Source: a virus. Taken from it: a stretch of 64,000 nt of DNA. The notes below the pieces were generated by a model. The model saw nothing but the letters and a program-made list of their open reading frames with translations. It was not told the DNA's origin and did no database searches. A program made the translations under genes and the position numbers. The DNA is taken from positions 60,716 to 124,715 of the IMG/VR virus record IMGVR_UViG_3300020450_000010; one strand, given 5' to 3'. Of the stretch, positions 1 to 64,000 are shown in pieces; position 1 is the first letter of the stretch; each line of letters opens with the position of its first letter.

Positions 1-1
1 G

Positions 2-3000
2 ACATTCACCATAACCTAAAAGAAAATTATATACGTCTTGCATTGTTGGTAGAATTGTGTTATAATTAAGTATAGTTTTAGTTGTTGCATATTCGTTGTA
101 TCTAAATATATCAACACTGAATGTTTGTTTAATAGGCGCACTAGCTGTATTTGGTTTGAAATATTCAAAAAACATTTTGTCATTATCATAACCATTTATT
201 TTGTATCCTGTTGCTACTTTATCTACAATTACGCCACTAATAAAATATTCAGCAGTTGGTTTGCTGTTGAATAAAATTGTAGTAAAGTTTTCCTCAGGTA
301 CAAATACTCTGCCTTTATCTTGGCTACTTTCCAACATGAATTTTTGATTGTTGTTTACAAAACCGCCTGCTTTTACAATAGGATTAAAATCCATACTGGA
401 CATTCTTGTTTGTATTGTAGTGCTACCAACATTTAATGACTTAGCAAATTCAATCACAGCATTTTGTAATCCACCAAAATATCTCTTAGGTTCTTCTGCA
501 AGCACTGTTTCTAGCACTGCTGATCCACTGCTTAATGTTAGCTTTGGATTGTTGTAATAGTCTTTACCTGCGTTTGTTACACTTACACTGACTACACTAC
601 CATTCTGCACGAAAGCTGTTAGTGTTGCACCACTACCAAAATTATCATTTATAACAATAGTAGGAGCACTTGTATAGCCTGTGCCTCCGTTTTTAACAAT
701 GACGCTTTCAATTATTTTTCCAGTTTGTAATACTCCGCTTACACCAGTAGCTTTAAAGTTAGAAAGTTTTTTACTGTCTACACTATAAATTTGAGGTTTA
801 TCATATGATGTCAAATCTTTTGTAGATCTTTCATTAAGTTTAAAATAATTGTTCACAGCAATTAAAGGTCTAGTTTTTGCTAGTGATAAAAACTCTGCTA
901 TTCTATATTCAGGACTGCGTCTCCATTCTGCTTCTACAGGTCCCCAATCGCCATATACAAAATCTTTTGTTCTGTTTGCTAAAGTTGGCGTACTCACTAC
1001 GTTTGCAGTATCAGGATCATTTAATGTAGCTGTGTTTGTTACCAAAGTATTGTTTGCCCAGTCATAGTTGTCATAGCTGTAATTAATATCAAAAACATCA
1101 TTAGTGCTAGGATCATTGACTTTACCATATCTTAATGCAGTAATCAATGCAGAACGTTTTGGTGCATTTGTCCAACTGTAATAGGTATTCCACCATGTAG
1201 GTTTTTTGTTATGACCTAACATTTCCCAAGGATGTGTATGTGGTCTGTCTGTGTTAAAGAAATAATGATATATTCCTCTCCAACCACCTATGTTTGGACT
1301 TACACTTGAATAGTTCCATGTAAACTTATCAGCACCACTGTAGTATGTTGTGCTTTGTAGGTCTGTGTAACTATTTGCTACTTTCCATTTATTGAATTCA
1401 CTTACAATTGAATTCTGTATTTGTGTCCAACTATATCTATTTGCCCTATGTGCATTAGGCATATAATTTTTGATATTGTCAACATTATCTAATGTAGAAT
1501 TCAAGTTGTTGTATATACGACACTCTAAGTCAAAAATTGCGGCATCAACTGGATCATATCCAGCTTTGCTTCTATCATATATTTCTGTACCTTTACGGAT
1601 ATGTATACTTCCATCGTGTCTGGTTATTACATTTGTTGTGGCTGTGCCATTGCTAGACTCACTATAATCTGATCTTAATTCTGGTGTGTAAGGTTTGATT
1701 AATCCAAGTTTTACCGCACTGTTAGGTACGAAACTTACACTGTCTCTTTTATACCATCTTATGTGTGTTTTTGCTACTCCACTAGAAGGATATGCTACTG
1801 AACCAGTGATAGTAACTTTATTACTGTCTAGTGTATAATCAATATCTTTAATTAGTGATCGCCAGCGTAGGTTGCCTGCACCATCATCATCTTGCACCCA
1901 AACTTGAACATGATTTTCTGTATCATCATATGTATTAACACTTTGAGGCAAATCAAAAACTTTTGTCATTGTTGTTTGAAAACTGTAATCTTTGCTTTCA
2001 TAATCTCTATACAATGCCATATTACTTTGTGCAAATTGCATTTCTTTATTTTTGCCAAGATTCATTTCTTCTAAAATCTTATCAACCATTTCATATGTGC
2101 TTTTGGTAGTATCCAATGTTTTGTGGATTTGTACAGCCTTGGTTGCAAATTTTTTCAAAAACATGCTGTAATTATTGCTTGCATGTTTTATACTTGCATA
2201 AAGATTTGTATCAGTATCCATAAGTAATTGACTTAACAATTCTGTACTGTATGGTTGTTGTCTAATTGTACCGCCAAACTCATGCACATGAGGAAGATTT
2301 CTATAATTGTTTGTGCCAAAATAACCACCAGTAAAACCTGGAATACTTGTCATCTGTTCACGCATGTGTTCTATTAAATCTCCAAATGTAATATTTGTAA
2401 AACTATTATTTTGTGGATTCAGCAAGTGTGTGTCGCTAGCTTGTTGAAATCCTTCAGCTGAATCACTGTAAGTGTTGTGTGTATGATACTCTACTTCGTA
2501 AATATCATCTACTGCTAGTCCGCCATTTATTGTCAATATATTATTGCTTAGTGTATAGTTACTGGTTTCTATTCTATTTCTAAATACTTTTATATCAGTA
2601 TCATTTGCAATAGTATTAAAGTAAATTACACCAAACGAATTAGGAGTTGCTGACAGCCTATATTTGATAGCAGTCACAGTGGGAGAAGTTACTACTATGG
2701 TAAAATCATTACCACTACCTGCTGTGCGTGTCAATCCACTACCTATTGCTGAACCGTCTATGTTTACGAATTCAACTTCTGACTGGGCGAACTGTGTTGT
2801 AATATTGTATGTGGTATTAGTTGAGAAAAATAATTCAGGATATTTGCCATTGACATCTGTCAAAACATTTGTTAATCCTGTATCCTTTTGTGTCTTTACA
2901 TTAATAAATCCATGACGTTTGAACATTGTAACATGTCTATCAGTTGCAAAATCTGTATATCCTAAATCAAATACCATTGGCAATTGAGAGTTTGCACTTG

Positions 3001-5200
3001 TAACAGTTTTGCTTATTGTTCTCTTAACAGGCTGTCCGCCTCGCACCAAACTCCAACCATTAAAAGCATTGCCATCGAAATCTCTATAAAAATATTGTCC
3101 TATTATTTCTTGGTTCAAACTTCTAAGTCCATCACTGCTTACTTTTGTGTATGTAAATCTATTGCTAAGGAATGGCATGCTAAAATTCAAACCTGGACTA
3201 TTGCCATAATCAGCATAGCTTGGACTAAATCCTAATGCGTCATCTTTTGCATTTGAATCATTGTGTACGTAATCAAATATACATGCACCAGTAAAATTAT
3301 TTTCAGGATATACAGTTGTGTTACTAAGTATTACTCCATCTAAATCATAAAGCTCTGCGAGCATACCTTCACTTCTGTGTGTTTTTTGTTGACCATATAC
3401 CCAAGTAGTGCCATTGTGATACCATTCACTACCTCCAAAGGCTTTTGCTTCTTCACCATCATCAAACTTTGTTGTGTTAAATGCATTTATGACAACAACT
3501 TTATCATTTGTAACTATGTTAGTACTGGATGGTCCAAAAATTTCTGTAAGTGTAATTGAACTGCCTATTCCACCTACTGTAAATATTTTTTCATTGTAAG
3601 TTGTATTACCGTTTCTTAAAAACAAAATACTATCACCATTCTCAAGCTCTTGAGGTGTTATCTGTTTCCAATATTCATAGTTCTCACCATGTATAGGATT
3701 TCTTGCTGTAATATGATTTTTGATACATTGCCAGTAAGTACGTTTTGTATTTGGAGAAGTGCCAAGGTCAACATAGTATTGATCACCTACTTCTGAACCT
3801 CCTACTCCTGCCGTCCATGCTGTATTAATACCTGTTATATTCCAGTCATACGCTGTTTGACCTACAATTGCTGTAGCAGGATCGATTGTATTGTCTTCAA
3901 TCAAATACGTTACATTTGCAATATGTCTTTTACCAAAGTTATATTTTTCAATACTAGCTTTGTATTCAATGATTGGTCTTACAGCTCTTACGCTGTCTTT
4001 TAAATAATCAGTATCAACTAAATTTTCAAATGTTATAATTGCTCTTGCGGTATCTTCATGTACCCAAAGGTTACTTCTTGCCCAAGCACTTTGGTCTGCT
4101 GAATATCTTTGCTCAACTACATAATCTCTTGTAGTCATTTTATATTCTTGTAAATCAAATGGTCTAAAGTCAAAACTACTTGCAGTTTCGTCAAACCCAG
4201 TTGGTTCTTGACTACTGTAAACTGTATGATTAATCCAAACTCTATCGCTATAACTACCTTCTACCTGTCCACTTATAAACTGTCTTGTAAGTTTTATACC
4301 ATTGGCATCACCCACACCATCAACTATATAAATGTCGCCTACTGGATAGTTACCACTTGTACTCTTAGAATAAAATGTGTGTATTTCAATTTCATCTGTC
4401 AATGCAGGAGCTGTTGCGAATGTAACTACACCAGTTGCACTGTTATATGAATAATGTGTTGTTAAAGTCTGTAGTAAATTATTTTTGTAAACTTTTAATG
4501 TTTGAGCTGTAGTTACTGTAGCAGTAAATGTTGTGTTGCCTGAACTGCTTTGAGTAAACCTATCGATCTGTGTTGGCATAAATCTAATACGCATACCATT
4601 TTGTAGTGCAAGTGTATTGCTTGTACTCAAAGCAGGAGTTGTATAGTTTACTTCACCTATCAGTGTATCAATATCAATTATATCAGTACTAGTTGCTTTG
4701 ATACTTGCTGGAGGTAATGTGTCTAATAACCAAAAATATTTGTGATAGTTAATAAACATATCATAGTTTATAGGTATATCAAGTGTGTAACCTTTTTCAT
4801 TTAAAAGTTTACTATGATTGTTAATATCAACTTCGTTGTATTTTAACGTGTTTAATAAATCATTGTAAGGCAAAACCTGTGTAATTGCATTTTGGTTTGT
4901 TTGATCTTTGTTTACCAATGCAGGTACAAATTGATAATTATCATCTGCTCTGCTGTCGTCAATGTAACTTGTGTTAACTGTGTCTTTGAAAAACTTCTGT
5001 CCTACATAATTTTTTACAGGTTGTAAACTACCTGTTGACAGCAATTGTTCCAGTGTTGTATCTAAAAACTGTTTGTTGACTTCTGTTTGGAAAACATTTG
5101 GTAAAAGACCAGTTATGTCTCTTGTACCTGTAAATTTTTTGCTTGCACCAGGAGTTGTAATTAGTGGTGCTACAATAGGATTTGCTTTGCGTTCGCTCAT
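2..5200 (-). CDS. Very large baseplate/virion structural protein (gp7-like wedge by position), 3'-truncated by the window edge, >1,730 aa
   Basis: Not in the ORF track because there is no stop in the window. The ATG at 5198-5200 overlaps the stop of the upstream gene (TAATG) and reads MSERKANPIVAPLITTPGASKKFTGTRDITGLLPNVFQTEVNKQFLDTTLEQLL. The same frame reads QDVYNFLLGYGEC at the window start. Only short shadow ORFs lie on the + strand. The whole frame was not checked codon by codon. Confidence 0.8.
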   Translation of the reverse strand, partial: MSERKANPIVAPLITTPGASKKFTGTRDITGLLPNVFQTEVNKQFLDTTLEQLLSTGSLQPVKNYVGQKFFKDTVNTSYIDDSRADDNYQFVPALVNKDQTNQNAITQVLPYNDLLNTLKYNEVDINNHSKLLNEKGYTLDIPINYDMFINYHKYFWLLDTLPPASIKATSTDIIDIDTLIGEVNYTTPALSTSNTLALQNGMRIRFMPTQIDRFTQSSSGNTTFTATVTTAQTLKVYKNNLLQTLTTHYSYNSATGVVTFATAPALTDEIEIHTFYSKSTSGNYPVGDIYIVDGVGDANGIKLTRQFISGQVEGSYSDRVWINHTVYSSQEPTGFDETASSFDFRPFDLQEYKMTTRDYVVEQRYSADQSAWARSNLWVHEDTARAIITFENLVDTDYLKDSVRAVRPIIEYKASIEKYNFGKRHIANVTYLIEDNTIDPATAIVGQTAYDWNITGINTAWTAGVGGSEVGDQYYVDLGTSPNTKRTYWQCIKNHITARNPIHGENYEYWKQITPQELENGDSILFLRNGNTTYNEKIFTVGGIGSSITLTEIFGPSSTNIVTNDKVVVINAFNTTKFDDGEEAKAFGGSEWYHNGTTWVYGQQKTHRSEGMLAELYDLDGVILSNTTVYPENNFTGACIFDYVHNDSNAKDDALGFSPSYADYGNSPGLNFSMPFLSNRFTYTKVSSDGLRSLNQEIIGQYFYRDFDGNAFNGWSLVRGGQPVKRTISKTVTSANSQLPMVFDLGYTDFATDRHVTMFKRHGFINVKTQKDTGLTNVLTDVNGKYPELFFSTNTTYNITTQFAQSEVEFVNIDGSAIGSGLTRTAGSGNDFTIVVTSPTVTAIKYRLSATPNSFGVIYFNTIANDTDIKVFRNRIETSNYTLSNNILTINGGLAVDDIYEVEYHTHNTYSDSAEGFQQASDTHLLNPQNNSFTNITFGDLIEHMREQMTSIPGFTGGYFGTNNYRNLPHVHEFGGTIRQQPYSTELLSQLLMDTDTNLYASIKHASNNYSMFLKKFATKAVQIHKTLDTTKSTYEMVDKILEEMNLGKNKEMQFAQSNMALYRDYESKDYSFQTTMTKVFDLPQSVNTYDDTENHVQVWVQDDDGAGNLRWRSLIKDIDYTLDSNKVTITGSVAYPSSGVAKTHIRWYKRDSVSFVPNSAVKLGLIKPYTPELRSDYSESSNGTATTNVITRHDGSIHIRKGTEIYDRSKAGYDPVDAAIFDLECRIYNNLNSTLDNVDNIKNYMPNAHRANRYSWTQIQNSIVSEFNKWKVANSYTDLQSTTYYSGADKFTWNYSSVSPNIGGWRGIYHYFFNTDRPHTHPWEMLGHNKKPTWWNTYYSWTNAPKRSALITALRYGKVNDPSTNDVFDINYSYDNYDWANNTLVTNTATLNDPDTANVVSTPTLANRTKDFVYGDWGPVEAEWRRSPEYRIAEFLSLAKTRPLIAVNNYFKLNERSTKDLTSYDKPQIYSVDSKKLSNFKATGVSGVLQTGKIIESVIVKNGGTGYTSAPTIVINDNFGSGATLTAFVQNGSVVSVSVTNAGKDYYNNPKLTLSSGSAVLETVLAEEPKRYFGGLQNAVIEFAKSLNVGSTTIQTRMSSMDFNPIVKAGGFVNNNQKFMLESSQDKGRVFVPEENFTTILFNSKPTAEYFISGVIVDKVATGYKINGYDNDKMFFEYFKPNTASAPIKQTFSVDIFRYNEYATTKTILNYNTILPTMQDVYNFLLGYGEC

Positions 5201-8200
5201 TAGTATCCGCTCCCTGATGAACCACCACCGCCAGAACTACTACTTCCTCCGCCGGTAACACTTACGCTTGCACTTTCAGCAATTGTTGTACTGTTGCCAG
5301 TGATGCTATTTGCTACAACAATATTATTTGATTTTACTACGGGTAAAAATAATTCATCTCCAAAACTTGTAATTTCAAATAAGTCTCTAGATTCTGTTTC
5401 ACTACCAACTGGTTGTATGGTAATTTGACTTATCTCTCCAACTAAATTGTTATGAATATATGCCGCCATTTCAGTAAAGTAAAAATCTTCTCCAAAATCC
5501 CAATTGTTAATGTTAAAGTAATCATTTATAAGTGCAATTACTTTTTGCTTAACTTCTGTATCACTTAATGTGCTATTAGTAGTTTTGGTCACATTAAACC
5601 TAGCTTGTAACTCACCACTTGCTAAATCACCAAACAAAATTTTATATTTTACAGGTCTGTAAATTACTTGGTCACTAATTGATTTTTTGGTTTCTAAACT
5701 TGTAAATAAATTTGTAAGTTCACTAATAGTTGGTGGACTTGGTTTTGTTTCACTTCTACCATCATAGTTTGCCCAAGTTCTAAAATCACTGTCATAACTA
5801 TTGAGTAATACATAAGTGTCTACAATATTTGTCACTGACGGATCTATCAAATTAAAGATATCACTTATTCTGTCATACTGCATGTGCAGGTTTGCTTTAC
5901 CATTTACAGTTGTTGATCCACTAGTATCAAATACAGTATATTCAAATCCGTCAACTGTTTTTGTACCTAACTTAATTGTTTGTCCAGCAAGTACTTTGTT
6001 AAAACTTTCTGGATCAGTAGGATAATCACTATTATCAGGATCAGCTACTGTAACTCTTACATTATGAGGATCTGTATAACCATCTTGATATGTAAAATAT
6101 CCAAACAAGTTAAACTTATAATCTTTTCCTAATGGAGTTGCATTAGTATCAGTGGTTTTATTCATGCTTAAAACTTTAATACAATCTCTTTGTGGTTTTT
6201 GCGTTTCACTGCTAAATGTTTCATTAAAATTTAAATTACCAAACTTTAGTTTTTGTGTGCTACCAAATACCATCTGTGTTCTTCTAGTCAACACTTCCCA
6301 TTGAGTTGAACTATAATTCAACCTAATTAACCAACTGTTATCTCTGCCAGTATTTGTATTATCTGCTTCGTACTGTCTACTCCATTGTGTTGCTAAATTA
6401 TTTGCTGAAGTATTAGCAGGAATATTTGCTGTTTCGATTACTTTCCATTGTTGTGCATTTGCATCATATCTTAGTGCAAAACTATTTTGTGCATTTATTT
6501 TGCTAACAACATCTGCTTTTGTTGTTGCATCTAAATCTGTATTAATGACAGGTACTATTCTATTGACTCTTGCACCTGCATTGATAATGCCACTTAATAC
6601 TACTGCGCCTTTACCTGTGTTGTCTATACCTGTTGGTGCACCAGCACTATCATCATCTCCAATTCCGTCTTTGTAAAGTCTATCTATTTTTACCCATTGT
6701 GTTGGAGCGTCTAAAACTGTGGTAGTAGCTGTAGCATTGCTACCTCCTCCACCTGATATTGTGACAATTGTGGTTGCATCATATCCACTTCCGCTGTTGT
6801 TAACAACAATGTGGTCAACTACACCTGCTTGAACAACTGCTGTAGCTGTAGCGCCTGTGCCACTTCCACTTATGGTAACAGTTGGAGCACTTGTATATCC
6901 AGTACCGCCTTCTACTTTGGTAATTGCACTAATATAACCTGTCTTAAATGGTGTGCTTATAAATTCAACCAAACTGTTAAGACTTGCTTTTTTCAAACTG
7001 TTGGTTTGTGTAAGTCCTACTCTTTGCACATATGCAGTTCCGCCTGTGTTGTAGGTAAAATATCCACTGCATCCATTTGCGCCTTTTGTAATTTGATTCC
7101 AACGAAACACATTTGTTTCATCATTTAATGTTGAATTTACAACTGTAATACCTGCTGTAGTATCATTGAAGTCACTTTGACCATTATACCCTGTGCTTGA
7201 GTATCCTTGTCTATTATAATAAAAATTCTTTAGCTCAGGATTACTTAACAATGGTTTAATATGTAAATCATAAATTTGTGCGCCTGACAATGTTGTAGGC
7301 ATACTGATTAGACTTCTATTTGTTACATTGTTTTCATATACGTAGCCATCATCTGTATACTGTGTAGCATCATTGTATGTTGCTGTTGGATCATATATGT
7401 CTCTAAATCTACTGTGTCCGCTGTGTACTCTATTGATACTTTTTATCTTGCTAATATTCTCACTTACTGTCACAGGAAAAATACTATAGTCATCTGCTGT
7501 AACCATTCTATCCTGTGTAGAAAAATATCTTGGAGCATTCGCCTTAATACTAGCAATGCTTTCACGTTCGCTTGCATTTGTTACATTTGTTTTAAGACTG
7601 CAAATAAAGGTAGCATTATAATTGTTTCCGTCACTGCCAACATATTCTACAGTTAAATTTGTATTGTTAAAATTATTAGGTTGTAATGAATAAGTTAGAT
7701 TTAATCCAGTTCTATACCACACTCTTATTATACCACGTGGAATGTTACCAAAGTTACCATCTCCAAAAATAATACTAATCTGATCATTTTCTCTGCTTGC
7801 AATTGTATAAACATCTCTGATATTATTTGCTTTCGCATTGAAGATAGTATTTGCGCCAAACTGTTTGTCTACTCTTGTCCAGCTTTTTTGCACTGTGCCT
7901 ACTTCGTCTATTGTTTGCACCCATACGTTGCCACTTGCAACATTTTCAGAATTAATGTCCAACACAATATTAGAAATGCCTTCGTCGATTGTAAAGTCTT
8001 GATATTCTAAACTGCCTTGTTTAAAACCTACAAAAAATCCTGTATCAGCACTGGTGTTGCCACTATTATCATTTTTATACAATAAATCTACTACACCATA
8101 CGGATCTGGTGTTTTCTCTTCAAGTGTTTTTGTTGCAGTGTTTGCTTTTACACTGTAGAAACTAAAAGTTGTACTTCTATTGTTTACTAAATTTTGAAAA

Positions 8201-8796
8201 TTTCTTACTGCAATATTTGAAATACTGTTTGTTCTGTAAATTTCATTGGTGATACCACCACTGCTAAATTTGCTGAATGGAGAACCATACTGACTGCTAG
8301 ATTGAAATATTGCATTCATAATTGTTAAAAAGTTTTGATAACTGTTAGGGTCTGTGCTATCATCAAATTGCACACTTACATTTGCTAAACTTTGGCCACT
8401 TGCATCAAATACATTTTCATTTGTTTTTACACTATCTATTTTAAGATAACCGTTAGCAACTACATTTCTGGTTGGAGTATATCCTAAAAATTCAGCAATA
8501 CGTAAGGCGCTTTCTCTGCGTTCTGCTGTGCTTAAATAATTTTCTCTGCTGGCTAGGTCTGCTCTAAATGCTAAGTTGTGACCTAGAAAAGCCATAAGTT
8601 CTATTAAACTTACAAATTCACTTGAGTTGATCCAGTCATTGTAGTTTTCTGGATAGTTTTTGTTTATGTAGTCCACCATTGCGTTTCTTATGGTTTCATA
8701 ATCATACGCTTGGAAGTTTGCTTCGCTGAAACTTTCGTAAACAACGCTGAAGTCTTCTGCGGCAAATAAACTACTTTGTCTTGCGCCTTGTGCCAT
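5200..8796 (-). CDS. gp6: Baseplate wedge protein, T4 gp6-like (1198 aa)
   Basis: N-terminal DYETIRNAMVDYI...YNDWINSSEFVSLIELMAFLG...ENYLSTAERRESALRIAEFLGY and IIFGDGNFG...ESIASIKANAPRYFSTQDRMVTADDY match the gp6/baseplate-J pattern. It is adjacent to a gp25-like gene. Confidence 0.85.
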   Translation of the reverse strand: MAQGARQSSLFAAEDFSVVYESFSEANFQAYDYETIRNAMVDYINKNYPENYNDWINSSEFVSLIELMAFLGHNLAFRADLASRENYLSTAERRESALRIAEFLGYTPTRNVVANGYLKIDSVKTNENVFDASGQSLANVSVQFDDSTDPNSYQNFLTIMNAIFQSSSQYGSPFSKFSSGGITNEIYRTNSISNIAVRNFQNLVNNRSTTFSFYSVKANTATKTLEEKTPDPYGVVDLLYKNDNSGNTSADTGFFVGFKQGSLEYQDFTIDEGISNIVLDINSENVASGNVWVQTIDEVGTVQKSWTRVDKQFGANTIFNAKANNIRDVYTIASRENDQISIIFGDGNFGNIPRGIIRVWYRTGLNLTYSLQPNNFNNTNLTVEYVGSDGNNYNATFICSLKTNVTNASERESIASIKANAPRYFSTQDRMVTADDYSIFPVTVSENISKIKSINRVHSGHSRFRDIYDPTATYNDATQYTDDGYVYENNVTNRSLISMPTTLSGAQIYDLHIKPLLSNPELKNFYYNRQGYSSTGYNGQSDFNDTTAGITVVNSTLNDETNVFRWNQITKGANGCSGYFTYNTGGTAYVQRVGLTQTNSLKKASLNSLVEFISTPFKTGYISAITKVEGGTGYTSAPTVTISGSGTGATATAVVQAGVVDHIVVNNSGSGYDATTIVTISGGGGSNATATTTVLDAPTQWVKIDRLYKDGIGDDDSAGAPTGIDNTGKGAVVLSGIINAGARVNRIVPVINTDLDATTKADVVSKINAQNSFALRYDANAQQWKVIETANIPANTSANNLATQWSRQYEADNTNTGRDNSWLIRLNYSSTQWEVLTRRTQMVFGSTQKLKFGNLNFNETFSSETQKPQRDCIKVLSMNKTTDTNATPLGKDYKFNLFGYFTYQDGYTDPHNVRVTVADPDNSDYPTDPESFNKVLAGQTIKLGTKTVDGFEYTVFDTSGSTTVNGKANLHMQYDRISDIFNLIDPSVTNIVDTYVLLNSYDSDFRTWANYDGRSETKPSPPTISELTNLFTSLETKKSISDQVIYRPVKYKILFGDLASGELQARFNVTKTTNSTLSDTEVKQKVIALINDYFNINNWDFGEDFYFTEMAAYIHNNLVGEISQITIQPVGSETESRDLFEITSFGDELFLPVVKSNNIVVANSITGNSTTIAESASVSVTGGGSSSSGGGGSSGSGY

Positions 8797-9161
8797 TAGT
8801 TCTGCTCACCTGTATATGTTAGAAACAGTTCTTCTGCTGTTCCTGTATCAATGTATTCTAATCGAACACGAACTTCTAAAGAATGTTCGTCTGTTTTGTT
8901 AAGTATAGCTTCAATATATTTCCATCTAGGATCATTGTTTACAATTTCTGTAATATCCTGTAGTGCATCTTGTTGTGTTGTAATATCCAAGGGTTCAAAT
9001 ACTAGTTCAGGTAGTATGCTTCCAAACTTTGGATTCATTACTCTTTCACCTTTGCGTGTTTGCAAATGATTCATTAGATCTCTCTTAGCAAGATCAACAT
9101 CTTCAAGACGTTTACTGCCTGTTATTTGATCCACACTGCTATATCCTATATAAGTTACCAT
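8796..9161 (-). CDS. gp25: Baseplate wedge/sheath-initiator, gp25-like
   Basis: LMNHLQTRKGERVMNPKFGSILPELVFEP...DPR is the GPW/gp25 signature; 121 aa. Confidence 0.9.
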   Translation of the reverse strand: MVTYIGYSSVDQITGSKRLEDVDLAKRDLMNHLQTRKGERVMNPKFGSILPELVFEPLDITTQQDALQDITEIVNNDPRWKYIEAILNKTDEHSLEVRVRLEYIDTGTAEELFLTYTGEQN

Positions 9162-9166
9162 ACTAA

Positions 9167-9174
9167 TATTTATT
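9167..9174 (-). promoter_or_regulatory. T4-type late promoter variant (AATAAATA) 5 nt upstream of the gp25 ATG
   Basis: The minus strand reads AATAAATA-TTAGT-ATG. The T4 late consensus is TATAAATA. Confidence 0.55.
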
Positions 9175-9193
9175 GCAAAATTAACTACACAGT

Positions 9194-10093
9194 TTATATT
9201 TTTATGATAGTTTCAATATAATCATCAGTTGTTAGTGTTTTTGTAACAGTCAGTGTTGTTCCACTTACTGTAAAGTCAAACAAATGTTGTATTATATCAC
9301 CATTAACGATGACTTGTAGCTTTTCAACAGGTGTCATACTAGGTGCTTTATTCAATGTGAACGTACTTGTACCACTAAAGGTAAACGCTTGTCTAATCAA
9401 TGACTTTGTGTATTTGTTTGATATGTCTCTTTTTATACCTTCTGGTGTAAAAGGCAAAAATTTAAGTGTTTCAGCATAGTAAGCAAATCTAGCTTTTCTT
9501 AAATCACTTGTTGTTAACAAATTCTTTTCGTTTTGATCACGCATATTAAAGATGCCGTTGGTTCTCATCCATGTTCTGTTTTTATTTTTACCATAATCTG
9601 CTAATCTTAGCACTGTAGCCGATTTTATACACTTTTCGTTGTTGATATCACTGCGTTTTATCATATCAGCTACTGTATCATATGCTTTTGTTTTTAGATG
9701 TGGTAATAAATTGTACTGTCCTTCTACTGCATCTACATAAAATATTTTACCTGTAGCCCAATTTAATAAAACTAAACCATCATAAACACTTTGGCTAATA
9801 CGTTTTATGCCATTTGCTTCTATTTGATCTTTTACTAGTTTTTGTTGCTTGTTAAATTCAGTCGTCCATATGTCATATGCTTGTTGTTCTGTTATTCCTG
9901 TATCAACACTGCTTTCACCATATGCAAAACCGTTATAACCAATATACCTAGCAAAATTAAGTGCAACTGATTCACATGCATCACTTGCATTTACACTATC
10001 TATTTCTAATTCTGTATGATACAAGTGATGACTTTGTACAATAAAATCATCCCATACAGTTTGATAACGTCTTGCTACAGTATCTAATGACAT
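9194..10093 (-). CDS. Baseplate-associated protein with a degenerate GH24 lysozyme-like domain
   Basis: ITEQQAYDIW...ISQSVYDGLVLLNWATG resembles the GH24 ITxEQA...LTQNQFDALVSFxYNxG segment. The C-terminus is a beta-rich 'VIVNG' structural domain. It lies directly downstream of the gp5-like gene. Confidence 0.5.
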   Translation of the reverse strand: MSLDTVARRYQTVWDDFIVQSHHLYHTELEIDSVNASDACESVALNFARYIGYNGFAYGESSVDTGITEQQAYDIWTTEFNKQQKLVKDQIEANGIKRISQSVYDGLVLLNWATGKIFYVDAVEGQYNLLPHLKTKAYDTVADMIKRSDINNEKCIKSATVLRLADYGKNKNRTWMRTNGIFNMRDQNEKNLLTTSDLRKARFAYYAETLKFLPFTPEGIKRDISNKYTKSLIRQAFTFSGTSTFTLNKAPSMTPVEKLQVIVNGDIIQHLFDFTVSGTTLTVTKTLTTDDYIETIIKI

Positions 10094-11478
10094 TAAAATG
10101 CACCTCCATTTCTAGGATTGGTATTTCTGTTGGGTTTTTCATATCCACCAGTTTGTGTTGTACTGCTTTTTGGATTATTAGGAGCACTTTCATTACTATT
10201 TTGTATATTAGCTATATCGATATCTTTTCCTGCTAAATTAAGATCACTGCTAGCGGCACTTGCAATTTTTGTTTGCTGTTCTGTGTGTCCGCCCCAAGGT
10301 TCAGCTTCTGGAACTCTACCTGTAATACTTTGTTTTACAGTTCTATTCACACTTATGTTGTTATTTGTAGTTTTTGTTGCTTCTGATGCTGGCGGTCCAT
10401 TCAAATCAATTAAGGCGGCAGTAGTTCTACTGTTGCCAACAGCTTTTAGATGTAAATTTAAATCTGTTGTAAGTTTTATATCTTTGTTACTGTGCAAGTT
10501 TACTTCACCTGTTGCTGTTTCCATTTTTATTCCATCACTGCCTCTTGCTTTTATATTAATTGAATCAGCATCTAGTGCAAAATCGCCACCAACATGAAAA
10601 TTTAAATCGTTTTCTGTGTGCATACTGATATCACCGCTACTGTAAATGTCTATTTTACCATCAGCACTGAGCTGAACCCAACTGTTACCTGCTTGATTGA
10701 TTACATATACTATACCTGCTGTATCATTGAACAGCATTTGAGCACCACCAGCACTGCGTAATCTAACAAGATTACTGTCACCTGCTTGCCTATCTGTATC
10801 AGGACTATTACTAAACTCACTTGGCTTTACTGTACCATCATCCATTACAAAACTATGTCCTGTCGGTGTATTGAAGCCAAATACATTACTAGGAGATTCT
10901 CTTCTAGCACTACTACTGCTTAGTCCCCTTACACTATCGAGTCCTAAACCTTGTTTTCCCAATGCACCAGCAAGAGGATGTCTAGGTCTTGCATTCTTAT
11001 CCTGTGTTTTTTGCACTCCAGCATCAAATGTAGGACCAGCAGAGTTTGGTTCACCATCAACAAAACTAACTGCATTGTCAGGATAACTGCTATTTCTTGT
11101 TGCATCAGGCAACACACCTATTACTATGCCTTCTTGGTCTTGTCCTGTAAATGCAACCAATACTTCTGTGCCAGGAGCAGGTGGTTGACTGCTCATGCCA
11201 AAACTTCTAGTGTGATCGCTAGCTTGATAAGAACCACCAAAAGGTTGTGCTCGTCTTACTCTAGTAAATTTTTGTTTTTCTTCCTTGCTGTCGACTTTGC
11301 CTAATCTACCGCCACCGATTATATCTACATACATGTAACCTTCGTATCTATCATCTACTACATCAACTACTTTAGCAAGTTTTACACCTTTGTATGGATT
11401 TAAACCAGCAATAGGTTCATCTGTAAATGCTTTAGGTGCTCGTGTGGTAAATCTCTGTTTGTTTAAGTTATCCGTCAT
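10093..11478 (-). CDS. gp5: Baseplate central spike protein, gp5/VgrG-like
   Basis: Contains an OB-fold-like SFGMSSQPPAPGTEVLVAF...IGVLP, then GHSFVMDDG, LVRLRSAGGAQMLFND and beta-helix-type repeats (GKIDIYSSGDISMHTENDLNFHVGGDF). The start is moved to ATG 11478 (MTDNLNKQ), which overlaps the upstream stop (ATGA). Confidence 0.75.
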   Translation of the reverse strand: MTDNLNKQRFTTRAPKAFTDEPIAGLNPYKGVKLAKVVDVVDDRYEGYMYVDIIGGGRLGKVDSKEEKQKFTRVRRAQPFGGSYQASDHTRSFGMSSQPPAPGTEVLVAFTGQDQEGIVIGVLPDATRNSSYPDNAVSFVDGEPNSAGPTFDAGVQKTQDKNARPRHPLAGALGKQGLGLDSVRGLSSSSARRESPSNVFGFNTPTGHSFVMDDGTVKPSEFSNSPDTDRQAGDSNLVRLRSAGGAQMLFNDTAGIVYVINQAGNSWVQLSADGKIDIYSSGDISMHTENDLNFHVGGDFALDADSINIKARGSDGIKMETATGEVNLHSNKDIKLTTDLNLHLKAVGNSRTTAALIDLNGPPASEATKTTNNNISVNRTVKQSITGRVPEAEPWGGHTEQQTKIASAASSDLNLAGKDIDIANIQNSNESAPNNPKSSTTQTGGYEKPNRNTNPRNGGAF

Positions 11479-14228
11479 CCTAGTTTTTTCCCAAATGTTT
11501 GTAACCACTGCGGAGCTGTTACACGTTTTTTTGCATATCCTCCCCAGACAGCTACAGTTCCTTGTCCATACTTAGCCGCATTATCTAAATGGAAAACATT
11601 GTTGCCCATATAGCCATTACCTGCTCCAAATCCTGTTACACCTTGTTTTCTAGCTGATTCAAAAACTGATTGTATAAAAGGTAAATCTTCTGCTCTATCA
11701 CTGCGTAATCTTCTTCTGTTTGATCCAGTCCCAACATACAACGCAACATCTGCCGCATGTCCATTATCATGTCTTCTGCTTGCGCCACCCGGTCTACCAG
11801 TTGTATCATCTTGTCCACCACTGCGTACTTGTATGTCTACTCCTGTCTCAGCCGCTACATTTGTCAACATTTGTGATAAGTCTGAAGCAACTGCTAGCTT
11901 TCTGACACCTGCAATAGTTGATTGATCTTCTGTGTATGTACCAGATGCACCTCCGTTTAATCCATCTACAGGACCTAGATCAGATTGATCGCCAGTTGAT
12001 TCTTCTATCACTGGTTCGTTGTTTTCACCATCGCCATTGTCAACTTTTTCATCTTGCTGTTTAAATTCTTCTGCTTGACTTTTAATTGTATTATCAGCAA
12101 CACGACCGCTCATTAGTTCATCTATAGTAAATCCTACATTGGTGTTTACATCTCTAAATGATTGTAGTGTCATTGTAAATTGACCATCACTGTAGGTTGC
12201 ATCTACTCTTGTTACTCTGTACATACCAATAATGCCAAAGTTTTGTTCAGCAACGTCCATCAATCCTGATTCTTGATCAGGATAAGTTGGAAAATTCATA
12301 TTTAAAAAGTAATGAACTCCACCAGTTGCATAGTTTGCTCCTTCAGTACTTGTTCTCATACCTTTAGGTGCGCCTAGCCAATAAGGATCTCCTCTGACAG
12401 AAATCATTTGCTGTACTAAATCAGCCATTGAATTTAAATTTATTTCAACAGCACCTAACATAAAAGCACCTTGATTTTTACTGTCTGGTGTTGCATCTCC
12501 TGTAGCTTTAGATTTAATTTGATTGTCATCAAATGTCAAAGGTAAAACTTTATCTGTTTCTTCAGGTTGTGCGCCTCCGAGTAATTCACTCTGTGTAATG
12601 TAGCGTTTAGATACCGGAGCAAGTTCTCTTGCTGTACCTTGTGGTAAATTTTTATATTCTTCTTTCCAAAGTCTATCTGTTTCAACTTTCTTTTCTGCCA
12701 AGCGTTTAATTTCTAATTTATTTCTCGTAATACTATTTTCTAAATCTGCAAATCTTCCTTCGTTGAATCCTGATGCTATTTCTTGTTCTGTTCTAGTACC
12801 TCTTAGTTTCTCTAGTTCATTTTGTTTATTACTAACTTCACTTTTTAATTTGTTTATATCATTGGCTAAATTAATTGATTGTCCTCGTAGTATGTTAAGT
12901 TCTTCAGTAGGGCCACCTTCTGGAGATACATTTTGAATTCTAGACGTCATATAACCGTGATTTAATGCCTGCAACTGAAAGTAAGTATTCTGTAAACTAA
13001 CATCTAGGCTTAGGACTTCTGTGTTTAAACCTGTGTAAGTATAATCAAATCTTTTTGCTAGTAACCCTTTTTTAAATATTTCACCAATACGTCGTTTCTG
13101 CAAACTAGGATCTTTTAAAACCTGATCATAACTTAAAGGATCGTGTATTAATTCGGATACTACATGCGATTTGATTTTGTATGTCATTTCTTTTTGATAT
13201 CGTTTTTGTAAGTAGTCATACTTTAGATATTTTGTTTCTGTACGAAAAACATACCACTTGCTTAAATCTGCAAATGTCAATGCTTTAGCTTCACCTTGGT
13301 TTGCGGATTCTTTATGAAATCCTCCTTTTGCAGTTGGAAGTTTTCTCATATTATCTGTGTGCAATAAGGCAACAATAATTGCATCACTTACCGCTGTTCC
13401 TTTTTCAAATGTAAATGAAAGTTTACCAGTGCCTGTGACACTTGTGCCTCCAAGGTCTGTGCTTGTGCCACCTTGGGTACTAGAACCAAAAGCCCAACTC
13501 TTCCATTCTTCGTCGCCGGCGTCAACATCAAACTTATATTCAGTAGGATATGATATAGTCGTACTCTGTGTGACTCTAGACAATTCTTGTTCCATTAATC
13601 TTTCTTGAAATGTTTGAAGAAATTCACCAAAAGTACTTGCACTGAATGTGCCCATGTCTTGTTTTAAATGTAACATTTGAGGTCTAAATGCTTCTTGATG
13701 TGTTTCTATTAGATCAGCTCTATAGGATGTTGCACCGTCTGCATAATCAAATGTTAAACCAGTCATATTACAAACATAGTAAAATGGACCAACCATATCT
13801 TCGTCAACTGTGCCATCAGGATTGTAGCCTATAAATTTTAATTCTAATAGGTAGCATGCATGCAAATGATTTTCTATTCCTAGTCTATTTGCCGCCAGTA
13901 TAATTCTGTTGAAAAATGTTGCTCCGCCAGGTTCTACTAAATTCATAGAAAACATATTGGCTAAGCCACTTCTGTCTCTATTGCCTTTAAATGCTAGTAC
14001 TAAAGATTGATTTACAGTTTGTATATTAATTTCTGCTTCTACACCTGATTCTGCCATTACAACAACTCTGTCAGAATCTGGCTTGGCAACTTCTTCAAAC
14101 CGATGTGCTTGATCTGGATGCACCATCATCATCTTCCACTTGTAGGTGTAAGAGTCGTATCTATTAAGAATGTTATCTTGATAGTAATCAGTAAATTTTA
14201 ACTTATCTCTGTATCCGGGTGGTGGCAT
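11475..14228 (-). CDS. Baseplate hub-like protein (917 aa) with a C-terminal M15-type Zn peptidase domain
   Basis: Lies between gp53-like and gp5-like genes. ISVRGDPYWLG and GMYRVTRVDATYSDGQFTMTL are hub-like. The C-terminus has RSG...RRHDNGHAADV...FHLD (HxxGxAxD...H). Confidence 0.65.
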   Translation of the reverse strand: MPPPGYRDKLKFTDYYQDNILNRYDSYTYKWKMMMVHPDQAHRFEEVAKPDSDRVVVMAESGVEAEINIQTVNQSLVLAFKGNRDRSGLANMFSMNLVEPGGATFFNRIILAANRLGIENHLHACYLLELKFIGYNPDGTVDEDMVGPFYYVCNMTGLTFDYADGATSYRADLIETHQEAFRPQMLHLKQDMGTFSASTFGEFLQTFQERLMEQELSRVTQSTTISYPTEYKFDVDAGDEEWKSWAFGSSTQGGTSTDLGGTSVTGTGKLSFTFEKGTAVSDAIIVALLHTDNMRKLPTAKGGFHKESANQGEAKALTFADLSKWYVFRTETKYLKYDYLQKRYQKEMTYKIKSHVVSELIHDPLSYDQVLKDPSLQKRRIGEIFKKGLLAKRFDYTYTGLNTEVLSLDVSLQNTYFQLQALNHGYMTSRIQNVSPEGGPTEELNILRGQSINLANDINKLKSEVSNKQNELEKLRGTRTEQEIASGFNEGRFADLENSITRNKLEIKRLAEKKVETDRLWKEEYKNLPQGTARELAPVSKRYITQSELLGGAQPEETDKVLPLTFDDNQIKSKATGDATPDSKNQGAFMLGAVEINLNSMADLVQQMISVRGDPYWLGAPKGMRTSTEGANYATGGVHYFLNMNFPTYPDQESGLMDVAEQNFGIIGMYRVTRVDATYSDGQFTMTLQSFRDVNTNVGFTIDELMSGRVADNTIKSQAEEFKQQDEKVDNGDGENNEPVIEESTGDQSDLGPVDGLNGGASGTYTEDQSTIAGVRKLAVASDLSQMLTNVAAETGVDIQVRSGGQDDTTGRPGGASRRHDNGHAADVALYVGTGSNRRRLRSDRAEDLPFIQSVFESARKQGVTGFGAGNGYMGNNVFHLDNAAKYGQGTVAVWGGYAKKRVTAPQWLQTFGKKLG

Positions 14229-14527
14229 TAGTTAACCCCTGATGGCTTGTATTCTTTTGGAGCTTCTATTTCTATCCCTGCTTTGAAATCCATTACAGGA
14301 TCTCGTAACTTATCTCTGTTATAGTGTGTAAACACCCACCAAAGTCTGCTGTTTCCGTACATGTCTTGCGCCAGTAAATCTGGTCGTCTATCATATTTTG
14401 CTTGTAGCGTAAATGAAATAATCCTGTCACTGAGATTGTCAATAGTTATAGTAGGATTGTATAATTCTAAAAACTTTCTATTCACAACTGTATTAGCATA
14501 GTTACTACTATTACGATACTTTAGCAT
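14228..14527 (-). CDS. gp53: Baseplate wedge protein, gp53-like (LysM-like)
   Basis: YDRRPDLLAQDMYGNSRLWWVF motif; 99 aa. Confidence 0.75.
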   Translation of the reverse strand: MLKYRNSSNYANTVVNRKFLELYNPTITIDNLSDRIISFTLQAKYDRRPDLLAQDMYGNSRLWWVFTHYNRDKLRDPVMDFKAGIEIEAPKEYKPSGVN

Positions 14528-15135
14528 TAGATAAATCCTTCTTTGTACATACTACCATTAATAAAACTATGTGTGCTGTAAACATTCTTTTGTCTATCTG
14601 GATTTTGCTGTATACTTAAACCAATAAACATATTCATTATTACAGGAATATTTGTTCCATCTACATCTTTCAAATCTGTCTGACTATCATAGTTAGTGCT
14701 GAAACTTTCAATCACAACAGGAACTAGATTAAATGAGTGTTCACCAAATGCACTAAAAACTAAAACAGGTGGCGGAGTACCAGAACTTGGACTATTTCCT
14801 AAATCTTTGATACCAAAAAACATTTTACTAATACTGCGTAAAAAATGTATACAAGCAAGTGTATATCTGCCTTCTTCTTCGGTGACACTAGCAAACTGTG
14901 CATTCATTTGTATGCTTGGACTAGGTGTATTTCTATATGCATTAAATGTATAATTTGTATGTGCCATATCATAAGGACTGTAATTTACACTTTGACTAAA
15001 TGTAATGTCAGGTTGATAAGGAAACATAATTCCCCTATGAGGTTGTAAAGGTGCTAGTAAAGGATTACCAGTAAGATAAGTTCCAACTGCACCAGGTTTA
15101 AGTTGTAGCTTTGCTCTATTATCTGCATTAATCAT
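14527..15135 (-). CDS. Tail-tube-like baseplate protein (tube initiator type)
   Basis: GIMFPYQPDITF...HTNY...GTPPPVLVFSAFG...VPVVIESFS pattern typical of contractile-system tube/initiator proteins; supported by synteny. Confidence 0.55.
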   Translation of the reverse strand: MINADNRAKLQLKPGAVGTYLTGNPLLAPLQPHRGIMFPYQPDITFSQSVNYSPYDMAHTNYTFNAYRNTPSPSIQMNAQFASVTEEEGRYTLACIHFLRSISKMFFGIKDLGNSPSSGTPPPVLVFSAFGEHSFNLVPVVIESFSTNYDSQTDLKDVDGTNIPVIMNMFIGLSIQQNPDRQKNVYSTHSFINGSMYKEGFI

Positions 15136-15712
15136 TTAGTTTGTCCTGTATAAAAGCATACATTTTTGGATTGACACTGCCAAAAAATTCTCTAAACTTC
15201 ATCATTTTTTGATTGTCATTCAATGATTCTGATTTCATTGCTGTTCTAAAATCAGTAGCACTCATACCACCTTCTTGTATTGGCACTTCATATATGTATG
15301 CTCCTTGGTCGCTAGGCACCATTTCAGCACCTGGTTCATAATCTCTGAGAAACCCACCTCGCTTTAATCTACCAGCATCTTTAGCACTAAAAACTAGCAC
15401 TACTGCTGTGTTGTTAGGGTCTTTACCAGTAATTGTTACGTCTGGTCTATAAGGCTGTGTTTGTACAACTTTGTTATTAGGTATTCCAAACATACTGCTC
15501 ATAATCATTTTCTTTTCATCAAACGTAAATGGATCACGTTCTGGTGTCGCAGTTTTGCTGACTGTGGTAGCGATAAATACATTAGCGGAACCAAACTGTT
15601 CCACTAGATCCATGTAAACTTTATGATGACCTTTATGCATAGGCTGAAACCTTCCACCATAAAATACAGCAATGTCTGTAGCCACATCTTCTGTCAATTG
15701 TGCGTATTTCAT
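15128..15712 (-). CDS. HxGH nucleotidyltransferase (cytidylyltransferase-like)
   Basis: YGGRFQPMHKGH, DPFTFDEK and MSATDFR motifs. Confidence 0.85.
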   Translation of the reverse strand: MKYAQLTEDVATDIAVFYGGRFQPMHKGHHKVYMDLVEQFGSANVFIATTVSKTATPERDPFTFDEKKMIMSSMFGIPNNKVVQTQPYRPDVTITGKDPNNTAVVLVFSAKDAGRLKRGGFLRDYEPGAEMVPSDQGAYIYEVPIQEGGMSATDFRTAMKSESLNDNQKMMKFREFFGSVNPKMYAFIQDKLND

Positions 15713-15730
15713 TACGATCTCCTATAGTTA

Positions 15731-15738
15731 TATTTATA
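15731..15738 (-). promoter_or_regulatory. T4-type late promoter TATAAATA for the baseplate operon
   Basis: Exact TATAAATA on the minus strand, followed by a GGAG RBS (15719-15722) and the ATG at 15712. Confidence 0.75.
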
Positions 15739-15759
15739 GTAGAAATAAATGGGTAGTTA

Positions 15760-15788
15760 TTGACAACTCGCAATATAGAGTATATACT
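15760..15788 (+). promoter_or_regulatory. Sigma70-type early promoter
   Basis: TTGACA-N17-TATACT upstream of the sigma gene. Confidence 0.75.
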
Positions 15789-15810
15789 GATAGAAATCAA
15801 AGGAATAACA

Positions 15811-16689
15811 ATGAGGAAACAAAATTATTTAAACAACAAAGACATGTTAAAAGAGATACACAAAAGCAAATTAAGTTTTTGTAGTGTTGTAGAAGATGAT
15901 TATACAAGATTTGATGTAATTGTTGAGGACATAGCACACGTAAAAAATAAAGAAATAATTCAATTGGCAAAAGAAAATAGAGCGGCTCAATTGAGTAATC
16001 AAGCATATGAAGATGCTTATTGGACATGGCATGGAGATAGTAGTAGGAAAACTAGTCAGAAACCAAAGCAGATTAATTACAAGATAGACCCAGATACAAT
16101 AAATGAACATGACATCATTTTTAGATTAATGACATTCGAACATGTGCCATTGGAACCAGGTAGAAAAAGCAAACCAAAGACAACGGCTGATCATCATGCA
16201 AAATGTAATTTTCCTCCGTTTAAACATTTTGCTTACAAAGATGGCGAGCTTACTGAAGTTGTACGCAGTCATTGGGAAGGTGGTTTTGACAATGGTAAAT
16301 TCAATGTAGGGCATGGTGCAATCAGTAACAATCTTGCTAAAATGTTTATTAAACTGTGTGAAAGATACAGTATGCGTAGCAACTGGCGTGGATACACTTA
16401 TGTAGATGAAATGCGTAGTCATGCATTGTTACAGTTAAGTCAAATAGGATTACAATTTAATGAACTAAAAAGTCAAAATCCATTTGCATATTACACAGCC
16501 GCTGTGACCAACAGTTTCACAAGAGTATTAAATTTAGAGAAACGCAATCAAAACATTAGAGATGACCTTTTACAAGAAGCGGGACAAATGCCTAGCTTTA
16601 CAAGACAAATTGAACACGAAATGGCAGAACGTGCCAAATGGGACGAACAGGCGGACAAAGAACGCAAAGAACATGGATTTAACATATGA
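15811..16689 (+). CDS. gp55: Late-transcription sigma factor, gp55-like
   Basis: YLNNKDMLKEI...LCERYSMRSNWRGYTYVDEM...FNELKSQNPFAYYTAAVTNSFTRVLNLEK. It lies upstream of gp47/gp46 as in T4. The start is taken at ATG 15811 after AAGGA. Confidence 0.8.
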   Translation: MRKQNYLNNKDMLKEIHKSKLSFCSVVEDDYTRFDVIVEDIAHVKNKEIIQLAKENRAAQLSNQAYEDAYWTWHGDSSRKTSQKPKQINYKIDPDTINEHDIIFRLMTFEHVPLEPGRKSKPKTTADHHAKCNFPPFKHFAYKDGELTEVVRSHWEGGFDNGKFNVGHGAISNNLAKMFIKLCERYSMRSNWRGYTYVDEMRSHALLQLSQIGLQFNELKSQNPFAYYTAAVTNSFTRVLNLEKRNQNIRDDLLQEAGQMPSFTRQIEHEMAERAKWDEQADKERKEHGFNI

Positions 16690-17468
16690 TACCAGAATAT
16701 ATTAGTAAAGAAGAACATACTACAAAATATCTTGTACAAGAATACTTAGATAACAGGACACGAGAATTTCCTAGTCAGATGAAGGAAAACTTTTTGAATC
16801 AAGAGGAAATAGATATAATAAACTACTATTGGCTCCATCCAAAAAGAACTCACTTCCTTGATACAAGTATGGTACCTATACAACAACGTATTTTAGATGA
16901 TCCAACCATTGATAGAACTGCCGAATATAATGTATTTTCAGATTTATATACTAATCCTTGGTGGACAGGGCTAAAAGAAATGCTGTATCCAAAAGTACGT
17001 AAATGGTTAGGACAAGATATTTGGATACCTCATTGTCATGTGTTAGACAGTAGATATCCATATGGAATTCATACTGATGCACAACAAGCAGGTTTTAACA
17101 ATGCACAACACCCAGCATGGACTATCATTGTTCCTTTGGAAGATTACAATAGTAAAACTTATGTATTCAATGAACCAAGTGTATACAAACAGCCAGACGA
17201 ACATGTTGAAAATTCTTCTAACTTAGATTGGACAGAAATTGAAAAGCAAGATATGTGTGTTAGTGAAGATATATTTGTTAAAGATTTTGAAGCACTTGGA
17301 ACGCAAAGAAGATGGTTGAAACTGCTTACAATCGACGGAACATTTCCTTGGAAAGCTGGTAGAGCAATATGCAGTGATAGATATAAACTGCATGGTTCTG
17401 ACAACTATTATAATTATGGTATTACCAATAAACGTGCATTAATAATGTGGACCACACATTCAGGTTGA
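16686..17468 (+). CDS. Putative 2OG-Fe(II) oxygenase-fold protein
   Basis: YGIHTD (HxD), WTIIVPL, KLHGS (distal His) and a C-terminal KRALIMW (Arg for 2OG). Confidence 0.6.
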   Translation: MIPEYISKEEHTTKYLVQEYLDNRTREFPSQMKENFLNQEEIDIINYYWLHPKRTHFLDTSMVPIQQRILDDPTIDRTAEYNVFSDLYTNPWWTGLKEMLYPKVRKWLGQDIWIPHCHVLDSRYPYGIHTDAQQAGFNNAQHPAWTIIVPLEDYNSKTYVFNEPSVYKQPDEHVENSSNLDWTEIEKQDMCVSEDIFVKDFEALGTQRRWLKLLTIDGTFPWKAGRAICSDRYKLHGSDNYYNYGITNKRALIMWTTHSG

Positions 17469-17493
17469 CATCACCCACATCAGAAGCTACAAT
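17465..17493 (+). promoter_or_regulatory. Sigma70-type promoter upstream of gp47
   Basis: TTGACA-N17-TACAAT. Confidence 0.7.
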
Positions 17494-17525
17494 GATAAGA
17501 CTATAACTTCTATGAACGGAAAGTC

Positions 17526-18533
17526 ATGACATTTTTTAAACAAGCCGCTTGTTTTACAGATATTCACTTTGGCAATAAAAACAACAGCAAACAACACAAT
17601 AGAGATTGTAGTGAGTTTGTGGATTGGTTTATTGAACAAAGCAAAGACTGTGAAACTTGTATATTCTTAGGCGATTGGCATCATCATAGAGCTAGTGTTA
17701 ACGTGAGCACACTGAATCACAGTGTAGAAAATGTAGGCAAACTCAGTCGTGCATTTGAACATGTGTACATGATTATGGGAAATCATGATTTATACTACAG
17801 AGAAAAACGTGATCTAAACAGTTTACCTTATGCAGGTCTATTTGAAAATGTAACACTAGTAGAAGATGCACTTGTAAAAGATGATGTTGCACTTATTCCT
17901 TGGCTAGTAGGAGACGAGTGGAAAACCTTACAGAAAACAAAATGTAGATATATGTTTGGACACTTCGAACTTCCTTACTTTAAAATGAATGCAATGGTGG
18001 AGATGCCAGACCATGGCGGTATAAATGCAGAACACCTACAAGGTCCTGAATATGTGTTCACTGGACACTTTCACAAAAGACAAAATAAAGGCAATGTACA
18101 CTATTTGGGTTCACCGTTTGGTCACAACTATGCTGACACATGGGACGACGATAGAGGTATGATGAAACTCGCTTGGGGAGGCACACCTGAGTATATTGAC
18201 TTTGGTGGACCTAGATACAGAACTGTGCCTTTAAGCAGACTAATTGATCAACCCGACTCTGTATTAAATGACAAGACATACTGTCGAGCAACACTAGATA
18301 TTGCTATCAGTTATGAAGAAGCTAGCTTTATAAAAGAAACATTTAGCCAACAGTACAATGCTAGGGAAATAGCACTTATACCAAGTAAAAAAGAAGAACA
18401 TGCACAAGACTGGAAAGTAGTTGATGACATTGAGGTTGAGAATGTTGATCAGATAGTGTATAATAGTTTGAACGCTGTAGACAGCGATATGATTGATAAA
18501 AAAATTCTAGTGGACATATATAACTCCTTATGA
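17526..18533 (+). CDS. gp47: Recombination endonuclease subunit, Mre11/SbcD-like
   Basis: Metallophosphoesterase motifs TDIHFG, LGDW, GNHD, FGHFE, TGHFH. Confidence 0.92.
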   Translation: MTFFKQAACFTDIHFGNKNNSKQHNRDCSEFVDWFIEQSKDCETCIFLGDWHHHRASVNVSTLNHSVENVGKLSRAFEHVYMIMGNHDLYYREKRDLNSLPYAGLFENVTLVEDALVKDDVALIPWLVGDEWKTLQKTKCRYMFGHFELPYFKMNAMVEMPDHGGINAEHLQGPEYVFTGHFHKRQNKGNVHYLGSPFGHNYADTWDDDRGMMKLAWGGTPEYIDFGGPRYRTVPLSRLIDQPDSVLNDKTYCRATLDIAISYEEASFIKETFSQQYNAREIALIPSKKEEHAQDWKVVDDIEVENVDQIVYNSLNAVDSDMIDKKILVDIYNSL

Positions 18534-20299
18534 TTACATTAAAAGATATAACAATTAAAAATTTTATGAGTGTAGGAAACGTAACACAAGCTGTACGTTT
18601 TACTGACAACGGACTTACACTTGTACTAGGTAATAATTTAGACTTAGGCGGAGACGGTAGTAGAAACGGTACAGGTAAAACTACCATAATTAATGCACTA
18701 AGTTATGCTATATTTGGCAACGCACTTACAAACATACGTAAGGATAATCTTGTAAACAAAACAAATAGTAAACAAATGCTGGTTACTTTGGATTTTGAAG
18801 TAGAAGGAACAAAATATAGGATTGAAAGAGGTAGAAAGCCAAATGTGCTTAAATACTATGTCAACGATCAAAACGTTGATGAAGACGAAGCACAAGGTGA
18901 AAATCGTCAGACTCAAGCACAAATAGAAAAACTGTTTGGTATGAGTCACGACATGTTTAAACACATTGTTGCACTAAACACATACACCGAACCTTTTCTC
19001 AGCATGAGGTCAAATGACCAACGTGCGATAATTGAACAACTATTAGGCATAACTATGCTCAGTGAGAAAGCAGAGGTTCTCAAAGAACAACAAAGGTTGA
19101 CTAGAGATGCAATCAAAGAAGAAGAATATAGAATTAAAGCTATTGAAGAAGCAAATTCCAGAATTGAAAAAAGTATTAGTGATTTGGAAAGAAGGCAGAA
19201 GATCTGGCGAGATAAACAGACGGCTGATGTCGAAAGTATCAAACAACAAATAAACACACTGGAAAAAATTGATATCAAAACTGAACTGAATAATCATGCA
19301 TTACTAAACGATTATTTGGAAAAAAAGAATCTGCGAGATCAAGCTGAAAAGTGGAAGTCAAGTATAGAAGCTGACAATAGAAAACAAGACACACTTATAA
19401 ACAAACTAGAACAAGAAGTTTTATCTTTAAAAGAACACAAATGTCATACTTGTGGACAAGATATACACGATGAAAAACAAGTAACTATTTTGCGTGATAA
19501 AGAAGAACAACTCGGTGATGCACGTAATACAGTTATGACAAACACAGAACAACAAACAGAATGGCAACAAGCAATTGACGAATTAGGAGAGCTTGGTCAA
19601 ATGCCAGTTACACATTACAATACACTACAAGAAGCATTAGAACACCAAAATACTCTCAACAATCTTAACACTGAAGTTAGCAGAACCGAAGGAGAAAATG
19701 ATACATATCAAGAACAAATAGACACACTCAGAGATACCGGCATGCAAGAAGTAGAATGGGATAATATGAATGATCTAAATGTTCTAAAGGATCATCAAGA
19801 CTTTTTGTACAAACTGCTAACAAACAAAGACAGCTTTATTAGAAAACGTATCATTGAACAAAACCTACAATATTTAAACAGTAGACTGGCGTACTATTTG
19901 ACTAAACTAGGATTACCACACGAAGTACAATTCCAGCCTGATCTAACAGTTGAAATTACAGAACTAGGCAGAGATTTGGACTTTGACAATCTAAGCAGAG
20001 GCGAACGCAATAGACTGATACTAGGACTAAGTTGGGCTTTTAGAGATGTATTTGAAAGTATGAACACACCAATTAACTTTTTAGCTATTGACGAACTTAT
20101 TGATAGTGGTATGGATACAAACGGTGTTGACAGTGCATTAAGTGTACTTAAAAAAATTGAACGTGAACGTAACAAAAACATATTTTTAATCTCACACAGA
20201 GATGAACTTGTAGGTCGTGTAAACACAATACTACAAGTAATAAAAGAAGGTGGCTTTACTATGTTCAGTAATGATACGGAATTTGTAGATGCGAAGTAG
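18530..20299 (+). CDS. gp46: Recombination ATPase subunit, Rad50/SbcC-like
   Basis: KNFMSVG, Walker A NGTGKTT, coiled coil with CHTCG zinc hook, LSRGE signature, Walker B FLAIDE. Confidence 0.93.
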   Translation: MITLKDITIKNFMSVGNVTQAVRFTDNGLTLVLGNNLDLGGDGSRNGTGKTTIINALSYAIFGNALTNIRKDNLVNKTNSKQMLVTLDFEVEGTKYRIERGRKPNVLKYYVNDQNVDEDEAQGENRQTQAQIEKLFGMSHDMFKHIVALNTYTEPFLSMRSNDQRAIIEQLLGITMLSEKAEVLKEQQRLTRDAIKEEEYRIKAIEEANSRIEKSISDLERRQKIWRDKQTADVESIKQQINTLEKIDIKTELNNHALLNDYLEKKNLRDQAEKWKSSIEADNRKQDTLINKLEQEVLSLKEHKCHTCGQDIHDEKQVTILRDKEEQLGDARNTVMTNTEQQTEWQQAIDELGELGQMPVTHYNTLQEALEHQNTLNNLNTEVSRTEGENDTYQEQIDTLRDTGMQEVEWDNMNDLNVLKDHQDFLYKLLTNKDSFIRKRIIEQNLQYLNSRLAYYLTKLGLPHEVQFQPDLTVEITELGRDLDFDNLSRGERNRLILGLSWAFRDVFESMNTPINFLAIDELIDSGMDTNGVDSALSVLKKIERERNKNIFLISHRDELVGRVNTILQVIKEGGFTMFSNDTEFVDAK

Positions 20300-20507
20300 A
20301 TGGACTATAAAGGGAAACAAAAAAATATTTGAATCTCCAGATGGTGGTAAAACTGTATTTGAAAGAGACATGGGACAACCTCACGATACAAGAAGAAAAC
20401 TTACTACAGGCGAAAAAGTTTACGGTTATCATCCACAAGAATTATTGACTGCAAAAATTTTACCAATTGACATATTTTATAAACTATTTGGAAAAAAACA
20501 TGAATGA
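20289..20507 (+). CDS. Small hypothetical protein
   Basis: 72-aa ORF overlapping both neighbours; IFESPDGGKTVFER motif. Confidence 0.65.
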   Translation: MRSRWTIKGNKKIFESPDGGKTVFERDMGQPHDTRRKLTTGEKVYGYHPQELLTAKILPIDIFYKLFGKKHE

Positions 20508-20769
20508 AGAAGATGATTACATTGTAGGTATGGACGGTTTTAACAACAAAGATTACAAAGGCGATAGTGACTTTCAACATTGGTTAGTACACGAATCACC
20601 ACTTGTTGATGTAAGTGTAAATGCTGATCCTATTACTTTGACAACATCAAGTATAGATAATCACAACTGGCAACAAACCATGAGCACTAAATTGCCAATT
20701 GATATAATGCATACACTATATCCTAAACAAATGAAAGAAGAAGCAGATAATGATTACCTTCCTTTTTGA
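20500..20769 (+). CDS. Small acidic hypothetical protein
   Basis: The ORF fills the gap between its neighbours; the ATG at 20500 (MNEEDDY) is the probable start. Confidence 0.55.
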   Translation: MNEEDDYIVGMDGFNNKDYKGDSDFQHWLVHESPLVDVSVNADPITLTTSSIDNHNWQQTMSTKLPIDIMHTLYPKQMKEEADNDYLPF

Positions 20770-21454
20770 TGTAGATGGTACACTAACTGATGCACGTAAA
20801 CCTATTAATGTAGAGTTTGAATACTTTATGAAAGACTTTATAATGCGTGGTAATAAATGTATGATTGTAACTGGCAGTGACAGAGAAAAAACTGTAGAAC
20901 AGATCGGTTTAAGCCTCACTTTACGCTTTGCAAGGGTGTATCATTGTAGCGGAAATCATGTGTTTGAAGACACAAAAGAAGTCAAAAAGAACGACTGGCT
21001 ACTATCAAAAGAACAGCATGAATTCTTAGAACAATACTTGCATAAGATAAATTATAACGAAATGACAGGCAATCATATTGAACAACGCACAGGCACTGCT
21101 AATTTTAGTATCGTGGGAAGAAATGCTGATTGGAATCAACGTGCAAGATATGCACTTTGGGATAGTATAAACAAAGGTAGAGAAACTGTTGCTATGTACT
21201 ACAACCAAGAATTCAAAGACAGTGTAGCACAAGTAGCAGGTGAAACAAGTATTGACATTTTTCCAGTAGGATGTGACAAAAGTCAAGCAATAAAAGAACA
21301 AGAAGGTACAACTATATATTTTGGAGACAATTGTTTTCCAGGCGGTAATGATTTCACAGCCGCACAAGCAAGCACACACTTTTATCAAATTGATAACGGA
21401 TATAAGCAAACTTGGGAAATATTAAAAAATACATATATTTCGGTTGACAAATAA
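20750..21454 (+). CDS. HAD subfamily IIB phosphomannomutase-like enzyme
   Basis: FDVDGTLT, VTGSD, IEQRTGTANFSIVGRNA, SIDIFPVGCDK and YFGDNCFPGGND match eukaryote-type PMM motifs. Confidence 0.8.
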   Translation: MITFLFDVDGTLTDARKPINVEFEYFMKDFIMRGNKCMIVTGSDREKTVEQIGLSLTLRFARVYHCSGNHVFEDTKEVKKNDWLLSKEQHEFLEQYLHKINYNEMTGNHIEQRTGTANFSIVGRNADWNQRARYALWDSINKGRETVAMYYNQEFKDSVAQVAGETSIDIFPVGCDKSQAIKEQEGTTIYFGDNCFPGGNDFTAAQASTHFYQIDNGYKQTWEILKNTYISVDK

Positions 21455-21473
21455 CAAAAACGGCATATATACT
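21444..21473 (+). promoter_or_regulatory. Sigma70-type promoter upstream of the GIY-YIG gene
   Basis: TTGACA-N18-TATACT. Confidence 0.6.
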
Positions 21474-21491
21474 AGTTGCTAAACAACACAA

Positions 21492-21920
21492 ATGCAATGG
21501 ACTTATCAAGGCAAAATAGTAGAAGAAATTAGTGAGGAATACATAGGTTTTGTATACCTTATTACCAATCTCACAAACAATAAAAAATATATCGGCAAAA
21601 AGTTAGCAAAATTTAAAGTAACTAAAAAACCCCTCAAAGGCAAAAAGAACAAAAGGCGTTCAACAAAAGAAAGTGATTGGAGAGACTATTGGGGATCCAG
21701 TGACACATTGAATGCAGACGTAGAACACTTAGGCCCAGAAAACTTCACAAGAGAAATACTGTACTACTGCACCAGCAGAGGCGAACTAAGTTATTTAGAA
21801 GCCAAAGAACAGTTTGACCGTGAAGTTCTTAAAACTGATGAATATTACAACGGCATTATAAATGTACGAGTTGGCAGTTCTAAGGCACTTATCGAATCAC
21901 TAAACAGACACCAGTCGTAA
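21492..21920 (+). CDS. Stand-alone GIY-YIG endonuclease (EndoII/Seg-like), 142 aa
   Basis: GFVYLITNLTNNKKYIGKK, YWGSS, catalytic Glu helix ELSYLEAKEQ and YYN. It has a very basic insert (KFKVTKKPLKGKKNKRRSTK). Confidence 0.85.
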   Translation: MQWTYQGKIVEEISEEYIGFVYLITNLTNNKKYIGKKLAKFKVTKKPLKGKKNKRRSTKESDWRDYWGSSDTLNADVEHLGPENFTREILYYCTSRGELSYLEAKEQFDREVLKTDEYYNGIINVRVGSSKALIESLNRHQS

Positions 21921-22295
21921 TATAGCTTCTCAGAAAAAAGCATTGAGATTGTATACAAGCTGTACCGTCGGATCTTGCTCGAAGCAAACGAATCAAATGA
22001 GTGGGCTCTACTGTGCCATTGTAACCCACGGATAGCTCGAAAGTCGTCGTTATGGCTTAGAGTGTTTCTGCGTTTTAAGCAGTATGTAAAGGGGTAAAGC
22101 AAAACCGCCTCTGCCTAGCAATAGGTTTTACTATAACGATGCGTAACTGTAGACGGGGTAATGACCGTTTCGTTTTTTTTGCACTTGGCTGTAACAAGCT
22201 AAGTGCGACTGAAAACAGGGTAATAACGAAATTAATCAAATAAAGAAATATCAAACGAAATGAAATGAGTTTGACGATGAGCTTTAGCTCTTCGA
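21921..22295 (+). ncRNA. Candidate structured non-coding RNA (family unknown)
   Basis: The longest intergenic gap in the window, and GC-richer than its flanks. It has about ten helices, many with G-U pairs that form only on the + strand, and a GCAA tetraloop (see findings). Confidence 0.55.
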
Positions 22296-22297
22296 TA

Positions 22298-22546
22298 CTA
22301 TAGTTGAGTTGTTATTTTACCTTTGCGTTGATTCATTTGTTGCTTTTGTTTATCTATGTTTTCTTGTAACATTTCTTTGATCTCTAAGAAATCTCTTATA
22401 GGCATATCTAATAATTCATTTCTACTAAAAGCACCATTAGTATGAATCTGAACATCATTTATCATAGTTCGATAATTTTTGTTTATGTCTTCGTGGCGTT
22501 TAACAAGTTCATCAACTTTTGCTTTGTCATTTTTAGTTAGACTCAA
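22298..22546 (-). CDS. Small protein coupled to the gp26-like gene (possible hub assembly factor)
   Basis: 82 aa with FSRNELLDMPIRDF; overlaps the stop of the upstream gene. Confidence 0.6.
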   Translation of the reverse strand: MSLTKNDKAKVDELVKRHEDINKNYRTMINDVQIHTNGAFSRNELLDMPIRDFLEIKEMLQENIDKQKQQMNQRKGKITTQL

Positions 22547-23382
22547 TTGTTGCTGAAAAAAAAACTTGGATTATAACTTACTGCACCTTTAAAATCTTTT
22601 GCACAATCTCCGTTGCTACAAGTGAAATTAAATTCTCGTTTCATTCCATTGCCATTTAGTTTGGCTTGTTCTTGTTCAAGTTTAGACACAGTGTTTAAAT
22701 CAACACTGGATAACCAATCCAGTATATGCTGTGGTTCTGTAACTTTGTTTCCGTCTGGAGTTTGAATATACTCAATTCCGTCTTGAACACTTGCTAATCT
22801 ATATGCGGCAATGTTTTCTACAAGTTGTTTAAATGTGGTTTTTAATTCTTCGTTTGCTCTTTCCTCACTTACACTTATTGCTTGTAAAATTGAATTGGAT
22901 GCAATTTTTTGAACATTCAATGCATTAACAGCAAACAGTGTATTTGGTTTTAAACTAATAGTAAGTTCTTGCATTTCAACTAGCACGGGACTGGAGTTGT
23001 CTTTAATTTGACTGAGTACACTAGGTAAGTCTATCTCAAATTCACTCATTCTTTCACAATGAGTACATCTGCTTTCTACATTCATTTTTTTATCATATGT
23101 GGCGGCTCTACTTGCCAATAGTATTACATCAATGTCTGGTAGTGCTAGTTCTTTTGGATTTGGTATGTCTGGGGCAACACTTGCCACCATATCAAATAAT
23201 GCTTCTCCATTGTACAGTGTATCAGGGATATTCAATTTCATTTCATCAGCAATAGTCATAGGTTTTATACCTATTTCGTCTTCTGCTGTAAGATTTGGTT
23301 TTTGCTTCATCCAATTACCTTTGGTTGGTAATTTAACAAAGATTTCTTTATTCCTATAATAGTCTTGTAACGGATTGTTCAT
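22543..23382 (-). CDS. gp26: Baseplate hub assembly protein, gp26-like
   Basis: NPLQDYYR...VKLPTKG...IKPMTIADE...DIDVILLASRAATY, CTHC, and a C-terminal C-x4-C followed by NPSFFF. Confidence 0.7.
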   Translation of the reverse strand: MNNPLQDYYRNKEIFVKLPTKGNWMKQKPNLTAEDEIGIKPMTIADEMKLNIPDTLYNGEALFDMVASVAPDIPNPKELALPDIDVILLASRAATYDKKMNVESRCTHCERMSEFEIDLPSVLSQIKDNSSPVLVEMQELTISLKPNTLFAVNALNVQKIASNSILQAISVSEERANEELKTTFKQLVENIAAYRLASVQDGIEYIQTPDGNKVTEPQHILDWLSSVDLNTVSKLEQEQAKLNGNGMKREFNFTCSNGDCAKDFKGAVSYNPSFFFSNN

Positions 23383-23390
23383 TTTTCGCC

Positions 23391-23420
23391 TATAAATAAC
23401 TGTATATAAAAGTATTTATC
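23391..23420. promoter_or_regulatory. Pair of late promoters facing each other
   Basis: TATAAATA on + at 23391-23398 (for the tape-measure-like gene) and GATAAATA on - at 23413-23420 (for the gp26-like gene). Confidence 0.6.
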
Positions 23421-23438
23421 TAATTAAGTGAGCAGTTA

Positions 23439-25361
23439 ATGGCATCTATTGATATACCAAATTTAGGCACTGTTACAGTGAACGACCTTGCGACTGAAGA
23501 AACAGCAGATAATATTTTAAAAACACAAAGACAAATTTTAGCAACAATGACAGGTGTCAAAGAAGAAGACAGCCAAGGTAATGTCACACTTGCACAAATA
23601 CTCAGAGAACAGAAAAAAGATGGTATAGATTCCAAAACAATCAAACAGCAAATGGGCAAATATATTAAAGAAACGCCCAATGCAGTAATGAAGGGATTTG
23701 AAACCATTGGTAATAAAAAGATTACTGATGTAATTACACAGACCATGAGTCGGCTTGGTGCACCTGCGGCAGTTAGTACAGCGTTTGGTATGGCTAATCA
23801 AGCGGCAGAAGAACTTGGCGAAGTAATGAGATTGAGTGGAAGATTTGGTGTTGATTTCACTTCTGAATTAGCAATGATGAATGCTAGAACCAGTGAAGTT
23901 GGTTTAACCTTAGGTGAGTTTACAAAAATGGTAGGACAAGACTCATTAGCTATGCGTGAATTTGGAGATGGTGTACAAAATGGTTCAATGCGATTTTTAA
24001 AGCTAGTAGAAAATTTTCAAGCCGCGGCTGAGCCTTTTGGAAACTTTGGTATGAAGACACAAGAAGCGGCAGAATTTATGGCTAAAGAATTAGAAATAAG
24101 ACGAAAGACCATGGACACTGATTCTTTTAGAGCAATGAATGAACAAGCACTTGCAGAGTCGATGGCAGAAAATATAAAACAACAAGAAGCTATGGCAAGG
24201 GTAACAGGACAAGATGTAAGATCTAGATTACAAGCACAAATGGAAATGCGTAACAGTGCAATTGCACAAAGTTTCTTATCTGAACAAACAGGTGATACTC
24301 AAGAAAGATTCAAACAACTTGCTTCAGCATTGAGTACAATACCAGGTGGTAAACAATTAGGTGAAGCTATCGTAAATGGTATTGCAACTGATTTGCCTGC
24401 TAACGCATTCGCTCCGGAACTAATTGCACGTTTGGGTAGTAATGCAGATAAACTTATAAGTTTTGTAATGGGCAACATAGAAGGCGGAATGGATTCAGCT
24501 CAGTTTGGTACTGAAGTACAACAACTAGTGCAAGATCTCAGAGGACCAGCGGCACAAAATGCAAACGTTTTAAGAACACAAGCGGCACTAGGTGATAGTA
24601 CTGCTTTGACTATACTTACATTTCAAGAAGGACTTGCAGATATTGATGATGTAGCAGGTAAAGTTGCTGAAAGTTTAGAAAAATTAAATGAAGAAGCAGG
24701 TACAACAACAGGCACAGCTAGAGGATTGTCAGCAGAACTACAAAAGACTCAAGCAATTATAAATGCTCGTTTGCTTGATGTAGCAAGAGGAATTGGACGG
24801 GGTGCTACAGGAGATGAAAATTTAGGTACAGTAGACGCATTAATGGCAATTCAAAAAATGACTCAAGAGTTTGGTTCTACTGAATTTGCTGAAACTTTTG
24901 CAAAAGGTGTAGGAACAGCATTGGGTAGTTTTGCAATTGAACCATTTGTTAATGTAGCTAAAGGTCAAATGGAACTTAGTGATAAACTTTTCTTTGCTGG
25001 TCTAGGTGCTTTTGCAGTAGGAAGAAACAACTTGGGAATGGGGTTGATGGCCTTACAAGGAACTGAAACGGTAATGGATACATTTGCTAGTTTTGGAGAT
25101 GAAACAAGTGCGGAACAAGAAAGAGCAAATAGAGAAGGAATTAGTGTACAGCAATTAAGAGAGAGGGAAGCAGAGAGATTAGGAGTAAGCAATACAGGAC
25201 AAATGCTCTTACAGAAGTTTGGCGCTATACTAGGATCTGAGGAAAATCCAACTAACATGAAATTTAACAAACAAGGTTTGGATGAATTTGTAGGTGCATT
25301 AACTACTGCAATAAAAGAAAAAGTAGATGCATATACAAACAATCAAAATCCGGGTCCATAA
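23439..25361 (+). CDS. Probable tail tape-measure protein (640 aa)
   Basis: Ala/Gln/Met/Glu-rich, predicted helical, with a hydrophobic Gly-rich stretch near the C-terminus. It is divergent from the gp26-like gene and upstream of the portal. Confidence 0.55.
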   Translation: MASIDIPNLGTVTVNDLATEETADNILKTQRQILATMTGVKEEDSQGNVTLAQILREQKKDGIDSKTIKQQMGKYIKETPNAVMKGFETIGNKKITDVITQTMSRLGAPAAVSTAFGMANQAAEELGEVMRLSGRFGVDFTSELAMMNARTSEVGLTLGEFTKMVGQDSLAMREFGDGVQNGSMRFLKLVENFQAAAEPFGNFGMKTQEAAEFMAKELEIRRKTMDTDSFRAMNEQALAESMAENIKQQEAMARVTGQDVRSRLQAQMEMRNSAIAQSFLSEQTGDTQERFKQLASALSTIPGGKQLGEAIVNGIATDLPANAFAPELIARLGSNADKLISFVMGNIEGGMDSAQFGTEVQQLVQDLRGPAAQNANVLRTQAALGDSTALTILTFQEGLADIDDVAGKVAESLEKLNEEAGTTTGTARGLSAELQKTQAIINARLLDVARGIGRGATGDENLGTVDALMAIQKMTQEFGSTEFAETFAKGVGTALGSFAIEPFVNVAKGQMELSDKLFFAGLGAFAVGRNNLGMGLMALQGTETVMDTFASFGDETSAEQERANREGISVQQLREREAERLGVSNTGQMLLQKFGAILGSEENPTNMKFNKQGLDEFVGALTTAIKEKVDAYTNNQNPGP

Positions 25362-25366
25362 TTAGG

Positions 25367-25394
25367 TTGACAAAAGCAATAAATATACTATAAT
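25367..25394 (+). promoter_or_regulatory. Sigma70-consensus promoter with a nested late-type box before the portal gene
   Basis: TTGACA-N16-TATAAT, with AATAAATA at 25378-25385 inside the spacer. Confidence 0.55.
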
Positions 25395-25411
25395 AGAATA
25401 AAGAGATTCAT

Positions 25412-27094
25412 ATGAGTTGGAAAAAACATTTTACAGTATACGGTGGACAAAGTGCTGATAGCATGAAGCCTAGCAGTGCCAGTAGATTTCAAAGCTGGTT
25501 ACCAGAAGTATACAGCGGTCAACCTAATCGTGTTGAAAGATATGCACAGTATGACCAAATGGACATGGACAGCGAAATAAACGCCGCCATTGACATTATT
25601 AGTGAGTTCAGTACACAAGTAGATGAACAAACACATTTACCTTTTAAAATTAATTACAGAGAAAATGCTACAGAAAGCGAAAGCAAAATCCTAGAGCAAA
25701 CACTACAACAATGGTGTAATTTGCAAGACTGGGACAAGCGTATTTTCCGTATGTTTAGAAATACTATCAAGTATGGTGATCAATTTTTTATCAGAGATCC
25801 TGAGACTTGGGAACTGTATTATGTCAATCCAGTTGATGTAATGAAAGCAGTAGTAAATGAAGCTAAAGGCAAGAAACCAGAGCAGTATATAATTAAAAAC
25901 ATTGACTTGAACATGCAGGAAAAAACAGTCAGTAAGCCTGTACAACACAGTCAAACATATGGCACAGTTAATAGTATGATGCGTGGACAAGTTATCGACA
26001 AAGGCATGTATGGACAAGGAGCAGGTCAATACGACCACGGTACAGGTCAAATACAAGAATATACAGTAGATGCTAATCATGTTGTACACTTAGGCTTAAC
26101 AGAAGGTATGGATGGTAATTGGCCTTTTGGTAGTAGTATACTTGATCCAATTTTCAAAACATACAAGCAAAAAGAACTACTAGAAGATAGTATTATTATC
26201 TACAGAGTACAAAGAGCACCTGAAAGACGTGTGTTTTATGTAGACGTAGGAAACATGCCACCAAACAAAGCTATGGGTTTTGTTGAACGTGTGAAAAATG
26301 AAATACATCAAAAACGTATTCCAAACAAAACAGGAGGCGGTACAACTATCATGGATGCCGCCTACAATCCATTGAGCATTATGGAAGACTACTTCTTTGC
26401 ACAGACCAGTGAAGGCAGAGGTAGTAAAGTTGAAGTGTTACCAGGTGGAGAAAACCTAGGACAAATTGACGACCTGCGTTACTTCACAAATAAAATGCTA
26501 AGAGCATTGCGTGTGCCCAGCAGTTATTTGCCAACAGGGCCTGATGATGGAACTGCAAGTTATGTAGACGGCAGAGTAGGAACAGCATTTATTCAAGAAT
26601 ATAGATTCAATCAATACTGTATGAGACTACAAGCATCAATTGCTCCTACTATGGACAAAGAATTTAAACTGTTTATGAAAAACAAAGGCATTAATATTGA
26701 TGCTAGTGTTTTTGATTTAGAATTTGTAGAACCACAAAGTTTTAGCACATACAAAGAAATAGAAATACATAGTGCTAGAGCGGCAGTATTTGGTAACTTA
26801 GAAGGTGTACCATACATGAGCAGACGCTTTATACTTGAAAAGTATTTAGGTTGGTCAGAAGAAGAAATATTAAAAAATGAGAGAATGTGGGAAGAAGAAA
26901 ACCAAGCAGGAACAACACCTGAAGGATCTGATATTCCAGGACTAGGAAATGTTGGAGTAAGAGGATTTGACGTACCAGACGGTGGTGACATTGATATACC
27001 AGCTGATGCGGCAACAGGTGAAGAAACTGAAGGTGCAAGTCCTATTAGCGGTGCAGAAACGGCACCAGCACCCGCAGGAGATGAGAATGCGTAG
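25412..27094 (+). CDS. gp20: Portal protein
   Basis: LLEDSIIIYRVQRAPERRVFYVDVGNMP, EDYFF and GRGSKVEVLPGGENLGQIDDLRYF...LRVPSSYL are the T4 gp20 family signature. Confidence 0.95.
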   Translation: MSWKKHFTVYGGQSADSMKPSSASRFQSWLPEVYSGQPNRVERYAQYDQMDMDSEINAAIDIISEFSTQVDEQTHLPFKINYRENATESESKILEQTLQQWCNLQDWDKRIFRMFRNTIKYGDQFFIRDPETWELYYVNPVDVMKAVVNEAKGKKPEQYIIKNIDLNMQEKTVSKPVQHSQTYGTVNSMMRGQVIDKGMYGQGAGQYDHGTGQIQEYTVDANHVVHLGLTEGMDGNWPFGSSILDPIFKTYKQKELLEDSIIIYRVQRAPERRVFYVDVGNMPPNKAMGFVERVKNEIHQKRIPNKTGGGTTIMDAAYNPLSIMEDYFFAQTSEGRGSKVEVLPGGENLGQIDDLRYFTNKMLRALRVPSSYLPTGPDDGTASYVDGRVGTAFIQEYRFNQYCMRLQASIAPTMDKEFKLFMKNKGINIDASVFDLEFVEPQSFSTYKEIEIHSARAAVFGNLEGVPYMSRRFILEKYLGWSEEEILKNERMWEEENQAGTTPEGSDIPGLGNVGVRGFDVPDGGDIDIPADAATGEETEGASPISGAETAPAPAGDENA

Positions 27095-27290
27095 CAAAGA
27101 CATATTAAAAGAATATTATGATGCCGAAGACGACAATTATAATAATAGACAGGCGGATGATGTACGTAAATCAAGACTTACACTTAAACATTTAAATCGT
27201 TTGAGAAAGCAACGTGAAGTACACAATATTGAACATGCTTCTCGCATGGAACGTATTAAAAAAATCTATGCAAAACCTGCCCAATCATAG
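27087..27290 (+). CDS. Small basic protein in the head module
   Basis: GGAG RBS at 27077-27080, then ATG 27087 (MRSKDILKEYY...RKSRLTLKHLNRLRK). Confidence 0.65.
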   Translation: MRSKDILKEYYDAEDDNYNNRQADDVRKSRLTLKHLNRLRKQREVHNIEHASRMERIKKIYAKPAQS

Positions 27291-27434
27291 AAAATCTGTT
27301 TAATTTTTACTTATCATTGACAAGAATTCATAAAATACCCATTTTTTAGGGTATTTCCTAAGCAAAACGTCTTGGTATGTTAAATATAGATGTAAACCAT
27401 CTTGGTAAGCCTGTAATTTTTTAAGGAGAATGAT

Positions 27435-28277
27435 ATGAGCGAACACAAGGAATCTTTAGTTAAGGTCCTTGAATATATCGTAAACGACGAGCAAGACAAA
27501 GCCGCCGATCTTCTTCATACGGTTTTTGTAGAAAAAGCTAAATCACATTGGTCTAGTCTACAAGAAAATGATGAAGTAGTAGAAGACGAAATTCAAGAAG
27601 ATGACCTAGATGAAACTATCGATCTTGATGAAGCTGATGACGATTCAAAGGACGAATCAGAAGTAGAAGAAGCGATTGACGCATCTGATGCAGAAGAAGA
27701 TTTCCTTGATGATATCGAAACAGCAGAAGAAGAGATCGAAGACGAAGAAATCATGGACGATGATGACATGGGTGACGAAGAAATGGCAGATGCTCCAGAA
27801 ATGGATCTAGCTATGGACATGGAACCTGAAGCTGATGAAGGCGAAGAAGGCGATGAATCAGATGCAGAAGAAGCTATGGATAACGTCGAAGACGCAATTG
27901 CTGAATTAAGAGCGGCATTTGCTGATATGATGGGTGACGATGCACCTGCTGAAGATGAGCCAGAAATGGAAGAATCAGCTGATCCAGTTGAAGAAACTGA
28001 AGAAGTTGAAGCTGTCGAAGAAGGCGCTGAAATGAAAGCAGTAAGTGTATCACATAGTGATTCAAGCGACAAAGGATCACCAGTAGCATCACAAGCTAGT
28101 GCACCAACAGGCGCAACTGCACACAAAGCCTCAGGCGGAGACGAGAAGGGTAGACCTGCTCCAACTGCTGAAGGTATGGGTGTAGACGGGCCACAAGAAG
28201 CTGGTTCACCTAGTGCGGCTCCAAAGCCAAAAGCTGAAGTCACTAAGTCAGACAGTCCTATTAGAGGAATGAAGTAA
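27435..28277 (+). CDS. Highly acidic prohead core/scaffold-like protein
   Basis: Extremely D/E-rich, with an AAGGAG RBS; lies between portal and protease like T4 gp67/gp68. Confidence 0.65.
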   Translation: MSEHKESLVKVLEYIVNDEQDKAADLLHTVFVEKAKSHWSSLQENDEVVEDEIQEDDLDETIDLDEADDDSKDESEVEEAIDASDAEEDFLDDIETAEEEIEDEEIMDDDDMGDEEMADAPEMDLAMDMEPEADEGEEGDESDAEEAMDNVEDAIAELRAAFADMMGDDAPAEDEPEMEESADPVEETEEVEAVEEGAEMKAVSVSHSDSSDKGSPVASQASAPTGATAHKASGGDEKGRPAPTAEGMGVDGPQEAGSPSAAPKPKAEVTKSDSPIRGMK

Positions 28278-28278
28278 T

Positions 28279-28917
28279 ATGCTTACCTCACTTAAAGAAC
28301 ATCTTACATACAATCAAGCAAATATCGTTACTGAAACATTAGATGAAGGTAACGGTAAGAGCTTGTATATGAAAGGTATTTTTATTGAAGGTGATGTACG
28401 CAATCAAAACAATCGTATCTACACAAAAGAAGAAATTCATAGTGCAGTTAAAAGCATTAATGAAAAAATTAAAGGTGGGTACAGTGTATTAGGTGAAGCT
28501 GATCACCCAGATGACCTCAATATCAATTTAGATCGTGTAAGTCACATGATTACTGAAATGGATACTGATGGCGCAAATGGGATCGGCAAACTTAAAATTC
28601 TACCAACTCCAATGGGAAATATTTGTAAAACCCTATTAGAGAGTGGAGTAAAATTAGGCGTGTCAAGCCGAGGCAGTGGCAATGTTAACGACAACGGCAT
28701 AGTAAAAGATTTTGAAATCATTACTGTTGATATTGTAGCAAATCCAAGTGCACCAGACGCTTATCCCGATCCAATCTATGAAAGAATTATGAATCATAGA
28801 CGGGGTAATGTGTTAATGGATGTCGCTGATGCAACTAGACACGACCGTGGCGCACAACGTTATCTCCAGGAAGAGGTGACCAACTTTATTAAAAACCTGA
28901 GATATAGGAGAGATTAA
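28279..28917 (+). CDS. gp21: Prohead protease
   Basis: GIFIEGDVRNQNNRIY, LGEADHP, LGVSSRGSG, DIVANPSAPDAYP. Confidence 0.93.
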   Translation: MLTSLKEHLTYNQANIVTETLDEGNGKSLYMKGIFIEGDVRNQNNRIYTKEEIHSAVKSINEKIKGGYSVLGEADHPDDLNINLDRVSHMITEMDTDGANGIGKLKILPTPMGNICKTLLESGVKLGVSSRGSGNVNDNGIVKDFEIITVDIVANPSAPDAYPDPIYERIMNHRRGNVLMDVADATRHDRGAQRYLQEEVTNFIKNLRYRRD

Positions 28918-28918
28918 T

Positions 28919-30016
28919 ATGGCTCATGCAATGGATGAACTATTAAACTCAAATACGCTCTCCGAAGAGGTTAGATCTTCAATATCTGAAGCTTGGGATA
29001 CCCAACTAACGGAAGCTCGTGAAACAATCACAGCTGAACTTAGAGAAGAATTTGCACAGCGTTATGAAAATGACAAGTCGCAGATTGTAGAAGCCGCAGA
29101 TAAGATGCTTACGGATGTTATTGGAAAAGAACTCGAAGAGTTCAAAGAAGATAAAGCCAAAGTAGCTGAAGATCGTGTTGCTTATCGCAAGCACATGAAA
29201 GAGCATTCAAAAGTGCTTGATCAGTTTGTGATGGAAGCACTCCGCAAAGAGATCGAAGAACTCCGCGGAGACCGAGTTGCTCAAGAATCAAACATGACGA
29301 AGCTGGAAGGTTTTGTTATGGAGCAATTAACCAAAGAGCTCAATGAGTTTCATGAAGACAAACGCTCACTAGTTGAAGCTAAAGTCAAAATGATTAAAGA
29401 AGGCAAAGAGGTTATCAATCAAACTAAAGCAGATTTCATAAAGACTGCCGCGAAGAAAGTAGAAGGCATAATGGAAAATACCATTAAGTCAGAACTTAAT
29501 ACTTTACGTGAAGATATCAAAACAGCCAAAGAAAATACCTTTGGACGTAAGATATTTGAAACATACGCCGCTGAATTTATGGGTAGCTATCTAAACGAAG
29601 GAACGGAAGTTGCTAAGTTGTCTAAGGTAGTTGAAAATCTACAAGGCGAGATTGAAAACAAAGATAAAGCCATTGCTGAAAAGGAAGTAGCTATAGCAGA
29701 AAGTGCTAAGGAAGCACGTATTGCTAAAGATACAGCAGAACGAAAGCAAGTTATGCAAGAAATGATGCAACCTCTCAGCAAAGACCATAAAGAAATTATG
29801 GGTGCATTGCTTGAAAGTGTAAAAACTGAAAAGCTACAAAATGCATTCAATAAGTATCTCCCTTCAGTACTGAAGGAAGACGCAAAAAAACCAGAAAAGA
29901 AGGTACTAAGTGAATCTACAACAGAAGTCACTGGAAACAAAGCAGAAGCTACAGCATCAGCTGACAGCAAGACAGCTGATATTGTTTACCTTCAAAAATT
30001 AGCCGGTATAAGTTAA
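28919..30016 (+). CDS. gp22: Prohead core scaffold protein
   Basis: E/K-rich coiled coil between protease and MCP; FGRKIFETYAAEF. Confidence 0.8.
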   Translation: MAHAMDELLNSNTLSEEVRSSISEAWDTQLTEARETITAELREEFAQRYENDKSQIVEAADKMLTDVIGKELEEFKEDKAKVAEDRVAYRKHMKEHSKVLDQFVMEALRKEIEELRGDRVAQESNMTKLEGFVMEQLTKELNEFHEDKRSLVEAKVKMIKEGKEVINQTKADFIKTAAKKVEGIMENTIKSELNTLREDIKTAKENTFGRKIFETYAAEFMGSYLNEGTEVAKLSKVVENLQGEIENKDKAIAEKEVAIAESAKEARIAKDTAERKQVMQEMMQPLSKDHKEIMGALLESVKTEKLQNAFNKYLPSVLKEDAKKPEKKVLSESTTEVTGNKAEATASADSKTADIVYLQKLAGIS

Positions 30017-30027
30017 GGAGACCGAAA

Positions 30028-31200
30028 ATGGCAGACGCATTAATGGAAAATTGGAGCGAAACAAAGATCGCTCTTACTGACGGTCTATCTGGAACTAAAA
30101 AGAGTGTAATGGAAACAACACTTGAGAACACTAAGAAGTACCTCGCAGAGGCGGCTTCTACTGGTGCTACTCAAGCAGGAAACGTAGCTACACTTAACAA
30201 AGTTATTCTTCCAGTGATTAGACGTGTCATGCCAACAGTTATCGCCAACGAAATCGTTGGTGTACAGCCTATGACAGGCCCTGTTGGTCAGATTCACACA
30301 CTTAGAGTTCGCTACGCAGAAGCGTTCAACTCTACAAGTGGTATTGATACCGCGGCAGGTGATGAGGCATTAAGCCCATTCAAAATTGCCGCAGGTTATT
30401 CAGGTGCCGCTACTGACAAAGGTGCAGTAACATCAGCACTTGAAGGTGATGCAGGTAAAAAGTTGAGTATTCAAGTACTCAAGCAAACTGTTGAAGCCAA
30501 GTCCAGAAAGCTATCAGCACGTTGGACATTTGAAGCCGCTCAAGACGCACAGTCAATGCACGGCTTAGATGTTGAAGCAGAAATCATGCAAGCACTTGCA
30601 CAAGAGATTACTGCTGAAATCGATCAAGAGATCATTGCAAGTCTTTCAAGTTTAGCTGGTTCAGCCGCAAGCACATACGCACAAGGTAGTGTAAGTGGTA
30701 CAGCAACATTTGTTGGTGACGAGCATGCCGCTCTTGCAGTGCTTATTAACAAAGAAGCAAACAACATCGCCGCAAGAACAAGACGTGGCGCTGGTAACTG
30801 GGCAGTAGTAAGCCCAACAGTACTTACAGTACTACAAAGTGCAACAACTTCAGCTTTCGCAAGAAGCACAGAAGGAACATTTGAAGCACCAACAAATACA
30901 AAATTTGTAGGTACTCTAAATGGCACAATGAGAATATATGTAAACCAGTATGCCGCTGATGATACAGTGCTTGTTGGATACAAAGGTGCAACAGAGACAG
31001 ACGCCGCGGCGTTCTATTGCCCATATATTCCGCTAATGAGTTCAGGTACAGTACTTGACCCAGCAACATTTGAGCCAGTAGTTAGCTTTATGACCAGATA
31101 CGGTTATGTAGAACTAAGCAACCAAGCTTCATCACTTGGTAATGCCGCTGACTATCTTGCAAAAATTGCTGTAACAAGCGGTCAACTTGCATTTACCTAA
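30028..31200 (+). CDS. gp23: Major capsid protein
   Basis: LPVIRRVMP...IVGVQPMTGPVGQI, VEAKSRKLSARWTFEAAQD, EITAEIDQEII, FYCPYIPL, FMTRYG. Confidence 0.96.
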   Translation: MADALMENWSETKIALTDGLSGTKKSVMETTLENTKKYLAEAASTGATQAGNVATLNKVILPVIRRVMPTVIANEIVGVQPMTGPVGQIHTLRVRYAEAFNSTSGIDTAAGDEALSPFKIAAGYSGAATDKGAVTSALEGDAGKKLSIQVLKQTVEAKSRKLSARWTFEAAQDAQSMHGLDVEAEIMQALAQEITAEIDQEIIASLSSLAGSAASTYAQGSVSGTATFVGDEHAALAVLINKEANNIAARTRRGAGNWAVVSPTVLTVLQSATTSAFARSTEGTFEAPTNTKFVGTLNGTMRIYVNQYAADDTVLVGYKGATETDAAAFYCPYIPLMSSGTVLDPATFEPVVSFMTRYGYVELSNQASSLGNAADYLAKIAVTSGQLAFT

Positions 31201-31222
31201 TAGGTATTTCATTAAAACGAGG

Positions 31223-31247
31223 ACAGGGCCTTTATGGCCCTGTTTTT
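31223..31247 (+). terminator. Rho-independent terminator after the MCP
   Basis: ACAGGGCC-TTTAT-GGCCCTGT followed by a T-run. Confidence 0.85.
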
Positions 31248-31260
31248 GTTTGTGCAAACA

Positions 31261-31268
31261 AATAAATA
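31261..31268 (+). promoter_or_regulatory. Late promoter variant AATAAATA
   Basis: AATAAATA-TGTA, then an AGGAG RBS and the ATG at 31289. Confidence 0.6.
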
Positions 31269-31288
31269 TGTACAGTAGGAGATGATCG

Positions 31289-33256
31289 ATGGCAACAAAA
31301 TTTAAGCAAAACCTAGACGTCACTGGAAATATTACTTTGACTGGACAGGTTAGTGCTCAAGGTAATGTTACGCTAGGAGATACAGATACAGATAGTGTAA
31401 CATTTTCAGCTGATGTTACAAGTAATATTTTACCAAACTTAACCGCTACTTATGATTTAGGTGCAGACGGCAAAGCATGGAGAACTGTGCATACAGGAAA
31501 TTTAGTATTCGAAGGTTCGAATGTAGATGGGAATGAAACTACATTTGGAGTAATAAATCCTACAGCAGATAGAACAATTAATTTACCAGATTCAACAGGA
31601 ACAGTTGCCACACAAGAATGGGTAAATGGACAAGGTTTTGGAGCAGGTGCTGGAGGAAGTATAAACGGATTGAATGATGTTGACACAGCTACAGTTGCTC
31701 CTTCAAACGGACAAGTTTTAAAATGGAACGGTGCAAATTGGATACCACAAAATGACACAGCATCTAGCTACACAAATGCAAGTGTTGATGCACATATCAA
31801 TCAAAGCACAGCTACAAACGGGCAAGTGTTAAGTTGGAACGGATCTGACTACGCATGGATTGCAAGTGGTAGTGGTAGTCTAAGCAATGTAGTTGAAGAT
31901 ACAACTCCACAACTTGGTGGCAATTTAGATCTAAACAGCAAAGATATTACAGGTACAGGTAATATTAATATCACAGGTAGTGCTAATTTTGGTTCAAATG
32001 ATATTACTACCACAGGAAAAGTTTTATTTGCAAATGTGTATAATAATATAGGAGATCTACCAAGTGCGAGCACTTATCACGGAATGTTTGCTCACGTCCA
32101 TGGTACTGGTGCGGCTTATTATGCACATGCAGGCGCATGGATACAACTCGCAGATAATAGTGCTTTAGCAAGTTATCAAACAACTGCTGGTTTAAATGGT
32201 GCTATCGATACACACTTAAATCAAAGCAATCCAACAAGTGGTCACGTACTAAGTTGGAATGGCAGTGACTATGCTTGGGTTGCAAACAGTGGTGGTGGAG
32301 GTGGAAGCACAAGTCCAGGTGGTTCTAATACACAAGTACAATTTAATGATAGTAGTTCTTTTGGTGGCGATAGTGATTTTACATATAACAAAACTACTAA
32401 TACACTTACAGTTGTAAATCTTACAGCAACAAACATAACAACAACTGGTTCAGGATCACAAACAATTAGTGCTGGTGCAAATATAGAACTTAATGCTACA
32501 AATAGAGTTTTAGTTACAGATACTCCTTTTAGATTAGCAAGTATGACAACAACACAACGAAATGCTATAAGCAGTCCTGTAAACGGAGATATGATTTACA
32601 ATAGTACTACTAACCAATTAGAAAGTTATGAAAATAGTGCTTGGGGAGCCACAGCTGGAAGTGGGGGCGGTAGTGGAGATATCACTAGAGTTAATATTAC
32701 AGCAGGTACAGGTTTAACAGGCACACAAGATACAACGACAGGTGATCACACACAAACCCTTGCAGTTGATGTAGGTACAACAGCAAACAAAATTGTACAG
32801 CTAGACGGAACAGCAAAATTACCAGCAGTAGATGGATCACAGTTAACTAATATTAGTGGTAGTGGTATTGCAAGCGTAGTAGCAGATACAACACCACAAC
32901 TTGGTGGTGACTTAGATGTAAATGGTAAAACAATTGCACATACATTCAATGTAGGAAATTCAGGAGCAAGTGATTATACGTTTAGTGATACTGGAAACAT
33001 TTGGTTTCCTACAACTGAAAATGATCCTGTATTATATCTACGCAGAGGTGAACAATATAAGTTTGTTGTAAATGCTAGTGGACATCCATTTCAAATACGT
33101 ACAGGAAGTGGTGGTTCAGCATATAATACTGGTGTAACAAACAACGGAGCACAAGTTGGCACAATTATATTTAAAGTTCCAATGTCAGCACCTGCAACAT
33201 TGTATTATCAGTGTACAATTCATGGCGGAATGGGAAACACAATTAATATTGTATAG
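31289..33256 (+). CDS. Mosaic fibre-like virion protein with a C-terminal cupredoxin-like domain
   Basis: G/T/S/N-rich, with NGQVLxWNG and DTTPQLGG repeats and a His-rich module. The C-terminus has GHPF...YYQCTIHGGMG. Confidence 0.7.
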   Translation: MATKFKQNLDVTGNITLTGQVSAQGNVTLGDTDTDSVTFSADVTSNILPNLTATYDLGADGKAWRTVHTGNLVFEGSNVDGNETTFGVINPTADRTINLPDSTGTVATQEWVNGQGFGAGAGGSINGLNDVDTATVAPSNGQVLKWNGANWIPQNDTASSYTNASVDAHINQSTATNGQVLSWNGSDYAWIASGSGSLSNVVEDTTPQLGGNLDLNSKDITGTGNINITGSANFGSNDITTTGKVLFANVYNNIGDLPSASTYHGMFAHVHGTGAAYYAHAGAWIQLADNSALASYQTTAGLNGAIDTHLNQSNPTSGHVLSWNGSDYAWVANSGGGGGSTSPGGSNTQVQFNDSSSFGGDSDFTYNKTTNTLTVVNLTATNITTTGSGSQTISAGANIELNATNRVLVTDTPFRLASMTTTQRNAISSPVNGDMIYNSTTNQLESYENSAWGATAGSGGGSGDITRVNITAGTGLTGTQDTTTGDHTQTLAVDVGTTANKIVQLDGTAKLPAVDGSQLTNISGSGIASVVADTTPQLGGDLDVNGKTIAHTFNVGNSGASDYTFSDTGNIWFPTTENDPVLYLRRGEQYKFVVNASGHPFQIRTGSGGSAYNTGVTNNGAQVGTIIFKVPMSAPATLYYQCTIHGGMGNTINIV

Positions 33257-33265
33257 GATTAAAAA

Positions 33266-34225
33266 ATGACAGTAATTAGATCAACAGCAGAAGTAAATTT
33301 TGATGCTACAACAAGAGTACAAGTAAACGATACAAGTTTACGTTTAGCAAATATGACAACTGTACAAAGAGATGCACTAACTCCTGCAAATGGTGACATG
33401 ATTTACAATACAACTACAAATCAATTTAATATAAGAATAAATGGTGCTTGGACAACTCTTGCTACAGTAGAAGGTTTGGTTGACAGTGCACCTACAACAC
33501 TTGATACACTTAATGAATTAGCGGCGGCACTGGGTGATGATCCTAATTTTGCTACTACAGTCACAAATAGTCTTGCAGGTAAATTATCACTGACAGGTGG
33601 AACAATGACTGGTGATATAGATGGAAACGGCAATAAAGTATTGTTTGCAAATGTGTATAATAATATTGGAGATCTACCAAGTGCTAGTACATATCACGGA
33701 ATGTTTGCTCATGTACACTCAACTGGAAAAGGATATTATGCACATGCAGGTGCATGGATTGAAATGGCTAATCAATCTGATCTAACAACAACAAATACAA
33801 ACGTAACAAACCTAACAAATAGTTTGGCTACAACAAATACAAATATTACTAATCTTACTAACAATAAACTGAATTTATCTGGTGGTACTATGACAGGAAC
33901 ACTTACACTGAGCGGTGCTCCTAGTAGTGCAAACCATGCGGCTACCAAAGCATATGTAGACAGTGCAGTAGCAGGTAGTGGCGGTGGAGGAGGAGCTTAC
34001 ATAGGGAACAACAACAATTTGCCTGCTGGAGATTATTTTGCTTGGAGACCAAATGCTCCAAACACGAGCTGGTATGTTTTTAAAGACGGAAACCAGAACG
34101 ATAGAATTGCTAACGGTGGTAATTTTTCTACACAACTAGCCTTTACAGTTCCATCTGGTGGTTATGTAAATGTAGGAACAGGTGATTTTGGTACAAGCTC
34201 AAGAGCGATATTCAAACTAGGATAA
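33266..34225 (+). CDS. Fibre-like virion protein
   Basis: Shares the LDTLNELAAALGDD and YHGMFAHVH modules with neighbouring genes; HAATKAYVD motif. Confidence 0.7.
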   Translation: MTVIRSTAEVNFDATTRVQVNDTSLRLANMTTVQRDALTPANGDMIYNTTTNQFNIRINGAWTTLATVEGLVDSAPTTLDTLNELAAALGDDPNFATTVTNSLAGKLSLTGGTMTGDIDGNGNKVLFANVYNNIGDLPSASTYHGMFAHVHSTGKGYYAHAGAWIEMANQSDLTTTNTNVTNLTNSLATTNTNITNLTNNKLNLSGGTMTGTLTLSGAPSSANHAATKAYVDSAVAGSGGGGGAYIGNNNNLPAGDYFAWRPNAPNTSWYVFKDGNQNDRIANGGNFSTQLAFTVPSGGYVNVGTGDFGTSSRAIFKLG

Positions 34226-34228
34226 ACA

Positions 34229-35770
34229 ATGAGTGAAAAAGAATATATTGTAAGTCTAAAGAGAGATGTTGATGCTAGTAATTTCAAAGCAGAAATGACA
34301 CAAAGCTCAGGTGACACAAATATTCCCAATCGCAGTGTAGATGTTGCTAACGAAAGATTATTAAGCACAAGAAACACACACTATAGTTTAACAGACGAAG
34401 AAGCAACACAACTAAAAAATGATAGTAGAGTTGCAGACGTACATATACCTCCAGAAGATGATGATACTTTAGAAATAGGATTACATGCAACACAAACTGC
34501 TGATTTTACAAAAACAACAAGTGACAGTGGAGACTATGTTAATTGGGGATTACGTAGATGTATAACAAACAGTAATCCATACTCAGGCAACACAGTATCT
34601 GGAGATTATACATATAACTTAGATGGTACAGGTGTAGATGTTGTTATTCAAGACAGTGGATTACAAGTAGATCATCCGGAGTTCAATGATGCAAGCGGAA
34701 CTTCTAGAGTACAACAGATAAACTGGTATACTGAAAGTGGTTTATCAGGAACGCAAAGTAGTAACCATTATAGAGATTATAACGGACATGGAACACACGT
34801 AGGAGGAACTGCCGCAGGACTAACATATGGCTGGGCAAAAAATGCAAGAGTGTACGCAGTAAAAGTAAGTGGACTAGAAGGAACAGGTGATAGCGGTGGT
34901 ATAGGTGTATCAAACTGTTTTGATGTAATCAAAGGATGGCACAACAACAAAGGTGTTGATCCTGCAACAGGATATAAAAGACCAACAATAGTTAATATGA
35001 GTTGGGGTTACGGTACATACAGCTATAATGTAACCAGTATAAATTACAGAGGCTCTACATATGGTGGTTGGACAGGCACTGGTAGAAATACTACATATGG
35101 AATAGTAGGAAGCTATAGAAGTGCAACTTATGGTTACAGAATGGGCACAAGAATAACTAGTGTGGATACTGATATACAAGAAATGATTGATGCAGGAATA
35201 CATGTTTGCATTGCCGCAGGAAACTATTATCAAAAAATTGATGTACCTAGTGGCACTGACTACAACAACTATTTTGTTAGTAGCTCATATGGAACCAAAT
35301 ATTACAATAGAGGAAGTTCTCCCTTTGATGATGAAGCACTTATGGTAGGAAATATGGATAGCACTGTACACAGTGGCGGCTTAGAACAAAAAGCAAGTAG
35401 CAGTGAAAATGGACCTGGTGTAGACATATATGCACCTGGTACAAATGTAATGAGTACATGTAGTACAATAAACGAAATGACCAATGGAGATTATCCACCT
35501 AATTCTAGTTACAAGATTTGTAATATTAGTGGAACTAGTATGGCAAGTCCTCAAGTATGTGGAGTTGGTGCATTACTGTTACAAGCAAATCCACATTCAA
35601 CACCAGCACAGCTTAAGGCACAATTAATAGCTACTTGTCAAACAAATGCTATATATTCAACAGGATTAGACAACGATTATGCAAACAGTCGTAGTATAAA
35701 GGGTGGAAATAATAGATTTTTAGTTAATCCTTTTGCAAGTGAATACAAGTATAGAATTCAAAATACATAA
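34229..35770 (+). CDS. Subtilisin-like serine protease (S8) with an N-terminal propeptide
   Basis: Triad motifs GVDVVIQDSG, HGTHVGGT and GTSMASP, plus IAAGN and VDIYAPG. Confidence 0.92.
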   Translation: MSEKEYIVSLKRDVDASNFKAEMTQSSGDTNIPNRSVDVANERLLSTRNTHYSLTDEEATQLKNDSRVADVHIPPEDDDTLEIGLHATQTADFTKTTSDSGDYVNWGLRRCITNSNPYSGNTVSGDYTYNLDGTGVDVVIQDSGLQVDHPEFNDASGTSRVQQINWYTESGLSGTQSSNHYRDYNGHGTHVGGTAAGLTYGWAKNARVYAVKVSGLEGTGDSGGIGVSNCFDVIKGWHNNKGVDPATGYKRPTIVNMSWGYGTYSYNVTSINYRGSTYGGWTGTGRNTTYGIVGSYRSATYGYRMGTRITSVDTDIQEMIDAGIHVCIAAGNYYQKIDVPSGTDYNNYFVSSSYGTKYYNRGSSPFDDEALMVGNMDSTVHSGGLEQKASSSENGPGVDIYAPGTNVMSTCSTINEMTNGDYPPNSSYKICNISGTSMASPQVCGVGALLLQANPHSTPAQLKAQLIATCQTNAIYSTGLDNDYANSRSIKGGNNRFLVNPFASEYKYRIQNT

Positions 35771-35812
35771 CGTATTACGGCTAAATACTAGCAATAAGTT
35801 TGTGAGATACGT

Positions 35813-38800
35813 ATGGCTGTAAATTTAGATCATCAACGCGACAGAATTAGTACTGCTAGTGGTAATATAACTATCAATACAGCTGGCAGTCTACGTATAC
35901 CTGTAGGCAATACAGCCGCTAGACCACAAGGTGCTAGTGTTGCAACAGGTCAAATAAGATTCAATACACAATTAAATATTTTTGAAGGTTACAATGGCAC
36001 TGCTTGGAGTAGTATTGGTGGCGTAAAAGATACTGATGGTGATACTTTTATCAACGCTGAACAAAGTGCAGATGATGATACACTAAGATTTTATACAGCA
36101 AATTTTGAAAGACTAACAATTAGTGATGCTGGTATTGTTAATATAACAAGCTCACAGCAGAGTACTAGTACATCTACAGGTGCATTAACTGTAGGTGGTG
36201 GTGTTGGAATTGTAAAAGATGTATTTGTTGGAGGTAACTTAGATGTTACTGGCAATATAACAGTTGGTGGCACAATTACATTAGGCGATGACGATACGGA
36301 TAATATTAACATTAATGCAGATATTAACAGCAATCTTATACCTAATACAACTAACAATTTTGATATAGGTAGTTCAACCAAAACATGGAAAGATTTATTC
36401 ATAAGTGGTACTATAGATGCAAGTGATAGTACAGATGCAATTATTCTTCCACAAGGCACAGATGTTCAAAGACCTAGTTCTGCACAAACTGGTATGTTAC
36501 GTTTTAGTACAACAACTACTAAAGTAGAAGTATACAATGGTAGTGCATGGACAGAAGTAGGTGCTGGCGATATCACAAGAGTTAACATTACAGCAGGCAC
36601 AGGCTTAACCGGAACACAAGACACGACTGCAGGTGATCATACACAAACACTTAACGTTGATGTAGGTACATCAGCAGGCAAGATTGTACAACTAGATAGT
36701 TACGGAAAATTACCACCAATCGACGGATCACAACTTACAGGTGTAGGAACAGTAACCGAAGCTTTTAAAAGTATCGCAGTCAGTGGTCAAAGTAATGTAG
36801 TAGCAGACAGTTCAACTGATACAGTCACTTTTGTTGCAGGTAATAATATTACACTAAGCACTGATCCTAGTACTGATTCAATTACCATTAATAGTACAGC
36901 TAGTGGTAGTGTTACAGAAGCTTTTAAAACAATAGCAGTTAGCGGACAAAGTGATGTAGTCGCTGATAGTGCAACAGATATATTAACATTAGTTGCTGGT
37001 CCTAACATGACAATTAGTACAAATGCCGCAGGAGATACTATTACTTTTGCCAGCTCTGGTGGTGGTGGCGGAGGCGGTGGTGGAGATATTACCGGTGTTA
37101 ATATTACAGCCAGCACAGGTTTATTAGGTTCACAAAACACAACAACAGGTGACCATATACAAACACTTTCAGTTGATGTAGGTACAACAGCAAACAAAAT
37201 TGTACAACTAGATGGTTCAGGTAGATTACCAGCACTTGATGGTAGTCAACTTACAAACTTGCCAAGTAGTGGAGGTAGTTCCACACTAACAGGTTTAACA
37301 GATACTAACATATCAAGTGCTATTGGTGGACAACATTTACAGTGGAACGGCTCTAATTGGGAAAATACCTTTAACTTTAGTTCAAGCGGAACAACATTCC
37401 TGTCAGGATTTTCTGTAAATCGGTTTATCGAATATAGAAATCGCTTAATTACAATTGGTTCAATAAGTTCAGGTGATACAGTAAATTTTCCAACAACTAC
37501 TGGCAGTAGTGCGGCAATTGAATGGCAAGTAAACAATCCAGGTACAGACTTCGTTGCTAACATTACTCCAGGACCACTAAACATTAATAGATCTCAGTAT
37601 TTTAGAATTATTATTGATAACACAACAGGTGCTACAAAAGGAAGTATTTCTGGAATAAAAAGAAATGGAACTACACAAACAGTAAACTGGCTTAACGGAG
37701 CACAACCGTCAGTAACTGGATCAAATATCTACGACGTATATGATATCTATTGCTTTAGAGGTAACGGTGGATCAGATGAAACTTGGTACGCTGAACTATT
37801 AACAGCTGGAGCTGGTACTGCTATAACAGTACAAGATGAAGGCTCGTCACTTTCAACAGCCGCTTCAGTCTTAAACTTTGTTGGTGCAGGTGTTACAGCA
37901 ACTGGTACAGGTGCTACAAAGACAATTACAATCGCAGGAGGTGGCGGAGGTGGAGGATCAACTGATGCCTTTAAAACTATTTCAGTAGCCGGTCAAAGTG
38001 ACGTAATTGCAGACAACTCAACAGATATATTGACACTCGTTGCTGGGTCGGGAATGTCTCTTAGCACAAATGCTCCTGCAGATTCAATAACATTCGTAAA
38101 TGATCATACAACCTTTAGTTCATTAACAGATACTAATATATCAAGTGCTATTTCCGGACAACATTTACTTTGGAATGGTTCTAATTGGGAAAACACTTTT
38201 AATTTTAGTTCGAGTGGAACAACATTTCTTAGTGGATTTAAAACAAATCGTTTTATTGAATACAGAAATAGATTAATTACAATTGGTTCGATTAGTTCAG
38301 GTGATACAGTAAATTTTCCAACAAACAGTGGTAGTAGTGCGGCAATAGAATGGCAAGTAAACAATCCAGGTACAGATTTTGTTGCTAATATTACTCCAGG
38401 ACCTTCGAATATTAACACATCTCAATATTTTAGAATTATAATTGATAATACAACCGGTACTCCCAAAGGTAGTATCTCAGGAATAAAAAGAAATGGCACT
38501 ATACAAACAGTAAATTGGCTCAATGGATCATTACCATCAGTAAGCGGAAATAATATATATGATGTATATGATATCTATTGCTTCAGGGGAAATGGTGGAT
38601 CAGATGAGACTTGGTATGCTGAATTATTGACAGTCGGTGGCGGTGGCGGAGCCAGTGATGCCTTTAAAACTATTTCAGTAGCAGGTCAAAGTGACGTAAT
38701 TGCAGACAGTTCAACAGACACACTAACACTTGTAGCTGGTAGTAATATGACAATTACCACAAATGCCGCAGGCGATACTATTACTTTTGCCAGTTCAGGC

Positions 38801-41149
38801 GGAGGTGGTGGTGGAGGTGCAAGCGTATCTTATCAAAACAATGCACCAACAACCGGACTAAGCACAGGCGATTTATGGTTTGATACAGGCACTACTGGTG
38901 AACTTTATGTATACACAGGCAGTGAATGGATTAGCACTACTGGTGGTGCAGATGCCGCATTTATCCAAGTAAACTTTACTGGAAACGGTAGTAATCAATC
39001 ATTTGATACGCAAGCTGGACAAGGCACAGTTAGTATGGTATTCTTAAATGGTGTACTACTACAAAGAACAAACGATTACACAGAATCAAATGGTATAGTA
39101 AGTTTTGTAAACACTCCATTAAATGGCGATCAAATTGATGTTGTTATTACAGGTGAGGTAAATGCACTAACACTTCCAAGTTTAGGTTTAGCAAATCACA
39201 GTTTAATAGTAGTTGATGCCAGTGGTAATGTAACAGTAGATAGTTTAAAAGTTAGTGATCTCACAGACAACAGAATTGTTATTGCAGGTACAGCAGGCGA
39301 GTTAGAAGATGATGCAAACTTTACTTTTGATGGAACAAATATGGTTGTCAGTACAACCGGAGCAATACAAGTACCAAACGGAACTACTGCTCAGCGTCCT
39401 AGTGCAGTAACAGGACAGTTTAGATTTAATAGTACACTTACACAGTTTGAAGGATATGATGGTTCAGCTTGGGGTAAAATTGGCGGCGGAGATCTAAGTA
39501 TTGCTGGAGACAGTGGTACAGATAGTTTAGAGCTAGGTGTAGATACCCTAACAGTTAACAGTGGAACAGGTTTGACAACCACTGTAACAAATAATACTGT
39601 TACAATAGTCTTAGACAATACCGCAGTTACACCAGCAAGTTATGGTAGCGGAAGTGCAATTCCAGTCTTGACAATTGACGCACAAGGACGTATAACTAGT
39701 GCAAGCACAGCCAGTGTAAACATTGTCACTACAACAGATATAAGTGGTGATAGTGGAACTGATACAATTACACTAGGCACAGATACACTTAATTTTGAAG
39801 GCGATACAGGTATTACAACTACTGTATCCAATAACAAAGTTAGTATAGATTTAGATGACACAGCGGTTACACCAGCAAGTTATGGTAGTACAACTGCTAT
39901 ACCAGTAATTACAGTTGACCAACAAGGTAGAATCACAGCCGCTAGCACAGCAAGTTTAAGTGTCAATAAATTTGCAACTATCACAGTAACAGACACAGCA
40001 AGTGGAACTTTTGCACAAACAGGTAGTGTAAGTGCCGCTAGTGATAGCGACACACTAACATTTGTAGGTGGAACAAATGTAGACATTGATATCAATACAA
40101 CAAGTAAAACAATTAAGATTGATGCAGTGCCTACCAGTGCATATTTACAGCATACTTTTACAGGTGACAATACAACAACTGTATTCAATACCAGTAATAC
40201 AGCAATCAACGATACACAGATATTCATAAATGGTGTGTTGTTAGCAGACGGAGATTATTCAGTTAACACAGGAACTGGTGCTATCACGTTTGGTGTTGCT
40301 CCATTACTCAATGACGAAATAGTAGTCTACGCTTTTACAACAGACGTTAGTGTATTCAGTTTAAGTTCATTGGGAATTGCAAACCATGATAAAATAACTG
40401 TAGACAGTAGCGGTAATATCACAATGACTGCTAATGCAAAAATTAGTAATCTAGCAGATCCTACATCAGCACAAGATGCGGCAACAAAAGCATATGTTGA
40501 TGCACAACTTACTGCACAAGATTTAGATATAGCAGGTGATGGTGGAACAGGTGCAGTAGATTTAGATAGTCAAAGTTTAACAATAGCCGGAACAACAAAT
40601 GAAATAGAAACAAGTGCAAGTGGTCAAACAATTACAATTGGCTTGCCATCAGATGTGACCATTGGAAATGACTTAACTGTTAGCAATGATGCAACTATTA
40701 CTGGCGGGTTAACTGTTGATACAAATACACTCAAAGTAGACAAAGCAAACAATAGAGTTGGTGTTGGGATTGCAACACCGTTAGAGAAATTACATGTAGA
40801 TGGTGCAATTAGAATAGACGGAGTAAGCAACTTAGAAACAGTAAGCACTTCATTGTCAACAACCACACAGTCTGCAATAGATACTTTTGCAACAACAAAA
40901 TTTAGAAGTTGCAAATATACAGTACAAGCAACTGACACAGTAAGTAACGAATATCAAGTAGTTGAAGTATTATTGATACATGACGGAACAACTGCATATG
41001 TGACTACATACGGTGTCATGTTTACTGGCAGTGCAGAGATTGTAGCGTTCGATGCAGATGTGAACAGTGGAAATGTTAGATTACTAGCAACTGGTGCTAG
41101 TGCAAATAGCACACAGTATAAAGTTACAAGAATAAGCACATTGGTATAA
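35813..41149 (+). CDS. Large repetitive virion/fibre protein (1778 aa)
   Basis: GxTAQRP...GQIRFN...FEGY repeats, AFKTIxVxGQSDVxAD repeats, SYG...IPVITVD repeats and an internal duplication. Confidence 0.75.
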   Translation: MAVNLDHQRDRISTASGNITINTAGSLRIPVGNTAARPQGASVATGQIRFNTQLNIFEGYNGTAWSSIGGVKDTDGDTFINAEQSADDDTLRFYTANFERLTISDAGIVNITSSQQSTSTSTGALTVGGGVGIVKDVFVGGNLDVTGNITVGGTITLGDDDTDNININADINSNLIPNTTNNFDIGSSTKTWKDLFISGTIDASDSTDAIILPQGTDVQRPSSAQTGMLRFSTTTTKVEVYNGSAWTEVGAGDITRVNITAGTGLTGTQDTTAGDHTQTLNVDVGTSAGKIVQLDSYGKLPPIDGSQLTGVGTVTEAFKSIAVSGQSNVVADSSTDTVTFVAGNNITLSTDPSTDSITINSTASGSVTEAFKTIAVSGQSDVVADSATDILTLVAGPNMTISTNAAGDTITFASSGGGGGGGGGDITGVNITASTGLLGSQNTTTGDHIQTLSVDVGTTANKIVQLDGSGRLPALDGSQLTNLPSSGGSSTLTGLTDTNISSAIGGQHLQWNGSNWENTFNFSSSGTTFLSGFSVNRFIEYRNRLITIGSISSGDTVNFPTTTGSSAAIEWQVNNPGTDFVANITPGPLNINRSQYFRIIIDNTTGATKGSISGIKRNGTTQTVNWLNGAQPSVTGSNIYDVYDIYCFRGNGGSDETWYAELLTAGAGTAITVQDEGSSLSTAASVLNFVGAGVTATGTGATKTITIAGGGGGGGSTDAFKTISVAGQSDVIADNSTDILTLVAGSGMSLSTNAPADSITFVNDHTTFSSLTDTNISSAISGQHLLWNGSNWENTFNFSSSGTTFLSGFKTNRFIEYRNRLITIGSISSGDTVNFPTNSGSSAAIEWQVNNPGTDFVANITPGPSNINTSQYFRIIIDNTTGTPKGSISGIKRNGTIQTVNWLNGSLPSVSGNNIYDVYDIYCFRGNGGSDETWYAELLTVGGGGGASDAFKTISVAGQSDVIADSSTDTLTLVAGSNMTITTNAAGDTITFASSGGGGGGGASVSYQNNAPTTGLSTGDLWFDTGTTGELYVYTGSEWISTTGGADAAFIQVNFTGNGSNQSFDTQAGQGTVSMVFLNGVLLQRTNDYTESNGIVSFVNTPLNGDQIDVVITGEVNALTLPSLGLANHSLIVVDASGNVTVDSLKVSDLTDNRIVIAGTAGELEDDANFTFDGTNMVVSTTGAIQVPNGTTAQRPSAVTGQFRFNSTLTQFEGYDGSAWGKIGGGDLSIAGDSGTDSLELGVDTLTVNSGTGLTTTVTNNTVTIVLDNTAVTPASYGSGSAIPVLTIDAQGRITSASTASVNIVTTTDISGDSGTDTITLGTDTLNFEGDTGITTTVSNNKVSIDLDDTAVTPASYGSTTAIPVITVDQQGRITAASTASLSVNKFATITVTDTASGTFAQTGSVSAASDSDTLTFVGGTNVDIDINTTSKTIKIDAVPTSAYLQHTFTGDNTTTVFNTSNTAINDTQIFINGVLLADGDYSVNTGTGAITFGVAPLLNDEIVVYAFTTDVSVFSLSSLGIANHDKITVDSSGNITMTANAKISNLADPTSAQDAATKAYVDAQLTAQDLDIAGDGGTGAVDLDSQSLTIAGTTNEIETSASGQTITIGLPSDVTIGNDLTVSNDATITGGLTVDTNTLKVDKANNRVGVGIATPLEKLHVDGAIRIDGVSNLETVSTSLSTTTQSAIDTFATTKFRSCKYTVQATDTVSNEYQVVEVLLIHDGTTAYVTTYGVMFTGSAEIVAFDADVNSGNVRLLATGASANSTQYKVTRISTLV
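37295..38633 (+). repeat. Internal ~510-bp duplication (about 37295-37805 and 38123-38633)
   Basis: Two near-identical ~170-aa domains, LTDTNISSAI...SDETWYAELLT. Confidence 0.9.
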
Positions 41150-41153
41150 TAAT

Positions 41154-42257
41154 ATGGCAGTAAAAGATTTTATAGTAAAACAAAATACTCAAATGGCAGG
41201 ACATATTACTGTAGGTGGCTACTTAGGTGGTCCTGCGACCTTTATAATTGATCCTGCCGCAATTGGTGACAATACAGGTACTGTACAGATCAAAGGTAAC
41301 TTACAAGTTGATGGTACCAACACAACTATTAATAGTGCAACATTAACAGTTGATGATAAAAATATTGTTGTAGCAAGCGGCGCAGGTAATGCCGCGGCGG
41401 CTGATGGCGCCGGTCTTACAATTGACGGAGCAAGTGCTACTTTAACTTATACAGCATCAAATGATAGATTTGCATTTAATAAAGAACTTACAGTAGCAAG
41501 AGTACATGGAAATGTAACAGGAGATGTAACAGGAACAGTATCAGATATTAGTAATCATAGCACAACTAATCTGTCTGAAGGCACAAATTTATACTTTACA
41601 AATGCAAGAGCTGACGCAAGGATTGCGGCGGCAGATACAGATGCATTAAGCGAAGGTTCAACAAACTTATATTATACAGATGCTAGAGTACAAGCAGTAT
41701 CTATAAACAACTTAGTAGAAGACACAACACCACAACTTGGCGGAACACTTGATGCCAACAGTAATACAATTGATATGGGTACAAATATATTAACTGATAC
41801 AAACCTAGGACAATTTATTACAGCATATGGTTGGGGTAATCATGCAAGTGCTGGTTACTTAACAGCATTAAGTTTAAACACACTATCAGCTGGAGTATTA
41901 GATACACAAAATGATAGCATTGCATTTATAGATGCAAATGACAGTAACAACAGCAAAAAAGAAACAGTAGCAGACTTTTTAACAGCTATTGCTGGTTCGG
42001 GAATAACTGTAAGCAGTGGACAACTTACTGCGAGTGCCACTGAAACTGATACATTAGACTCAGTAACTACCAGAGGTGCAACTACTACAAACGATATTAG
42101 TGTAAATAAAGTAACAAGCACAGTGTCCACAGGTACTGCACCACTAGTTGTAGCTAGTACAACTAAAGTAGCAAACTTAAACGCTGATAAACTTGACGAC
42201 AAAGAATTTACAGACATTATTGCCGAAGCAACTGCACTGGCAATAGCATTAGGATAG
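41154..42257 (+). CDS. Fibre-like structural protein
   Basis: IDPAAIGDNTGT...TVDDKNI module and LSEGSTNLYYTDAR repeats; ends ALAIALG. Confidence 0.7.
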   Translation: MAVKDFIVKQNTQMAGHITVGGYLGGPATFIIDPAAIGDNTGTVQIKGNLQVDGTNTTINSATLTVDDKNIVVASGAGNAAAADGAGLTIDGASATLTYTASNDRFAFNKELTVARVHGNVTGDVTGTVSDISNHSTTNLSEGTNLYFTNARADARIAAADTDALSEGSTNLYYTDARVQAVSINNLVEDTTPQLGGTLDANSNTIDMGTNILTDTNLGQFITAYGWGNHASAGYLTALSLNTLSAGVLDTQNDSIAFIDANDSNNSKKETVADFLTAIAGSGITVSSGQLTASATETDTLDSVTTRGATTTNDISVNKVTSTVSTGTAPLVVASTTKVANLNADKLDDKEFTDIIAEATALAIALG

Positions 42258-42260
42258 AAA

Positions 42261-42569
42261 ATGGCACAAGTATTTAAAAATTATACACAAGCATCAATAG
42301 GAACATCACCCGCAACTGTTTACACAGTACCAGGAGCAACTACAAGTATTGTAATTGGATTAAACTTAGCAAACAGAACAGCAAATACAATTACAGCAAG
42401 TGCTCAATTGGGTAGTGTTTATATTATTAAAGATGCACCAATTCCAGGTGGAGGTGCATTAAGTGTGCTTGAAGGAAAAATCATAGCAGAAGCCGCTGAC
42501 ACAATAGTGGTAACCAGCAATACTGCATCAAGCACTGATGCAATAGTTAGTGTATTAGAGCAGACATAA
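42261..42569 (+). CDS. Small beta-rich structural/adaptor protein
   Basis: 102 aa, coupled to both neighbours. Confidence 0.65.
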   Translation: MAQVFKNYTQASIGTSPATVYTVPGATTSIVIGLNLANRTANTITASAQLGSVYIIKDAPIPGGGALSVLEGKIIAEAADTIVVTSNTASSTDAIVSVLEQT

Positions 42570-44038
42570 TGGGTAAAGCAAAAGAACTTGCAGAATTAGC
42601 AAATAATCTTACAGTTAGTGGCGGCGCAGTTACCGTTAGTGGATTCAACTATGATAATATCGTAGCTAGTGCTCCGGGTGCATTGGATACACTAAATGAA
42701 TTAGCCGCGGCGATTGGTGATGATGCAAATTTCAGTACAACAGTAACCAACAGTATTGCAACTAAACTACCACTAGCTGGGGGAACACTTACTGGTAATA
42801 TTGCTCATGCTAGTGATTTAACAATAGATGTTGGTGGTGATATTACTTTTGATGCTGACGGTGGAGATATTATTCTTAAAGACGGTGGTGCTGAGTATGG
42901 TAAGCTATCACAAGTACTTGGTGGTCTTACAATTAAATCTGGTGCTAGTTCGACACCCGCTTTTGTATTGGATGGATCTGGAAATGTTATTGGTGGAGGT
43001 AACTATACTACCAATGGTCGTATTGGTATTGGTACAGATACTCCAGCCGTTGCATTAGATGTTGTCGGAGATCTAAGAGTTGCAAATAGTGCTGACGCTA
43101 TGTTATCAATTAGCGATGTTATAGGTGAAGTAGGTAGTGGAAATTTAGCTTTTCAAGTTCAAAACACAGCAGGATCTGCATTAAAGCCAATGGGTTTTAG
43201 GGCTGAAGATATAAGGTTTGCTACTGGTTCAGCAGAGCGGTTTCGCATCACAAGCACAGGTTACTTAGACGCCACAGGAGCATCACAAATTCGTCTTACT
43301 TTAGGTAGCGAAGGAACGGCAGGAACAAACACTGCAAACTGGATTAGAGGCAATGGAACAACATTAGGTTTTAATAGTGCTAGTGGTGGATTTCATTTTG
43401 AAATAGGTGGTAACGAAAAATTAAAGATAGACTCAACGGGTCAGGTTGGTATTGGTACAAATTCTCCTACTGTAGGTTTAGACATGTACGGAGCAGGTAA
43501 TATGTCTAGAATAAAACTAAGAAACAGCTCAGGTCATCAAATAAATTTTGGACTTTGGGACGGTACAAATTATAGGATGGAAGGTGATGCAAATAGACCT
43601 ATTCTTATTACATCTTACAATGGTAATGGAGTACAAATTGGTGGAAGCGGAGCAAACAATATGCAAGTCAGCACCGGCGGTGTAGATTTCATGCCAAATA
43701 GCGGTGGTTCATTCAATTTCAAAGGCGGTGGAGGGAATCAACTGTCGATCAAAACTGCACAATATACAGCTGGCTCAGGAACAAGTATAGGAACGTCAAA
43801 TATACAGGTCGTAAACAGTGCTTTTGGCGCATTGGTATTTGTAGCTGGATATGGCAACGGGCAGTTTTGTGATCTAGTTTACTTTGGATACAATGCTAGT
43901 CCTACAATATTAGCACAACAGACTATTGCTGGATCACCACCTAGTAGAATTTATACAGGAAGTGGGTATGCATTATACTTAAGATACAGTTCAGGTTCAT
44001 TAACTACTAAAGTAAATTGTATACAGTCGCATTCATAA
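42569..44038 (+). CDS. Tail fibre/receptor-binding-like protein
   Basis: LNELAAAIGDD module, GxVGIGT repeats and a unique C-terminal domain. Confidence 0.7.
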   Translation: MGKAKELAELANNLTVSGGAVTVSGFNYDNIVASAPGALDTLNELAAAIGDDANFSTTVTNSIATKLPLAGGTLTGNIAHASDLTIDVGGDITFDADGGDIILKDGGAEYGKLSQVLGGLTIKSGASSTPAFVLDGSGNVIGGGNYTTNGRIGIGTDTPAVALDVVGDLRVANSADAMLSISDVIGEVGSGNLAFQVQNTAGSALKPMGFRAEDIRFATGSAERFRITSTGYLDATGASQIRLTLGSEGTAGTNTANWIRGNGTTLGFNSASGGFHFEIGGNEKLKIDSTGQVGIGTNSPTVGLDMYGAGNMSRIKLRNSSGHQINFGLWDGTNYRMEGDANRPILITSYNGNGVQIGGSGANNMQVSTGGVDFMPNSGGSFNFKGGGGNQLSIKTAQYTAGSGTSIGTSNIQVVNSAFGALVFVAGYGNGQFCDLVYFGYNASPTILAQQTIAGSPPSRIYTGSGYALYLRYSSGSLTTKVNCIQSHS

Positions 44039-44047
44039 GGATATAAA

Positions 44048-44305
44048 ATGGCAATAACAAAAACATATGCATACAAAAAAAGAACAGATGACTTTGGAGA
44101 TCTGTTGGGTATTGCACATAGAGTAACACTTGTAAAAGATGGCGTAACCAAAAAAATATCAGCACAAGAAGTCATAGGCGAAGCTGATGAGCTGGGTATT
44201 GCAACAATGACTGATGCTGAACTTTTAGCTCATTGTAAAACAATGTTTAGTGATGATATGATAGAAGCGGCATTTGACGTAGAAGATCCTCCAGCACCAA
44301 GTTAA
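44048..44305 (+). CDS. Small partner protein of the fibre gene
   Basis: 85 aa with an AAGGA RBS; its stop codon is the first TAA of junction element copy 1. Confidence 0.65.
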   Translation: MAITKTYAYKKRTDDFGDLLGIAHRVTLVKDGVTKKISAQEVIGEADELGIATMTDAELLAHCKTMFSDDMIEAAFDVEDPPAPS

Positions 44306-44340
44306 ACATAAATATGTATAATAGATAAGGTATACGTATG
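44303..44340 (+). repeat. Cassette junction element, copy 1
   Basis: TAAACATAAATATGTATAATAGATAAGGTATACGTATG. Confidence 0.9.
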
Positions 44341-46770
44341 GCTCTCAACAAACTAACAGCAGATGCACTAGTAGACGGCACACTTGATGCTGATGCTATT
44401 GGTACTGCTAGTGTAACACATCAAAAATTACATTCAAATATTATTAGTGGACAAACTGCAATTGGTACAGTTGATGCTAGTAACGACTTGCTATTAATTT
44501 ATGATAATAATGCAACCAGTTTGAAAAAAGTACCAGTATCAAGTGTAGGTGCTACAAATACCGATTCAATCACAGAAGGTAGTTCTAATCTATACTATAC
44601 AAATGCTAGGGCAGATGCAAGAGCTCAATTAAAAATAGATGCATTAGTTGACAGTGCTCCTGGTGCTCTTAACACATTAAATGAACTGGCGGCGGCATTG
44701 GGAGATGACGCAAATTTCTCTACCACCGTGACTAATAGTATAGCAACTAAACTACCACTAGCTGGTGGTACAATGAGCGGGGATATTGATGGCAACGGAA
44801 ATAAAGTCCTATTTGCAAATGTATACGCTCAATTAGCTGATTTACCAAGTGCGAGCACCTATCACGGAATGTTTGCTCATGTTCATGCTACCAACGCGGC
44901 TTATTATGCACATGCAGGTGCATGGGTACAATTAGCAGATAATAGTAATGTATTGCAACTTTCGGGTGGAACACTTACAGGCAATTTACAATTTGCTGGA
45001 GGAGGAACCGTAAGTTCAAACGGTGCATCCGACACAGTTGTTTTGTCAGGTTCTACGGCAGTAAACCTCGGAGGTAATATAACTTTACATGGACAAAGTC
45101 ATAGTAATGCAAGCCAGATATTCTTTAAAAATGGTTCAACTAATGCAATGACAATTGCAGGTGGTAAGGTTGGTATTGGTACAGCGAGTCCAAGTGCTCC
45201 TTTAGATGTAGTTGTTAATAATACTGTATATGTAGGAGAATTTATACAGCAAAATACTTCCAATGGAGATGGTGTACTTATACAGGTAGGTAGTACAGCG
45301 GCGGCTGACTATGCTTTAACAGTAAGGTCAGATGCTGGTAACACTTCTGTGTTGGCGGCTAAAGCAGATGGTAATGTTGGTATTGGAACTTTTACTCCTT
45401 CTTATAAACTGCATTCAGAAACATCAAGCGGTACAGATTATGCTGGATATTTTCGCAATACATCAGGTTCTGGAAATAGTACATCTTTGATTGCAAGAGG
45501 TGGCGCAAACAATACATCAGCTAACTTTCAAGTGCAAGACTATAATGGAAACGCTGATTTTACAGTGACTGGTGTAGGTAAGGTTGGTATTGGTAATACT
45601 GATCCAGGGCAACTCTTAGAAGTGACAGGATCAGGTGCTACAATAAGAGTTGAAAGTACAGACAACAATCCACAAGGTATTGAGTTTTATCAAACCAATA
45701 CTAAAAATGCAAGCATCATGTGGGGACAAGGTAATGCAAATTTAGAGATTAGAAATTTTAGAAATGATCAAAATGCTAATCATCTTTATGCTAACATTGA
45801 TTTTTTCACTGGTGGATCAAATGCAACTAGTCCAAATTACAATCCTGAACTAAGAATGAGAATTACAGATGACGGCACAATAGGAATAGGAGACTCAGAT
45901 CCTAAAGAAATGTTGGTTGTTACAGGCGGTGGAGCAGGACATGGATTATTACTAGGAGTCGTAGACACAGGCGGAAGTCAACCAACAGTTGGTACAGCTT
46001 TAGCAAGTATAGGATTCAAACACTACACAAGTGGGGCGACAAATAATAATGCTGACGCTAAAATTGATGCTGTGGTAGATTTATCAGATCATTCAGGTAC
46101 ATCAGCTGGTACAGCCCTGAGATTTTATACAAAACCTACAAGTACTGGTCCAGGAAGTGCTCCTACAGAAGCAGTAAAAATTACAGAAAATAAAAAGATT
46201 ATTCAAAATGGTGGCGGATATTATGCCGCACTCCATAACTCATCATCAGCTGGTTTTTATGGTGATGGAATTGGATTTGCAATGGGACCTGCATTTAGAA
46301 GTTCTAATTATTATTATGGTAATTCAACAGGTAGTTTTGATTTTGTGACAATGTATGCTAGTGGACATTGGGGAACAGGACATGAAGGATATCTTTGGCT
46401 TATCACAACATACTACAATCCAGGACATAGACTATATCACTTTGTACAACACAGAGGTGGACACATTACACTTAGTTTGATACATACCAGAGGTGAAAAT
46501 GGAGGTTGTACAGCATCAACTGTAACCAATACTTCAGGTGGAAATCACAGTGGACAAAGTGTAGCACAAAGCAGTATAAGAATTAGCAGTGGATTTACAT
46601 ATGAAAATCACTATGCGGTACTGCAATTCAATCATTCAGGAGCTTCAACTAGAGTATATGATAGTTCTAGTACTGCTTCGAATGTACAAACCAATGCTTA
46701 TTCAAATGGTAGTACTGTACACTTTCTATCAATGGGTGTACAAGGATATCCAGGGAGGGCTACAGCATAA
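44338..46770 (+). CDS. Tail fibre/receptor-binding-like protein (810 aa)
   Basis: Shared N-terminal modules, several GxVGIG repeats and a unique C-terminus. Confidence 0.72.
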   Translation: MALNKLTADALVDGTLDADAIGTASVTHQKLHSNIISGQTAIGTVDASNDLLLIYDNNATSLKKVPVSSVGATNTDSITEGSSNLYYTNARADARAQLKIDALVDSAPGALNTLNELAAALGDDANFSTTVTNSIATKLPLAGGTMSGDIDGNGNKVLFANVYAQLADLPSASTYHGMFAHVHATNAAYYAHAGAWVQLADNSNVLQLSGGTLTGNLQFAGGGTVSSNGASDTVVLSGSTAVNLGGNITLHGQSHSNASQIFFKNGSTNAMTIAGGKVGIGTASPSAPLDVVVNNTVYVGEFIQQNTSNGDGVLIQVGSTAAADYALTVRSDAGNTSVLAAKADGNVGIGTFTPSYKLHSETSSGTDYAGYFRNTSGSGNSTSLIARGGANNTSANFQVQDYNGNADFTVTGVGKVGIGNTDPGQLLEVTGSGATIRVESTDNNPQGIEFYQTNTKNASIMWGQGNANLEIRNFRNDQNANHLYANIDFFTGGSNATSPNYNPELRMRITDDGTIGIGDSDPKEMLVVTGGGAGHGLLLGVVDTGGSQPTVGTALASIGFKHYTSGATNNNADAKIDAVVDLSDHSGTSAGTALRFYTKPTSTGPGSAPTEAVKITENKKIIQNGGGYYAALHNSSSAGFYGDGIGFAMGPAFRSSNYYYGNSTGSFDFVTMYASGHWGTGHEGYLWLITTYYNPGHRLYHFVQHRGGHITLSLIHTRGENGGCTASTVTNTSGGNHSGQSVAQSSIRISSGFTYENHYAVLQFNHSGASTRVYDSSSTASNVQTNAYSNGSTVHFLSMGVQGYPGRATA

Positions 46771-46997
46771 TGGAAAAAACAGTTTGGTTTTTTATTGATA
46801 GTGATGATAAAATGATACTTGCTTGTGACAGTTCTGATGGTTGTACACAAGAGTATGCAAAGAGAATTGAATACAACTATACAAAAGATTGTGTAGCTTT
46901 TGATTATATCGACGGATCTCCATATGGATATACAAATCAAGAGATGATAGATAGAATAGTAAGTGGTGAGTTAGTAGTGGAAGACTATGATCCATAA
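46770..46997 (+). CDS. Small partner protein
   Basis: 75 aa, TAATG-coupled to the fibre gene. Confidence 0.6.
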   Translation: MEKTVWFFIDSDDKMILACDSSDGCTQEYAKRIEYNYTKDCVAFDYIDGSPYGYTNQEMIDRIVSGELVVEDYDP

Positions 46998-47000
46998 ATA
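46993..47000 (+). promoter_or_regulatory. Late promoter variant CATAAATA (degenerate junction)
   Basis: Overlaps the upstream stop, followed by AGGA and the ATG at 47019. Confidence 0.55.
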
Positions 47001-47018
47001 TTATGAACAGGAAGTTTT

Positions 47019-48725
47019 ATGTCAACTCTTAAGATAGAACATATTGCAAATATAGCAAACAGTGGACCTGACATCAGTATTGATACCAACGGTCACCTCA
47101 ACATTGTAAATGGAAGTTTACAAATGGGCGGTACCACCATGTTGGATACCAGTGACACAACACTTAAAAATGTAAGCAAAATAGGTATTGGTACTGCTAG
47201 TCCTGGATACAAATTACAAGTAGATCATGGAACTACGGCACAATATGCTAGTTCTATTAGAAACACAGCAGACAATTTACAATTACTGTTAGGAACTACA
47301 ACTGGCGGTTTGCTAAACATACAAGGTAAAACAATTAATTCAAATGCGGTTTATCAAATTTCATTACAATCTGAAGGAGGTAACGTTGGTATTGGAACTA
47401 CAACTACAGGTGCAAGAAAAGTCAGAATAGTTGGCAGTTCATCTGCTTATCCATTAGCACTTGATAGTACTGATACAGATTATCAGTTAGAATTTCAAAA
47501 AAATGGAACTTCTGAATGGTGGATTGCGGCAAGTGCTAGCAGTTTTAAAATACATGAAAACGGAGTAGGTGATAAACTAACTATACTATCAGGTGGCAAT
47601 GTTGGCATTGGTGTAACTAATCCGAGTGCTTATTACTCCAAGGATTTGGTTCTCGGTGCTGTTGATGAAGGAGGTATGACATTTGTTTCTGATCCTGCAC
47701 ACAGAGCTTATATTATGTTTGCAGATGGTGCTAGTGGCGGAAACGAAAGATACAGAGGACAAATTAGTTATGATCATGCAAATGATCAAATGTCTTTTAC
47801 TACAGCGGCAAGCACTGCCGTAACAATTGATAGCTCCGGTGATATTGGAGTGGGGGTTGTTCCGTATGCTAATGCAAGACTAACCATTGGTGGTGGTGAT
47901 GGCGGTGGATATCCAGCTGTATTAATGTATGATAATAATAACTCTAGTGGTGCTGAATTCTTTATGCTTGCCACAGACACAAATTGGGTAGCTGGCTCTA
48001 ATAAATTTATTATGGGACATGGCGCACCTTCTAGTGGTAATACTGATGTTACTATAGATAGTAATGGTTATGTTGGAATCAATACCACAAGTCCACAAAG
48101 AGCGTTACACATACATGATCATTCCGCAACTGGTTTACATATTACTAATACACAAAGTGGTGCTGGTGCTAATGATGGTTTTAGTCAATATATCAGAGAT
48201 GACAACCAAGCTACTGAATTAATGGTAAGAGAAAATAGCTATTTGGGTTTTGGAACCAATAATACACTACGAGCTAAAATTTTAAGTTCAGGTGAACTCT
48301 TTTGGCCTGAAATTAGTAATAGAGGAGATCTAACATTTCCTATTTGTAGTATCAGTAATAATGGTAGTGGTGGTCAATACTTACATGCACAGTTTCAATC
48401 ATATGGCGGAGTTATGTTACACATAAGTTTCAAAGGTTATGATTACACTGCAAATATTAAGAGTGGAAGTGGTGGAACATATGTTTATAACACAGCAGGT
48501 CAACAAGTAGGATATAGCAGAGCGTTTAGTGGAGATTGTGTAGAAGTATATCAAACCACAACAAATAGAGTTGAACTGGTGATTAACACAGGCGGAAGTG
48601 CTACTGGTAACAGATGGGGAAGCATGGTTTTCTTCGGAGGAACAGATACAATTACCGGTGATACTCCACTTACACTAGTGCAATACGGTTGGAATGGTAG
48701 CACATCAAGGATGTTTAGCTCATGA
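47019..48725 (+). CDS. Tail fibre/receptor-binding-like protein (568 aa)
   Basis: Multiple GNVGIG repeats. Confidence 0.7.
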   Translation: MSTLKIEHIANIANSGPDISIDTNGHLNIVNGSLQMGGTTMLDTSDTTLKNVSKIGIGTASPGYKLQVDHGTTAQYASSIRNTADNLQLLLGTTTGGLLNIQGKTINSNAVYQISLQSEGGNVGIGTTTTGARKVRIVGSSSAYPLALDSTDTDYQLEFQKNGTSEWWIAASASSFKIHENGVGDKLTILSGGNVGIGVTNPSAYYSKDLVLGAVDEGGMTFVSDPAHRAYIMFADGASGGNERYRGQISYDHANDQMSFTTAASTAVTIDSSGDIGVGVVPYANARLTIGGGDGGGYPAVLMYDNNNSSGAEFFMLATDTNWVAGSNKFIMGHGAPSSGNTDVTIDSNGYVGINTTSPQRALHIHDHSATGLHITNTQSGAGANDGFSQYIRDDNQATELMVRENSYLGFGTNNTLRAKILSSGELFWPEISNRGDLTFPICSISNNGSGGQYLHAQFQSYGGVMLHISFKGYDYTANIKSGSGGTYVYNTAGQQVGYSRAFSGDCVEVYQTTTNRVELVINTGGSATGNRWGSMVFFGGTDTITGDTPLTLVQYGWNGSTSRMFSS

Positions 48726-49018
48726 CAAAAATGGTTACAAAAGCAGATGGCACAGTCAAGTATGTTGAAGATGCATTTTTAGACAGTGTTGTAGAAGAAA
48801 CTGATACTGTACAAGACATGCCTGTATTAGAACGCAGAGAACCTACAGCAGAAGAAATTGCTAATAATTTAGTAGCAGGTGATAATATCCGAGCTAGAAA
48901 ATATCTAGCAGATACAGATTGGTATGTAACTAGAAAAGCAGAAACAGGCAAAGATATACCAGATGATATCTTAACCAAAAGACAAGAAGCTAGAGAGAAA
49001 GTCAAGGCTATTGACTAA
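48722..49018 (+). CDS. Probable fibre assembly chaperone
   Basis: ARKYLADTDWY...RQEARE resembles the L..TDW...RQ.LRD tail-assembly-chaperone motif. Confidence 0.6.
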   Translation: MTKMVTKADGTVKYVEDAFLDSVVEETDTVQDMPVLERREPTAEEIANNLVAGDNIRARKYLADTDWYVTRKAETGKDIPDDILTKRQEAREKVKAID

Positions 49019-49053
49019 ACATAAATATGTATAGCAAATAGGGATATATTATG
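49016..49053 (+). repeat. Cassette junction element, copy 2 (diverged)
   Basis: TAAACATAAATATGTATAGCAAATAGGGATATATTATG. Confidence 0.85.
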
Positions 49054-51189
49054 CCGTACATTGGACAAGGTCTTACTGAGGGTAGACGTAGAGCTCATAA
49101 TTTTGTAGCAACAGCAGGTCAGACTACATTTTCAGCAACGTATGATGCTGGATTCATAGATGTATATCAAAATGGTATTTTGCTTACTGCAAGTGATTAT
49201 ACAGCTACCAATGGTAACACAGTTGTATTGGGTGTTGGTGCTAGTGCTAATGATGAAATAACAATTATTGCACATCAAATCTTCAGTATTAGTGATACAG
49301 TTAGTGCGGGTCAAGGTGGCTCATTTGGTGGCGCTATAGATGTAACAGGCAATATAACAACCACAGGTAGTTTACAAGGTCCAAGCAGTTTTACAATAGA
49401 TCCTGCAACTCACGGTGATAACACAGGTACAGTAGTCATAGCAGGTGACTTGACGGTAAATGGTACTACTACAACAATTAATTCAACAACACTTACAGTA
49501 GACGACAAAAATATTATCATAGCAAGTGGTACTTCAAATAGCAGTACAGCAGATGGCAGTGGCTTAACAATTGATTTAGGCAGTGATGGTACAGCAACTA
49601 TGGTGTATACACATGCAACAACTAGTTTTGATTTTAATAAAGCCATAAAAGCAGATTTACTCAGTGTTGCTCGTGGCTCTGGCAGTCAAATGATTATCAG
49701 TAATACAAATAGTTCAGGAATACAAATTAAAGGTAATTGGATTAGATTACAAAAACCAGGTACTAATACTGATATGATTGTAGCAAAACCTGACGGGGAA
49801 GTTGAACTATATCACAGCGGAAGTCAAAAATTAGAAACTACTTCTACTGGAGTCACTGTTACTGGAAATTTACTTAATTCAGCCGCGACTCAAGGAAATG
49901 CTTTTGTAGCCAATACATCAAGTACATGGAACGCACTAGAAATATTTCAAGATAGAGGTGTTGCAAACAGTGCATCAGGCATAGCCTTTCGATCACAATC
50001 TGGAACTGCACCTGCTGGAATTGTTAGTGTAGCTTTGAACACAACAGGCGGAAGAGAAGAGCTAGCATTTTTAACAAGTATTGGTAATGTTACTAATGAA
50101 CGTATGCGTATTGATGAATCAGGCAATATTGGTATTGGTACAAATAGTCCTGCCGGTATACACAGTCTGGCTAAAGTTTTAGAAATATCTGGTGGAGATG
50201 GCGGCGACCTTATCATAGGAAATAATGCTTCTTCAAATATCGGAGCAGGTGCTCATATAGGGGCAATAGCTTTTAAAAACATAGATTCAAGCACTGGTAG
50301 TGTTCCGCACTATGCAGGAATAAGAAGTGAAGCAGTAGATACAAGCGGAAACATGGATCTTCGTTTTTATACAGGTACAGCAAATTTAGAAGCTGATACT
50401 CCTCAAGTATATGTGTCAACTGGTGGTCATGTAGGCATTGGTACAACTAATCCTGGAGGTACTCTTGAAGTCACCGGCAGTTCTTTTACCAATGATGATG
50501 CTATCAGAGCAATGAAGACAGGTGAATCATCATTTGGAATACAACCAAGAGATGACGGACTTGTAAGATTTTTAGTTAACCGAATAGATAGTGGTGGTAC
50601 ACATGGTAGTTATCAATTCAATACTAGAGATGGAGGAACAACCCTAACTAGGATGTCAATTGATAACTCTGGTAATTTTCTAATTGGTGACATTACTGCT
50701 CAACCATCAGGCAGTACTGGTGGTTCAGCGTTTATGAACTCTAGTCATGGTCGCAGAAATCTTTGGTTAGCAATGACTACAACCGCTGATAATTCTCTTG
50801 TAATCTTTGCTAATCCCAATGGCATTGTAGGGCAAATTAGAACTAGCGGATCAGGTACAACTTATGTCACTTCATCAGACAGACGATTAAAAGAAAATAT
50901 AATACCAATACAAGATGCTACTGAAAAGATATTGGCTATGAATCCTGTTTCACATACTTGGATAAAGGACAAAACTGCACCCGCACAACATGGTTTTATT
51001 GCACAAGAAATGCAATCTATTGTTCCTGAAGCTGTAAGCGGAGATGCAGACGGTGAAGAAATGATGCAGATGGATTATGGTAGACTTACACCTGTAATTG
51101 TTAAATCGCTACAAGATGCATTAAAAGAAATATCAAGTTTGAAACAACAGATAAGTAAATTAGAGGAAAAAATAAATGTCACTAAGTGA
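49051..51189 (+). CDS. Tail fibre/spike protein with a C-terminal S74 intramolecular chaperone
   Basis: TSSDRRLKENI...HGFIAQEMQSIVPEAV...MDYGRLTPVIVKSLQD followed by a coiled coil. Confidence 0.82.
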   Translation: MPYIGQGLTEGRRRAHNFVATAGQTTFSATYDAGFIDVYQNGILLTASDYTATNGNTVVLGVGASANDEITIIAHQIFSISDTVSAGQGGSFGGAIDVTGNITTTGSLQGPSSFTIDPATHGDNTGTVVIAGDLTVNGTTTTINSTTLTVDDKNIIIASGTSNSSTADGSGLTIDLGSDGTATMVYTHATTSFDFNKAIKADLLSVARGSGSQMIISNTNSSGIQIKGNWIRLQKPGTNTDMIVAKPDGEVELYHSGSQKLETTSTGVTVTGNLLNSAATQGNAFVANTSSTWNALEIFQDRGVANSASGIAFRSQSGTAPAGIVSVALNTTGGREELAFLTSIGNVTNERMRIDESGNIGIGTNSPAGIHSLAKVLEISGGDGGDLIIGNNASSNIGAGAHIGAIAFKNIDSSTGSVPHYAGIRSEAVDTSGNMDLRFYTGTANLEADTPQVYVSTGGHVGIGTTNPGGTLEVTGSSFTNDDAIRAMKTGESSFGIQPRDDGLVRFLVNRIDSGGTHGSYQFNTRDGGTTLTRMSIDNSGNFLIGDITAQPSGSTGGSAFMNSSHGRRNLWLAMTTTADNSLVIFANPNGIVGQIRTSGSGTTYVTSSDRRLKENIIPIQDATEKILAMNPVSHTWIKDKTAPAQHGFIAQEMQSIVPEAVSGDADGEEMMQMDYGRLTPVIVKSLQDALKEISSLKQQISKLEEKINVTK

Positions 51190-51724
51190 TTACAAAGTTG
51201 GACAATATGGTGGATATTATGACCATAGCGATTTAGCGAGTGCAAATCCTGTCCAAGGTTTTCCATTTCAACACACTCTTAATTTGTACACTTACCACGC
51301 AGGAGGAGGTAGCTACTATGCAAGGACTTGCAAACTTTGTAAATTCTCACCTAATCAAGGTCAGGAGCAACTTTATTCAGCAACCATTATTCGAAAAGGT
51401 GATTTAAATTATACCAATCAATATGCAGTTCTTGATGTATACATTGGTATCTGGTCCAGTCAATCTGGTAATTATAATTTTAATTGTAACGAAAGATTTG
51501 GTAATTCCGCAAATACATCAAGATTTGCTTTTGATTCAGATGGACAAGTTTGGTTTCATAATGATGGATTATGGTCACAATGGACTACTATCGTAGTTCA
51601 TAAGGTTCAAAATATAAGTTTTGCAGGGACAGGAGAATCACGTACTTATCATGACCATAGTAGCACATATCATAGTGTAGCTAGTGGTGCTAATCATCAA
51701 AGGGAATCAACTTGGGGTAGTTAA
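51176..51724 (+). CDS. Stand-alone beta-rich protein, possible receptor-binding tip
   Basis: 182 aa, rich in aromatic residues, Gly and Ser; lies between fibre and chaperone genes with a GAGG RBS. Confidence 0.55.
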   Translation: MSLSDYKVGQYGGYYDHSDLASANPVQGFPFQHTLNLYTYHAGGGSYYARTCKLCKFSPNQGQEQLYSATIIRKGDLNYTNQYAVLDVYIGIWSSQSGNYNFNCNERFGNSANTSRFAFDSDGQVWFHNDGLWSQWTTIVVHKVQNISFAGTGESRTYHDHSSTYHSVASGANHQRESTWGS

Positions 51725-52029
51725 TGGCAGAACAAAATTACACAGAAGAAGAAATAAAACTTACAATGATTGCACATGATTGTACAAGAGAAGAAGCAAT
51801 ATCTACGCATTGTGCAAGTGTACGAGCATCTCGTGAAGAACAAAGACCAATATTAGAGTTGCAACAACTTAGAGAAGTAAGAAATCGTATGATTACGCAA
51901 ACAGATTGGTGGGCAGGCGCCGATTTGACTATGACTCAAGAACAAAAAGACTATCGGCAAGCTCTTCGTGATATTACAAAAACGTATAAGTCAGTAAGAG
52001 ATGTAGTCTGGCCCACACCGCCTAGCTAA
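51724..52029 (+). CDS. Phage tail fibre assembly chaperone
   Basis: LREVRNRMITQTDW...YRQALRDIT...VVWPTPPS. Confidence 0.78.
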   Translation: MAEQNYTEEEIKLTMIAHDCTREEAISTHCASVRASREEQRPILELQQLREVRNRMITQTDWWAGADLTMTQEQKDYRQALRDITKTYKSVRDVVWPTPPS

Positions 52030-52064
52030 ACATAAATATGTATAACAGATAAGGTATACATATG
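52027..52064 (+). repeat. Cassette junction element, copy 3
   Basis: TAAACATAAATATGTATAACAGATAAGGTATACATATG. Confidence 0.92.
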
Positions 52065-54308
52065 GCAGTTGGACAAATAATTAGTAGAGCTATTGCAGAT
52101 GGCGCAATTACAACATCTGATATAAACGATGGTGATATCACCCACCCAAAACTACACACTGACATGGACCTTAGTGCAAAAACACTTACTCTTCCAGCTA
52201 GTGTGCGTGGCCCAGCTACACTTACTATTGATCCTGCGGCTGTAGGAGACAATACAGGCACATTGGTTATTGCAGGTAACCTACAAGTAGATGGCACAAC
52301 AACTACTATAAACTCAACAACATTAACAGTAGACGATAAAAATATTGTGCTTGCCAGTGGAGCAGGAAACAGTGCCGCGGCTGATGGAGCAGGTATTACT
52401 ATTGATGGTGCTAGTGCAACATTAACCTATGTTGATAGCACAGGTAATTTTACTTTTAACAAATCCGTAGATGTAGTAGGAAATATGGAACTAAAGTCAT
52501 CTGATGCTGGTTCTAGTGCAGGTCCAGTTTTAGATTTAGTTCGTGACAGTGCATCACCTGCCAACGCAGATTATCTTGGTCAAATTGCATTTAAGGGTGA
52601 TGATGCTGGTGGTAGTCAACACACATATGCAAAGATAACTGGTAAGATTGGTAATGCAACTGCCGGAAATGAAGATGGTTTAGTAGAATTTGCAGTAGTA
52701 AACAATGGTTCAAATGATATTATTCTAAGACTTAAAACTGATGGTATCTTGTTAAACACAGGCAAAGTGCTTAGATTTGAAGGTGCAACTGCTAGTACAA
52801 GTGAAACCACAGTCACAGTTGTAGACCCAACAGCAGATAGAACAATAACACTTCCTGATGCAACAGGCACAGTAGCACTTACAAGTAACCTTAATTCATA
52901 TGCATTAAAGTCAGGCGATACATTTACAGGTACTTTAAATGTTACGGCAGGTAACGGAGATCAATTAGCATTAGATAATGCCGGAGAAAGATTTACACAG
53001 ATTGGTCTAAAGCATAGCGGTACTCAAAATGGTGCATTGTGGTTAGATGATACTGATAGTATGGTTGATTTGTATGCCAATGCAAGTCACGGTATAAGAT
53101 TAAAAACAGGCGGAGATAATCCAAGAGTTACGATTTTATCAGATGGTAAAGTTGGTATTGGTATAATTAATCCACAACAGCTATTGCATGTAAATGGCGG
53201 AGCCGCAGATACAACTATACAAATTACAAATAGTGCGTCTGGTAATGCCGCTACAGATGGATTTAGTTTAACAGTAGAAAACCCTAGCGGTGATGTTAAC
53301 ATTAGAAACCGTGAAGCAACTAACATGAGGTTTTACACAAGCAATGCTGAACGTATGCGTATCGATAGCAGTGGTAATATTGGCACAGGAGGTGTATCTG
53401 CACCTACGTCCAGTGACACTGGTAATGTTTATATAAAAGGTGGATCAACACTAGGGTTTCAAACTCATTCAGGTAATATTGCTTGGAATGGTGTTTTCGA
53501 TAGCAGTTGGAAATACATATCATCAAATGTTGCAAGTATGATTAACAGTACTACCAATGGAGTAAGTTTTTATACAGCCGCAAGTGGCACAGCAGGAAAT
53601 GCCCTTACTTGGAACGAAAAAGTACGTGTTACTGGAGACAACGGATTAAGAGTTACTTCAGATACTGGTAATTCATCAACACAAGATAATATCTCAATAG
53701 TTTATAACGGTACAGCAGGTGCACACCAAAGTGGATTGCTTTTTAGAGACAAACGTGATCAAGTCAATGCCGCAGTAAAAAATAATCTAAGAGATGACGG
53801 AGTAGGAACAGCCGCCGCATTTTTAGAGTTCCAAACTTCTCATGCTGGTACTTTAAGTACACAAATGACCATCAACAGGTACGGTCATATAACAACACCT
53901 AACGTACCTTGTTTTGCATGTTATAAAAATGGAAATCAAAATGAAGCGTCTGGAGTGAATCCTATAACAGGCTGGCAAGAACACTTTGATAATGGTAATA
54001 ACTTGAATACGACTTCAGGAATATTTACTGCACCAGTTGCGGGTAGATATTATTTTTGTTTAAATGCAATGCACAGTGGTACAATGGCTGGTGATCAACA
54101 ATATAGAATTCACCACAATGGAGTTTACTATCAAGGAAGTAACGATACTGGTGATGGTGGTAGTTGGGATCAGTGTACAGTTGTAGCTATCATAAATTGT
54201 AGTGCTAACGACACCGTACAACCTCAGTCATATAGTAACACTAACTCTAATAAAGCGGCAGTTTACACTGACAAATACAGTGGATGGATGGGATATTTAA
54301 TAGGGTAA
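52062..54308 (+). CDS. Tail fibre protein with a C-terminal C1q/TNF-like domain
   Basis: FDNGNNLNTTSGIFTAPVAGRYYF...NDTV...SGWMGYLIG is C1q-like. Confidence 0.78.
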   Translation: MAVGQIISRAIADGAITTSDINDGDITHPKLHTDMDLSAKTLTLPASVRGPATLTIDPAAVGDNTGTLVIAGNLQVDGTTTTINSTTLTVDDKNIVLASGAGNSAAADGAGITIDGASATLTYVDSTGNFTFNKSVDVVGNMELKSSDAGSSAGPVLDLVRDSASPANADYLGQIAFKGDDAGGSQHTYAKITGKIGNATAGNEDGLVEFAVVNNGSNDIILRLKTDGILLNTGKVLRFEGATASTSETTVTVVDPTADRTITLPDATGTVALTSNLNSYALKSGDTFTGTLNVTAGNGDQLALDNAGERFTQIGLKHSGTQNGALWLDDTDSMVDLYANASHGIRLKTGGDNPRVTILSDGKVGIGIINPQQLLHVNGGAADTTIQITNSASGNAATDGFSLTVENPSGDVNIRNREATNMRFYTSNAERMRIDSSGNIGTGGVSAPTSSDTGNVYIKGGSTLGFQTHSGNIAWNGVFDSSWKYISSNVASMINSTTNGVSFYTAASGTAGNALTWNEKVRVTGDNGLRVTSDTGNSSTQDNISIVYNGTAGAHQSGLLFRDKRDQVNAAVKNNLRDDGVGTAAAFLEFQTSHAGTLSTQMTINRYGHITTPNVPCFACYKNGNQNEASGVNPITGWQEHFDNGNNLNTTSGIFTAPVAGRYYFCLNAMHSGTMAGDQQYRIHHNGVYYQGSNDTGDGGSWDQCTVVAIINCSANDTVQPQSYSNTNSNKAAVYTDKYSGWMGYLIG

Positions 54309-54329
54309 ATAATACAAACGGAGAAATAC

Positions 54330-54599
54330 ATGCCAGATATTACAATTAGTATAACAGACACAGAGAAAAAAGCACTTGAATATGCGATGGTTGATATCAG
54401 TGATTGGACTGACAATGCAGTAACCAATCGTGCTAGAATTGCCAAAGATGAAATTATCAGACAATTAGTAGCACATTGTAATGCCAATGGCATAGCTATT
54501 GCTACAGGTGAAGATGCACAAGTAACCCAAGCATATGATTTAGGCGTAGTTAAAACAGCAGTACAGCAAAATGCAGATTCAGAAGCAGTAAAAGAATAA
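54330..54599 (+). CDS. Small partner protein
   Basis: 89 aa with a GGAG RBS; follows the C1q-tipped fibre. Confidence 0.65.
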   Translation: MPDITISITDTEKKALEYAMVDISDWTDNAVTNRARIAKDEIIRQLVAHCNANGIAIATGEDAQVTQAYDLGVVKTAVQQNADSEAVKE

Positions 54600-54605
54600 T
54601 AAATC

Positions 54606-54643
54606 TAAACATAAATATGTATAACAGATAAGGTATACATATG
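54606..54643 (+). repeat. Cassette junction element, copy 4
   Basis: TAAACATAAATATGTATAACAGATAAGGTATACATATG, identical to copy 3. Confidence 0.92.
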
Positions 54644-56455
54644 GCTTTAATATTAGATGGAACCACAGGATTTAACTTACCATTAGGAGCAGAAATTGGC
54701 GTAGGAACTAATGCTCCTGGCGGTAATGGGTTGCATGTGGATCACACAGCTGGCGCAACACTAAGACTTACAAGATTAGGAACCAGCACATCACATTATG
54801 TACAACTTGAAACTGATGGTGCTCATGGAACACTTAGTAGTACTGGTGATTTATTCCTAAACGCAGACGGAGCTGATATAAAATTAAAAGATGGTTCCAC
54901 TGAATTTGGAGTTTTTTATAACATATCTTCTAATTTTGGTATTGCTTCTCAAGTTCAAGATAAAGATATAATTTTCCAAGCAAATGATGGCGGTTCAACT
55001 ATTACAACCATGACTATTAAAGGTGATGGTGGTAACGTTGGTATTGGTCAAACTAACCCTACGTATAAGTTTGAAGTAAGTGGTACTGGTGATACGGTAC
55101 AATACATAGCAAATGCAAATCCAAGTGGAACACAAGGAAGAACACTAGTAATTAGAGACAATTATGCAAGTGCTAGTCAAGACAGTAAAATAAGTTTTGC
55201 GGCAACAAGTTCTCCTGGAAATGATGTTTACCTTGGAAAACGTACAACTTCAAATGCAGGCTTTTTCCATCTTACAAACAGTGGTGGTACAGAGCATATG
55301 ACTGTTAACATGGCCAATGGTAATGTTGGTATTGGCGCAACTACTCCACAATGTGGACTTAACATTTTTGGAGAGAGTACAAGCAACTGGGCTGATAGTG
55401 ATGCTATGTACAATAAAGATCATCCAGCATTTCTTAAGATTACAAATGGACAAGAAACTGTAGGTGTTGAGTCTGGTATAGTAATGAGATCAAAAACTAG
55501 TGGTGCAGGCGTTTGGTCTATGTATGCAAAACAGACTGCTAACTATCTTGCTGATCTCCATTTTAGAGGAAGAAATGCTGGTAATACTAGTGCAGTAAGA
55601 TTAACATTAAAATCAGATGGTAAAATTGGTATTGGCACACAGACTCCATACAATAATTTACATGTCTTTCAAACTGCAAACAGTGGAAATAATTACAATC
55701 AAGGTACTCTCCAAGTAGGTGGTACATCAGGTACGCTTGGATTTGCTATGAACTATTCGGCGCTAGGATCAGGTAGAGCAAATATAGTTGCACAGAATCC
55801 TTCGGGTGGAACCAACAATAGAATCAGTCTAGGATTTGGCGCAGTTCAAAGTTATGGTGAACCTGCAGACAGGGTTCTTACTATAGATCAAGGTCATTTT
55901 GTACATCACACTCCATCTACTGCTGTTCGTTTTATGCCTATGATTTCACCGCAAAGTGTTACTAGACATGGTGCTTATCCTACTCACCCTGGCGGTGATA
56001 GTGTAGGAACCAATCAAACCAATGCAACACAAATAGGTTTTGCACATGTATATCAAAGAAATTGGAGCGGCGGTCGATATATACATATGAAAACTAATAT
56101 ACCTTGTTCAGGTTCAAACTATGGAATGATTATGGTTTATGCAAAAGGCTATAGATATTCACCAGGTGGTTCTATAGACAGTAGTTGGGGATTTCACAAC
56201 TGGGGAGGTGCTATATATTCACTAGATCAACGTAATTATGCTACAACTTTTGCTGTAAATTGTTATGCTACAAGTGATAATTACTGTGTATTGGTTGGTG
56301 ACAATCAATCTTCTGGATCTAGTACATATACAGGATTTAGATTAGATTTTATGTATTCAAACACAAACTATTCAGCCCATACAGAAACAGCAAATGGTGA
56401 ATCTCATTATCTTATAGCTACATCATTGTCAAGTAGTACGTCAGGAGTTTACTAA
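54641..56455 (+). CDS. Tail fibre/receptor-binding-like protein (604 aa)
   Basis: GNVGIG repeats and a unique C-terminal domain. Confidence 0.7.
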   Translation: MALILDGTTGFNLPLGAEIGVGTNAPGGNGLHVDHTAGATLRLTRLGTSTSHYVQLETDGAHGTLSSTGDLFLNADGADIKLKDGSTEFGVFYNISSNFGIASQVQDKDIIFQANDGGSTITTMTIKGDGGNVGIGQTNPTYKFEVSGTGDTVQYIANANPSGTQGRTLVIRDNYASASQDSKISFAATSSPGNDVYLGKRTTSNAGFFHLTNSGGTEHMTVNMANGNVGIGATTPQCGLNIFGESTSNWADSDAMYNKDHPAFLKITNGQETVGVESGIVMRSKTSGAGVWSMYAKQTANYLADLHFRGRNAGNTSAVRLTLKSDGKIGIGTQTPYNNLHVFQTANSGNNYNQGTLQVGGTSGTLGFAMNYSALGSGRANIVAQNPSGGTNNRISLGFGAVQSYGEPADRVLTIDQGHFVHHTPSTAVRFMPMISPQSVTRHGAYPTHPGGDSVGTNQTNATQIGFAHVYQRNWSGGRYIHMKTNIPCSGSNYGMIMVYAKGYRYSPGGSIDSSWGFHNWGGAIYSLDQRNYATTFAVNCYATSDNYCVLVGDNQSSGSSTYTGFRLDFMYSNTNYSAHTETANGESHYLIATSLSSSTSGVY

Positions 56456-56694
56456 TGTCAGAAGAAAATTTTTTACCAGAACCAACAGAAGAAATGTTAG
56501 CAGAGCATAACCTAGAAGCTCTTAGACAGTTAAGACAAAGATATCTTCAAGACACTGATTGGACACAAATGCCTGACAGTCCACTTAGTGAAGAGAAAAA
56601 AACTGAATGGCAAACATATAGACAAGCACTCAGAGATATAACAATAACTGCAACCAGTTGTAGTGATGTTGTCTGGCCAGACACCCCAAGTTAA
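56455..56694 (+). CDS. Phage tail fibre assembly chaperone
   Basis: LRQRYLQDTDWTQMPDSPL...WQTYRQALRDIT...VVWPDTPS. Confidence 0.8.
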   Translation: MSEENFLPEPTEEMLAEHNLEALRQLRQRYLQDTDWTQMPDSPLSEEKKTEWQTYRQALRDITITATSCSDVVWPDTPS

Positions 56695-56729
56695 ACATAA
56701 ATATGTATAGCAGATAAGGTATACATATG
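56692..56729 (+). repeat. Cassette junction element, copy 5
   Basis: TAAACATAAATATGTATAGCAGATAAGGTATACATATG. Confidence 0.92.
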
Positions 56730-58409
56730 AGCAATGCACGTAATTTAGGAAACATCACCACAGGCGGAGCCGTTGGTGCAACTACAGCAAGTGTTAACAC
56801 TTCAGTTGCAAATCTAGTAGATAGTGCACCAGGTACACTGAATACATTAAATGAACTAGCGGCGGCACTGGGTGATGATGCAAACTTCTCAACTACTGTA
56901 ACAAATTCAATTGCAACTAAGTTGCCACTAGCTGGTGGTACACTGACAGGTAATCTAGCACATACAGGTAATTTAACAATTGACGTAGTTGGAGACATCA
57001 CTCTTGATGCTGGTGGTGGTGACATTTTACTCAAAGATGATGGAGCACATTGGGCTTCTATATACACAAACGGAACAAATACCTACATTCAAAATATGGT
57101 TAATTCTGGAGATTTGTATCTAGCTGGTAAAGATGGTAGTGGTAATGGAGTTAATGCTCTTGTAATTGATATGTCGGCAGGCGGAGCCGTTGGTATTGGT
57201 GAAACTAGTCCTCAAAATATATTGCATATTAAAACCAGTGCGGCAGGAGGCCCGCAAATAGAATTAGATTCAACTAGTGGTACAGCTAATAGTGCATTTA
57301 TTAACTTTGACGGTACTAGTTTGCAATTAGCTACACAAAGAGATATGGTAGATGGCAGTAAACGTGATACTGCTAAAAGTTGGGGTGGCATTAATATTGT
57401 TGGAGAGGCGGCAGGATCTTACATTCAGTTTCAAACAAGTGAAGGCAATAATAATTCTGTTACAACAAAAATGACATTAACCAAAGAAGGAGATGTAGGC
57501 ATTGGAGCTACAAATCCTGGTGGTTCTAAACTTTATTTACAAGATACTCATACTACCACTGTGACTAATGCTAGTACTCTAATAGGCAACACAACATTAA
57601 CTATTAACGGTAACTCCAGTCAAGGTTCTGATGTAATGCGAGTTGGGCCGATGGGTACGGCAGGCAAATACTTTATAGATGTTTCTAACAGTGGCGCTAC
57701 TGCCAATTACGATCTTTTATTAAATCCAGTTAGCAAAGGTAAAGTTGGTATTGGTACAACCAGTGCTGTTGCGTCTCTTCATGTGGCCAAGTCATCAACA
57801 CCAGCAGTAAATACAAACGCTACAGAAACCGTTGTAGCTTTTGCCGTAGATGGAAATGAACATGGACACATCAGAGCTCACGCAACAACTATGAACTCTG
57901 GTCTAAGAGCTACTTTATACGATACAGATGGAAGCAGTGATTCTTTTGGTTATGGTATTCATGGCTATAATACTAAATTCGTAGATATCGGTAGAGCTGA
58001 CCAAGGTAATTATTATGATGGGTCCAGTGGTGACGGAAGATATACAGGCGGATTGACTTACAACACAAGATACACTAGATGGTTTTCATTCGGCGGACAA
58101 ATACTTGGTAACAACACATATTATCCTATTGCTTACAATATGAATGAATCTAAGTTTACAATTGAATGTTTTTGTGGAGATGCTAGCTCAAGAGACTATA
58201 AAAAATATGTAGGTTATTATACATCACCAGCTTATGGTGTTTATGGACTAACACAAGTAATTCATATGAATGGAGGATGGAACAGTGGCGGCTTTGACAT
58301 GCGAGTATCTGCTCCAAATGGTAATTTAAGTATTGATTTGAGATTTCAGTCGTACTATAATTCATCAAATGTAGCGAGCTACAAGTGTGTTTTTAGGGGT
58401 TTTATATAA
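56727..58409 (+). CDS. Tail fibre/receptor-binding-like protein (560 aa)
   Basis: LVDSAPGTLNTLNELAAALGDD module and GxVGIG repeats. Confidence 0.7.
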   Translation: MSNARNLGNITTGGAVGATTASVNTSVANLVDSAPGTLNTLNELAAALGDDANFSTTVTNSIATKLPLAGGTLTGNLAHTGNLTIDVVGDITLDAGGGDILLKDDGAHWASIYTNGTNTYIQNMVNSGDLYLAGKDGSGNGVNALVIDMSAGGAVGIGETSPQNILHIKTSAAGGPQIELDSTSGTANSAFINFDGTSLQLATQRDMVDGSKRDTAKSWGGINIVGEAAGSYIQFQTSEGNNNSVTTKMTLTKEGDVGIGATNPGGSKLYLQDTHTTTVTNASTLIGNTTLTINGNSSQGSDVMRVGPMGTAGKYFIDVSNSGATANYDLLLNPVSKGKVGIGTTSAVASLHVAKSSTPAVNTNATETVVAFAVDGNEHGHIRAHATTMNSGLRATLYDTDGSSDSFGYGIHGYNTKFVDIGRADQGNYYDGSSGDGRYTGGLTYNTRYTRWFSFGGQILGNNTYYPIAYNMNESKFTIECFCGDASSRDYKKYVGYYTSPAYGVYGLTQVIHMNGGWNSGGFDMRVSAPNGNLSIDLRFQSYYNSSNVASYKCVFRGFI

Positions 58410-58765
58410 TGATTAATGAAAGCGTAGGATATCTATACATAGATGCAGTGCTTGCACTAGTGCCACTTGCAAAATTTTATCCATCTGATGACGGAACTTA
58501 TGAAAATATTGAATGGGTTGACGAAAGAACACAACCAACAGCAAAAGCAGTTGCTGATAAATTAGCTGAACTTAAAACCACTGAAGGTTTATATTATGTG
58601 CGTAAACAAAGGGATATATTGATTGCAGAAACTGACTGGGTATCAGGTGAAGATGTGCCTCAAGTTCTTAAAGACAAGTGGTATGATTATAGACAAGCAC
58701 TAAGAGATATTACAAAAACATATACATCACTAGAAGATGTAGTATGGCCCACACCTCCTAGTTAA
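58409..58765 (+). CDS. Phage tail fibre assembly chaperone
   Basis: RDILIAETDW...WYDYRQALRDITKTY...VVWPTPPS. Confidence 0.8.
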   Translation: MINESVGYLYIDAVLALVPLAKFYPSDDGTYENIEWVDERTQPTAKAVADKLAELKTTEGLYYVRKQRDILIAETDWVSGEDVPQVLKDKWYDYRQALRDITKTYTSLEDVVWPTPPS

Positions 58766-58801
58766 ACATAAATATGTATAGCAGATAAAGGCATACATAT
58801 G
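58763..58801 (+). repeat. Cassette junction element, copy 6
   Basis: TAAACATAAATATGTATAGCAGATAAAGGCATACATATG (39 bp). Confidence 0.9.
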
Positions 58802-61348
58802 AGCAAAGCATTAGAACTTTCACAATTAGCAAATGACATAACCTATACCGAAGGAACTGACACACTCAGTTTTGGTCAAGCCAATTTGCAGATTGGCAGT
58901 AATGCACTTTTATCTAACAATTTATATAGTGGTGACTTAACAGTTGCTAGTAATGGTGTAGTAACTCTTGCTACTGTAAACAGCAATGTTGGAAGTTTTG
59001 GTAGTGGATCAGCTATACCAGTTGTAACTGTTAACGCAAAAGGTTTAGTTACCGCAGTAAGCACACAAGCTGTAAACATTGTAAGCACTACAGACATTGC
59101 AGGTGACAGTGGTACAGACACTATTACACTAGGCACTGACACACTTACCTTTGCTGGTGGTACAGGATTAACCAGCACAGTAACCAACAACAACGTAAGT
59201 ATAGCATTAGATAATACGGCTGTTAGTGCAGGCAGTTATGGTGGTTCAACAGCAATACCTGTAATTACCATAGATGCACAAGGCAGAATCACAGCCGCAA
59301 GTACAAGTTCAATTAACACAGATTTAGTAAGTGACACATCACCACAGCTAGGTGGTAATTTAGAATCAAATTCATTTGATATACTTCTAGCTGACAATGA
59401 TAAAATTTCATTGGGTACAGGTGAAAGAGGATATTTACGGCACACTGGTGCTAGTGGTAAAGTACAACTTTTTAGTACTGTTGGCGGTATTGATATTAGA
59501 ACAACTGCTAACGATGAAACTATTGCAATTAGTTCTGATGATGGCAGTGGCGGTATAGCAAATTACATTATAGCTGACGGTTCAACTGGTGCAACTGAAT
59601 TATATTTTTATGGTTCTAAGAAATTAGAAACCACTACAGGTGGTATTACAGTAACAGGTACAGTAAATGGTCATACTATTCCAGGTGGTACAGGCACACT
59701 TGCTTTAACCAGTAACATACCTACTGATACAGATGGACTGTCAGAAGGTAGTAGTAATTTATATTACACTGATGCTAGAGCTGATGCAAGAATTACAAAT
59801 GCATTAGGCGGTAATGTAACAATTACAGGTAACTTAACTGTAAACGGCACAACCACTTCTGTAAATTCAAATACTGTAAACATTGGCGATAACATAATTG
59901 TACTGAACAGTGACGAAACAGGAACACCTAGTCAAAACGCAGGCATTGAAATTGAACGTGGTACTAGTACAAATGTTAGTTTGCGTTTTAACGAAACCAC
60001 AGACAAATGGCAGTTTACAAACGATGGAACAACATATGCAGACATAGGCGATGGCGGTGATGTAGTAGACGACACAACTCCACAACTAGGTGGTGACCTC
60101 GATGTAAATGGCAATAAAATTGACATGGATGGTAATGAACTTATATTGGATGCTGATGGTGATACAAGTATTACAGCTGATACTGATGATCAAATACATT
60201 TCAAAATAGGCGGATATGATGCAGTAACAATGGCTCATAGTGCTACAGATTATACTACTATGAAAATATATGCCCCACTTGATAATTCATTTGCATCACC
60301 ACAAATAGCTTTAATTAAAGATTCATCAAGTCCAGCAAATTGGGATTATAATGGAGTACTGTCCTTTAGGGCAAATGATAGTGCATCAAACGAAACAACA
60401 TATGCACAACTTATTGGAAGAACTGTAAATGTTTCAAATGGAAGTGAAGAAGGTGCACTAAACTTTTTTGTTACAGCAGGTGGATCCAGTCAAATAAACA
60501 CAGTTTTGTATGATACAAAAATCCAATTATTAAGGGAACAAACATTAGAATGGTATCAACACAAAGGTACATCTTATACTAATGTTTTAGATTGGGCAAC
60601 TCCAACAGCAGACAGAACAGTCACACTTCCAGATGCCACTGGTACAGTAGCATTAACCAGTGATTTTACTGGAAGTGCAAACCATGCGTTTAGACAAATC
60701 AGTGATGGATCAAATCAAGCAGTAGCAGACAGTAACATAGATACATTTATAGTAACAGCAGGCACAGATATAAGTGCAGTGGTGACACCAGCCAGTGATA
60801 CATTAACAATTACAAACACCAGTACGCTTGACAGTGTCACTACCAGAGGTGCAACAACAAACACAAGTATACTATTTCCTGATAATGTAAAAGCACGTTT
60901 TGGTGATACAAGTTCACCAGACATGGAAATATATCATGACGGTTCAAACAGTTATATAGATGACACAGGCACAGGTAGTATTTTTATACGCAGTGGTACA
61001 ACTTACATACAAAATGCCTCAGGTACGAAAACTGCTATGGCAACAAACAGTGGTGCAGAACAAACACTTTATCACAACAACAATCCTAAGTTTGCTACGT
61101 CAGCTACAGGTATTGCAGTTACAGGTGATGTAGATGTAAGCACAGGACACATTGTCAGAGGCACACAACATTTTGATGGTGGTGCAACTGGTGGTGCAGG
61201 TGATATGGCATTTTTAGAAACTGACAATACAGTGAACAATAATTATTCAATAAGTAGTAATAGAAATGCAATGACTGTAGGACCTGTGACAGTAGCAAGT
61301 GGTGCAACAGTTACAGTACCAAGCGGACAACGATGGATAATTTTATAA
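58799..61348 (+). CDS. Mosaic fibre-like structural protein (849 aa)
   Basis: Shares GDSGTDTITLGTDTL/SYG modules with the 1778-aa protein; ends NAMTVGPVTVASGATVTVPSGQRWIIL. Confidence 0.72.
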   Translation: MSKALELSQLANDITYTEGTDTLSFGQANLQIGSNALLSNNLYSGDLTVASNGVVTLATVNSNVGSFGSGSAIPVVTVNAKGLVTAVSTQAVNIVSTTDIAGDSGTDTITLGTDTLTFAGGTGLTSTVTNNNVSIALDNTAVSAGSYGGSTAIPVITIDAQGRITAASTSSINTDLVSDTSPQLGGNLESNSFDILLADNDKISLGTGERGYLRHTGASGKVQLFSTVGGIDIRTTANDETIAISSDDGSGGIANYIIADGSTGATELYFYGSKKLETTTGGITVTGTVNGHTIPGGTGTLALTSNIPTDTDGLSEGSSNLYYTDARADARITNALGGNVTITGNLTVNGTTTSVNSNTVNIGDNIIVLNSDETGTPSQNAGIEIERGTSTNVSLRFNETTDKWQFTNDGTTYADIGDGGDVVDDTTPQLGGDLDVNGNKIDMDGNELILDADGDTSITADTDDQIHFKIGGYDAVTMAHSATDYTTMKIYAPLDNSFASPQIALIKDSSSPANWDYNGVLSFRANDSASNETTYAQLIGRTVNVSNGSEEGALNFFVTAGGSSQINTVLYDTKIQLLREQTLEWYQHKGTSYTNVLDWATPTADRTVTLPDATGTVALTSDFTGSANHAFRQISDGSNQAVADSNIDTFIVTAGTDISAVVTPASDTLTITNTSTLDSVTTRGATTNTSILFPDNVKARFGDTSSPDMEIYHDGSNSYIDDTGTGSIFIRSGTTYIQNASGTKTAMATNSGAEQTLYHNNNPKFATSATGIAVTGDVDVSTGHIVRGTQHFDGGATGGAGDMAFLETDNTVNNNYSISSNRNAMTVGPVTVASGATVTVPSGQRWIIL

Positions 61349-61349
61349 T

Positions 61350-63329
61350 ATGAGCAAAGTAAGAATATACGGTGACACTAGTGGATATGTAGACATAGCT
61401 GTACCAGCAGTGGCAGGTACAACTACACTTAACTTGGATAAAATACCACAAGCAGATATTAGTGGCAATATTGCAATGGATACTGATACACTATATATAG
61501 ATGCGGCGAACAATCGTGTTGGTATTGGTACATCAAGTCCTGGTTTTCCTCTGAGTGTGGAAAAAGATAATAGCACTTGGGTGTCTCGCATCTACAATAC
61601 AGGCTCTGATGCTGATGCTTCAGGGTTGCTTGTGCGTACAGATGCTACCTCATCACATGATGCCCTTGCTCTTGGCGTATATGCTGACAGCGGTTACAAA
61701 ATGGTCGTAAGATCAACTGGTAATGTTGGTATTGGTACAAATGCTCCTGCTACAAGTTATGGTAAAGTTTTACAAATTCACGACACTGGAACTGGTGGTG
61801 CAAATTTACGATTGACTGATGCAACCAGTGGTGCAGGAACCGGACAGGGCATGGATATAATCCAGCTTGGCGTAGATAGTTATTTTATTAACCGCGAAGC
61901 AGGAGATGTAAATTTTTATACAAATGGTCAAGAAAGAATTACAATACACGCTGATGGACATCTAGGTTTTGGTGACGGTATATTAAACGACAGTCCTTGG
62001 TCTAATGTGTTTGGTGCAAGAAGTCAATGGGATACTATGGGTACTATTGCGGCTACTAATGGTAGTATGCAAATAGGACACAATTGGTATTATGATGCAG
62101 GTGGATCAACAGGATACAAATATATAGCTGGTGGTAAAGCCAACCGAACGGTTCATGTGAATGATTACATCAGTTGGGAAATGACCAATAGCACAGGCAG
62201 TGCTGGCGGTGAGATTACATTTGTGGAAGTAATGAAACTGACAGCAGATGGTAAACTTGGTATTGGAGTTTCTAATCCTTTTGCTGATTTAACTGTTGGA
62301 ACAAGCACAGCATTTACTAATGGTGACAACTATGTTGCGGCTGTTTTCCAACCAGCTATAAGTGGTGGTGAATCAGCGGGTATGTTATTCGGACATTATC
62401 CTGCAAGTGGATATGCTAAACAAGGAATATTCTGGGAAAGATATGTGGGTGCAACTGGATCCGGCGGTCAAGGCAAACTACACTTTGTAAACAGAGCGGC
62501 AACCGATACCAGTGTTCCAACAATTGCTGATACTAGAATGACAATAGATCATCTCGGCAACGTTGGTATTGGTACGACTAGTCCTGGAGCAAAACTAACC
62601 ATCACTGATGAAAATGCTGGACAGGCTAGTATGCAAGTACGTAACTTTAACACTAGTGCAACAGGATCATTTACAAACAACTACAATGTAGAAATAAGAT
62701 CAGCTACATCTACTACCACACATGGAATGTTAATTCATTTAAATGAAAATAATATAGGCAGAAGAACTTTAGATATAGCTGACAGTGTTGGCGCTCAAGG
62801 TGACACAATTTTTGCAAGTTTTGTTCAAGGCAAAGTAGGTATTAACAATACATCACCACTAGGTCAATTGGACATTGTAGTTCCACAAGACAAAGTGCCT
62901 CTTGTGATACGATCAGGTGGTAAATCCAATATAGGTTACAATGCTGGTCATGTCATGCACTGTCATAACAGTGTTAGTTCGTCTGGTACTTGGTATGATG
63001 TGTGTTATGTAAGTCACTCTCCTAATATTTTTATTCTTGGGTCTACTGTACAAAATGGCAGTGCTCATTTGGGTGGTTCAAGATGGTGCAGTAGAATGTA
63101 CGGAACCTATGGCAGTGTAGCACACACAACTTTTGGTGGTGGAACAAGAACTGTTGCAATGAATGGCGGTGCGATTACAGGAATGGATTATAGATACTTA
63201 AACGGTGGCGCATCATCTGGTTCTTATAGACTACAGGTTTATGTAACTTGGAGTGGATCGGTAAGTAGCATGGAAGTTTATACCACAGTGATTGGAAATG
63301 GTAGTGATACGCTACAGGAGGACAACTAA
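61350..63329 (+). CDS. Tail fibre/receptor-binding-like protein (659 aa)
   Basis: NNRVGIGT and GNVGIGT repeats. Confidence 0.7.
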   Translation: MSKVRIYGDTSGYVDIAVPAVAGTTTLNLDKIPQADISGNIAMDTDTLYIDAANNRVGIGTSSPGFPLSVEKDNSTWVSRIYNTGSDADASGLLVRTDATSSHDALALGVYADSGYKMVVRSTGNVGIGTNAPATSYGKVLQIHDTGTGGANLRLTDATSGAGTGQGMDIIQLGVDSYFINREAGDVNFYTNGQERITIHADGHLGFGDGILNDSPWSNVFGARSQWDTMGTIAATNGSMQIGHNWYYDAGGSTGYKYIAGGKANRTVHVNDYISWEMTNSTGSAGGEITFVEVMKLTADGKLGIGVSNPFADLTVGTSTAFTNGDNYVAAVFQPAISGGESAGMLFGHYPASGYAKQGIFWERYVGATGSGGQGKLHFVNRAATDTSVPTIADTRMTIDHLGNVGIGTTSPGAKLTITDENAGQASMQVRNFNTSATGSFTNNYNVEIRSATSTTTHGMLIHLNENNIGRRTLDIADSVGAQGDTIFASFVQGKVGINNTSPLGQLDIVVPQDKVPLVIRSGGKSNIGYNAGHVMHCHNSVSSSGTWYDVCYVSHSPNIFILGSTVQNGSAHLGGSRWCSRMYGTYGSVAHTTFGGGTRTVAMNGGAITGMDYRYLNGGASSGSYRLQVYVTWSGSVSSMEVYTTVIGNGSDTLQEDN

Positions 63330-63583
63330 TGGCTGAAACAACAACTATAGACACACATACACTAGAACTTATACCAGAAGAACACAGAGCAAATGCTACT
63401 TCATATGAAGTACCAGATGCATTATGGACACAAAAGGATGTAGATTGGGGAAAAATAAAAGAAGGTAAAAAAGTTGGAGACGTAAGAGAACCAGCACATA
63501 CTAGATATACTGTAACATACACAGAAAAAGACCCTGAACTAGTAGCTTTAGAAAAAAGAATTGCAGACCTCGAAGCCAAGTAA
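63329..63583 (+). CDS. Small partner protein
   Basis: 84 aa with a GGAGG RBS, TAATG coupling and a C-terminal coiled coil. Confidence 0.62.
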   Translation: MAETTTIDTHTLELIPEEHRANATSYEVPDALWTQKDVDWGKIKEGKKVGDVREPAHTRYTVTYTEKDPELVALEKRIADLEAK

Positions 63584-63588
63584 TCTTA

Positions 63589-63596
63589 TATAAATA
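63589..63596 (+). promoter_or_regulatory. Late promoter TATAAATA (degenerate junction)
   Basis: TATAAATA-TGTGTAACAAAGGAATATTCT-ATG. Confidence 0.7.
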
Positions 63597-63617
63597 TGTG
63601 TAACAAAGGAATATTCT

Positions 63618-64000
63618 ATGCCATATTTAGGTAATCGTCCAGACAACATTGTTATACGAAACGCACAACAAGAATTCAATTACACTGCTACCAGCAGTCA
63701 AACAACGTTCACTGGTTTAGATACTAACAACAATACACTAGCATATAATCCTGGAAATGTCGAGGTATTTTTTAATGGTGCCAGACTTGAAGAAGCAGAT
63801 TTTACAGCGACAAACGGTACTAGCATTGTGCTTGCTTCAGCCGCCGCTACAAATGATTTAGTAAGTATTGTATCAACTGATGTTTTTGAAGTTACTGATA
63901 CAGTAAGTAGACAAAATGGTGGTACATTTATTGGTGATGTAACCATGTCTGGGAACTTGACTGTAAATGGCACAACCACTTCTGTCAATTCCAATGAAGT
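63618..64000 (+). CDS. Fibre-like protein, truncated by the window end
   Basis: MPYLGNRPDNIVIRNAQQEFNYTATSSQTTFTG...VEVFFNG parallels the N-terminus of the 49051 gene (MPYIGQG...ATAGQTTF...IDVYQNG). Confidence 0.75.
   Translation, partial: MPYLGNRPDNIVIRNAQQEFNYTATSSQTTFTGLDTNNNTLAYNPGNVEVFFNGARLEEADFTATNGTSIVLASAAATNDLVSIVSTDVFEVTDTVSRQNGGTFIGDVTMSGNLTVNGTTTSVNSNE

Follow-up and report, generated by a model that had tools for sequence, protein, structure and literature searches.

Among the RNAs brought to light by comparative genomics, several – GOLLD, ROOL and OLE – are large, multi-helix and pseudoknotted, of unknown function and in some cases phage-borne. RNAs that combine pseudoknots with invariant single-stranded stretches have time and again been found to work as ribozymes, as sensors of ligands or as protein machines, and CsrB and RsmZ are small RNAs that act as protein sponges through repeated loop motifs. 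The RNAs of type III toxin–antitoxin systems, for their part, carry tandem repeats of about 30–40 nt upstream of the toxin gene.

Phage T4 encodes free-standing GIY-YIG homing endonucleases (the Seg proteins), with segB, for example, lying within the tRNA/stable-RNA cluster; more broadly, homing-type nucleases in T4 sit beside tRNA and other conserved genes, and a common precursor is processed into the stable RNAs of the T4 tRNA region. GIY-YIG enzymes have a single active site and require two copies to cut both strands. We know of no RNA-guided GIY-YIG enzyme, and a literature search found none.

The locus considered here lies in a window of 64,000 nt – the whole stretch of DNA that was analysed – from the 124.7-kb genome record of an uncultured marine phage of the T4-like kind. 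Comparison of homologues shows that positions 21921–22295 (+ strand) specify a genuine non-coding RNA, structured and about 375 nt in length; it represents a family (family A) of twin-box phage RNAs, and its conservation extends from the stop codon of a GIY-YIG nuclease gene to 22294. Phages of this T4-like type are common in ocean samples, and the RNA lies at one fixed junction. In our preferred reading it would be a stable, folded, trans-acting docking platform with the GIY-YIG gene as a mere neighbour, and would belong to a large, almost uncatalogued ‘twin-box’ superfamily of uncultured marine T4-like phages; we put the probability of this explanation as a whole, superfamily included, at roughly 55%.

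The locus and its surroundings

The RNA occupies an ORF-free gap of 377 nt (21921–22297) between the GIY-YIG stop codon and a convergent 82-aa ORF – the longest such gap in the window, as the initial annotation stated, once a 1733-aa ORF running off the left end is counted. Its GC content is 0.405, against 0.371 for the window. The convergent late genes (22298–23382, − strand), which provide context and lie outside the RNA, comprise the 82-aa ORF and a baseplate hub protein, a region matching PF12322 (E 8.3e-11) and phrog_150; the locus adjoins recombination genes and sits at a junction of transcription units.

Upstream of the nuclease gene, as had been suggested from the window, stands a sigma70-like promoter, TTGACA-18-TATACT (21444–21473, + strand; 11/12 matches), and TTGAC-N17/18-TATA is kept in most family-A relatives. 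Since neither a promoter scan of the window nor a comparison of relatives revealed a separate promoter for the RNA, it would be produced as the 3′ part of an early transcript from the GIY-YIG promoter, with transcription probably beginning at 21444–21473. One RNA-library contig (Logan) covers 21999–22227 and another 22244–22294; in libraries X18, X19, X20 and X23, several genes of the phage or its relatives are represented by scattered fragments at similar depth. The contig over 21999–22227 is a weak hint of transcription, at contig level (silent on transcript ends, strand and amount) and with a depth like that of neighbouring genes.

The RNA is better conserved than most flanking genes: the convergent late genes are 22–58% identical in relatives whose RNA is 72–94% identical, which places its conservation well above that of its protein neighbours. 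The RNA locus may also account for assembly breaks, as 32/80 contigs end 700 nt or less after the GIY gene, against 2/80 before it.

Evidence for a structured non-coding RNA

Thermodynamic folding, taken alone, gives no significant signal – the minimum free energy of the + strand gives z −1.62 against shuffles, 7/100 of which fold equally well, and the minus strand gives z −0.78 – so that the claim of more structure than chance does not hold on folding by itself. We nevertheless judge the RNA to be real because the comparative evidence is strong. In 54 distinct homologous sequences, 75 pairs in 16 helices are paired in 91.9% of 3997 cells, against 35–47% when the partners are slid; double-sided changes occur at 44/75 pairs, against 7–13 with slid partners; and the covariation score of 0.331, against 0.05–0.07, was reached by 0/500 shuffles. 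The helices contain 378 G:U cells and only 56 A:C cells, and the + strand is therefore the strand that is read. Covariation thus backs the earlier proposal of a multi-helix non-coding RNA in the sense of the nuclease gene, including the strand preference that had been read from G-U pairs.

Variable columns are spread evenly over the codon phases (74/70/69) and 338/425 pairwise indels are not multiples of 3; the region is therefore non-coding, and a hidden small gene in the gap is ruled out by the periodicity and the indels. A 13-codon frame starting from box 1 (see below) is, by eye, broken by a variable T-run in relatives.

Fold of the RNA

The fold, as shown by comparison of the homologues, consists of a 5′ clamp (P1 and P2), a hairpin (P3), a pseudoknotted core, the twin-box tail and two terminal hairpins, all on the + strand. 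P1 (GCTTC 21925–29 with GAAGC 21981–85) is a perfect 5-bp helix in 54/54 sequences, with five pair types; it encloses the invariant word GCATTGAG (21940–47) and the variable hairpin P2 (21951–55 with 21961–65), which shows double-sided changes at 5/5 pairs and is paired in 71.8% of cells, the alignment being poor there. P3 (22001–22029), made up of GTGGG/CCCAC, an inner stem (22009–11/22021–23) and a conserved loop, is 100% paired, with compensatory changes at 5/8 pairs – for example, from GTG/CAC to CCA/TGG. A pairing of CATTG (21941–45) with CGATG (22275–79) proposed by RNAalifold was left aside, the words being aligned in 35/54 rows with nothing covarying.

In the core, as shown by the alignment, helix Pa crosses helix Pb, and hairpins H3 and H4 are joined by a loop–loop kiss. 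Pa (22031–32 with 22067–68 and 22035–38 with 22060–63) has double-sided changes at 6/6 pairs, with five pair types at 22038:22060, and its loop contains the 5′ strand of Pb, which creates the pseudoknot. The long-range stem Pb (22046–53 with 22133–40) is 92.3% paired, with double-sided changes at 5/8 pairs. The A2 column pair 141:151 (22045:22054) covaries as well, yet conflicts with Pb. H3 (22069–71 with 22079–81; 94.4% paired, double changes 0) presents the loop GUUUUAA, which pairs with the loop of H4: in this kiss, GUUU (22072–75) and AAAC (22102–05) are 100% paired and include two adjacent covarying pairs (U:A 41/C:G 13 and U:A 27/G:C 23/G:U 3).

Pc (22082–84 with 22129–31; 91.4% paired, compensatory at 2/3 pairs) is closed around H4 and H4b. 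H4 (22090–22112), in which AGGGGU pairs with GCCUCU across an 11-nt loop, is the invariant core word, unchanged in all 54 sequences down to its two G:U pairs; a diverged member, L077, has AAGGGU/GCCCUU instead. H4b (22114–22125; CCTA/TAGG) is 91.4% paired and compensatory at 3/4 pairs; the GNRA loop attributed to it is present in the window, as GCAA, but is not kept in homologues.

The tail begins with H5 (22151–22170), a hairpin that presents box 1, GGGGTAATGAC (22155–65), and is followed by T8 at 22173–80. H5 is terminator-like in the window, but the T-run and the outer pairs are not conserved (68.7% paired), the T-run being missing from several subgroups; box 1 itself is conserved. H6 (22181–22206), the 10-bp hairpin between the boxes, is 99.3% paired, with 78 G:U and 0 A:C cells and a closing pair that is U:A in 29 and C:G in 25 sequences. 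The segment 22207–22227 then provides the linker GACUGAAAAC and box 2, GGGTAATAAC (22218–27), which repeats box 1. Beyond it lies an A/U-rich linker of variable length (22228–22250; 23 nt in the window and as long as about 110 nt in relatives), in which the alignment of relatives reveals no conserved pairing.

Of the terminal hairpins, hpA (22251–22274; TCAAAC/GTTTGA) is 90.1% paired and compensatory at 5/6 pairs; its strand is undecided (G:U 19 against A:C 16), and a role as terminator for the minus-strand genes is therefore possible. The last hairpin, hpB (22275–22294), pairs CGATGAGC with GCTCTTCG through 8 pairs with one U-U, is compensatory at 4/4 counted pairs and forms perfect stems of 7–8 bp in other subgroups; the same hairpin also closes the sister subfamilies, and hpB is likely the 3′ end of the RNA.

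Eleven helices had been proposed in the initial annotation, of which seven recur across the 54 homologues, one does so partly and three do not. The first group comprises GTGGG/CCCAC, the long-range stem (for its central 8 pairs, 22046–53 with 22133–40), the AGGGGT helix (invariant, in a shifted register with GCCTCT as partner), GCCTA/TAGGT, GCACTTGGCT/AGCTAAGTGC, TCAAAC/GTTTGA and GAGC/GCTC. AGACGG/CCGTTT survives in part (68.7% paired), and the pairings TATAGCTT/AAGCTGTA, TTGC/GCAA and CTTAGAGTG/CGTTTTAAG fall away. P1, P2, the pseudoknot helix Pa, H3, Pc and the H3–H4 kiss had been overlooked.

The twin boxes

The boxes are two exposed words of 7–11 nt that change in step across lineages. 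In the window, the tail carries them as GGGUAAUGAC and GGGUAAUAAC, with a rigid hairpin between the two, box 2 lying 62 nt downstream of box 1 (54–64 nt in relatives). The pairs of family A are GGTAAT/GGTAAT, CAAAT/CAAAT and CAAAG/CAAAG, and the words used by different lineages include ACATGAAG, ACATGATG, ACATAAAG, ACATAAT, GAATAAT and ACTAATTA. In 24/47 related loci, the longest direct repeat at 45–85 nt spacing is the homologous box pair. Since shuffled sequence yields repeats as long as any single box pair, the argument for the boxes is one of position and concerted change, with few independent changes.

A search of the 124.7-kb genome record for a partner of the boxes turned up none: apart from the antisense strand at the locus, it holds no perfect complement. 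A 14-nt identity at 28797–28810 is within chance, and likenesses of the boxes to the 16S 530 loop, start sites and RegA operators were dropped because the boxes of other lineages are quite different.

Spread and subfamilies

The core motif was found in 97 viral and 111 metagenome stretches, two sets whose contigs overlap; of 80 metagenome loci examined, 77 are real members by nhmmer. A sister subfamily yielded at least 120 matches in its own scan. Relations between the groups are fainter: the A2 nhmmer profile picks up only 17/83 GIY-selected loci; the tail (3′-domain) model, R1, matches family B weakly (E 0.056–0.46); and the core model, R2, matches L077 (5e-10), L033 (0.0024) and, weakly, L045, L048 and L072 (up to E 0.67), with no match in family B. 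The superfamily link therefore rests partly on a likeness of modules seen by eye. One locus, L014, retains only the 3′ part of the RNA.

Outside phages, a profile scan of genome contigs gave a sole match, in a Bryobacteraceae MAG; like those in three soil contigs, it lacks nhmmer support and is attributed to chance, and no bacterial carrier of family A has therefore been seen.

No known RNA family accounts for the locus. The whole window has nothing at the Rfam gathering score, and at E ≤10 only chance eukaryotic matches turn up in the region of the RNA – the outcome of a check that the initial annotation had called for. Nine sister-family loci give nothing in Rfam at E 1, ARAGORN finds 0 tRNA or tmRNA genes in the window and 0 in 35 related loci, and a literature search found no description of the twin-box RNA. 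It rivals a riboswitch or small ribozyme in elaborateness and is absent from RNA catalogues.

The neighbouring nuclease gene

The gene upstream (21492–21920, + strand) encodes a stand-alone SegE-type GIY-YIG nuclease of 142 aa. Residues 3–123 match PF19835 (E 3.5e-35; 121.4 bits against a 25-bit cut-off), and the protein also matches phrog_447. The motifs GFVY.ITN, Y.GKK, SDW..YWGSS, F.REIL and YYNGII are kept in 145 distinct homologues, so that the protein combines the score of the SegE_GIY-YIG family with its GIY, YIG, Arg, Glu and Asn motifs, whose residues we take to have the catalytic roles usual for such enzymes. No solved structure was found among its relatives by sequence. The match covers a bare domain and no second domain follows, in agreement with the initial annotation: the C-terminal DNA-binding domain that a homing enzyme would have fused to its catalytic domain is absent. 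The Lys/Arg-rich stretch, described earlier as an insert, is instead part of the family profile, lying within one unbroken Pfam match and kept in the 145 homologues.

Several observations suggest that the gene moves. Across loci, GIY proteins are 71–79% identical, against 52–60% for gp46 and 22–31% for the hub protein; in phage Melnitz, the GIY protein is 79% identical and its gene follows nrdB, with gp46 only 26% identical; and in 7/80 loci the GIY gene occurs without any other window protein nearby. Being closer to its homologues than its flanks are, and at different sites, it behaves as a Seg-like mobile gene would.

Is the nuclease the partner of the RNA?

The association is close. The GIY gene lies directly upstream in 76/80 viral loci (the other 4 have less than 240 nt of upstream sequence), is adjacent in 58/58 metagenome loci and accompanies 57/58 loci of the sister subfamily, which was found without reference to the nuclease. 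The remaining sister locus, L249, has a PD-(D/E)XK endonuclease (PF24608, E 1.6e-27) in the place of GIY and keeps the boxes, and in L069 the GIY gene is preceded by the 3′ domain of the RNA, which shows the box GGCAAGT in two copies, in a match that is marginal (E 0.013, rough calibration). These exceptions to adjacency are single loci each. Model R1 finds no match in the 141.5-kb Melnitz genome, although this model is weak (12 base pairs) and proves little. GIY proteins that are 71–79% identical accompany entirely different boxes in different subfamilies, and in the 54 sequences each end of the RNA is a conserved helix, with no variable and unstructured stretch of the kind expected of a terminal ‘guide’.

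A dedicated pair is disfavoured because of the swap in L249, the order in L069, and Melnitz, where the RNA goes unmatched and gp46 is 26% identical, and likewise because a guide end is absent and the boxes change despite similar GIY proteins. Judged on these comparisons, the GIY-YIG gene looks like a mobile neighbour and not the dedicated partner of the RNA. The nuclease–RNA pair favoured by the initial annotation (as RNP, guide/scaffold or RNA antitoxin) thus gives way to its fallback, an independent phage non-coding RNA, which fits best. That the GIY protein is intact and conserved in 145 sequences would be unusual for a selfish homing gene and leaves room for a functional link.

What the RNA may do

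In the reading that we prefer, the RNA would act in trans, its two exposed words forming a two-site docking platform for one lineage-varying partner – either a protein that forms dimers or a nucleic-acid target bound in two copies – and the GIY-YIG gene would be Seg-like and horizontally moving, parked beside a very conserved RNA gene. The boxes that change in step offer a concrete handle for a partner search, and the locus offers a test of how conserved RNA genes serve as landing sites for mobile nuclease genes.

Rather unlikely, in our estimate, is a string of separate small RNAs cut from one precursor – clamp and core, twin-box tail and terminal hairpins. Modules are indeed shuffled between subfamilies (R2 is found in L077 and L033 and not in family B, where R1 is weak), L064 has Polynucleobacter-1 as an additional first domain, L014 has the 3′ part only, and a terminator-like hairpin with T8 divides the RNA of the window at 22180. 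Yet in 54/54 full-length sequences the family-A modules are all present, closely spaced and in an unchanging order; the T-run, moreover, is not conserved, and no processing sites are known.

That the RNA begins at the very next base after the stop codon, that a promoter of its own was not found, and that the last hairpins lie at the meeting ends of both units, with hpA lacking strand preference, would suit an element in the 3′ untranslated region of the nuclease mRNA that acts in cis, and which would stabilise or control this mRNA or terminate the convergent units. We consider this unlikely: some 260 nt of knotted and kissing structure, invariant single strands included, is far more than would be required for termination or for protecting a 3′ end, the RNA is retained with a different upstream nuclease (L249) and upstream of GIY (L069), and it outdoes most flanking genes in conservation. 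The initial annotation had also allowed for plain bidirectional terminators only; this is refuted for 21921–22210, and a second role of that kind is possible for the last two hairpins.

A nuclease–RNA particle, in which the GIY-YIG protein binds the RNA through its Lys/Arg-rich segment, cleavage is RNA-dependent and the boxes pair up or aim two monomers, strikes us as quite unlikely. It would make sense of the near-invariant same-strand adjacency, of a protein that lacks its own DNA-binding domain and yet conserves a basic segment, and of two boxes beside a single-active-site enzyme that needs two copies. Against it stand wholly different boxes beside GIY proteins 71–79% identical, the sister RNA of L249 with its PD-(D/E)XK nuclease, the RNA placed before the gene in L069 (a marginal match), the Melnitz protein, 79% identical, in a genome where the weak model detects no RNA, the absence of a guide-like variable end, and the lack of a known RNA-guided GIY-YIG enzyme, the literature search included. 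A long shot, finally, is that the boxes give each lineage its own ‘address’, recognised through base pairing or by a protein that fits it, which would make the RNA an adaptor with two programmable sites. At its boldest, the idea would have this adaptor bring together two copies of the domain-only GIY-YIG nuclease (or of another neighbouring nuclease) as an RNA-dependent double-strand cutter – if true, RNA-assisted nucleases of a new class, carried by ocean phages that are abundant.

Very improbable is an element acting at the DNA level, with the boxes as iteron-like origin sites or a nuclease recognition site and RNA structure incidental: direct repeats about six helical turns apart that change together, next to recombination genes and at a transcription-unit junction, would fit, but compensatory changes and a G:U excess around and between the boxes show selection on the + strand RNA, and 16 covarying helices would be left unexplained.

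Comparison with known RNAs and systems

Returning to the docking platform that we favour, several known classes can be set apart from it. Plain intrinsic terminators would explain one site (22151–70 with T8) and leave 14 other conserved helices; a group I intron with a GIY-YIG gene is contradicted by the lack of an Rfam match and by flanking genes that are complete and separate; and, unlike a type III antitoxin, the RNA has only two words of 7–11 nt, 62 nt apart and downstream of the gene. The HEARO/omega RNAs (of IscB and TnpB) are likewise large, structured and encoded in the same orientation as a small adjoining nuclease gene, but the present nuclease is GIY-YIG and not RuvC/HNH, no HEARO model in Rfam matches, neither end of the RNA carries a variable guide segment, transposon ends are absent and the neighbour is exchangeable.

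As with the T4 Seg genes, the present GIY-YIG gene is small, is driven by a promoter of its own and adjoins an RNA gene that is strongly conserved; like them, too, it is much more alike in distant phages than the core genes at its flanks (79% against 26% with Melnitz). It differs in lacking the C-terminal DNA-binding domain and in being nearly fixed, rather than sporadic, in its lineage; its cleavage and homing would be putative activities.

Polynucleobacter-1 (RF01718) is an orphan structured RNA like the present one, with which it shares a genomic spot: in L064, Polynucleobacter-1 begins 13 nt after the stop codon of a homologous GIY-YIG gene (107.8 bits against a gathering score of 37), and the modules that follow resemble, by eye, the H4 word, the twin boxes and the end hairpins. 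Weinberg et al. 2010 (PMC2864571) list Polynucleobacter-1 as a possible cis-regulator, from Burkholderiales and fresh water or estuary, and not as a phage RNA; to the extent of that description, what had already been catalogued in 2010 is one domain of one subtype only. With L064 as positive control, the RNA of the window is unmatched by this model even at E 10 (21400–22700), so that Polynucleobacter-1 is at most an extra first domain of another subtype.

With GOLLD, ROOL and OLE the RNA has in common that it is large, multi-helix and pseudoknotted; none of them matches here in Rfam, at the gathering score or at E ≤10, and the present RNA is smaller (about 375 nt). Co-evolving single-stranded boxes and a fixed place beside a nuclease gene are, in this comparison, peculiar to it. 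From CsrB and RsmZ it is set apart by having only two boxes, of other sequence that varies by lineage, on a much more elaborate scaffold; short repeated single-stranded words on a structured scaffold are nonetheless what they share, and these sponge RNAs serve as our working model for the boxes.

Genomic setting

The source of the window is a T4-like marine myophage, represented by an IMG/VR virus record of 124.7 kb. On its plus strand, a gp46/Rad50-like gene (18530–20299) is followed by two small ORFs, a phosphomannomutase-like HAD gene (20750–21454; PF03332, E 5e-21; phrog_29277) and the gene for a 142-aa GIY-YIG protein (21492–21920), towards which an 82-aa ORF and the baseplate hub gene converge on the minus strand. 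The HAD gene, with the recombination genes on one side and the nuclease on the other, is restricted to the lineage carrying family A of the RNA described here. The gap behind the GIY-YIG gene had been singled out as the longest non-coding one and, at 377 nt, it does exceed every other ORF-free gap of the window if the left-end ORF of 1733 aa is taken into account; this ORF, which runs off the window, and another of 1198 aa occupy the minus strand at 2–8796. The nearest named phage is Methylophilales phage Melnitz, whose DNA-level match is confined to the GIY gene.

A conserved non-coding stretch

Taken alone, the folding energy of the plus strand is not significant (z -1.62, with 7 of 100 shuffles folding equally well; opposite strand, z -0.78), and the Rfam check proposed in the initial annotation returned no match for the region, neither at the gathering score nor with the E cut-off relaxed to 10. 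The case depends on relatives. No tRNA or tmRNA was found in the window.

With the GIY protein as query, 80 viral loci were collected. By blastn, the gap sequence recurs in 15 loci at 71–94% identity, each time directly 3' of the GIY gene; one further match, of 36 nt, is a chance hit. An invariant-core motif, picked independently of the nuclease, was then scanned in viral, metagenome and genome sets and occurs in 97 viral and 111 metagenome stretches, with nhmmer confirming 77 of the 80 metagenome loci among the matches listed. Its sole match among 185,579 species genomes is attributable to chance, and no bacterial carrier of family A was seen in these genomes or the metagenome stretches, nhmmer check included. 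The conserved block extends from the first base after the GIY stop codon to 22294. Among family-A relatives, variable columns are split evenly over the codon phases (74/70/69) and 338 of the 425 pairwise indels would shift a reading frame, their lengths being no multiple of three, which marks the stretch as non-coding.

Fold and covariation

In an alignment of 54 distinct full-length family-A sequences (A2), column pairs were ranked by mutual information, after which 16 helices totalling 75 pairs were drawn up and counted on the same alignment. Pairing is possible in 91.9% of cells, against 35–47% once the 3' partners are all displaced by 1–3 columns; double-sided changes occur in 44 pairs (7–13 after displacement), and the covariation score of 0.331 (0.05–0.07 after displacement) was reached by none of 500 shuffles.

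The fold, all on the plus strand, begins with P1 (21925–29/21981–85), a perfect complement in all 54 sequences with five pair types, the variable hairpin P2, and P3 (22001–05/22025–29) with its inner stem. Pa (22031–38/22060–68) holds within its loop the 5' strand of Pb (22046–53/22133–40), thus forming a pseudoknot. H3, Pc and H4b belong to the same fold, as does H4, with its invariant AGGGGU/GCCUCU; the H3 and H4 loops kiss through four pairs, two adjacent ones covarying. H5, H6 and two terminal hairpins make up the 3' part. By covariation count, seven of the 11 helices of the initial annotation hold, one holds partly and three fail, while the knot, the loop kiss and P1 were absent from its list; its observation is confirmed in part. 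A string of separate RNAs is an unlikely reading of the gap.

Columns 141 and 151 of A2 (window 22045 and 22054), which flank the 5' strand of Pb, also covary (C:G, U:A, A:U; 47 of 54 paired). As this pairing and Pb exclude each other, a second fold or a base triple is hinted at.

Twin boxes

Two exposed words stand out in the 3' part: box 1, GGGGTAATGAC (22155–65, plus strand), in the H5 loop, and its recurrence after H6, box 2, GGGTAATAAC (22218–27, plus strand), the only two copies in the whole 124.7-kb record. Within family A the boxes vary jointly, as GGTAAT twice, CAAAT twice (4 distinct sequences) or CAAAG twice. The equivalent pair of related loci consists of ACATGAAG, ACATGATG, ACATAAAG, ACATAAT, GAATAAT or ACTAATTA, at a spacing of 54–64 nt, and is the longest direct repeat at 45–85 nt spacing in 24 of 47 related loci. 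As any single pair is no longer than repeats of shuffled sequence, the signal lies in joint change at a constant position. Elsewhere in the 124.7-kb record, the box has no complement. Box 1 with its 5' flank, a 14-nt word (TAGACGGGGTAATG, 22150–63), recurs once in the window, at 28797–28810; a repeat of this length is estimated to arise by chance in about one of three such searches.

The neighbouring nuclease

Within family A, the GIY gene stops 167–186 nt before the core motif in 76 of 80 viral loci that carry the motif, the remaining four having less than 240 nt of upstream sequence, and likewise precedes it in all 58 metagenome loci whose flank is long enough, many of these contigs being identical with viral ones. 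For the sister subfamily, retrieved with a pattern built on the RNA alone, the gene is upstream in 57 of 58 loci among the matches listed. Across 145 distinct sequences the protein stays complete and strongly conserved, its basic segment included, and the gene's own promoter, as first proposed, is confirmed and conserved in most relatives. Sister-family GIY genes (L182–L261) carry a conserved GGTAAGTA 5–7 nt upstream of the ATG, absent from family A. Relatives of the protein occur in 521 phage records, 339 of them from Synechococcus phages; the family (phrog_447) is tagged 'NAD synthetase' in PHROGs and many GenBank phage records, which looks like a propagated misnomer.

Adjacency, protein conservation and promoter speak for a link; other findings speak against a dedicated pair. 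In one sister locus (L249) a PD-(D/E)XK endonuclease (PF24608, E 1.6e-27; 171 aa, its end some 277 nt short of the RNA pattern) replaces the GIY gene, with RNA and boxes intact. In another locus (L069:2336–2994; a marginal match, E 0.013) the RNA, with twin GGCAAGT boxes, lies between hub operon and GIY gene, all on one strand, and so upstream of the nuclease. A cis-acting 3' UTR is quite unlikely as a reading of the gap. Seven of the 80 GIY loci lack any other window protein, and the four of these that were viewed (L034, L041, L043, L047) have ORFs directly downstream and no RNA. Melnitz has a 79%-identical GIY gene placed after nrdB and followed by a late-promoter-like gap; its whole genome gave no match to R1, a weak model (12 base pairs) of the RNA's 3' domain and tail, and its gp46 is 26% identical to that of the window. 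Across subfamilies, GIY identity (71–79%) exceeds that of gp46 (52–60%) and the hub protein (22–31%), the pattern expected for a gene moving between phages. The boxes differ wholly between subfamilies despite near-identical nucleases, and the RNA has no variable guide-like end.

Given the endonuclease swap, the L069 order, Melnitz, the identities, the boxes and the lack of a guide end, we read the nuclease as a neighbour: a mobile gene of Seg-like type that has settled next to an RNA gene of very high conservation. A functional link between nuclease and RNA is improbable, kept alive by the near-fixed adjacency, and a nuclease–RNA particle, as first suggested, is equally so; the earlier interpretation is supported in its other part, that of a phage RNA in its own right.

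Strand and proposed mode of action

G:U cells outnumber A:C cells by 378 to 56, so the RNA corresponds to the plus strand, as initially proposed, and a DNA element is very improbable. The hairpin hpA alone has no clear strand preference (G:U 19, A:C 16) and may additionally terminate the minus-strand operon. Three metatranscriptome runs contain small shares of the 6-kb stretch, with contigs covering scattered pieces of several genes; of two contigs from close relatives, one, of 246 nt, spans 21999–22227 and the other 22244–22294. This coverage is compatible with transcription of the RNA, the contigs carrying no ends, strand or level.

The analysis shows a conserved, pseudoknotted plus-strand RNA whose two exposed words vary in concert. 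It would be made early, from the GIY promoter, and its compact fold and terminal hairpins would render it stable; most probably it would act in trans, offering two sites to a partner that differs from lineage to lineage.

Relation to known RNAs

A second conserved, ORF-poor sequence is common to 40 of 49 more distant loci, again behind the GIY gene. The family-A nhmmer profile does not detect it; by eye, several modules of the window's RNA can be recognised in it, namely the word GGGG...AACCGCC, the linker GACUGAAA, the two boxes and the pair of hairpins at the end. Covariance models back this link only in part: the core model, R2, matches L077 (5e-10), L033 (0.0024) and L045, L048 and L072 (0.38–0.67), and R1 matches L014 (6e-8), L069 (0.013) and, at the cognate place, five family-B loci (0.056–0.46).

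Of the 80 contigs of loci L003–L082, 32 break off within 700 nt on the 3' side of the GIY gene and 2 within 700 nt on its 5' side. Assembly probably breaks here because the RNA is far more conserved than its flanks between co-occurring strains, a behaviour we liken to that of rRNA genes.

The RNA is real, structured and uncatalogued, and adds a new subtype to a superfamily of phage RNAs that has barely been described. Neither it nor nine sister loci match the Rfam model Polynucleobacter-1, which a literature search located in print only in a table of Weinberg et al. 2010 (PMC2864571). In L064, the leading domain, 13 nt behind the GIY stop, is Polynucleobacter-1 (1465–1611; 107.8 bits), and roughly 350 nt of RNA modules that also look conserved lie behind it. 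Given this phage GIY neighbour and the modules that follow, the catalogued Polynucleobacter-1 may be just the opening domain of a longer RNA of phages rather than a bacterial cis-regulator.

Follow-up and report, generated by a model that had tools for sequence, protein, structure and literature searches.

The window (the whole stretch of DNA analysed, 64,000 nt) belongs to a 124,715-bp contig, about 35% of the expected genome according to CheckV, of an uncultured marine jumbo myovirus that is T4-like and has a capsid of the Rak2/PA5oct type. It holds a tail-fibre array of large fibre genes and small partner genes, with a near-identical 38/39-nt element (six copies plus two degenerate ones) lying exactly at the junctions:

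42569..44038, +: fibre Z (489 aa), with which the array begins
44048..44305, +: 85-aa partner gene, without family match
44303..44340, +: junction element copy 1, before fibre A
44338..46770, +: fibre A (810 aa), PHROG tail-fibre match
46770..46997, +: 75-aa partner ORF, without family match
46989..47021, +: degenerate junction element before fibre B; CATAAATA core present, TGTATA box and inverted repeat absent
47019..48725, +: fibre B (568 aa), PHROG tail-fibre match
48722..49018, +: 98-aa partner gene, phrog_4912 (tail-fibre assembly)
49016..49053, +: junction element copy 2, before fibre C; canonical 5' 18 nt
49051..51189, +: fibre C (712 aa), Peptidase_S74 intramolecular chaperone end (59.3 bits, cut-off 22)
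51176..52029, +: two partner genes, a 182-aa ORF (without match) and a 101-aa Phage_tail_APC chaperone
52027..52064, +: junction element copy 3, before fibre D; exact consensus
52062..54308, +: fibre D (748 aa), borderline C1q-like end (23.5 bits, cut-off 23.7)
54330..54599, +: 89-aa partner gene (MPDITISITD), without family match
54606..54643, +: junction element copy 4, before fibre E; exact consensus
54641..56455, +: fibre E (604 aa), PHROG tail-fibre match
56455..56694, +: 79-aa Phage_tail_APC chaperone, family match
56692..56729, +: junction element copy 5, before fibre F; exact consensus
56727..58409, +: fibre F (560 aa), PHROG tail-fibre match
58409..58765, +: 118-aa Phage_tail_APC chaperone, family match
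58763..58801, +: junction element copy 6, before fibre G; 39 nt, one base having been inserted into the loop
58799..63329, +: fibres G (849 aa) and H (659 aa), element absent between them
63329..63583, +: 84-aa partner ORF, without family match
63585..63620, +: degenerate junction element before fibre I (TATAAATATGTGTA...)
63618..64000, +: fibre I, partial, running off the contig end

The large ORFs of the array match PHROG tail-fibre families, and four of the small partner ORFs match tail-fibre assembly/chaperone families (phrog_4912 for all four, PF16778 for three). Of the S74 and C1q-like fibre ends named in the original prediction, the former was confirmed in fibre C, while the latter scored just below its cut-off in fibre D. 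The 101-aa chaperone ends in DVVWPTPPS, and the 89-aa partner gene has its own conserved 22-nt spacer upstream. The last 77 nt of fibre I are identical to one end of a second contig, G003, which carries five further fibre genes and three further copies of the element.

A pattern search allowing up to three mismatches returned four sites (44303 with one mismatch; 52027, 54606 and 56692 with none), where none was expected from 100 shuffles, and together with an alignment of the copies it bore out the predicted six copies and two degenerate versions at the unit boundaries. Copy 1 is made up of the TAA stop of the 85-aa ORF, the CATAAATA late-promoter core, a TGTATA box, an AAGG leader and the ATG of fibre A. 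In copy 2, the 5' 18 nt are identical to those of the other copies and the 3' half has diverged (GCAAATAGGGATATATTATG); the degenerate elements at 46993 and 63589 read CATAAATATTATGAACAGGAAGTTTTATG and TATAAATATGTGTAACAAAGGAATATTCTATG, respectively. The ORF ends agreed with the prediction that the small ORF upstream terminates at the first TAA in five of six copies (44303, 49016, 52027, 56692 and 58763) and that the final ATG starts the next large ORF in all six (44338, 49051, 52062, 54641, 56727 and 58799); the exception is the copy at 54606, whose upstream ORF stops at 54599, 7 nt before the element. Pairwise identity among the six copies is 1.00 in the 14-nt core and roughly 0.6-0.7 in the leader, and it drops to background (around 0.3) within 10-20 nt on both sides. 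The 12-mer TAAACATAAATA occurs six times in the whole contig, always at fibre-array junctions, and a contig search placed the full 38-nt form with its 9-N10-9 inverted repeat in the fibre array only. The element is the sole non-coding DNA between cassettes and is near-identical at at least nine junctions in one genome, and across related phages.

Two further features bear on the function of the 5' half:

15760..16689, +: gp55-like late sigma factor (phrog_12791, E 9.2e-88; phrog_234, E 7.4e-23)
31262..31291, +: late promoter of a 655-aa fibre-connector gene, lying outside the array (ATAAATATGTACAGTAGGAG...ATG)

CATAAATA occurs seven times in the window, always on the + strand, at array junctions and 25-31 nt before a fibre ATG. 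The T4 late promoter TATAAATA works with gp55; the element motif matches it at seven of eight positions, and the gp55-like factor encoded nearby is the presumed reader of the core. Across the contig, 19 of 113 ORFs have NTAAATA 18-50 nt upstream, 11 of them outside the fibre array, and the genes concerned there include the portal, the baseplate hub, a 1778-aa fibre and the fibre connector, whose promoter has the 5' half of the element only. Judged from its sequence, the 5' half (CATAAATA-TGTATA) is the phage's general T4-type late promoter; a short leader carrying a Shine-Dalgarno sequence (AAGG), together with the start codon of the fibre, makes up the 3' half. Since the element holds promoter, Shine-Dalgarno leader and ATG, the alignment shows that each fibre operon shares the same predicted transcription and translation start signals, and the element does bound fibre transcription units, as had been proposed. 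No terminator-like site was predicted at any junction, and sigma-70-like sites showed no excess (62 found versus 74.7 expected). The pertinent sections of PMC5259590 describe an ATAAATA motif before structural genes of the Rak2-like phages CBB and GAP32, similar to the late motif seen here ahead of structural operons genome-wide. Compared with T4 and with CBB and GAP32 as described in those sections, however, the motif at the fibre junctions sits in a 38-nt unit conserved far past the promoter and is followed by a second TATA-like box 3-6 nt downstream. The extended repeat was absent from Vibrio phage 2.275.O, the nearest cultured phage by capsid DNA (one match versus two in the reversed control).

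A possible but rather unlikely reading of these data is that the element is a late promoter and ribosome-binding region only, whose copies stay near-identical because selection favours equal and strong expression of every fibre, with breakpoints falling at it merely since it is the sole non-coding DNA and with no special role in recombination. The generic late-promoter core, the intergenic space made up wholly of the element and the mostly intragenic mosaic breakpoints (see below) all speak for it. However, the 11 late promoters outside the array use ATAAATA(N3-6)TATA with quite different leaders, so promoter function does not need 38 fixed bases. The original prediction had named "simply a late promoter" as the outcome that would count against it, which is half true because ATAAATA precedes those 11 ORFs: the 5' half is found genome-wide, the full 38-nt form in the array only.

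An exact 17-mer of the element was found at fibre junctions at 18 loci in 11 related viral contigs and at 28 metagenome loci; the metagenome runs compared are assembled contigs and the relatives are metagenome contigs, some chimerism being possible. As anticipated, the same element lies between fibre cassettes in other orders and combinations, and the relatives keep neither order nor content: the window and G003 read A B C D E F G H I (J K L N O), G006 reads A E F I J K B C D and G001 reads N B G H E C F A I O J. Fibre pairs with no element between them are neighbours in every contig where they occur (G-H in the window and G001; J-K in G003, G006 and G007). Other cassettes of G001 lack the full element, with none at fibre A and only the 3' half at fibre E, and fibre I of G001 and G009 carries the canonical 5' half where the window's element is degenerate. 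The arrangement 136|O was present in two independent contigs (G001 and G009), as was 136|J (G003 and G006).

Permuted orders could also arise from assembly chimeras at the repeated element and the conserved fibre N-termini, given that every relative is a short-read metagenome contig and that Logan contigs break at the element. We regard this as highly improbable: several junction types recur in at least two contigs of different records (G001/G009, G003/G006, G007/G008, G004/G005, and L096/L097 with the 5739-nt spacing of G003), and the 77-nt overlap of the window contig with G003 suggests an assembly word that probably exceeded the 38-nt repeat in length. The comparison of contigs thus shows cassettes apparently swapped and reordered at the element among related phages.

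The clearest recent exchange is between the window and G002. The C-terminal part of fibre Z and the following 85-aa gene form a block that is 92-100% identical to its G002 counterpart in 50-nt windows from about 650 to 50 nt upstream, the 85-aa gene itself being 95% identical to a homologue that precedes a different fibre (Y instead of A). The last window, element included, is 90% identical: the first 18 nt of the element are the same, followed by five leader differences and no similarity past the ATG. Identity that is unbroken through element position 18 and lost before the ATG is expected after a crossover within the repeat, and together with the scar-free joints, which retain the stop codon inside the element, it argues against a promoter-only role. 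As read from this alignment, the fibre tip and partner gene moved together, the right-hand crossover being the element; the original proposal had instead been a self-contained unit of promoter, fibre and partner gene. In four more pairs, one flank is homologous and the other unrelated, the change occurring at the element. Of 258 HSP ends, 32 are no more than 25 nt from an element (7.0 expected). Recombination at the element, as first proposed, is supported by breakpoints at or inside it in several pairs, but the other 226 HSP ends lie away from it, mostly inside fibre genes. In other samples, the two joints with good support are hybrids formed within genes (49641->52852, shorter side 207 nt; and a 975-nt contig in which 57395-57758 is joined to 62577-63187).

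We consider it probable that the 38-nt repeat serves both as the whole intergenic control region of each fibre transcription unit and as a short patch for homologous recombination. From 5' to 3', it would comprise the partner-gene stop, a T4-type late promoter (CATAAATA plus the TGTATA start-region box) read by the gp55-like sigma factor, an AAGG leader of about 20 nt and the fibre ATG. Because it is near-identical across junctions and relatives and is the sole non-coding DNA between cassettes, we infer that ordinary homologous recombination may use it, the pattern itself coming from comparative sequence. Blocks, either whole operons or a fibre tip with its partner gene, would be exchanged, transposed, gained and lost by crossovers inside the element that leave no scar. 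As the only intergenic DNA, the element is also where viable rearrangements must break, and selection alone could place breakpoints there. The window also encodes candidate recombination genes:

17526..20299, +: SbcD/SbcC-like (T4 gp47/gp46-type) recombination nuclease genes, profile match

A RecA/UvsX gene was not found in the 124.7 kb of the contig. As a length for homologous recombination, 38 bp is short.

The original prediction had also likened the array to an integron. It shares with attC/IntI systems a one-directional cassette array and a repeated short element containing an inverted repeat (9-N10-9 in every canonical copy), and with only about 35% of the genome covered, a dedicated recombinase acting on the element as a site of the integron attC or invertase type could be encoded elsewhere. 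This likeness was rejected because no tyrosine or serine recombinase (PF00589, PF00239) matched in the 124.7-kb contig; the same profiles matched 14 and 12 of 14 control genomes, respectively. Integron cassettes lack their own promoters, whereas the fibre cassettes bring theirs, and the element is a promoter and leader rather than a folded attC-type site. All copies share one orientation, each overlapping a promoter and a start codon, and crossovers fall at varied positions in and around the element, so that a site-specific site is extremely improbable. The T-even gp37/gp38 locus, which Tetart et al. are said to have described in 1998 as swapping the distal fibre tip and adhesin, is similar in that a fibre C-terminal tip and a downstream partner/chaperone gene travel as a module through recombination at short conserved motifs. 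It differs in its coding motifs, where the right-hand crossover here is a conserved promoter/leader element, and in its single fibre gene compared with at least ten here.

The comparison with PeSLs held in part. In the portions of PMC2839356 (Arbiol et al. 2010) and PMC4122927 (Comeau et al. 2014) drawn on here, PeSLs of T4-type phages carry sigma-70-type early promoters and strong, often G/C-tract, terminating stem-loops, and flank small ORFans in hyperplastic regions. Similar to the short repeated intergenic cassette in those portions of PMC2839356, the fibre element runs from the upstream stop codon through a promoter and inverted repeat to the Shine-Dalgarno sequence and start of the next gene; both border gene blocks that vary among related phages, and ordinary homologous recombination is proposed for both. 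Against PeSLs as described there, its promoter is of the late (gp55) type, its stem of nine A/U-rich pairs has neither a U-tract nor a terminator prediction, and its cargo is virion fibre operons instead of small ORFans. The term "late promoter" has 0 occurrences in the text of PMC2839356 at hand. Lacking a sigma-70 promoter and a terminator, the element is a late-gene functional analogue of PeSLs outside that family.

The two arms of the 9-bp inverted repeat are the promoter start region and a 9-nt stretch whose last two bases are the AU of AUG. The hairpin that they could form over the start codon is weakly supported by the folding predictions, and a function for it would be hypothetical. 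The hairpin is the predicted MFE/centroid structure in five of six canonical copies (-5.5 to -9.6 kcal/mol; z-scores +0.27 to -1.88). Across the aligned copies, 85.5% of cells are paired versus 84.9% in shuffles (68 of 500 shuffles equal it), and 67-80% are still paired when the partner is slid by two columns because the arms are AT repeats. The G004 copy before a 227-aa fibre-like gene (ATACATATA/TATATGTAT) has both sides of two pairs changed, both changes stemming from this single sequence (35 of 500 shuffles). The relevant part of PMC3014915 (Uzan and Miller 2010) describes T4 genes e, soc, 49 and I-TevI, in which a stable inhibitory hairpin over the translation start, with a late promoter in its 5' strand, shuts off early read-through transcripts of late genes. 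Similar to that description, the late promoter here overlaps the 5' arm, the start codon overlaps the 3' arm, and the stem might form only in read-through RNA begun further upstream. It differs from the genes described there in that upstream transcripts of the array would be late too, the loop contains the Shine-Dalgarno sequence, and the stem is weak and poorly backed by covariation. The repeat could alternatively be an operator for a dimeric, fibre-gene-specific DNA-binding regulator, constrained as DNA and not RNA, as the perfect 9-bp palindrome with a 10-nt spacer at fibre junctions only and the symmetry preserved by the G004 double change would suggest. This is very unlikely, with no candidate regulator identified and AT-repeat arms that pair in several registers; where the 3' arm varies (two copies with TATACGTAT and one with TGTACATAT), pairing persists only as G-U in RNA.

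Judged from its sequence and siting, the element at the junctions of the fibre array acts primarily as a late promoter joined to a translation start, and we hold with moderate confidence that it secondarily serves as a homology patch for the exchange of fibre operons and of modules made of a fibre tip and its partner gene. A search with TAAACATAAATATGTATA-N10-TATACATATG, allowing up to three mismatches, matched at 44303, 52027, 54606 and 56692, while none was expected (100 shuffles). Direct reading of the junctions added a copy at 49016, whose 5' 18 nt are identical and whose 3' half has diverged, and one at 58763, which is one base longer; two degenerate versions were seen as well, at 46993 and 63589. 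We thus confirmed the original prediction of six copies and two degenerate ones at exact unit boundaries, and the ORF ends agreed with it as well: the first TAA of the element is the stop of the upstream small ORF in five of the six copies, and its final ATG is the start codon of the following large ORF in all six. The site is the gap between the upstream stop and the downstream SD or start codon, a position that matches the one set out in a figure legend for the promoter-early stem-loops (PeSLs) of T4-type phages (Fig. 2 legend, PMC2839356). Throughout the 124,715-bp contig, the six occurrences of TAAACATAAATA are restricted to these junctions, and an Rfam search of the element gave no family match. 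When the six copies were compared in pairs, identity was 1.00 in a 14-nt core, 0.6-0.7 in the leader, and down to about 0.3 by 10-20 nt outside the element on both sides; the repeat is therefore no remnant of recent whole-cassette duplication.

The 5' half contains CATAAATA, a 7/8 match (one base off) to the T4 late box TATAAATA, in all six canonical copies and at 46993, and TATAAATA itself is present at 63589. The pattern NTAAATA was found 18-50 nt upstream of 19 of the 113 contig ORFs, 11 of which lie outside the array.

Some of the genes preceded by a late box outside the array
25412, portal
22543 (minus strand), baseplate hub
23439, 640-aa ORF
31289, fibre connector
35813, 1778-aa fibre

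At many of these outside boxes a TATA-like box follows 3-6 nt downstream, as in ATAAATATGTA at site 31262, and the resulting late-promoter consensus of the clade, ATAAATA-N3-6-TATA, would be a clean annotation even if the element were only a promoter. Between 23385 and 23440 two divergent late boxes stand back to back, with the hub gene (22543-23382, minus strand) on one side and the 640-aa ORF (23439, plus strand) on the other. For the Rak2-like phage CBB, an ATAAATA motif is described at 35 places before structural genes, is also noted in GAP32, and is compared there with the late promoter of T4 (PMC5259590). The window itself encodes a gp55-like late sigma factor at 15760-16689 (phrog_12791, E 9.2e-88; phrog_234, E 7.4e-23). 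No sigma-70-like site was found at any junction on the plus strand, and the region total of 62 versus 74.7 expected gave no enrichment; 13 terminator-like sites were found, none of them at a junction. By its box, the gp55 gene and the genome-wide siting before virion genes, the element is assigned to the T4-type late promoter class, with a predicted start site. Each cassette would then be transcribed from a late promoter of its own, and read-through from the preceding unit is likely.

Downstream of the core, a leader of about 20 nt carries AAGG 7-8 nt upstream of the ATG. A 9-nt stretch, ATATGTATA, starts within the core and is reverse-complementary to TATACATAT, whose end is the AT of the ATG. 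An alternative explanation is that the element is simply a late promoter used genome-wide; this holds for the ATAAATA-type 5' half, which precedes the 11 non-array ORFs, but not for the 9-N10-9 inverted repeat, which was found only in the array. RNA folding predicted a hairpin in five of the six canonical copies; its stem takes in the AU of the AUG, and its loop holds the SD. The hairpin is weak (nine A/U-rich pairs, -5.5 to -9.6 kcal/mol, z-scores +0.27 to -1.88, no T-run), and its covariation over 23 distinct copies was not significant: 85.5% of cells were paired versus 84.9% after shuffling (68 of 500 shuffles equal or higher), and 67-80% of cells still paired when the partner was shifted by two columns. 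A two-sided change of two pairs came from one sequence only, ATACATATA/TATATGTAT in the related marine contig G004 (35/500 shuffles). These compensating arms belong to a late-promoter/leader unit at 24810-24849 of G004 (L064:4810-4849), outside the main array and before a 227-aa fibre-like gene. For e, soc, 49 and I-TevI of T4, a stem is reported to form in read-through RNA and not in late-promoter transcripts (PMC3014915). The geometry of the element would fit this arrangement in five of the six copies, with a predicted late promoter in the 5' strand and the AU of the AUG in the 3' strand of a candidate helix, and its covariation is weak. By analogy, transcription from the promoter of a cassette would begin within the 5' arm, making the stem impossible, and read-through RNA could form it. 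A translation-start hairpin at the element is a tentative hypothesis that we think rather unlikely to hold.

The large ORFs of the array match PHROG tail-fibre families; one carries a Peptidase_S74 end (59.3 bits), and the C1q match of one is borderline (23.5 bits, cut-off 23.7). Tail-fibre assembly families were matched by four small ORFs (98, 101, 79 and 118 aa), and PF16778 by three of these, while the 85-, 75-, 182-, 89- and 84-aa small ORFs had no family match. Elsewhere in the window lie virion genes of T4 type, for portal, prohead protease, major head protein and baseplate, together with SbcD/SbcC-like genes. Between the SbcC-like and hub genes, a 142-aa ORF (21492-21920) matching phrog_447 and the homing-endonuclease PHROGs 7363 and 314 may be a mobile endonuclease gene. 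The capsid region is closest to Vibrio phage 2.275.O and to PA5oct-/Rak2-type jumbo phages (66-68% nucleotide identity), and 2.275.O, the nearest cultured phage by capsid DNA, is without the repeated element. Megablast of 44000-64000 against a phage collection gave no match, and tblastn with the conserved 102-aa gene returned distant marine phages only (at most 51% identity), with no close cultured relative found. The contig is not closed: its end truncates the last fibre, and CheckV estimates its completeness at 35%. The window ends in 77 nt (63924-64000) that match one end of the viral contig G003 (L062 end) at 100% identity. G003 goes on with the remainder of a fibre; another five fibre genes, two for fibre assembly and three additional copies of the element come before the non-fibre genes. 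We infer that G003 continues the array, which would then hold about 15 fibre genes and probably be about twice as long as is visible in the window.

The exact 17-mer AAACATAAATATGTATA occurred at 56 viral-contig loci, 18 of which, in 11 contigs, had the full junction anatomy before fibre-like ORFs; the remaining 38 look like unrelated chance matches. Several related contigs carry two to seven element copies. With the 28 loci from a metagenome scan for the canonical element, viral and metagenome loci made up 47 distinct junctions, three of which read as unrelated. The comparison of related contigs proposed with the original prediction gave a shared element in arrays of differing order and content.

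Order of fibres, named by N-terminus
Window and G003: A B C D E F G H I J K L N O
G006: A E F I J K B C D
G001: N B G H E C F A I O J

Compared to the window, block B-C-D is transposed in G006 and G-H is absent; the arrays of G002 and G004 are far shorter. Element-free pairs remained adjacent wherever they were seen (G-H in the window and G001; J-K in G003, G006 and G007). In G001, fibre A is without the element and fibre E keeps its 3' half only. All 10 downstream fibre families with at least two junctions paired with at least two upstream sequence clusters, by a crude clustering (ungapped, 62% identity) that may split diverged orthologues. Several junction types, named by upstream gene and downstream fibre, recurred in two separate contigs (among them 136-aa gene/O in G001 and G009 and 136-aa gene/J in G003 and G006), and the 5739-nt spacing of G003 was reproduced by the metagenome loci L096/L097, which argues against chimeric assembly.

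A second conserved junction, GGTAAATAATACAAACGGAGAAA..ATG, leads from C1q-like tips ending G(W/F)xG(Y/H/S)L(I/V)G to an 85-92-aa gene starting MPDIT(I/V). The pairing of tip and partner was seen in four genomes, and the fibre bodies upstream differ.

Positions of the second junction
Window: 54309-54332
G001: about 12120-12147
G002: about 17350-17376
G004: about 9725-9750

Breakpoints of cassette variation had been predicted to fall at the element, and this was borne out most clearly by 85-aa gene/A of the window and 85-aa gene/Y of G002. Between these, 50-nt windows from about 650 to 50 nt upstream were 92-100% identical and the last, element-containing window was 90% identical; within the element, the first 18 nt are identical, the remaining 20 nt hold five differences, and no similarity is left past the ATG. 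The left edge of the shared block falls within the upstream fibre, and therefore a fibre tip and its partner gene moved, with the element as the right-hand crossover. The proposal of a self-contained, promoter-carrying cassette as the moving unit consequently stands as regards the promoter of each cassette but not as regards this clearest exchange. In further pairs, one flank was homologous, the other was at background, and the switch lay in the element.

Identities upstream, in the element and downstream for further junction pairs
136/J and 136/O: 0.77, 0.95, 0.32
136/J and O/J: 0.25, 0.83, 0.64
N/O and 136/O: 0.35, 0.83, 0.69
84/I and 123/I: 0.25, 0.78, 0.92
79/F and 86/F: 0.23, 0.83, 0.74

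When the array (window and G003) was compared with five relatives by blastn (HSPs of at least 100 nt), 32 of 258 HSP ends lay within 25 nt of the element versus 7.0 expected, ends being non-independent and some HSPs being paralogous element matches. The other 226 of 258 ends lay elsewhere, and the fibres are mosaic throughout. Because the intergenic gap consists entirely of the element, selection that keeps genes intact would likewise put surviving breakpoints there. In a comparison directed at within-genome homogenisation, leader distances were alike for different fibres of the same genome and for the same fibre in different genomes.

DNA sequencing runs of other samples (X6, X8, X10, X11) were compared with 44001-64000 as short Logan contigs ending at or near the repeat. 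Fifteen joints were listed, and 12 with a shorter side of at most 30 nt were disregarded. Run X10, from another marine sample, contained a hybrid of fibres C and D (49435-49641 joined to 52852-53393) and one of fibres F and H (57395-57758 joined to 62577-63187), both with long support, and shuffling inside fibre genes therefore occurs in natural populations. A further joint in X10 leads from 58716 back to 56686 across 40 other letters; it may be an alternative chaperone/element joint but is indistinguishable from the paralogous copy.

The original prediction had noted no recombinase in the window, and extending the check to the 124.7-kb contig was likewise negative. Searches of this incomplete genome for integrase, resolvase and RecA-family genes all failed to find one, and for an IntI-type tyrosine recombinase no PF00589 match was found in the contig (about 35% of the genome), while 14 of 14 control genomes matched. 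Integron attC sites are longer, imperfect paired repeats, whereas the element is a single 9-bp inverted repeat overlapping promoter and start codon; each array cassette starts with its own late promoter, unlike the promoterless cassettes of integrons. With no PF00589 match in the 124.7-kb contig, cassette-borne promoters and a non-attC anatomy, an integron-like system is very unlikely, and nothing supports the integron-like label given earlier.

PeSLs are described as repeated cassettes in which a sigma-70 early promoter is combined with a strong stem-loop terminator, placed between an upstream stop and the next SD/start; they are concentrated in hyperplastic regions, border indels and form mini-circles (PMC2839356, PMC4122927). 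Similar to PeSLs as characterised there, the element combines this position with a composite layout and an association with block exchange, and in comparisons of related genomes it stands at the edges of inserted, deleted and replaced blocks. It differs in having a late-type box and no sigma-70 -35/-10 early promoter, and its stem is weak, without a T-run and non-terminating by prediction, whereas the PeSL stem-loop terminates or attenuates. The idea of a late-gene PeSL counterpart thus agrees with position, layout and block exchange but not with early promoter and terminator: on these features, the element works like a PeSL, yet is not one.

A true late-gene counterpart, which we find possible but on balance doubtful, would be a portable promoter-hairpin joint, its 38 bp acting as a homologous-recombination patch that reshuffles a library of at least 15 fibre operons and its hairpin insulating translation. 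This marine jumbo phage lineage would then continually reshuffle, duplicate and exchange fibre operons, possibly via excised circles, driven by unequal or inter-genomic homologous recombination at the patch. The hairpin would shield the translation of each fibre from read-through, and new cassettes would be expressed at the right dose at once.

We prefer the reading of a late promoter and translation start unit that also serves in exchange. Fibres determine the host range of tailed phages, and the assembly and rearrangement of large multi-fibre loci are poorly described; here, one short promoter/leader unit stands at every operon border, with crossovers mapped inside it in natural populations. 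Regulatory-cassette shuffling has so far been described for T4-type early ORFan genes. If the element is an exchange substrate, such shuffling would extend to late virion genes and to an abundant group of marine jumbo phages that are uncultured; should it be a promoter alone, an unusually large fibre array is still described. A literature search on tail-fibre genes, conserved intergenic elements, late promoters and recombination gave no such fibre-junction element among the matches listed.

Four fibre proteins share, close to their N-termini, one short motif of some 40-55 residues that is matched by the same PHROG tail-fibre families (1197, 2631, 7032, 454 and others); it may serve as a shared module for attachment or trimerisation.

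Location of the shared N-terminal motif
44338-46770, residues 85-139
56727-58409, residues 18-68
42569-44038, residues 31-67
33266-34225, residues 65-109

The 1778-aa fibre-like protein at 35813-41149 has its own CTAAATA promoter, and its homologues are much shorter (1216 aa in G002 and 1009 aa in G004).
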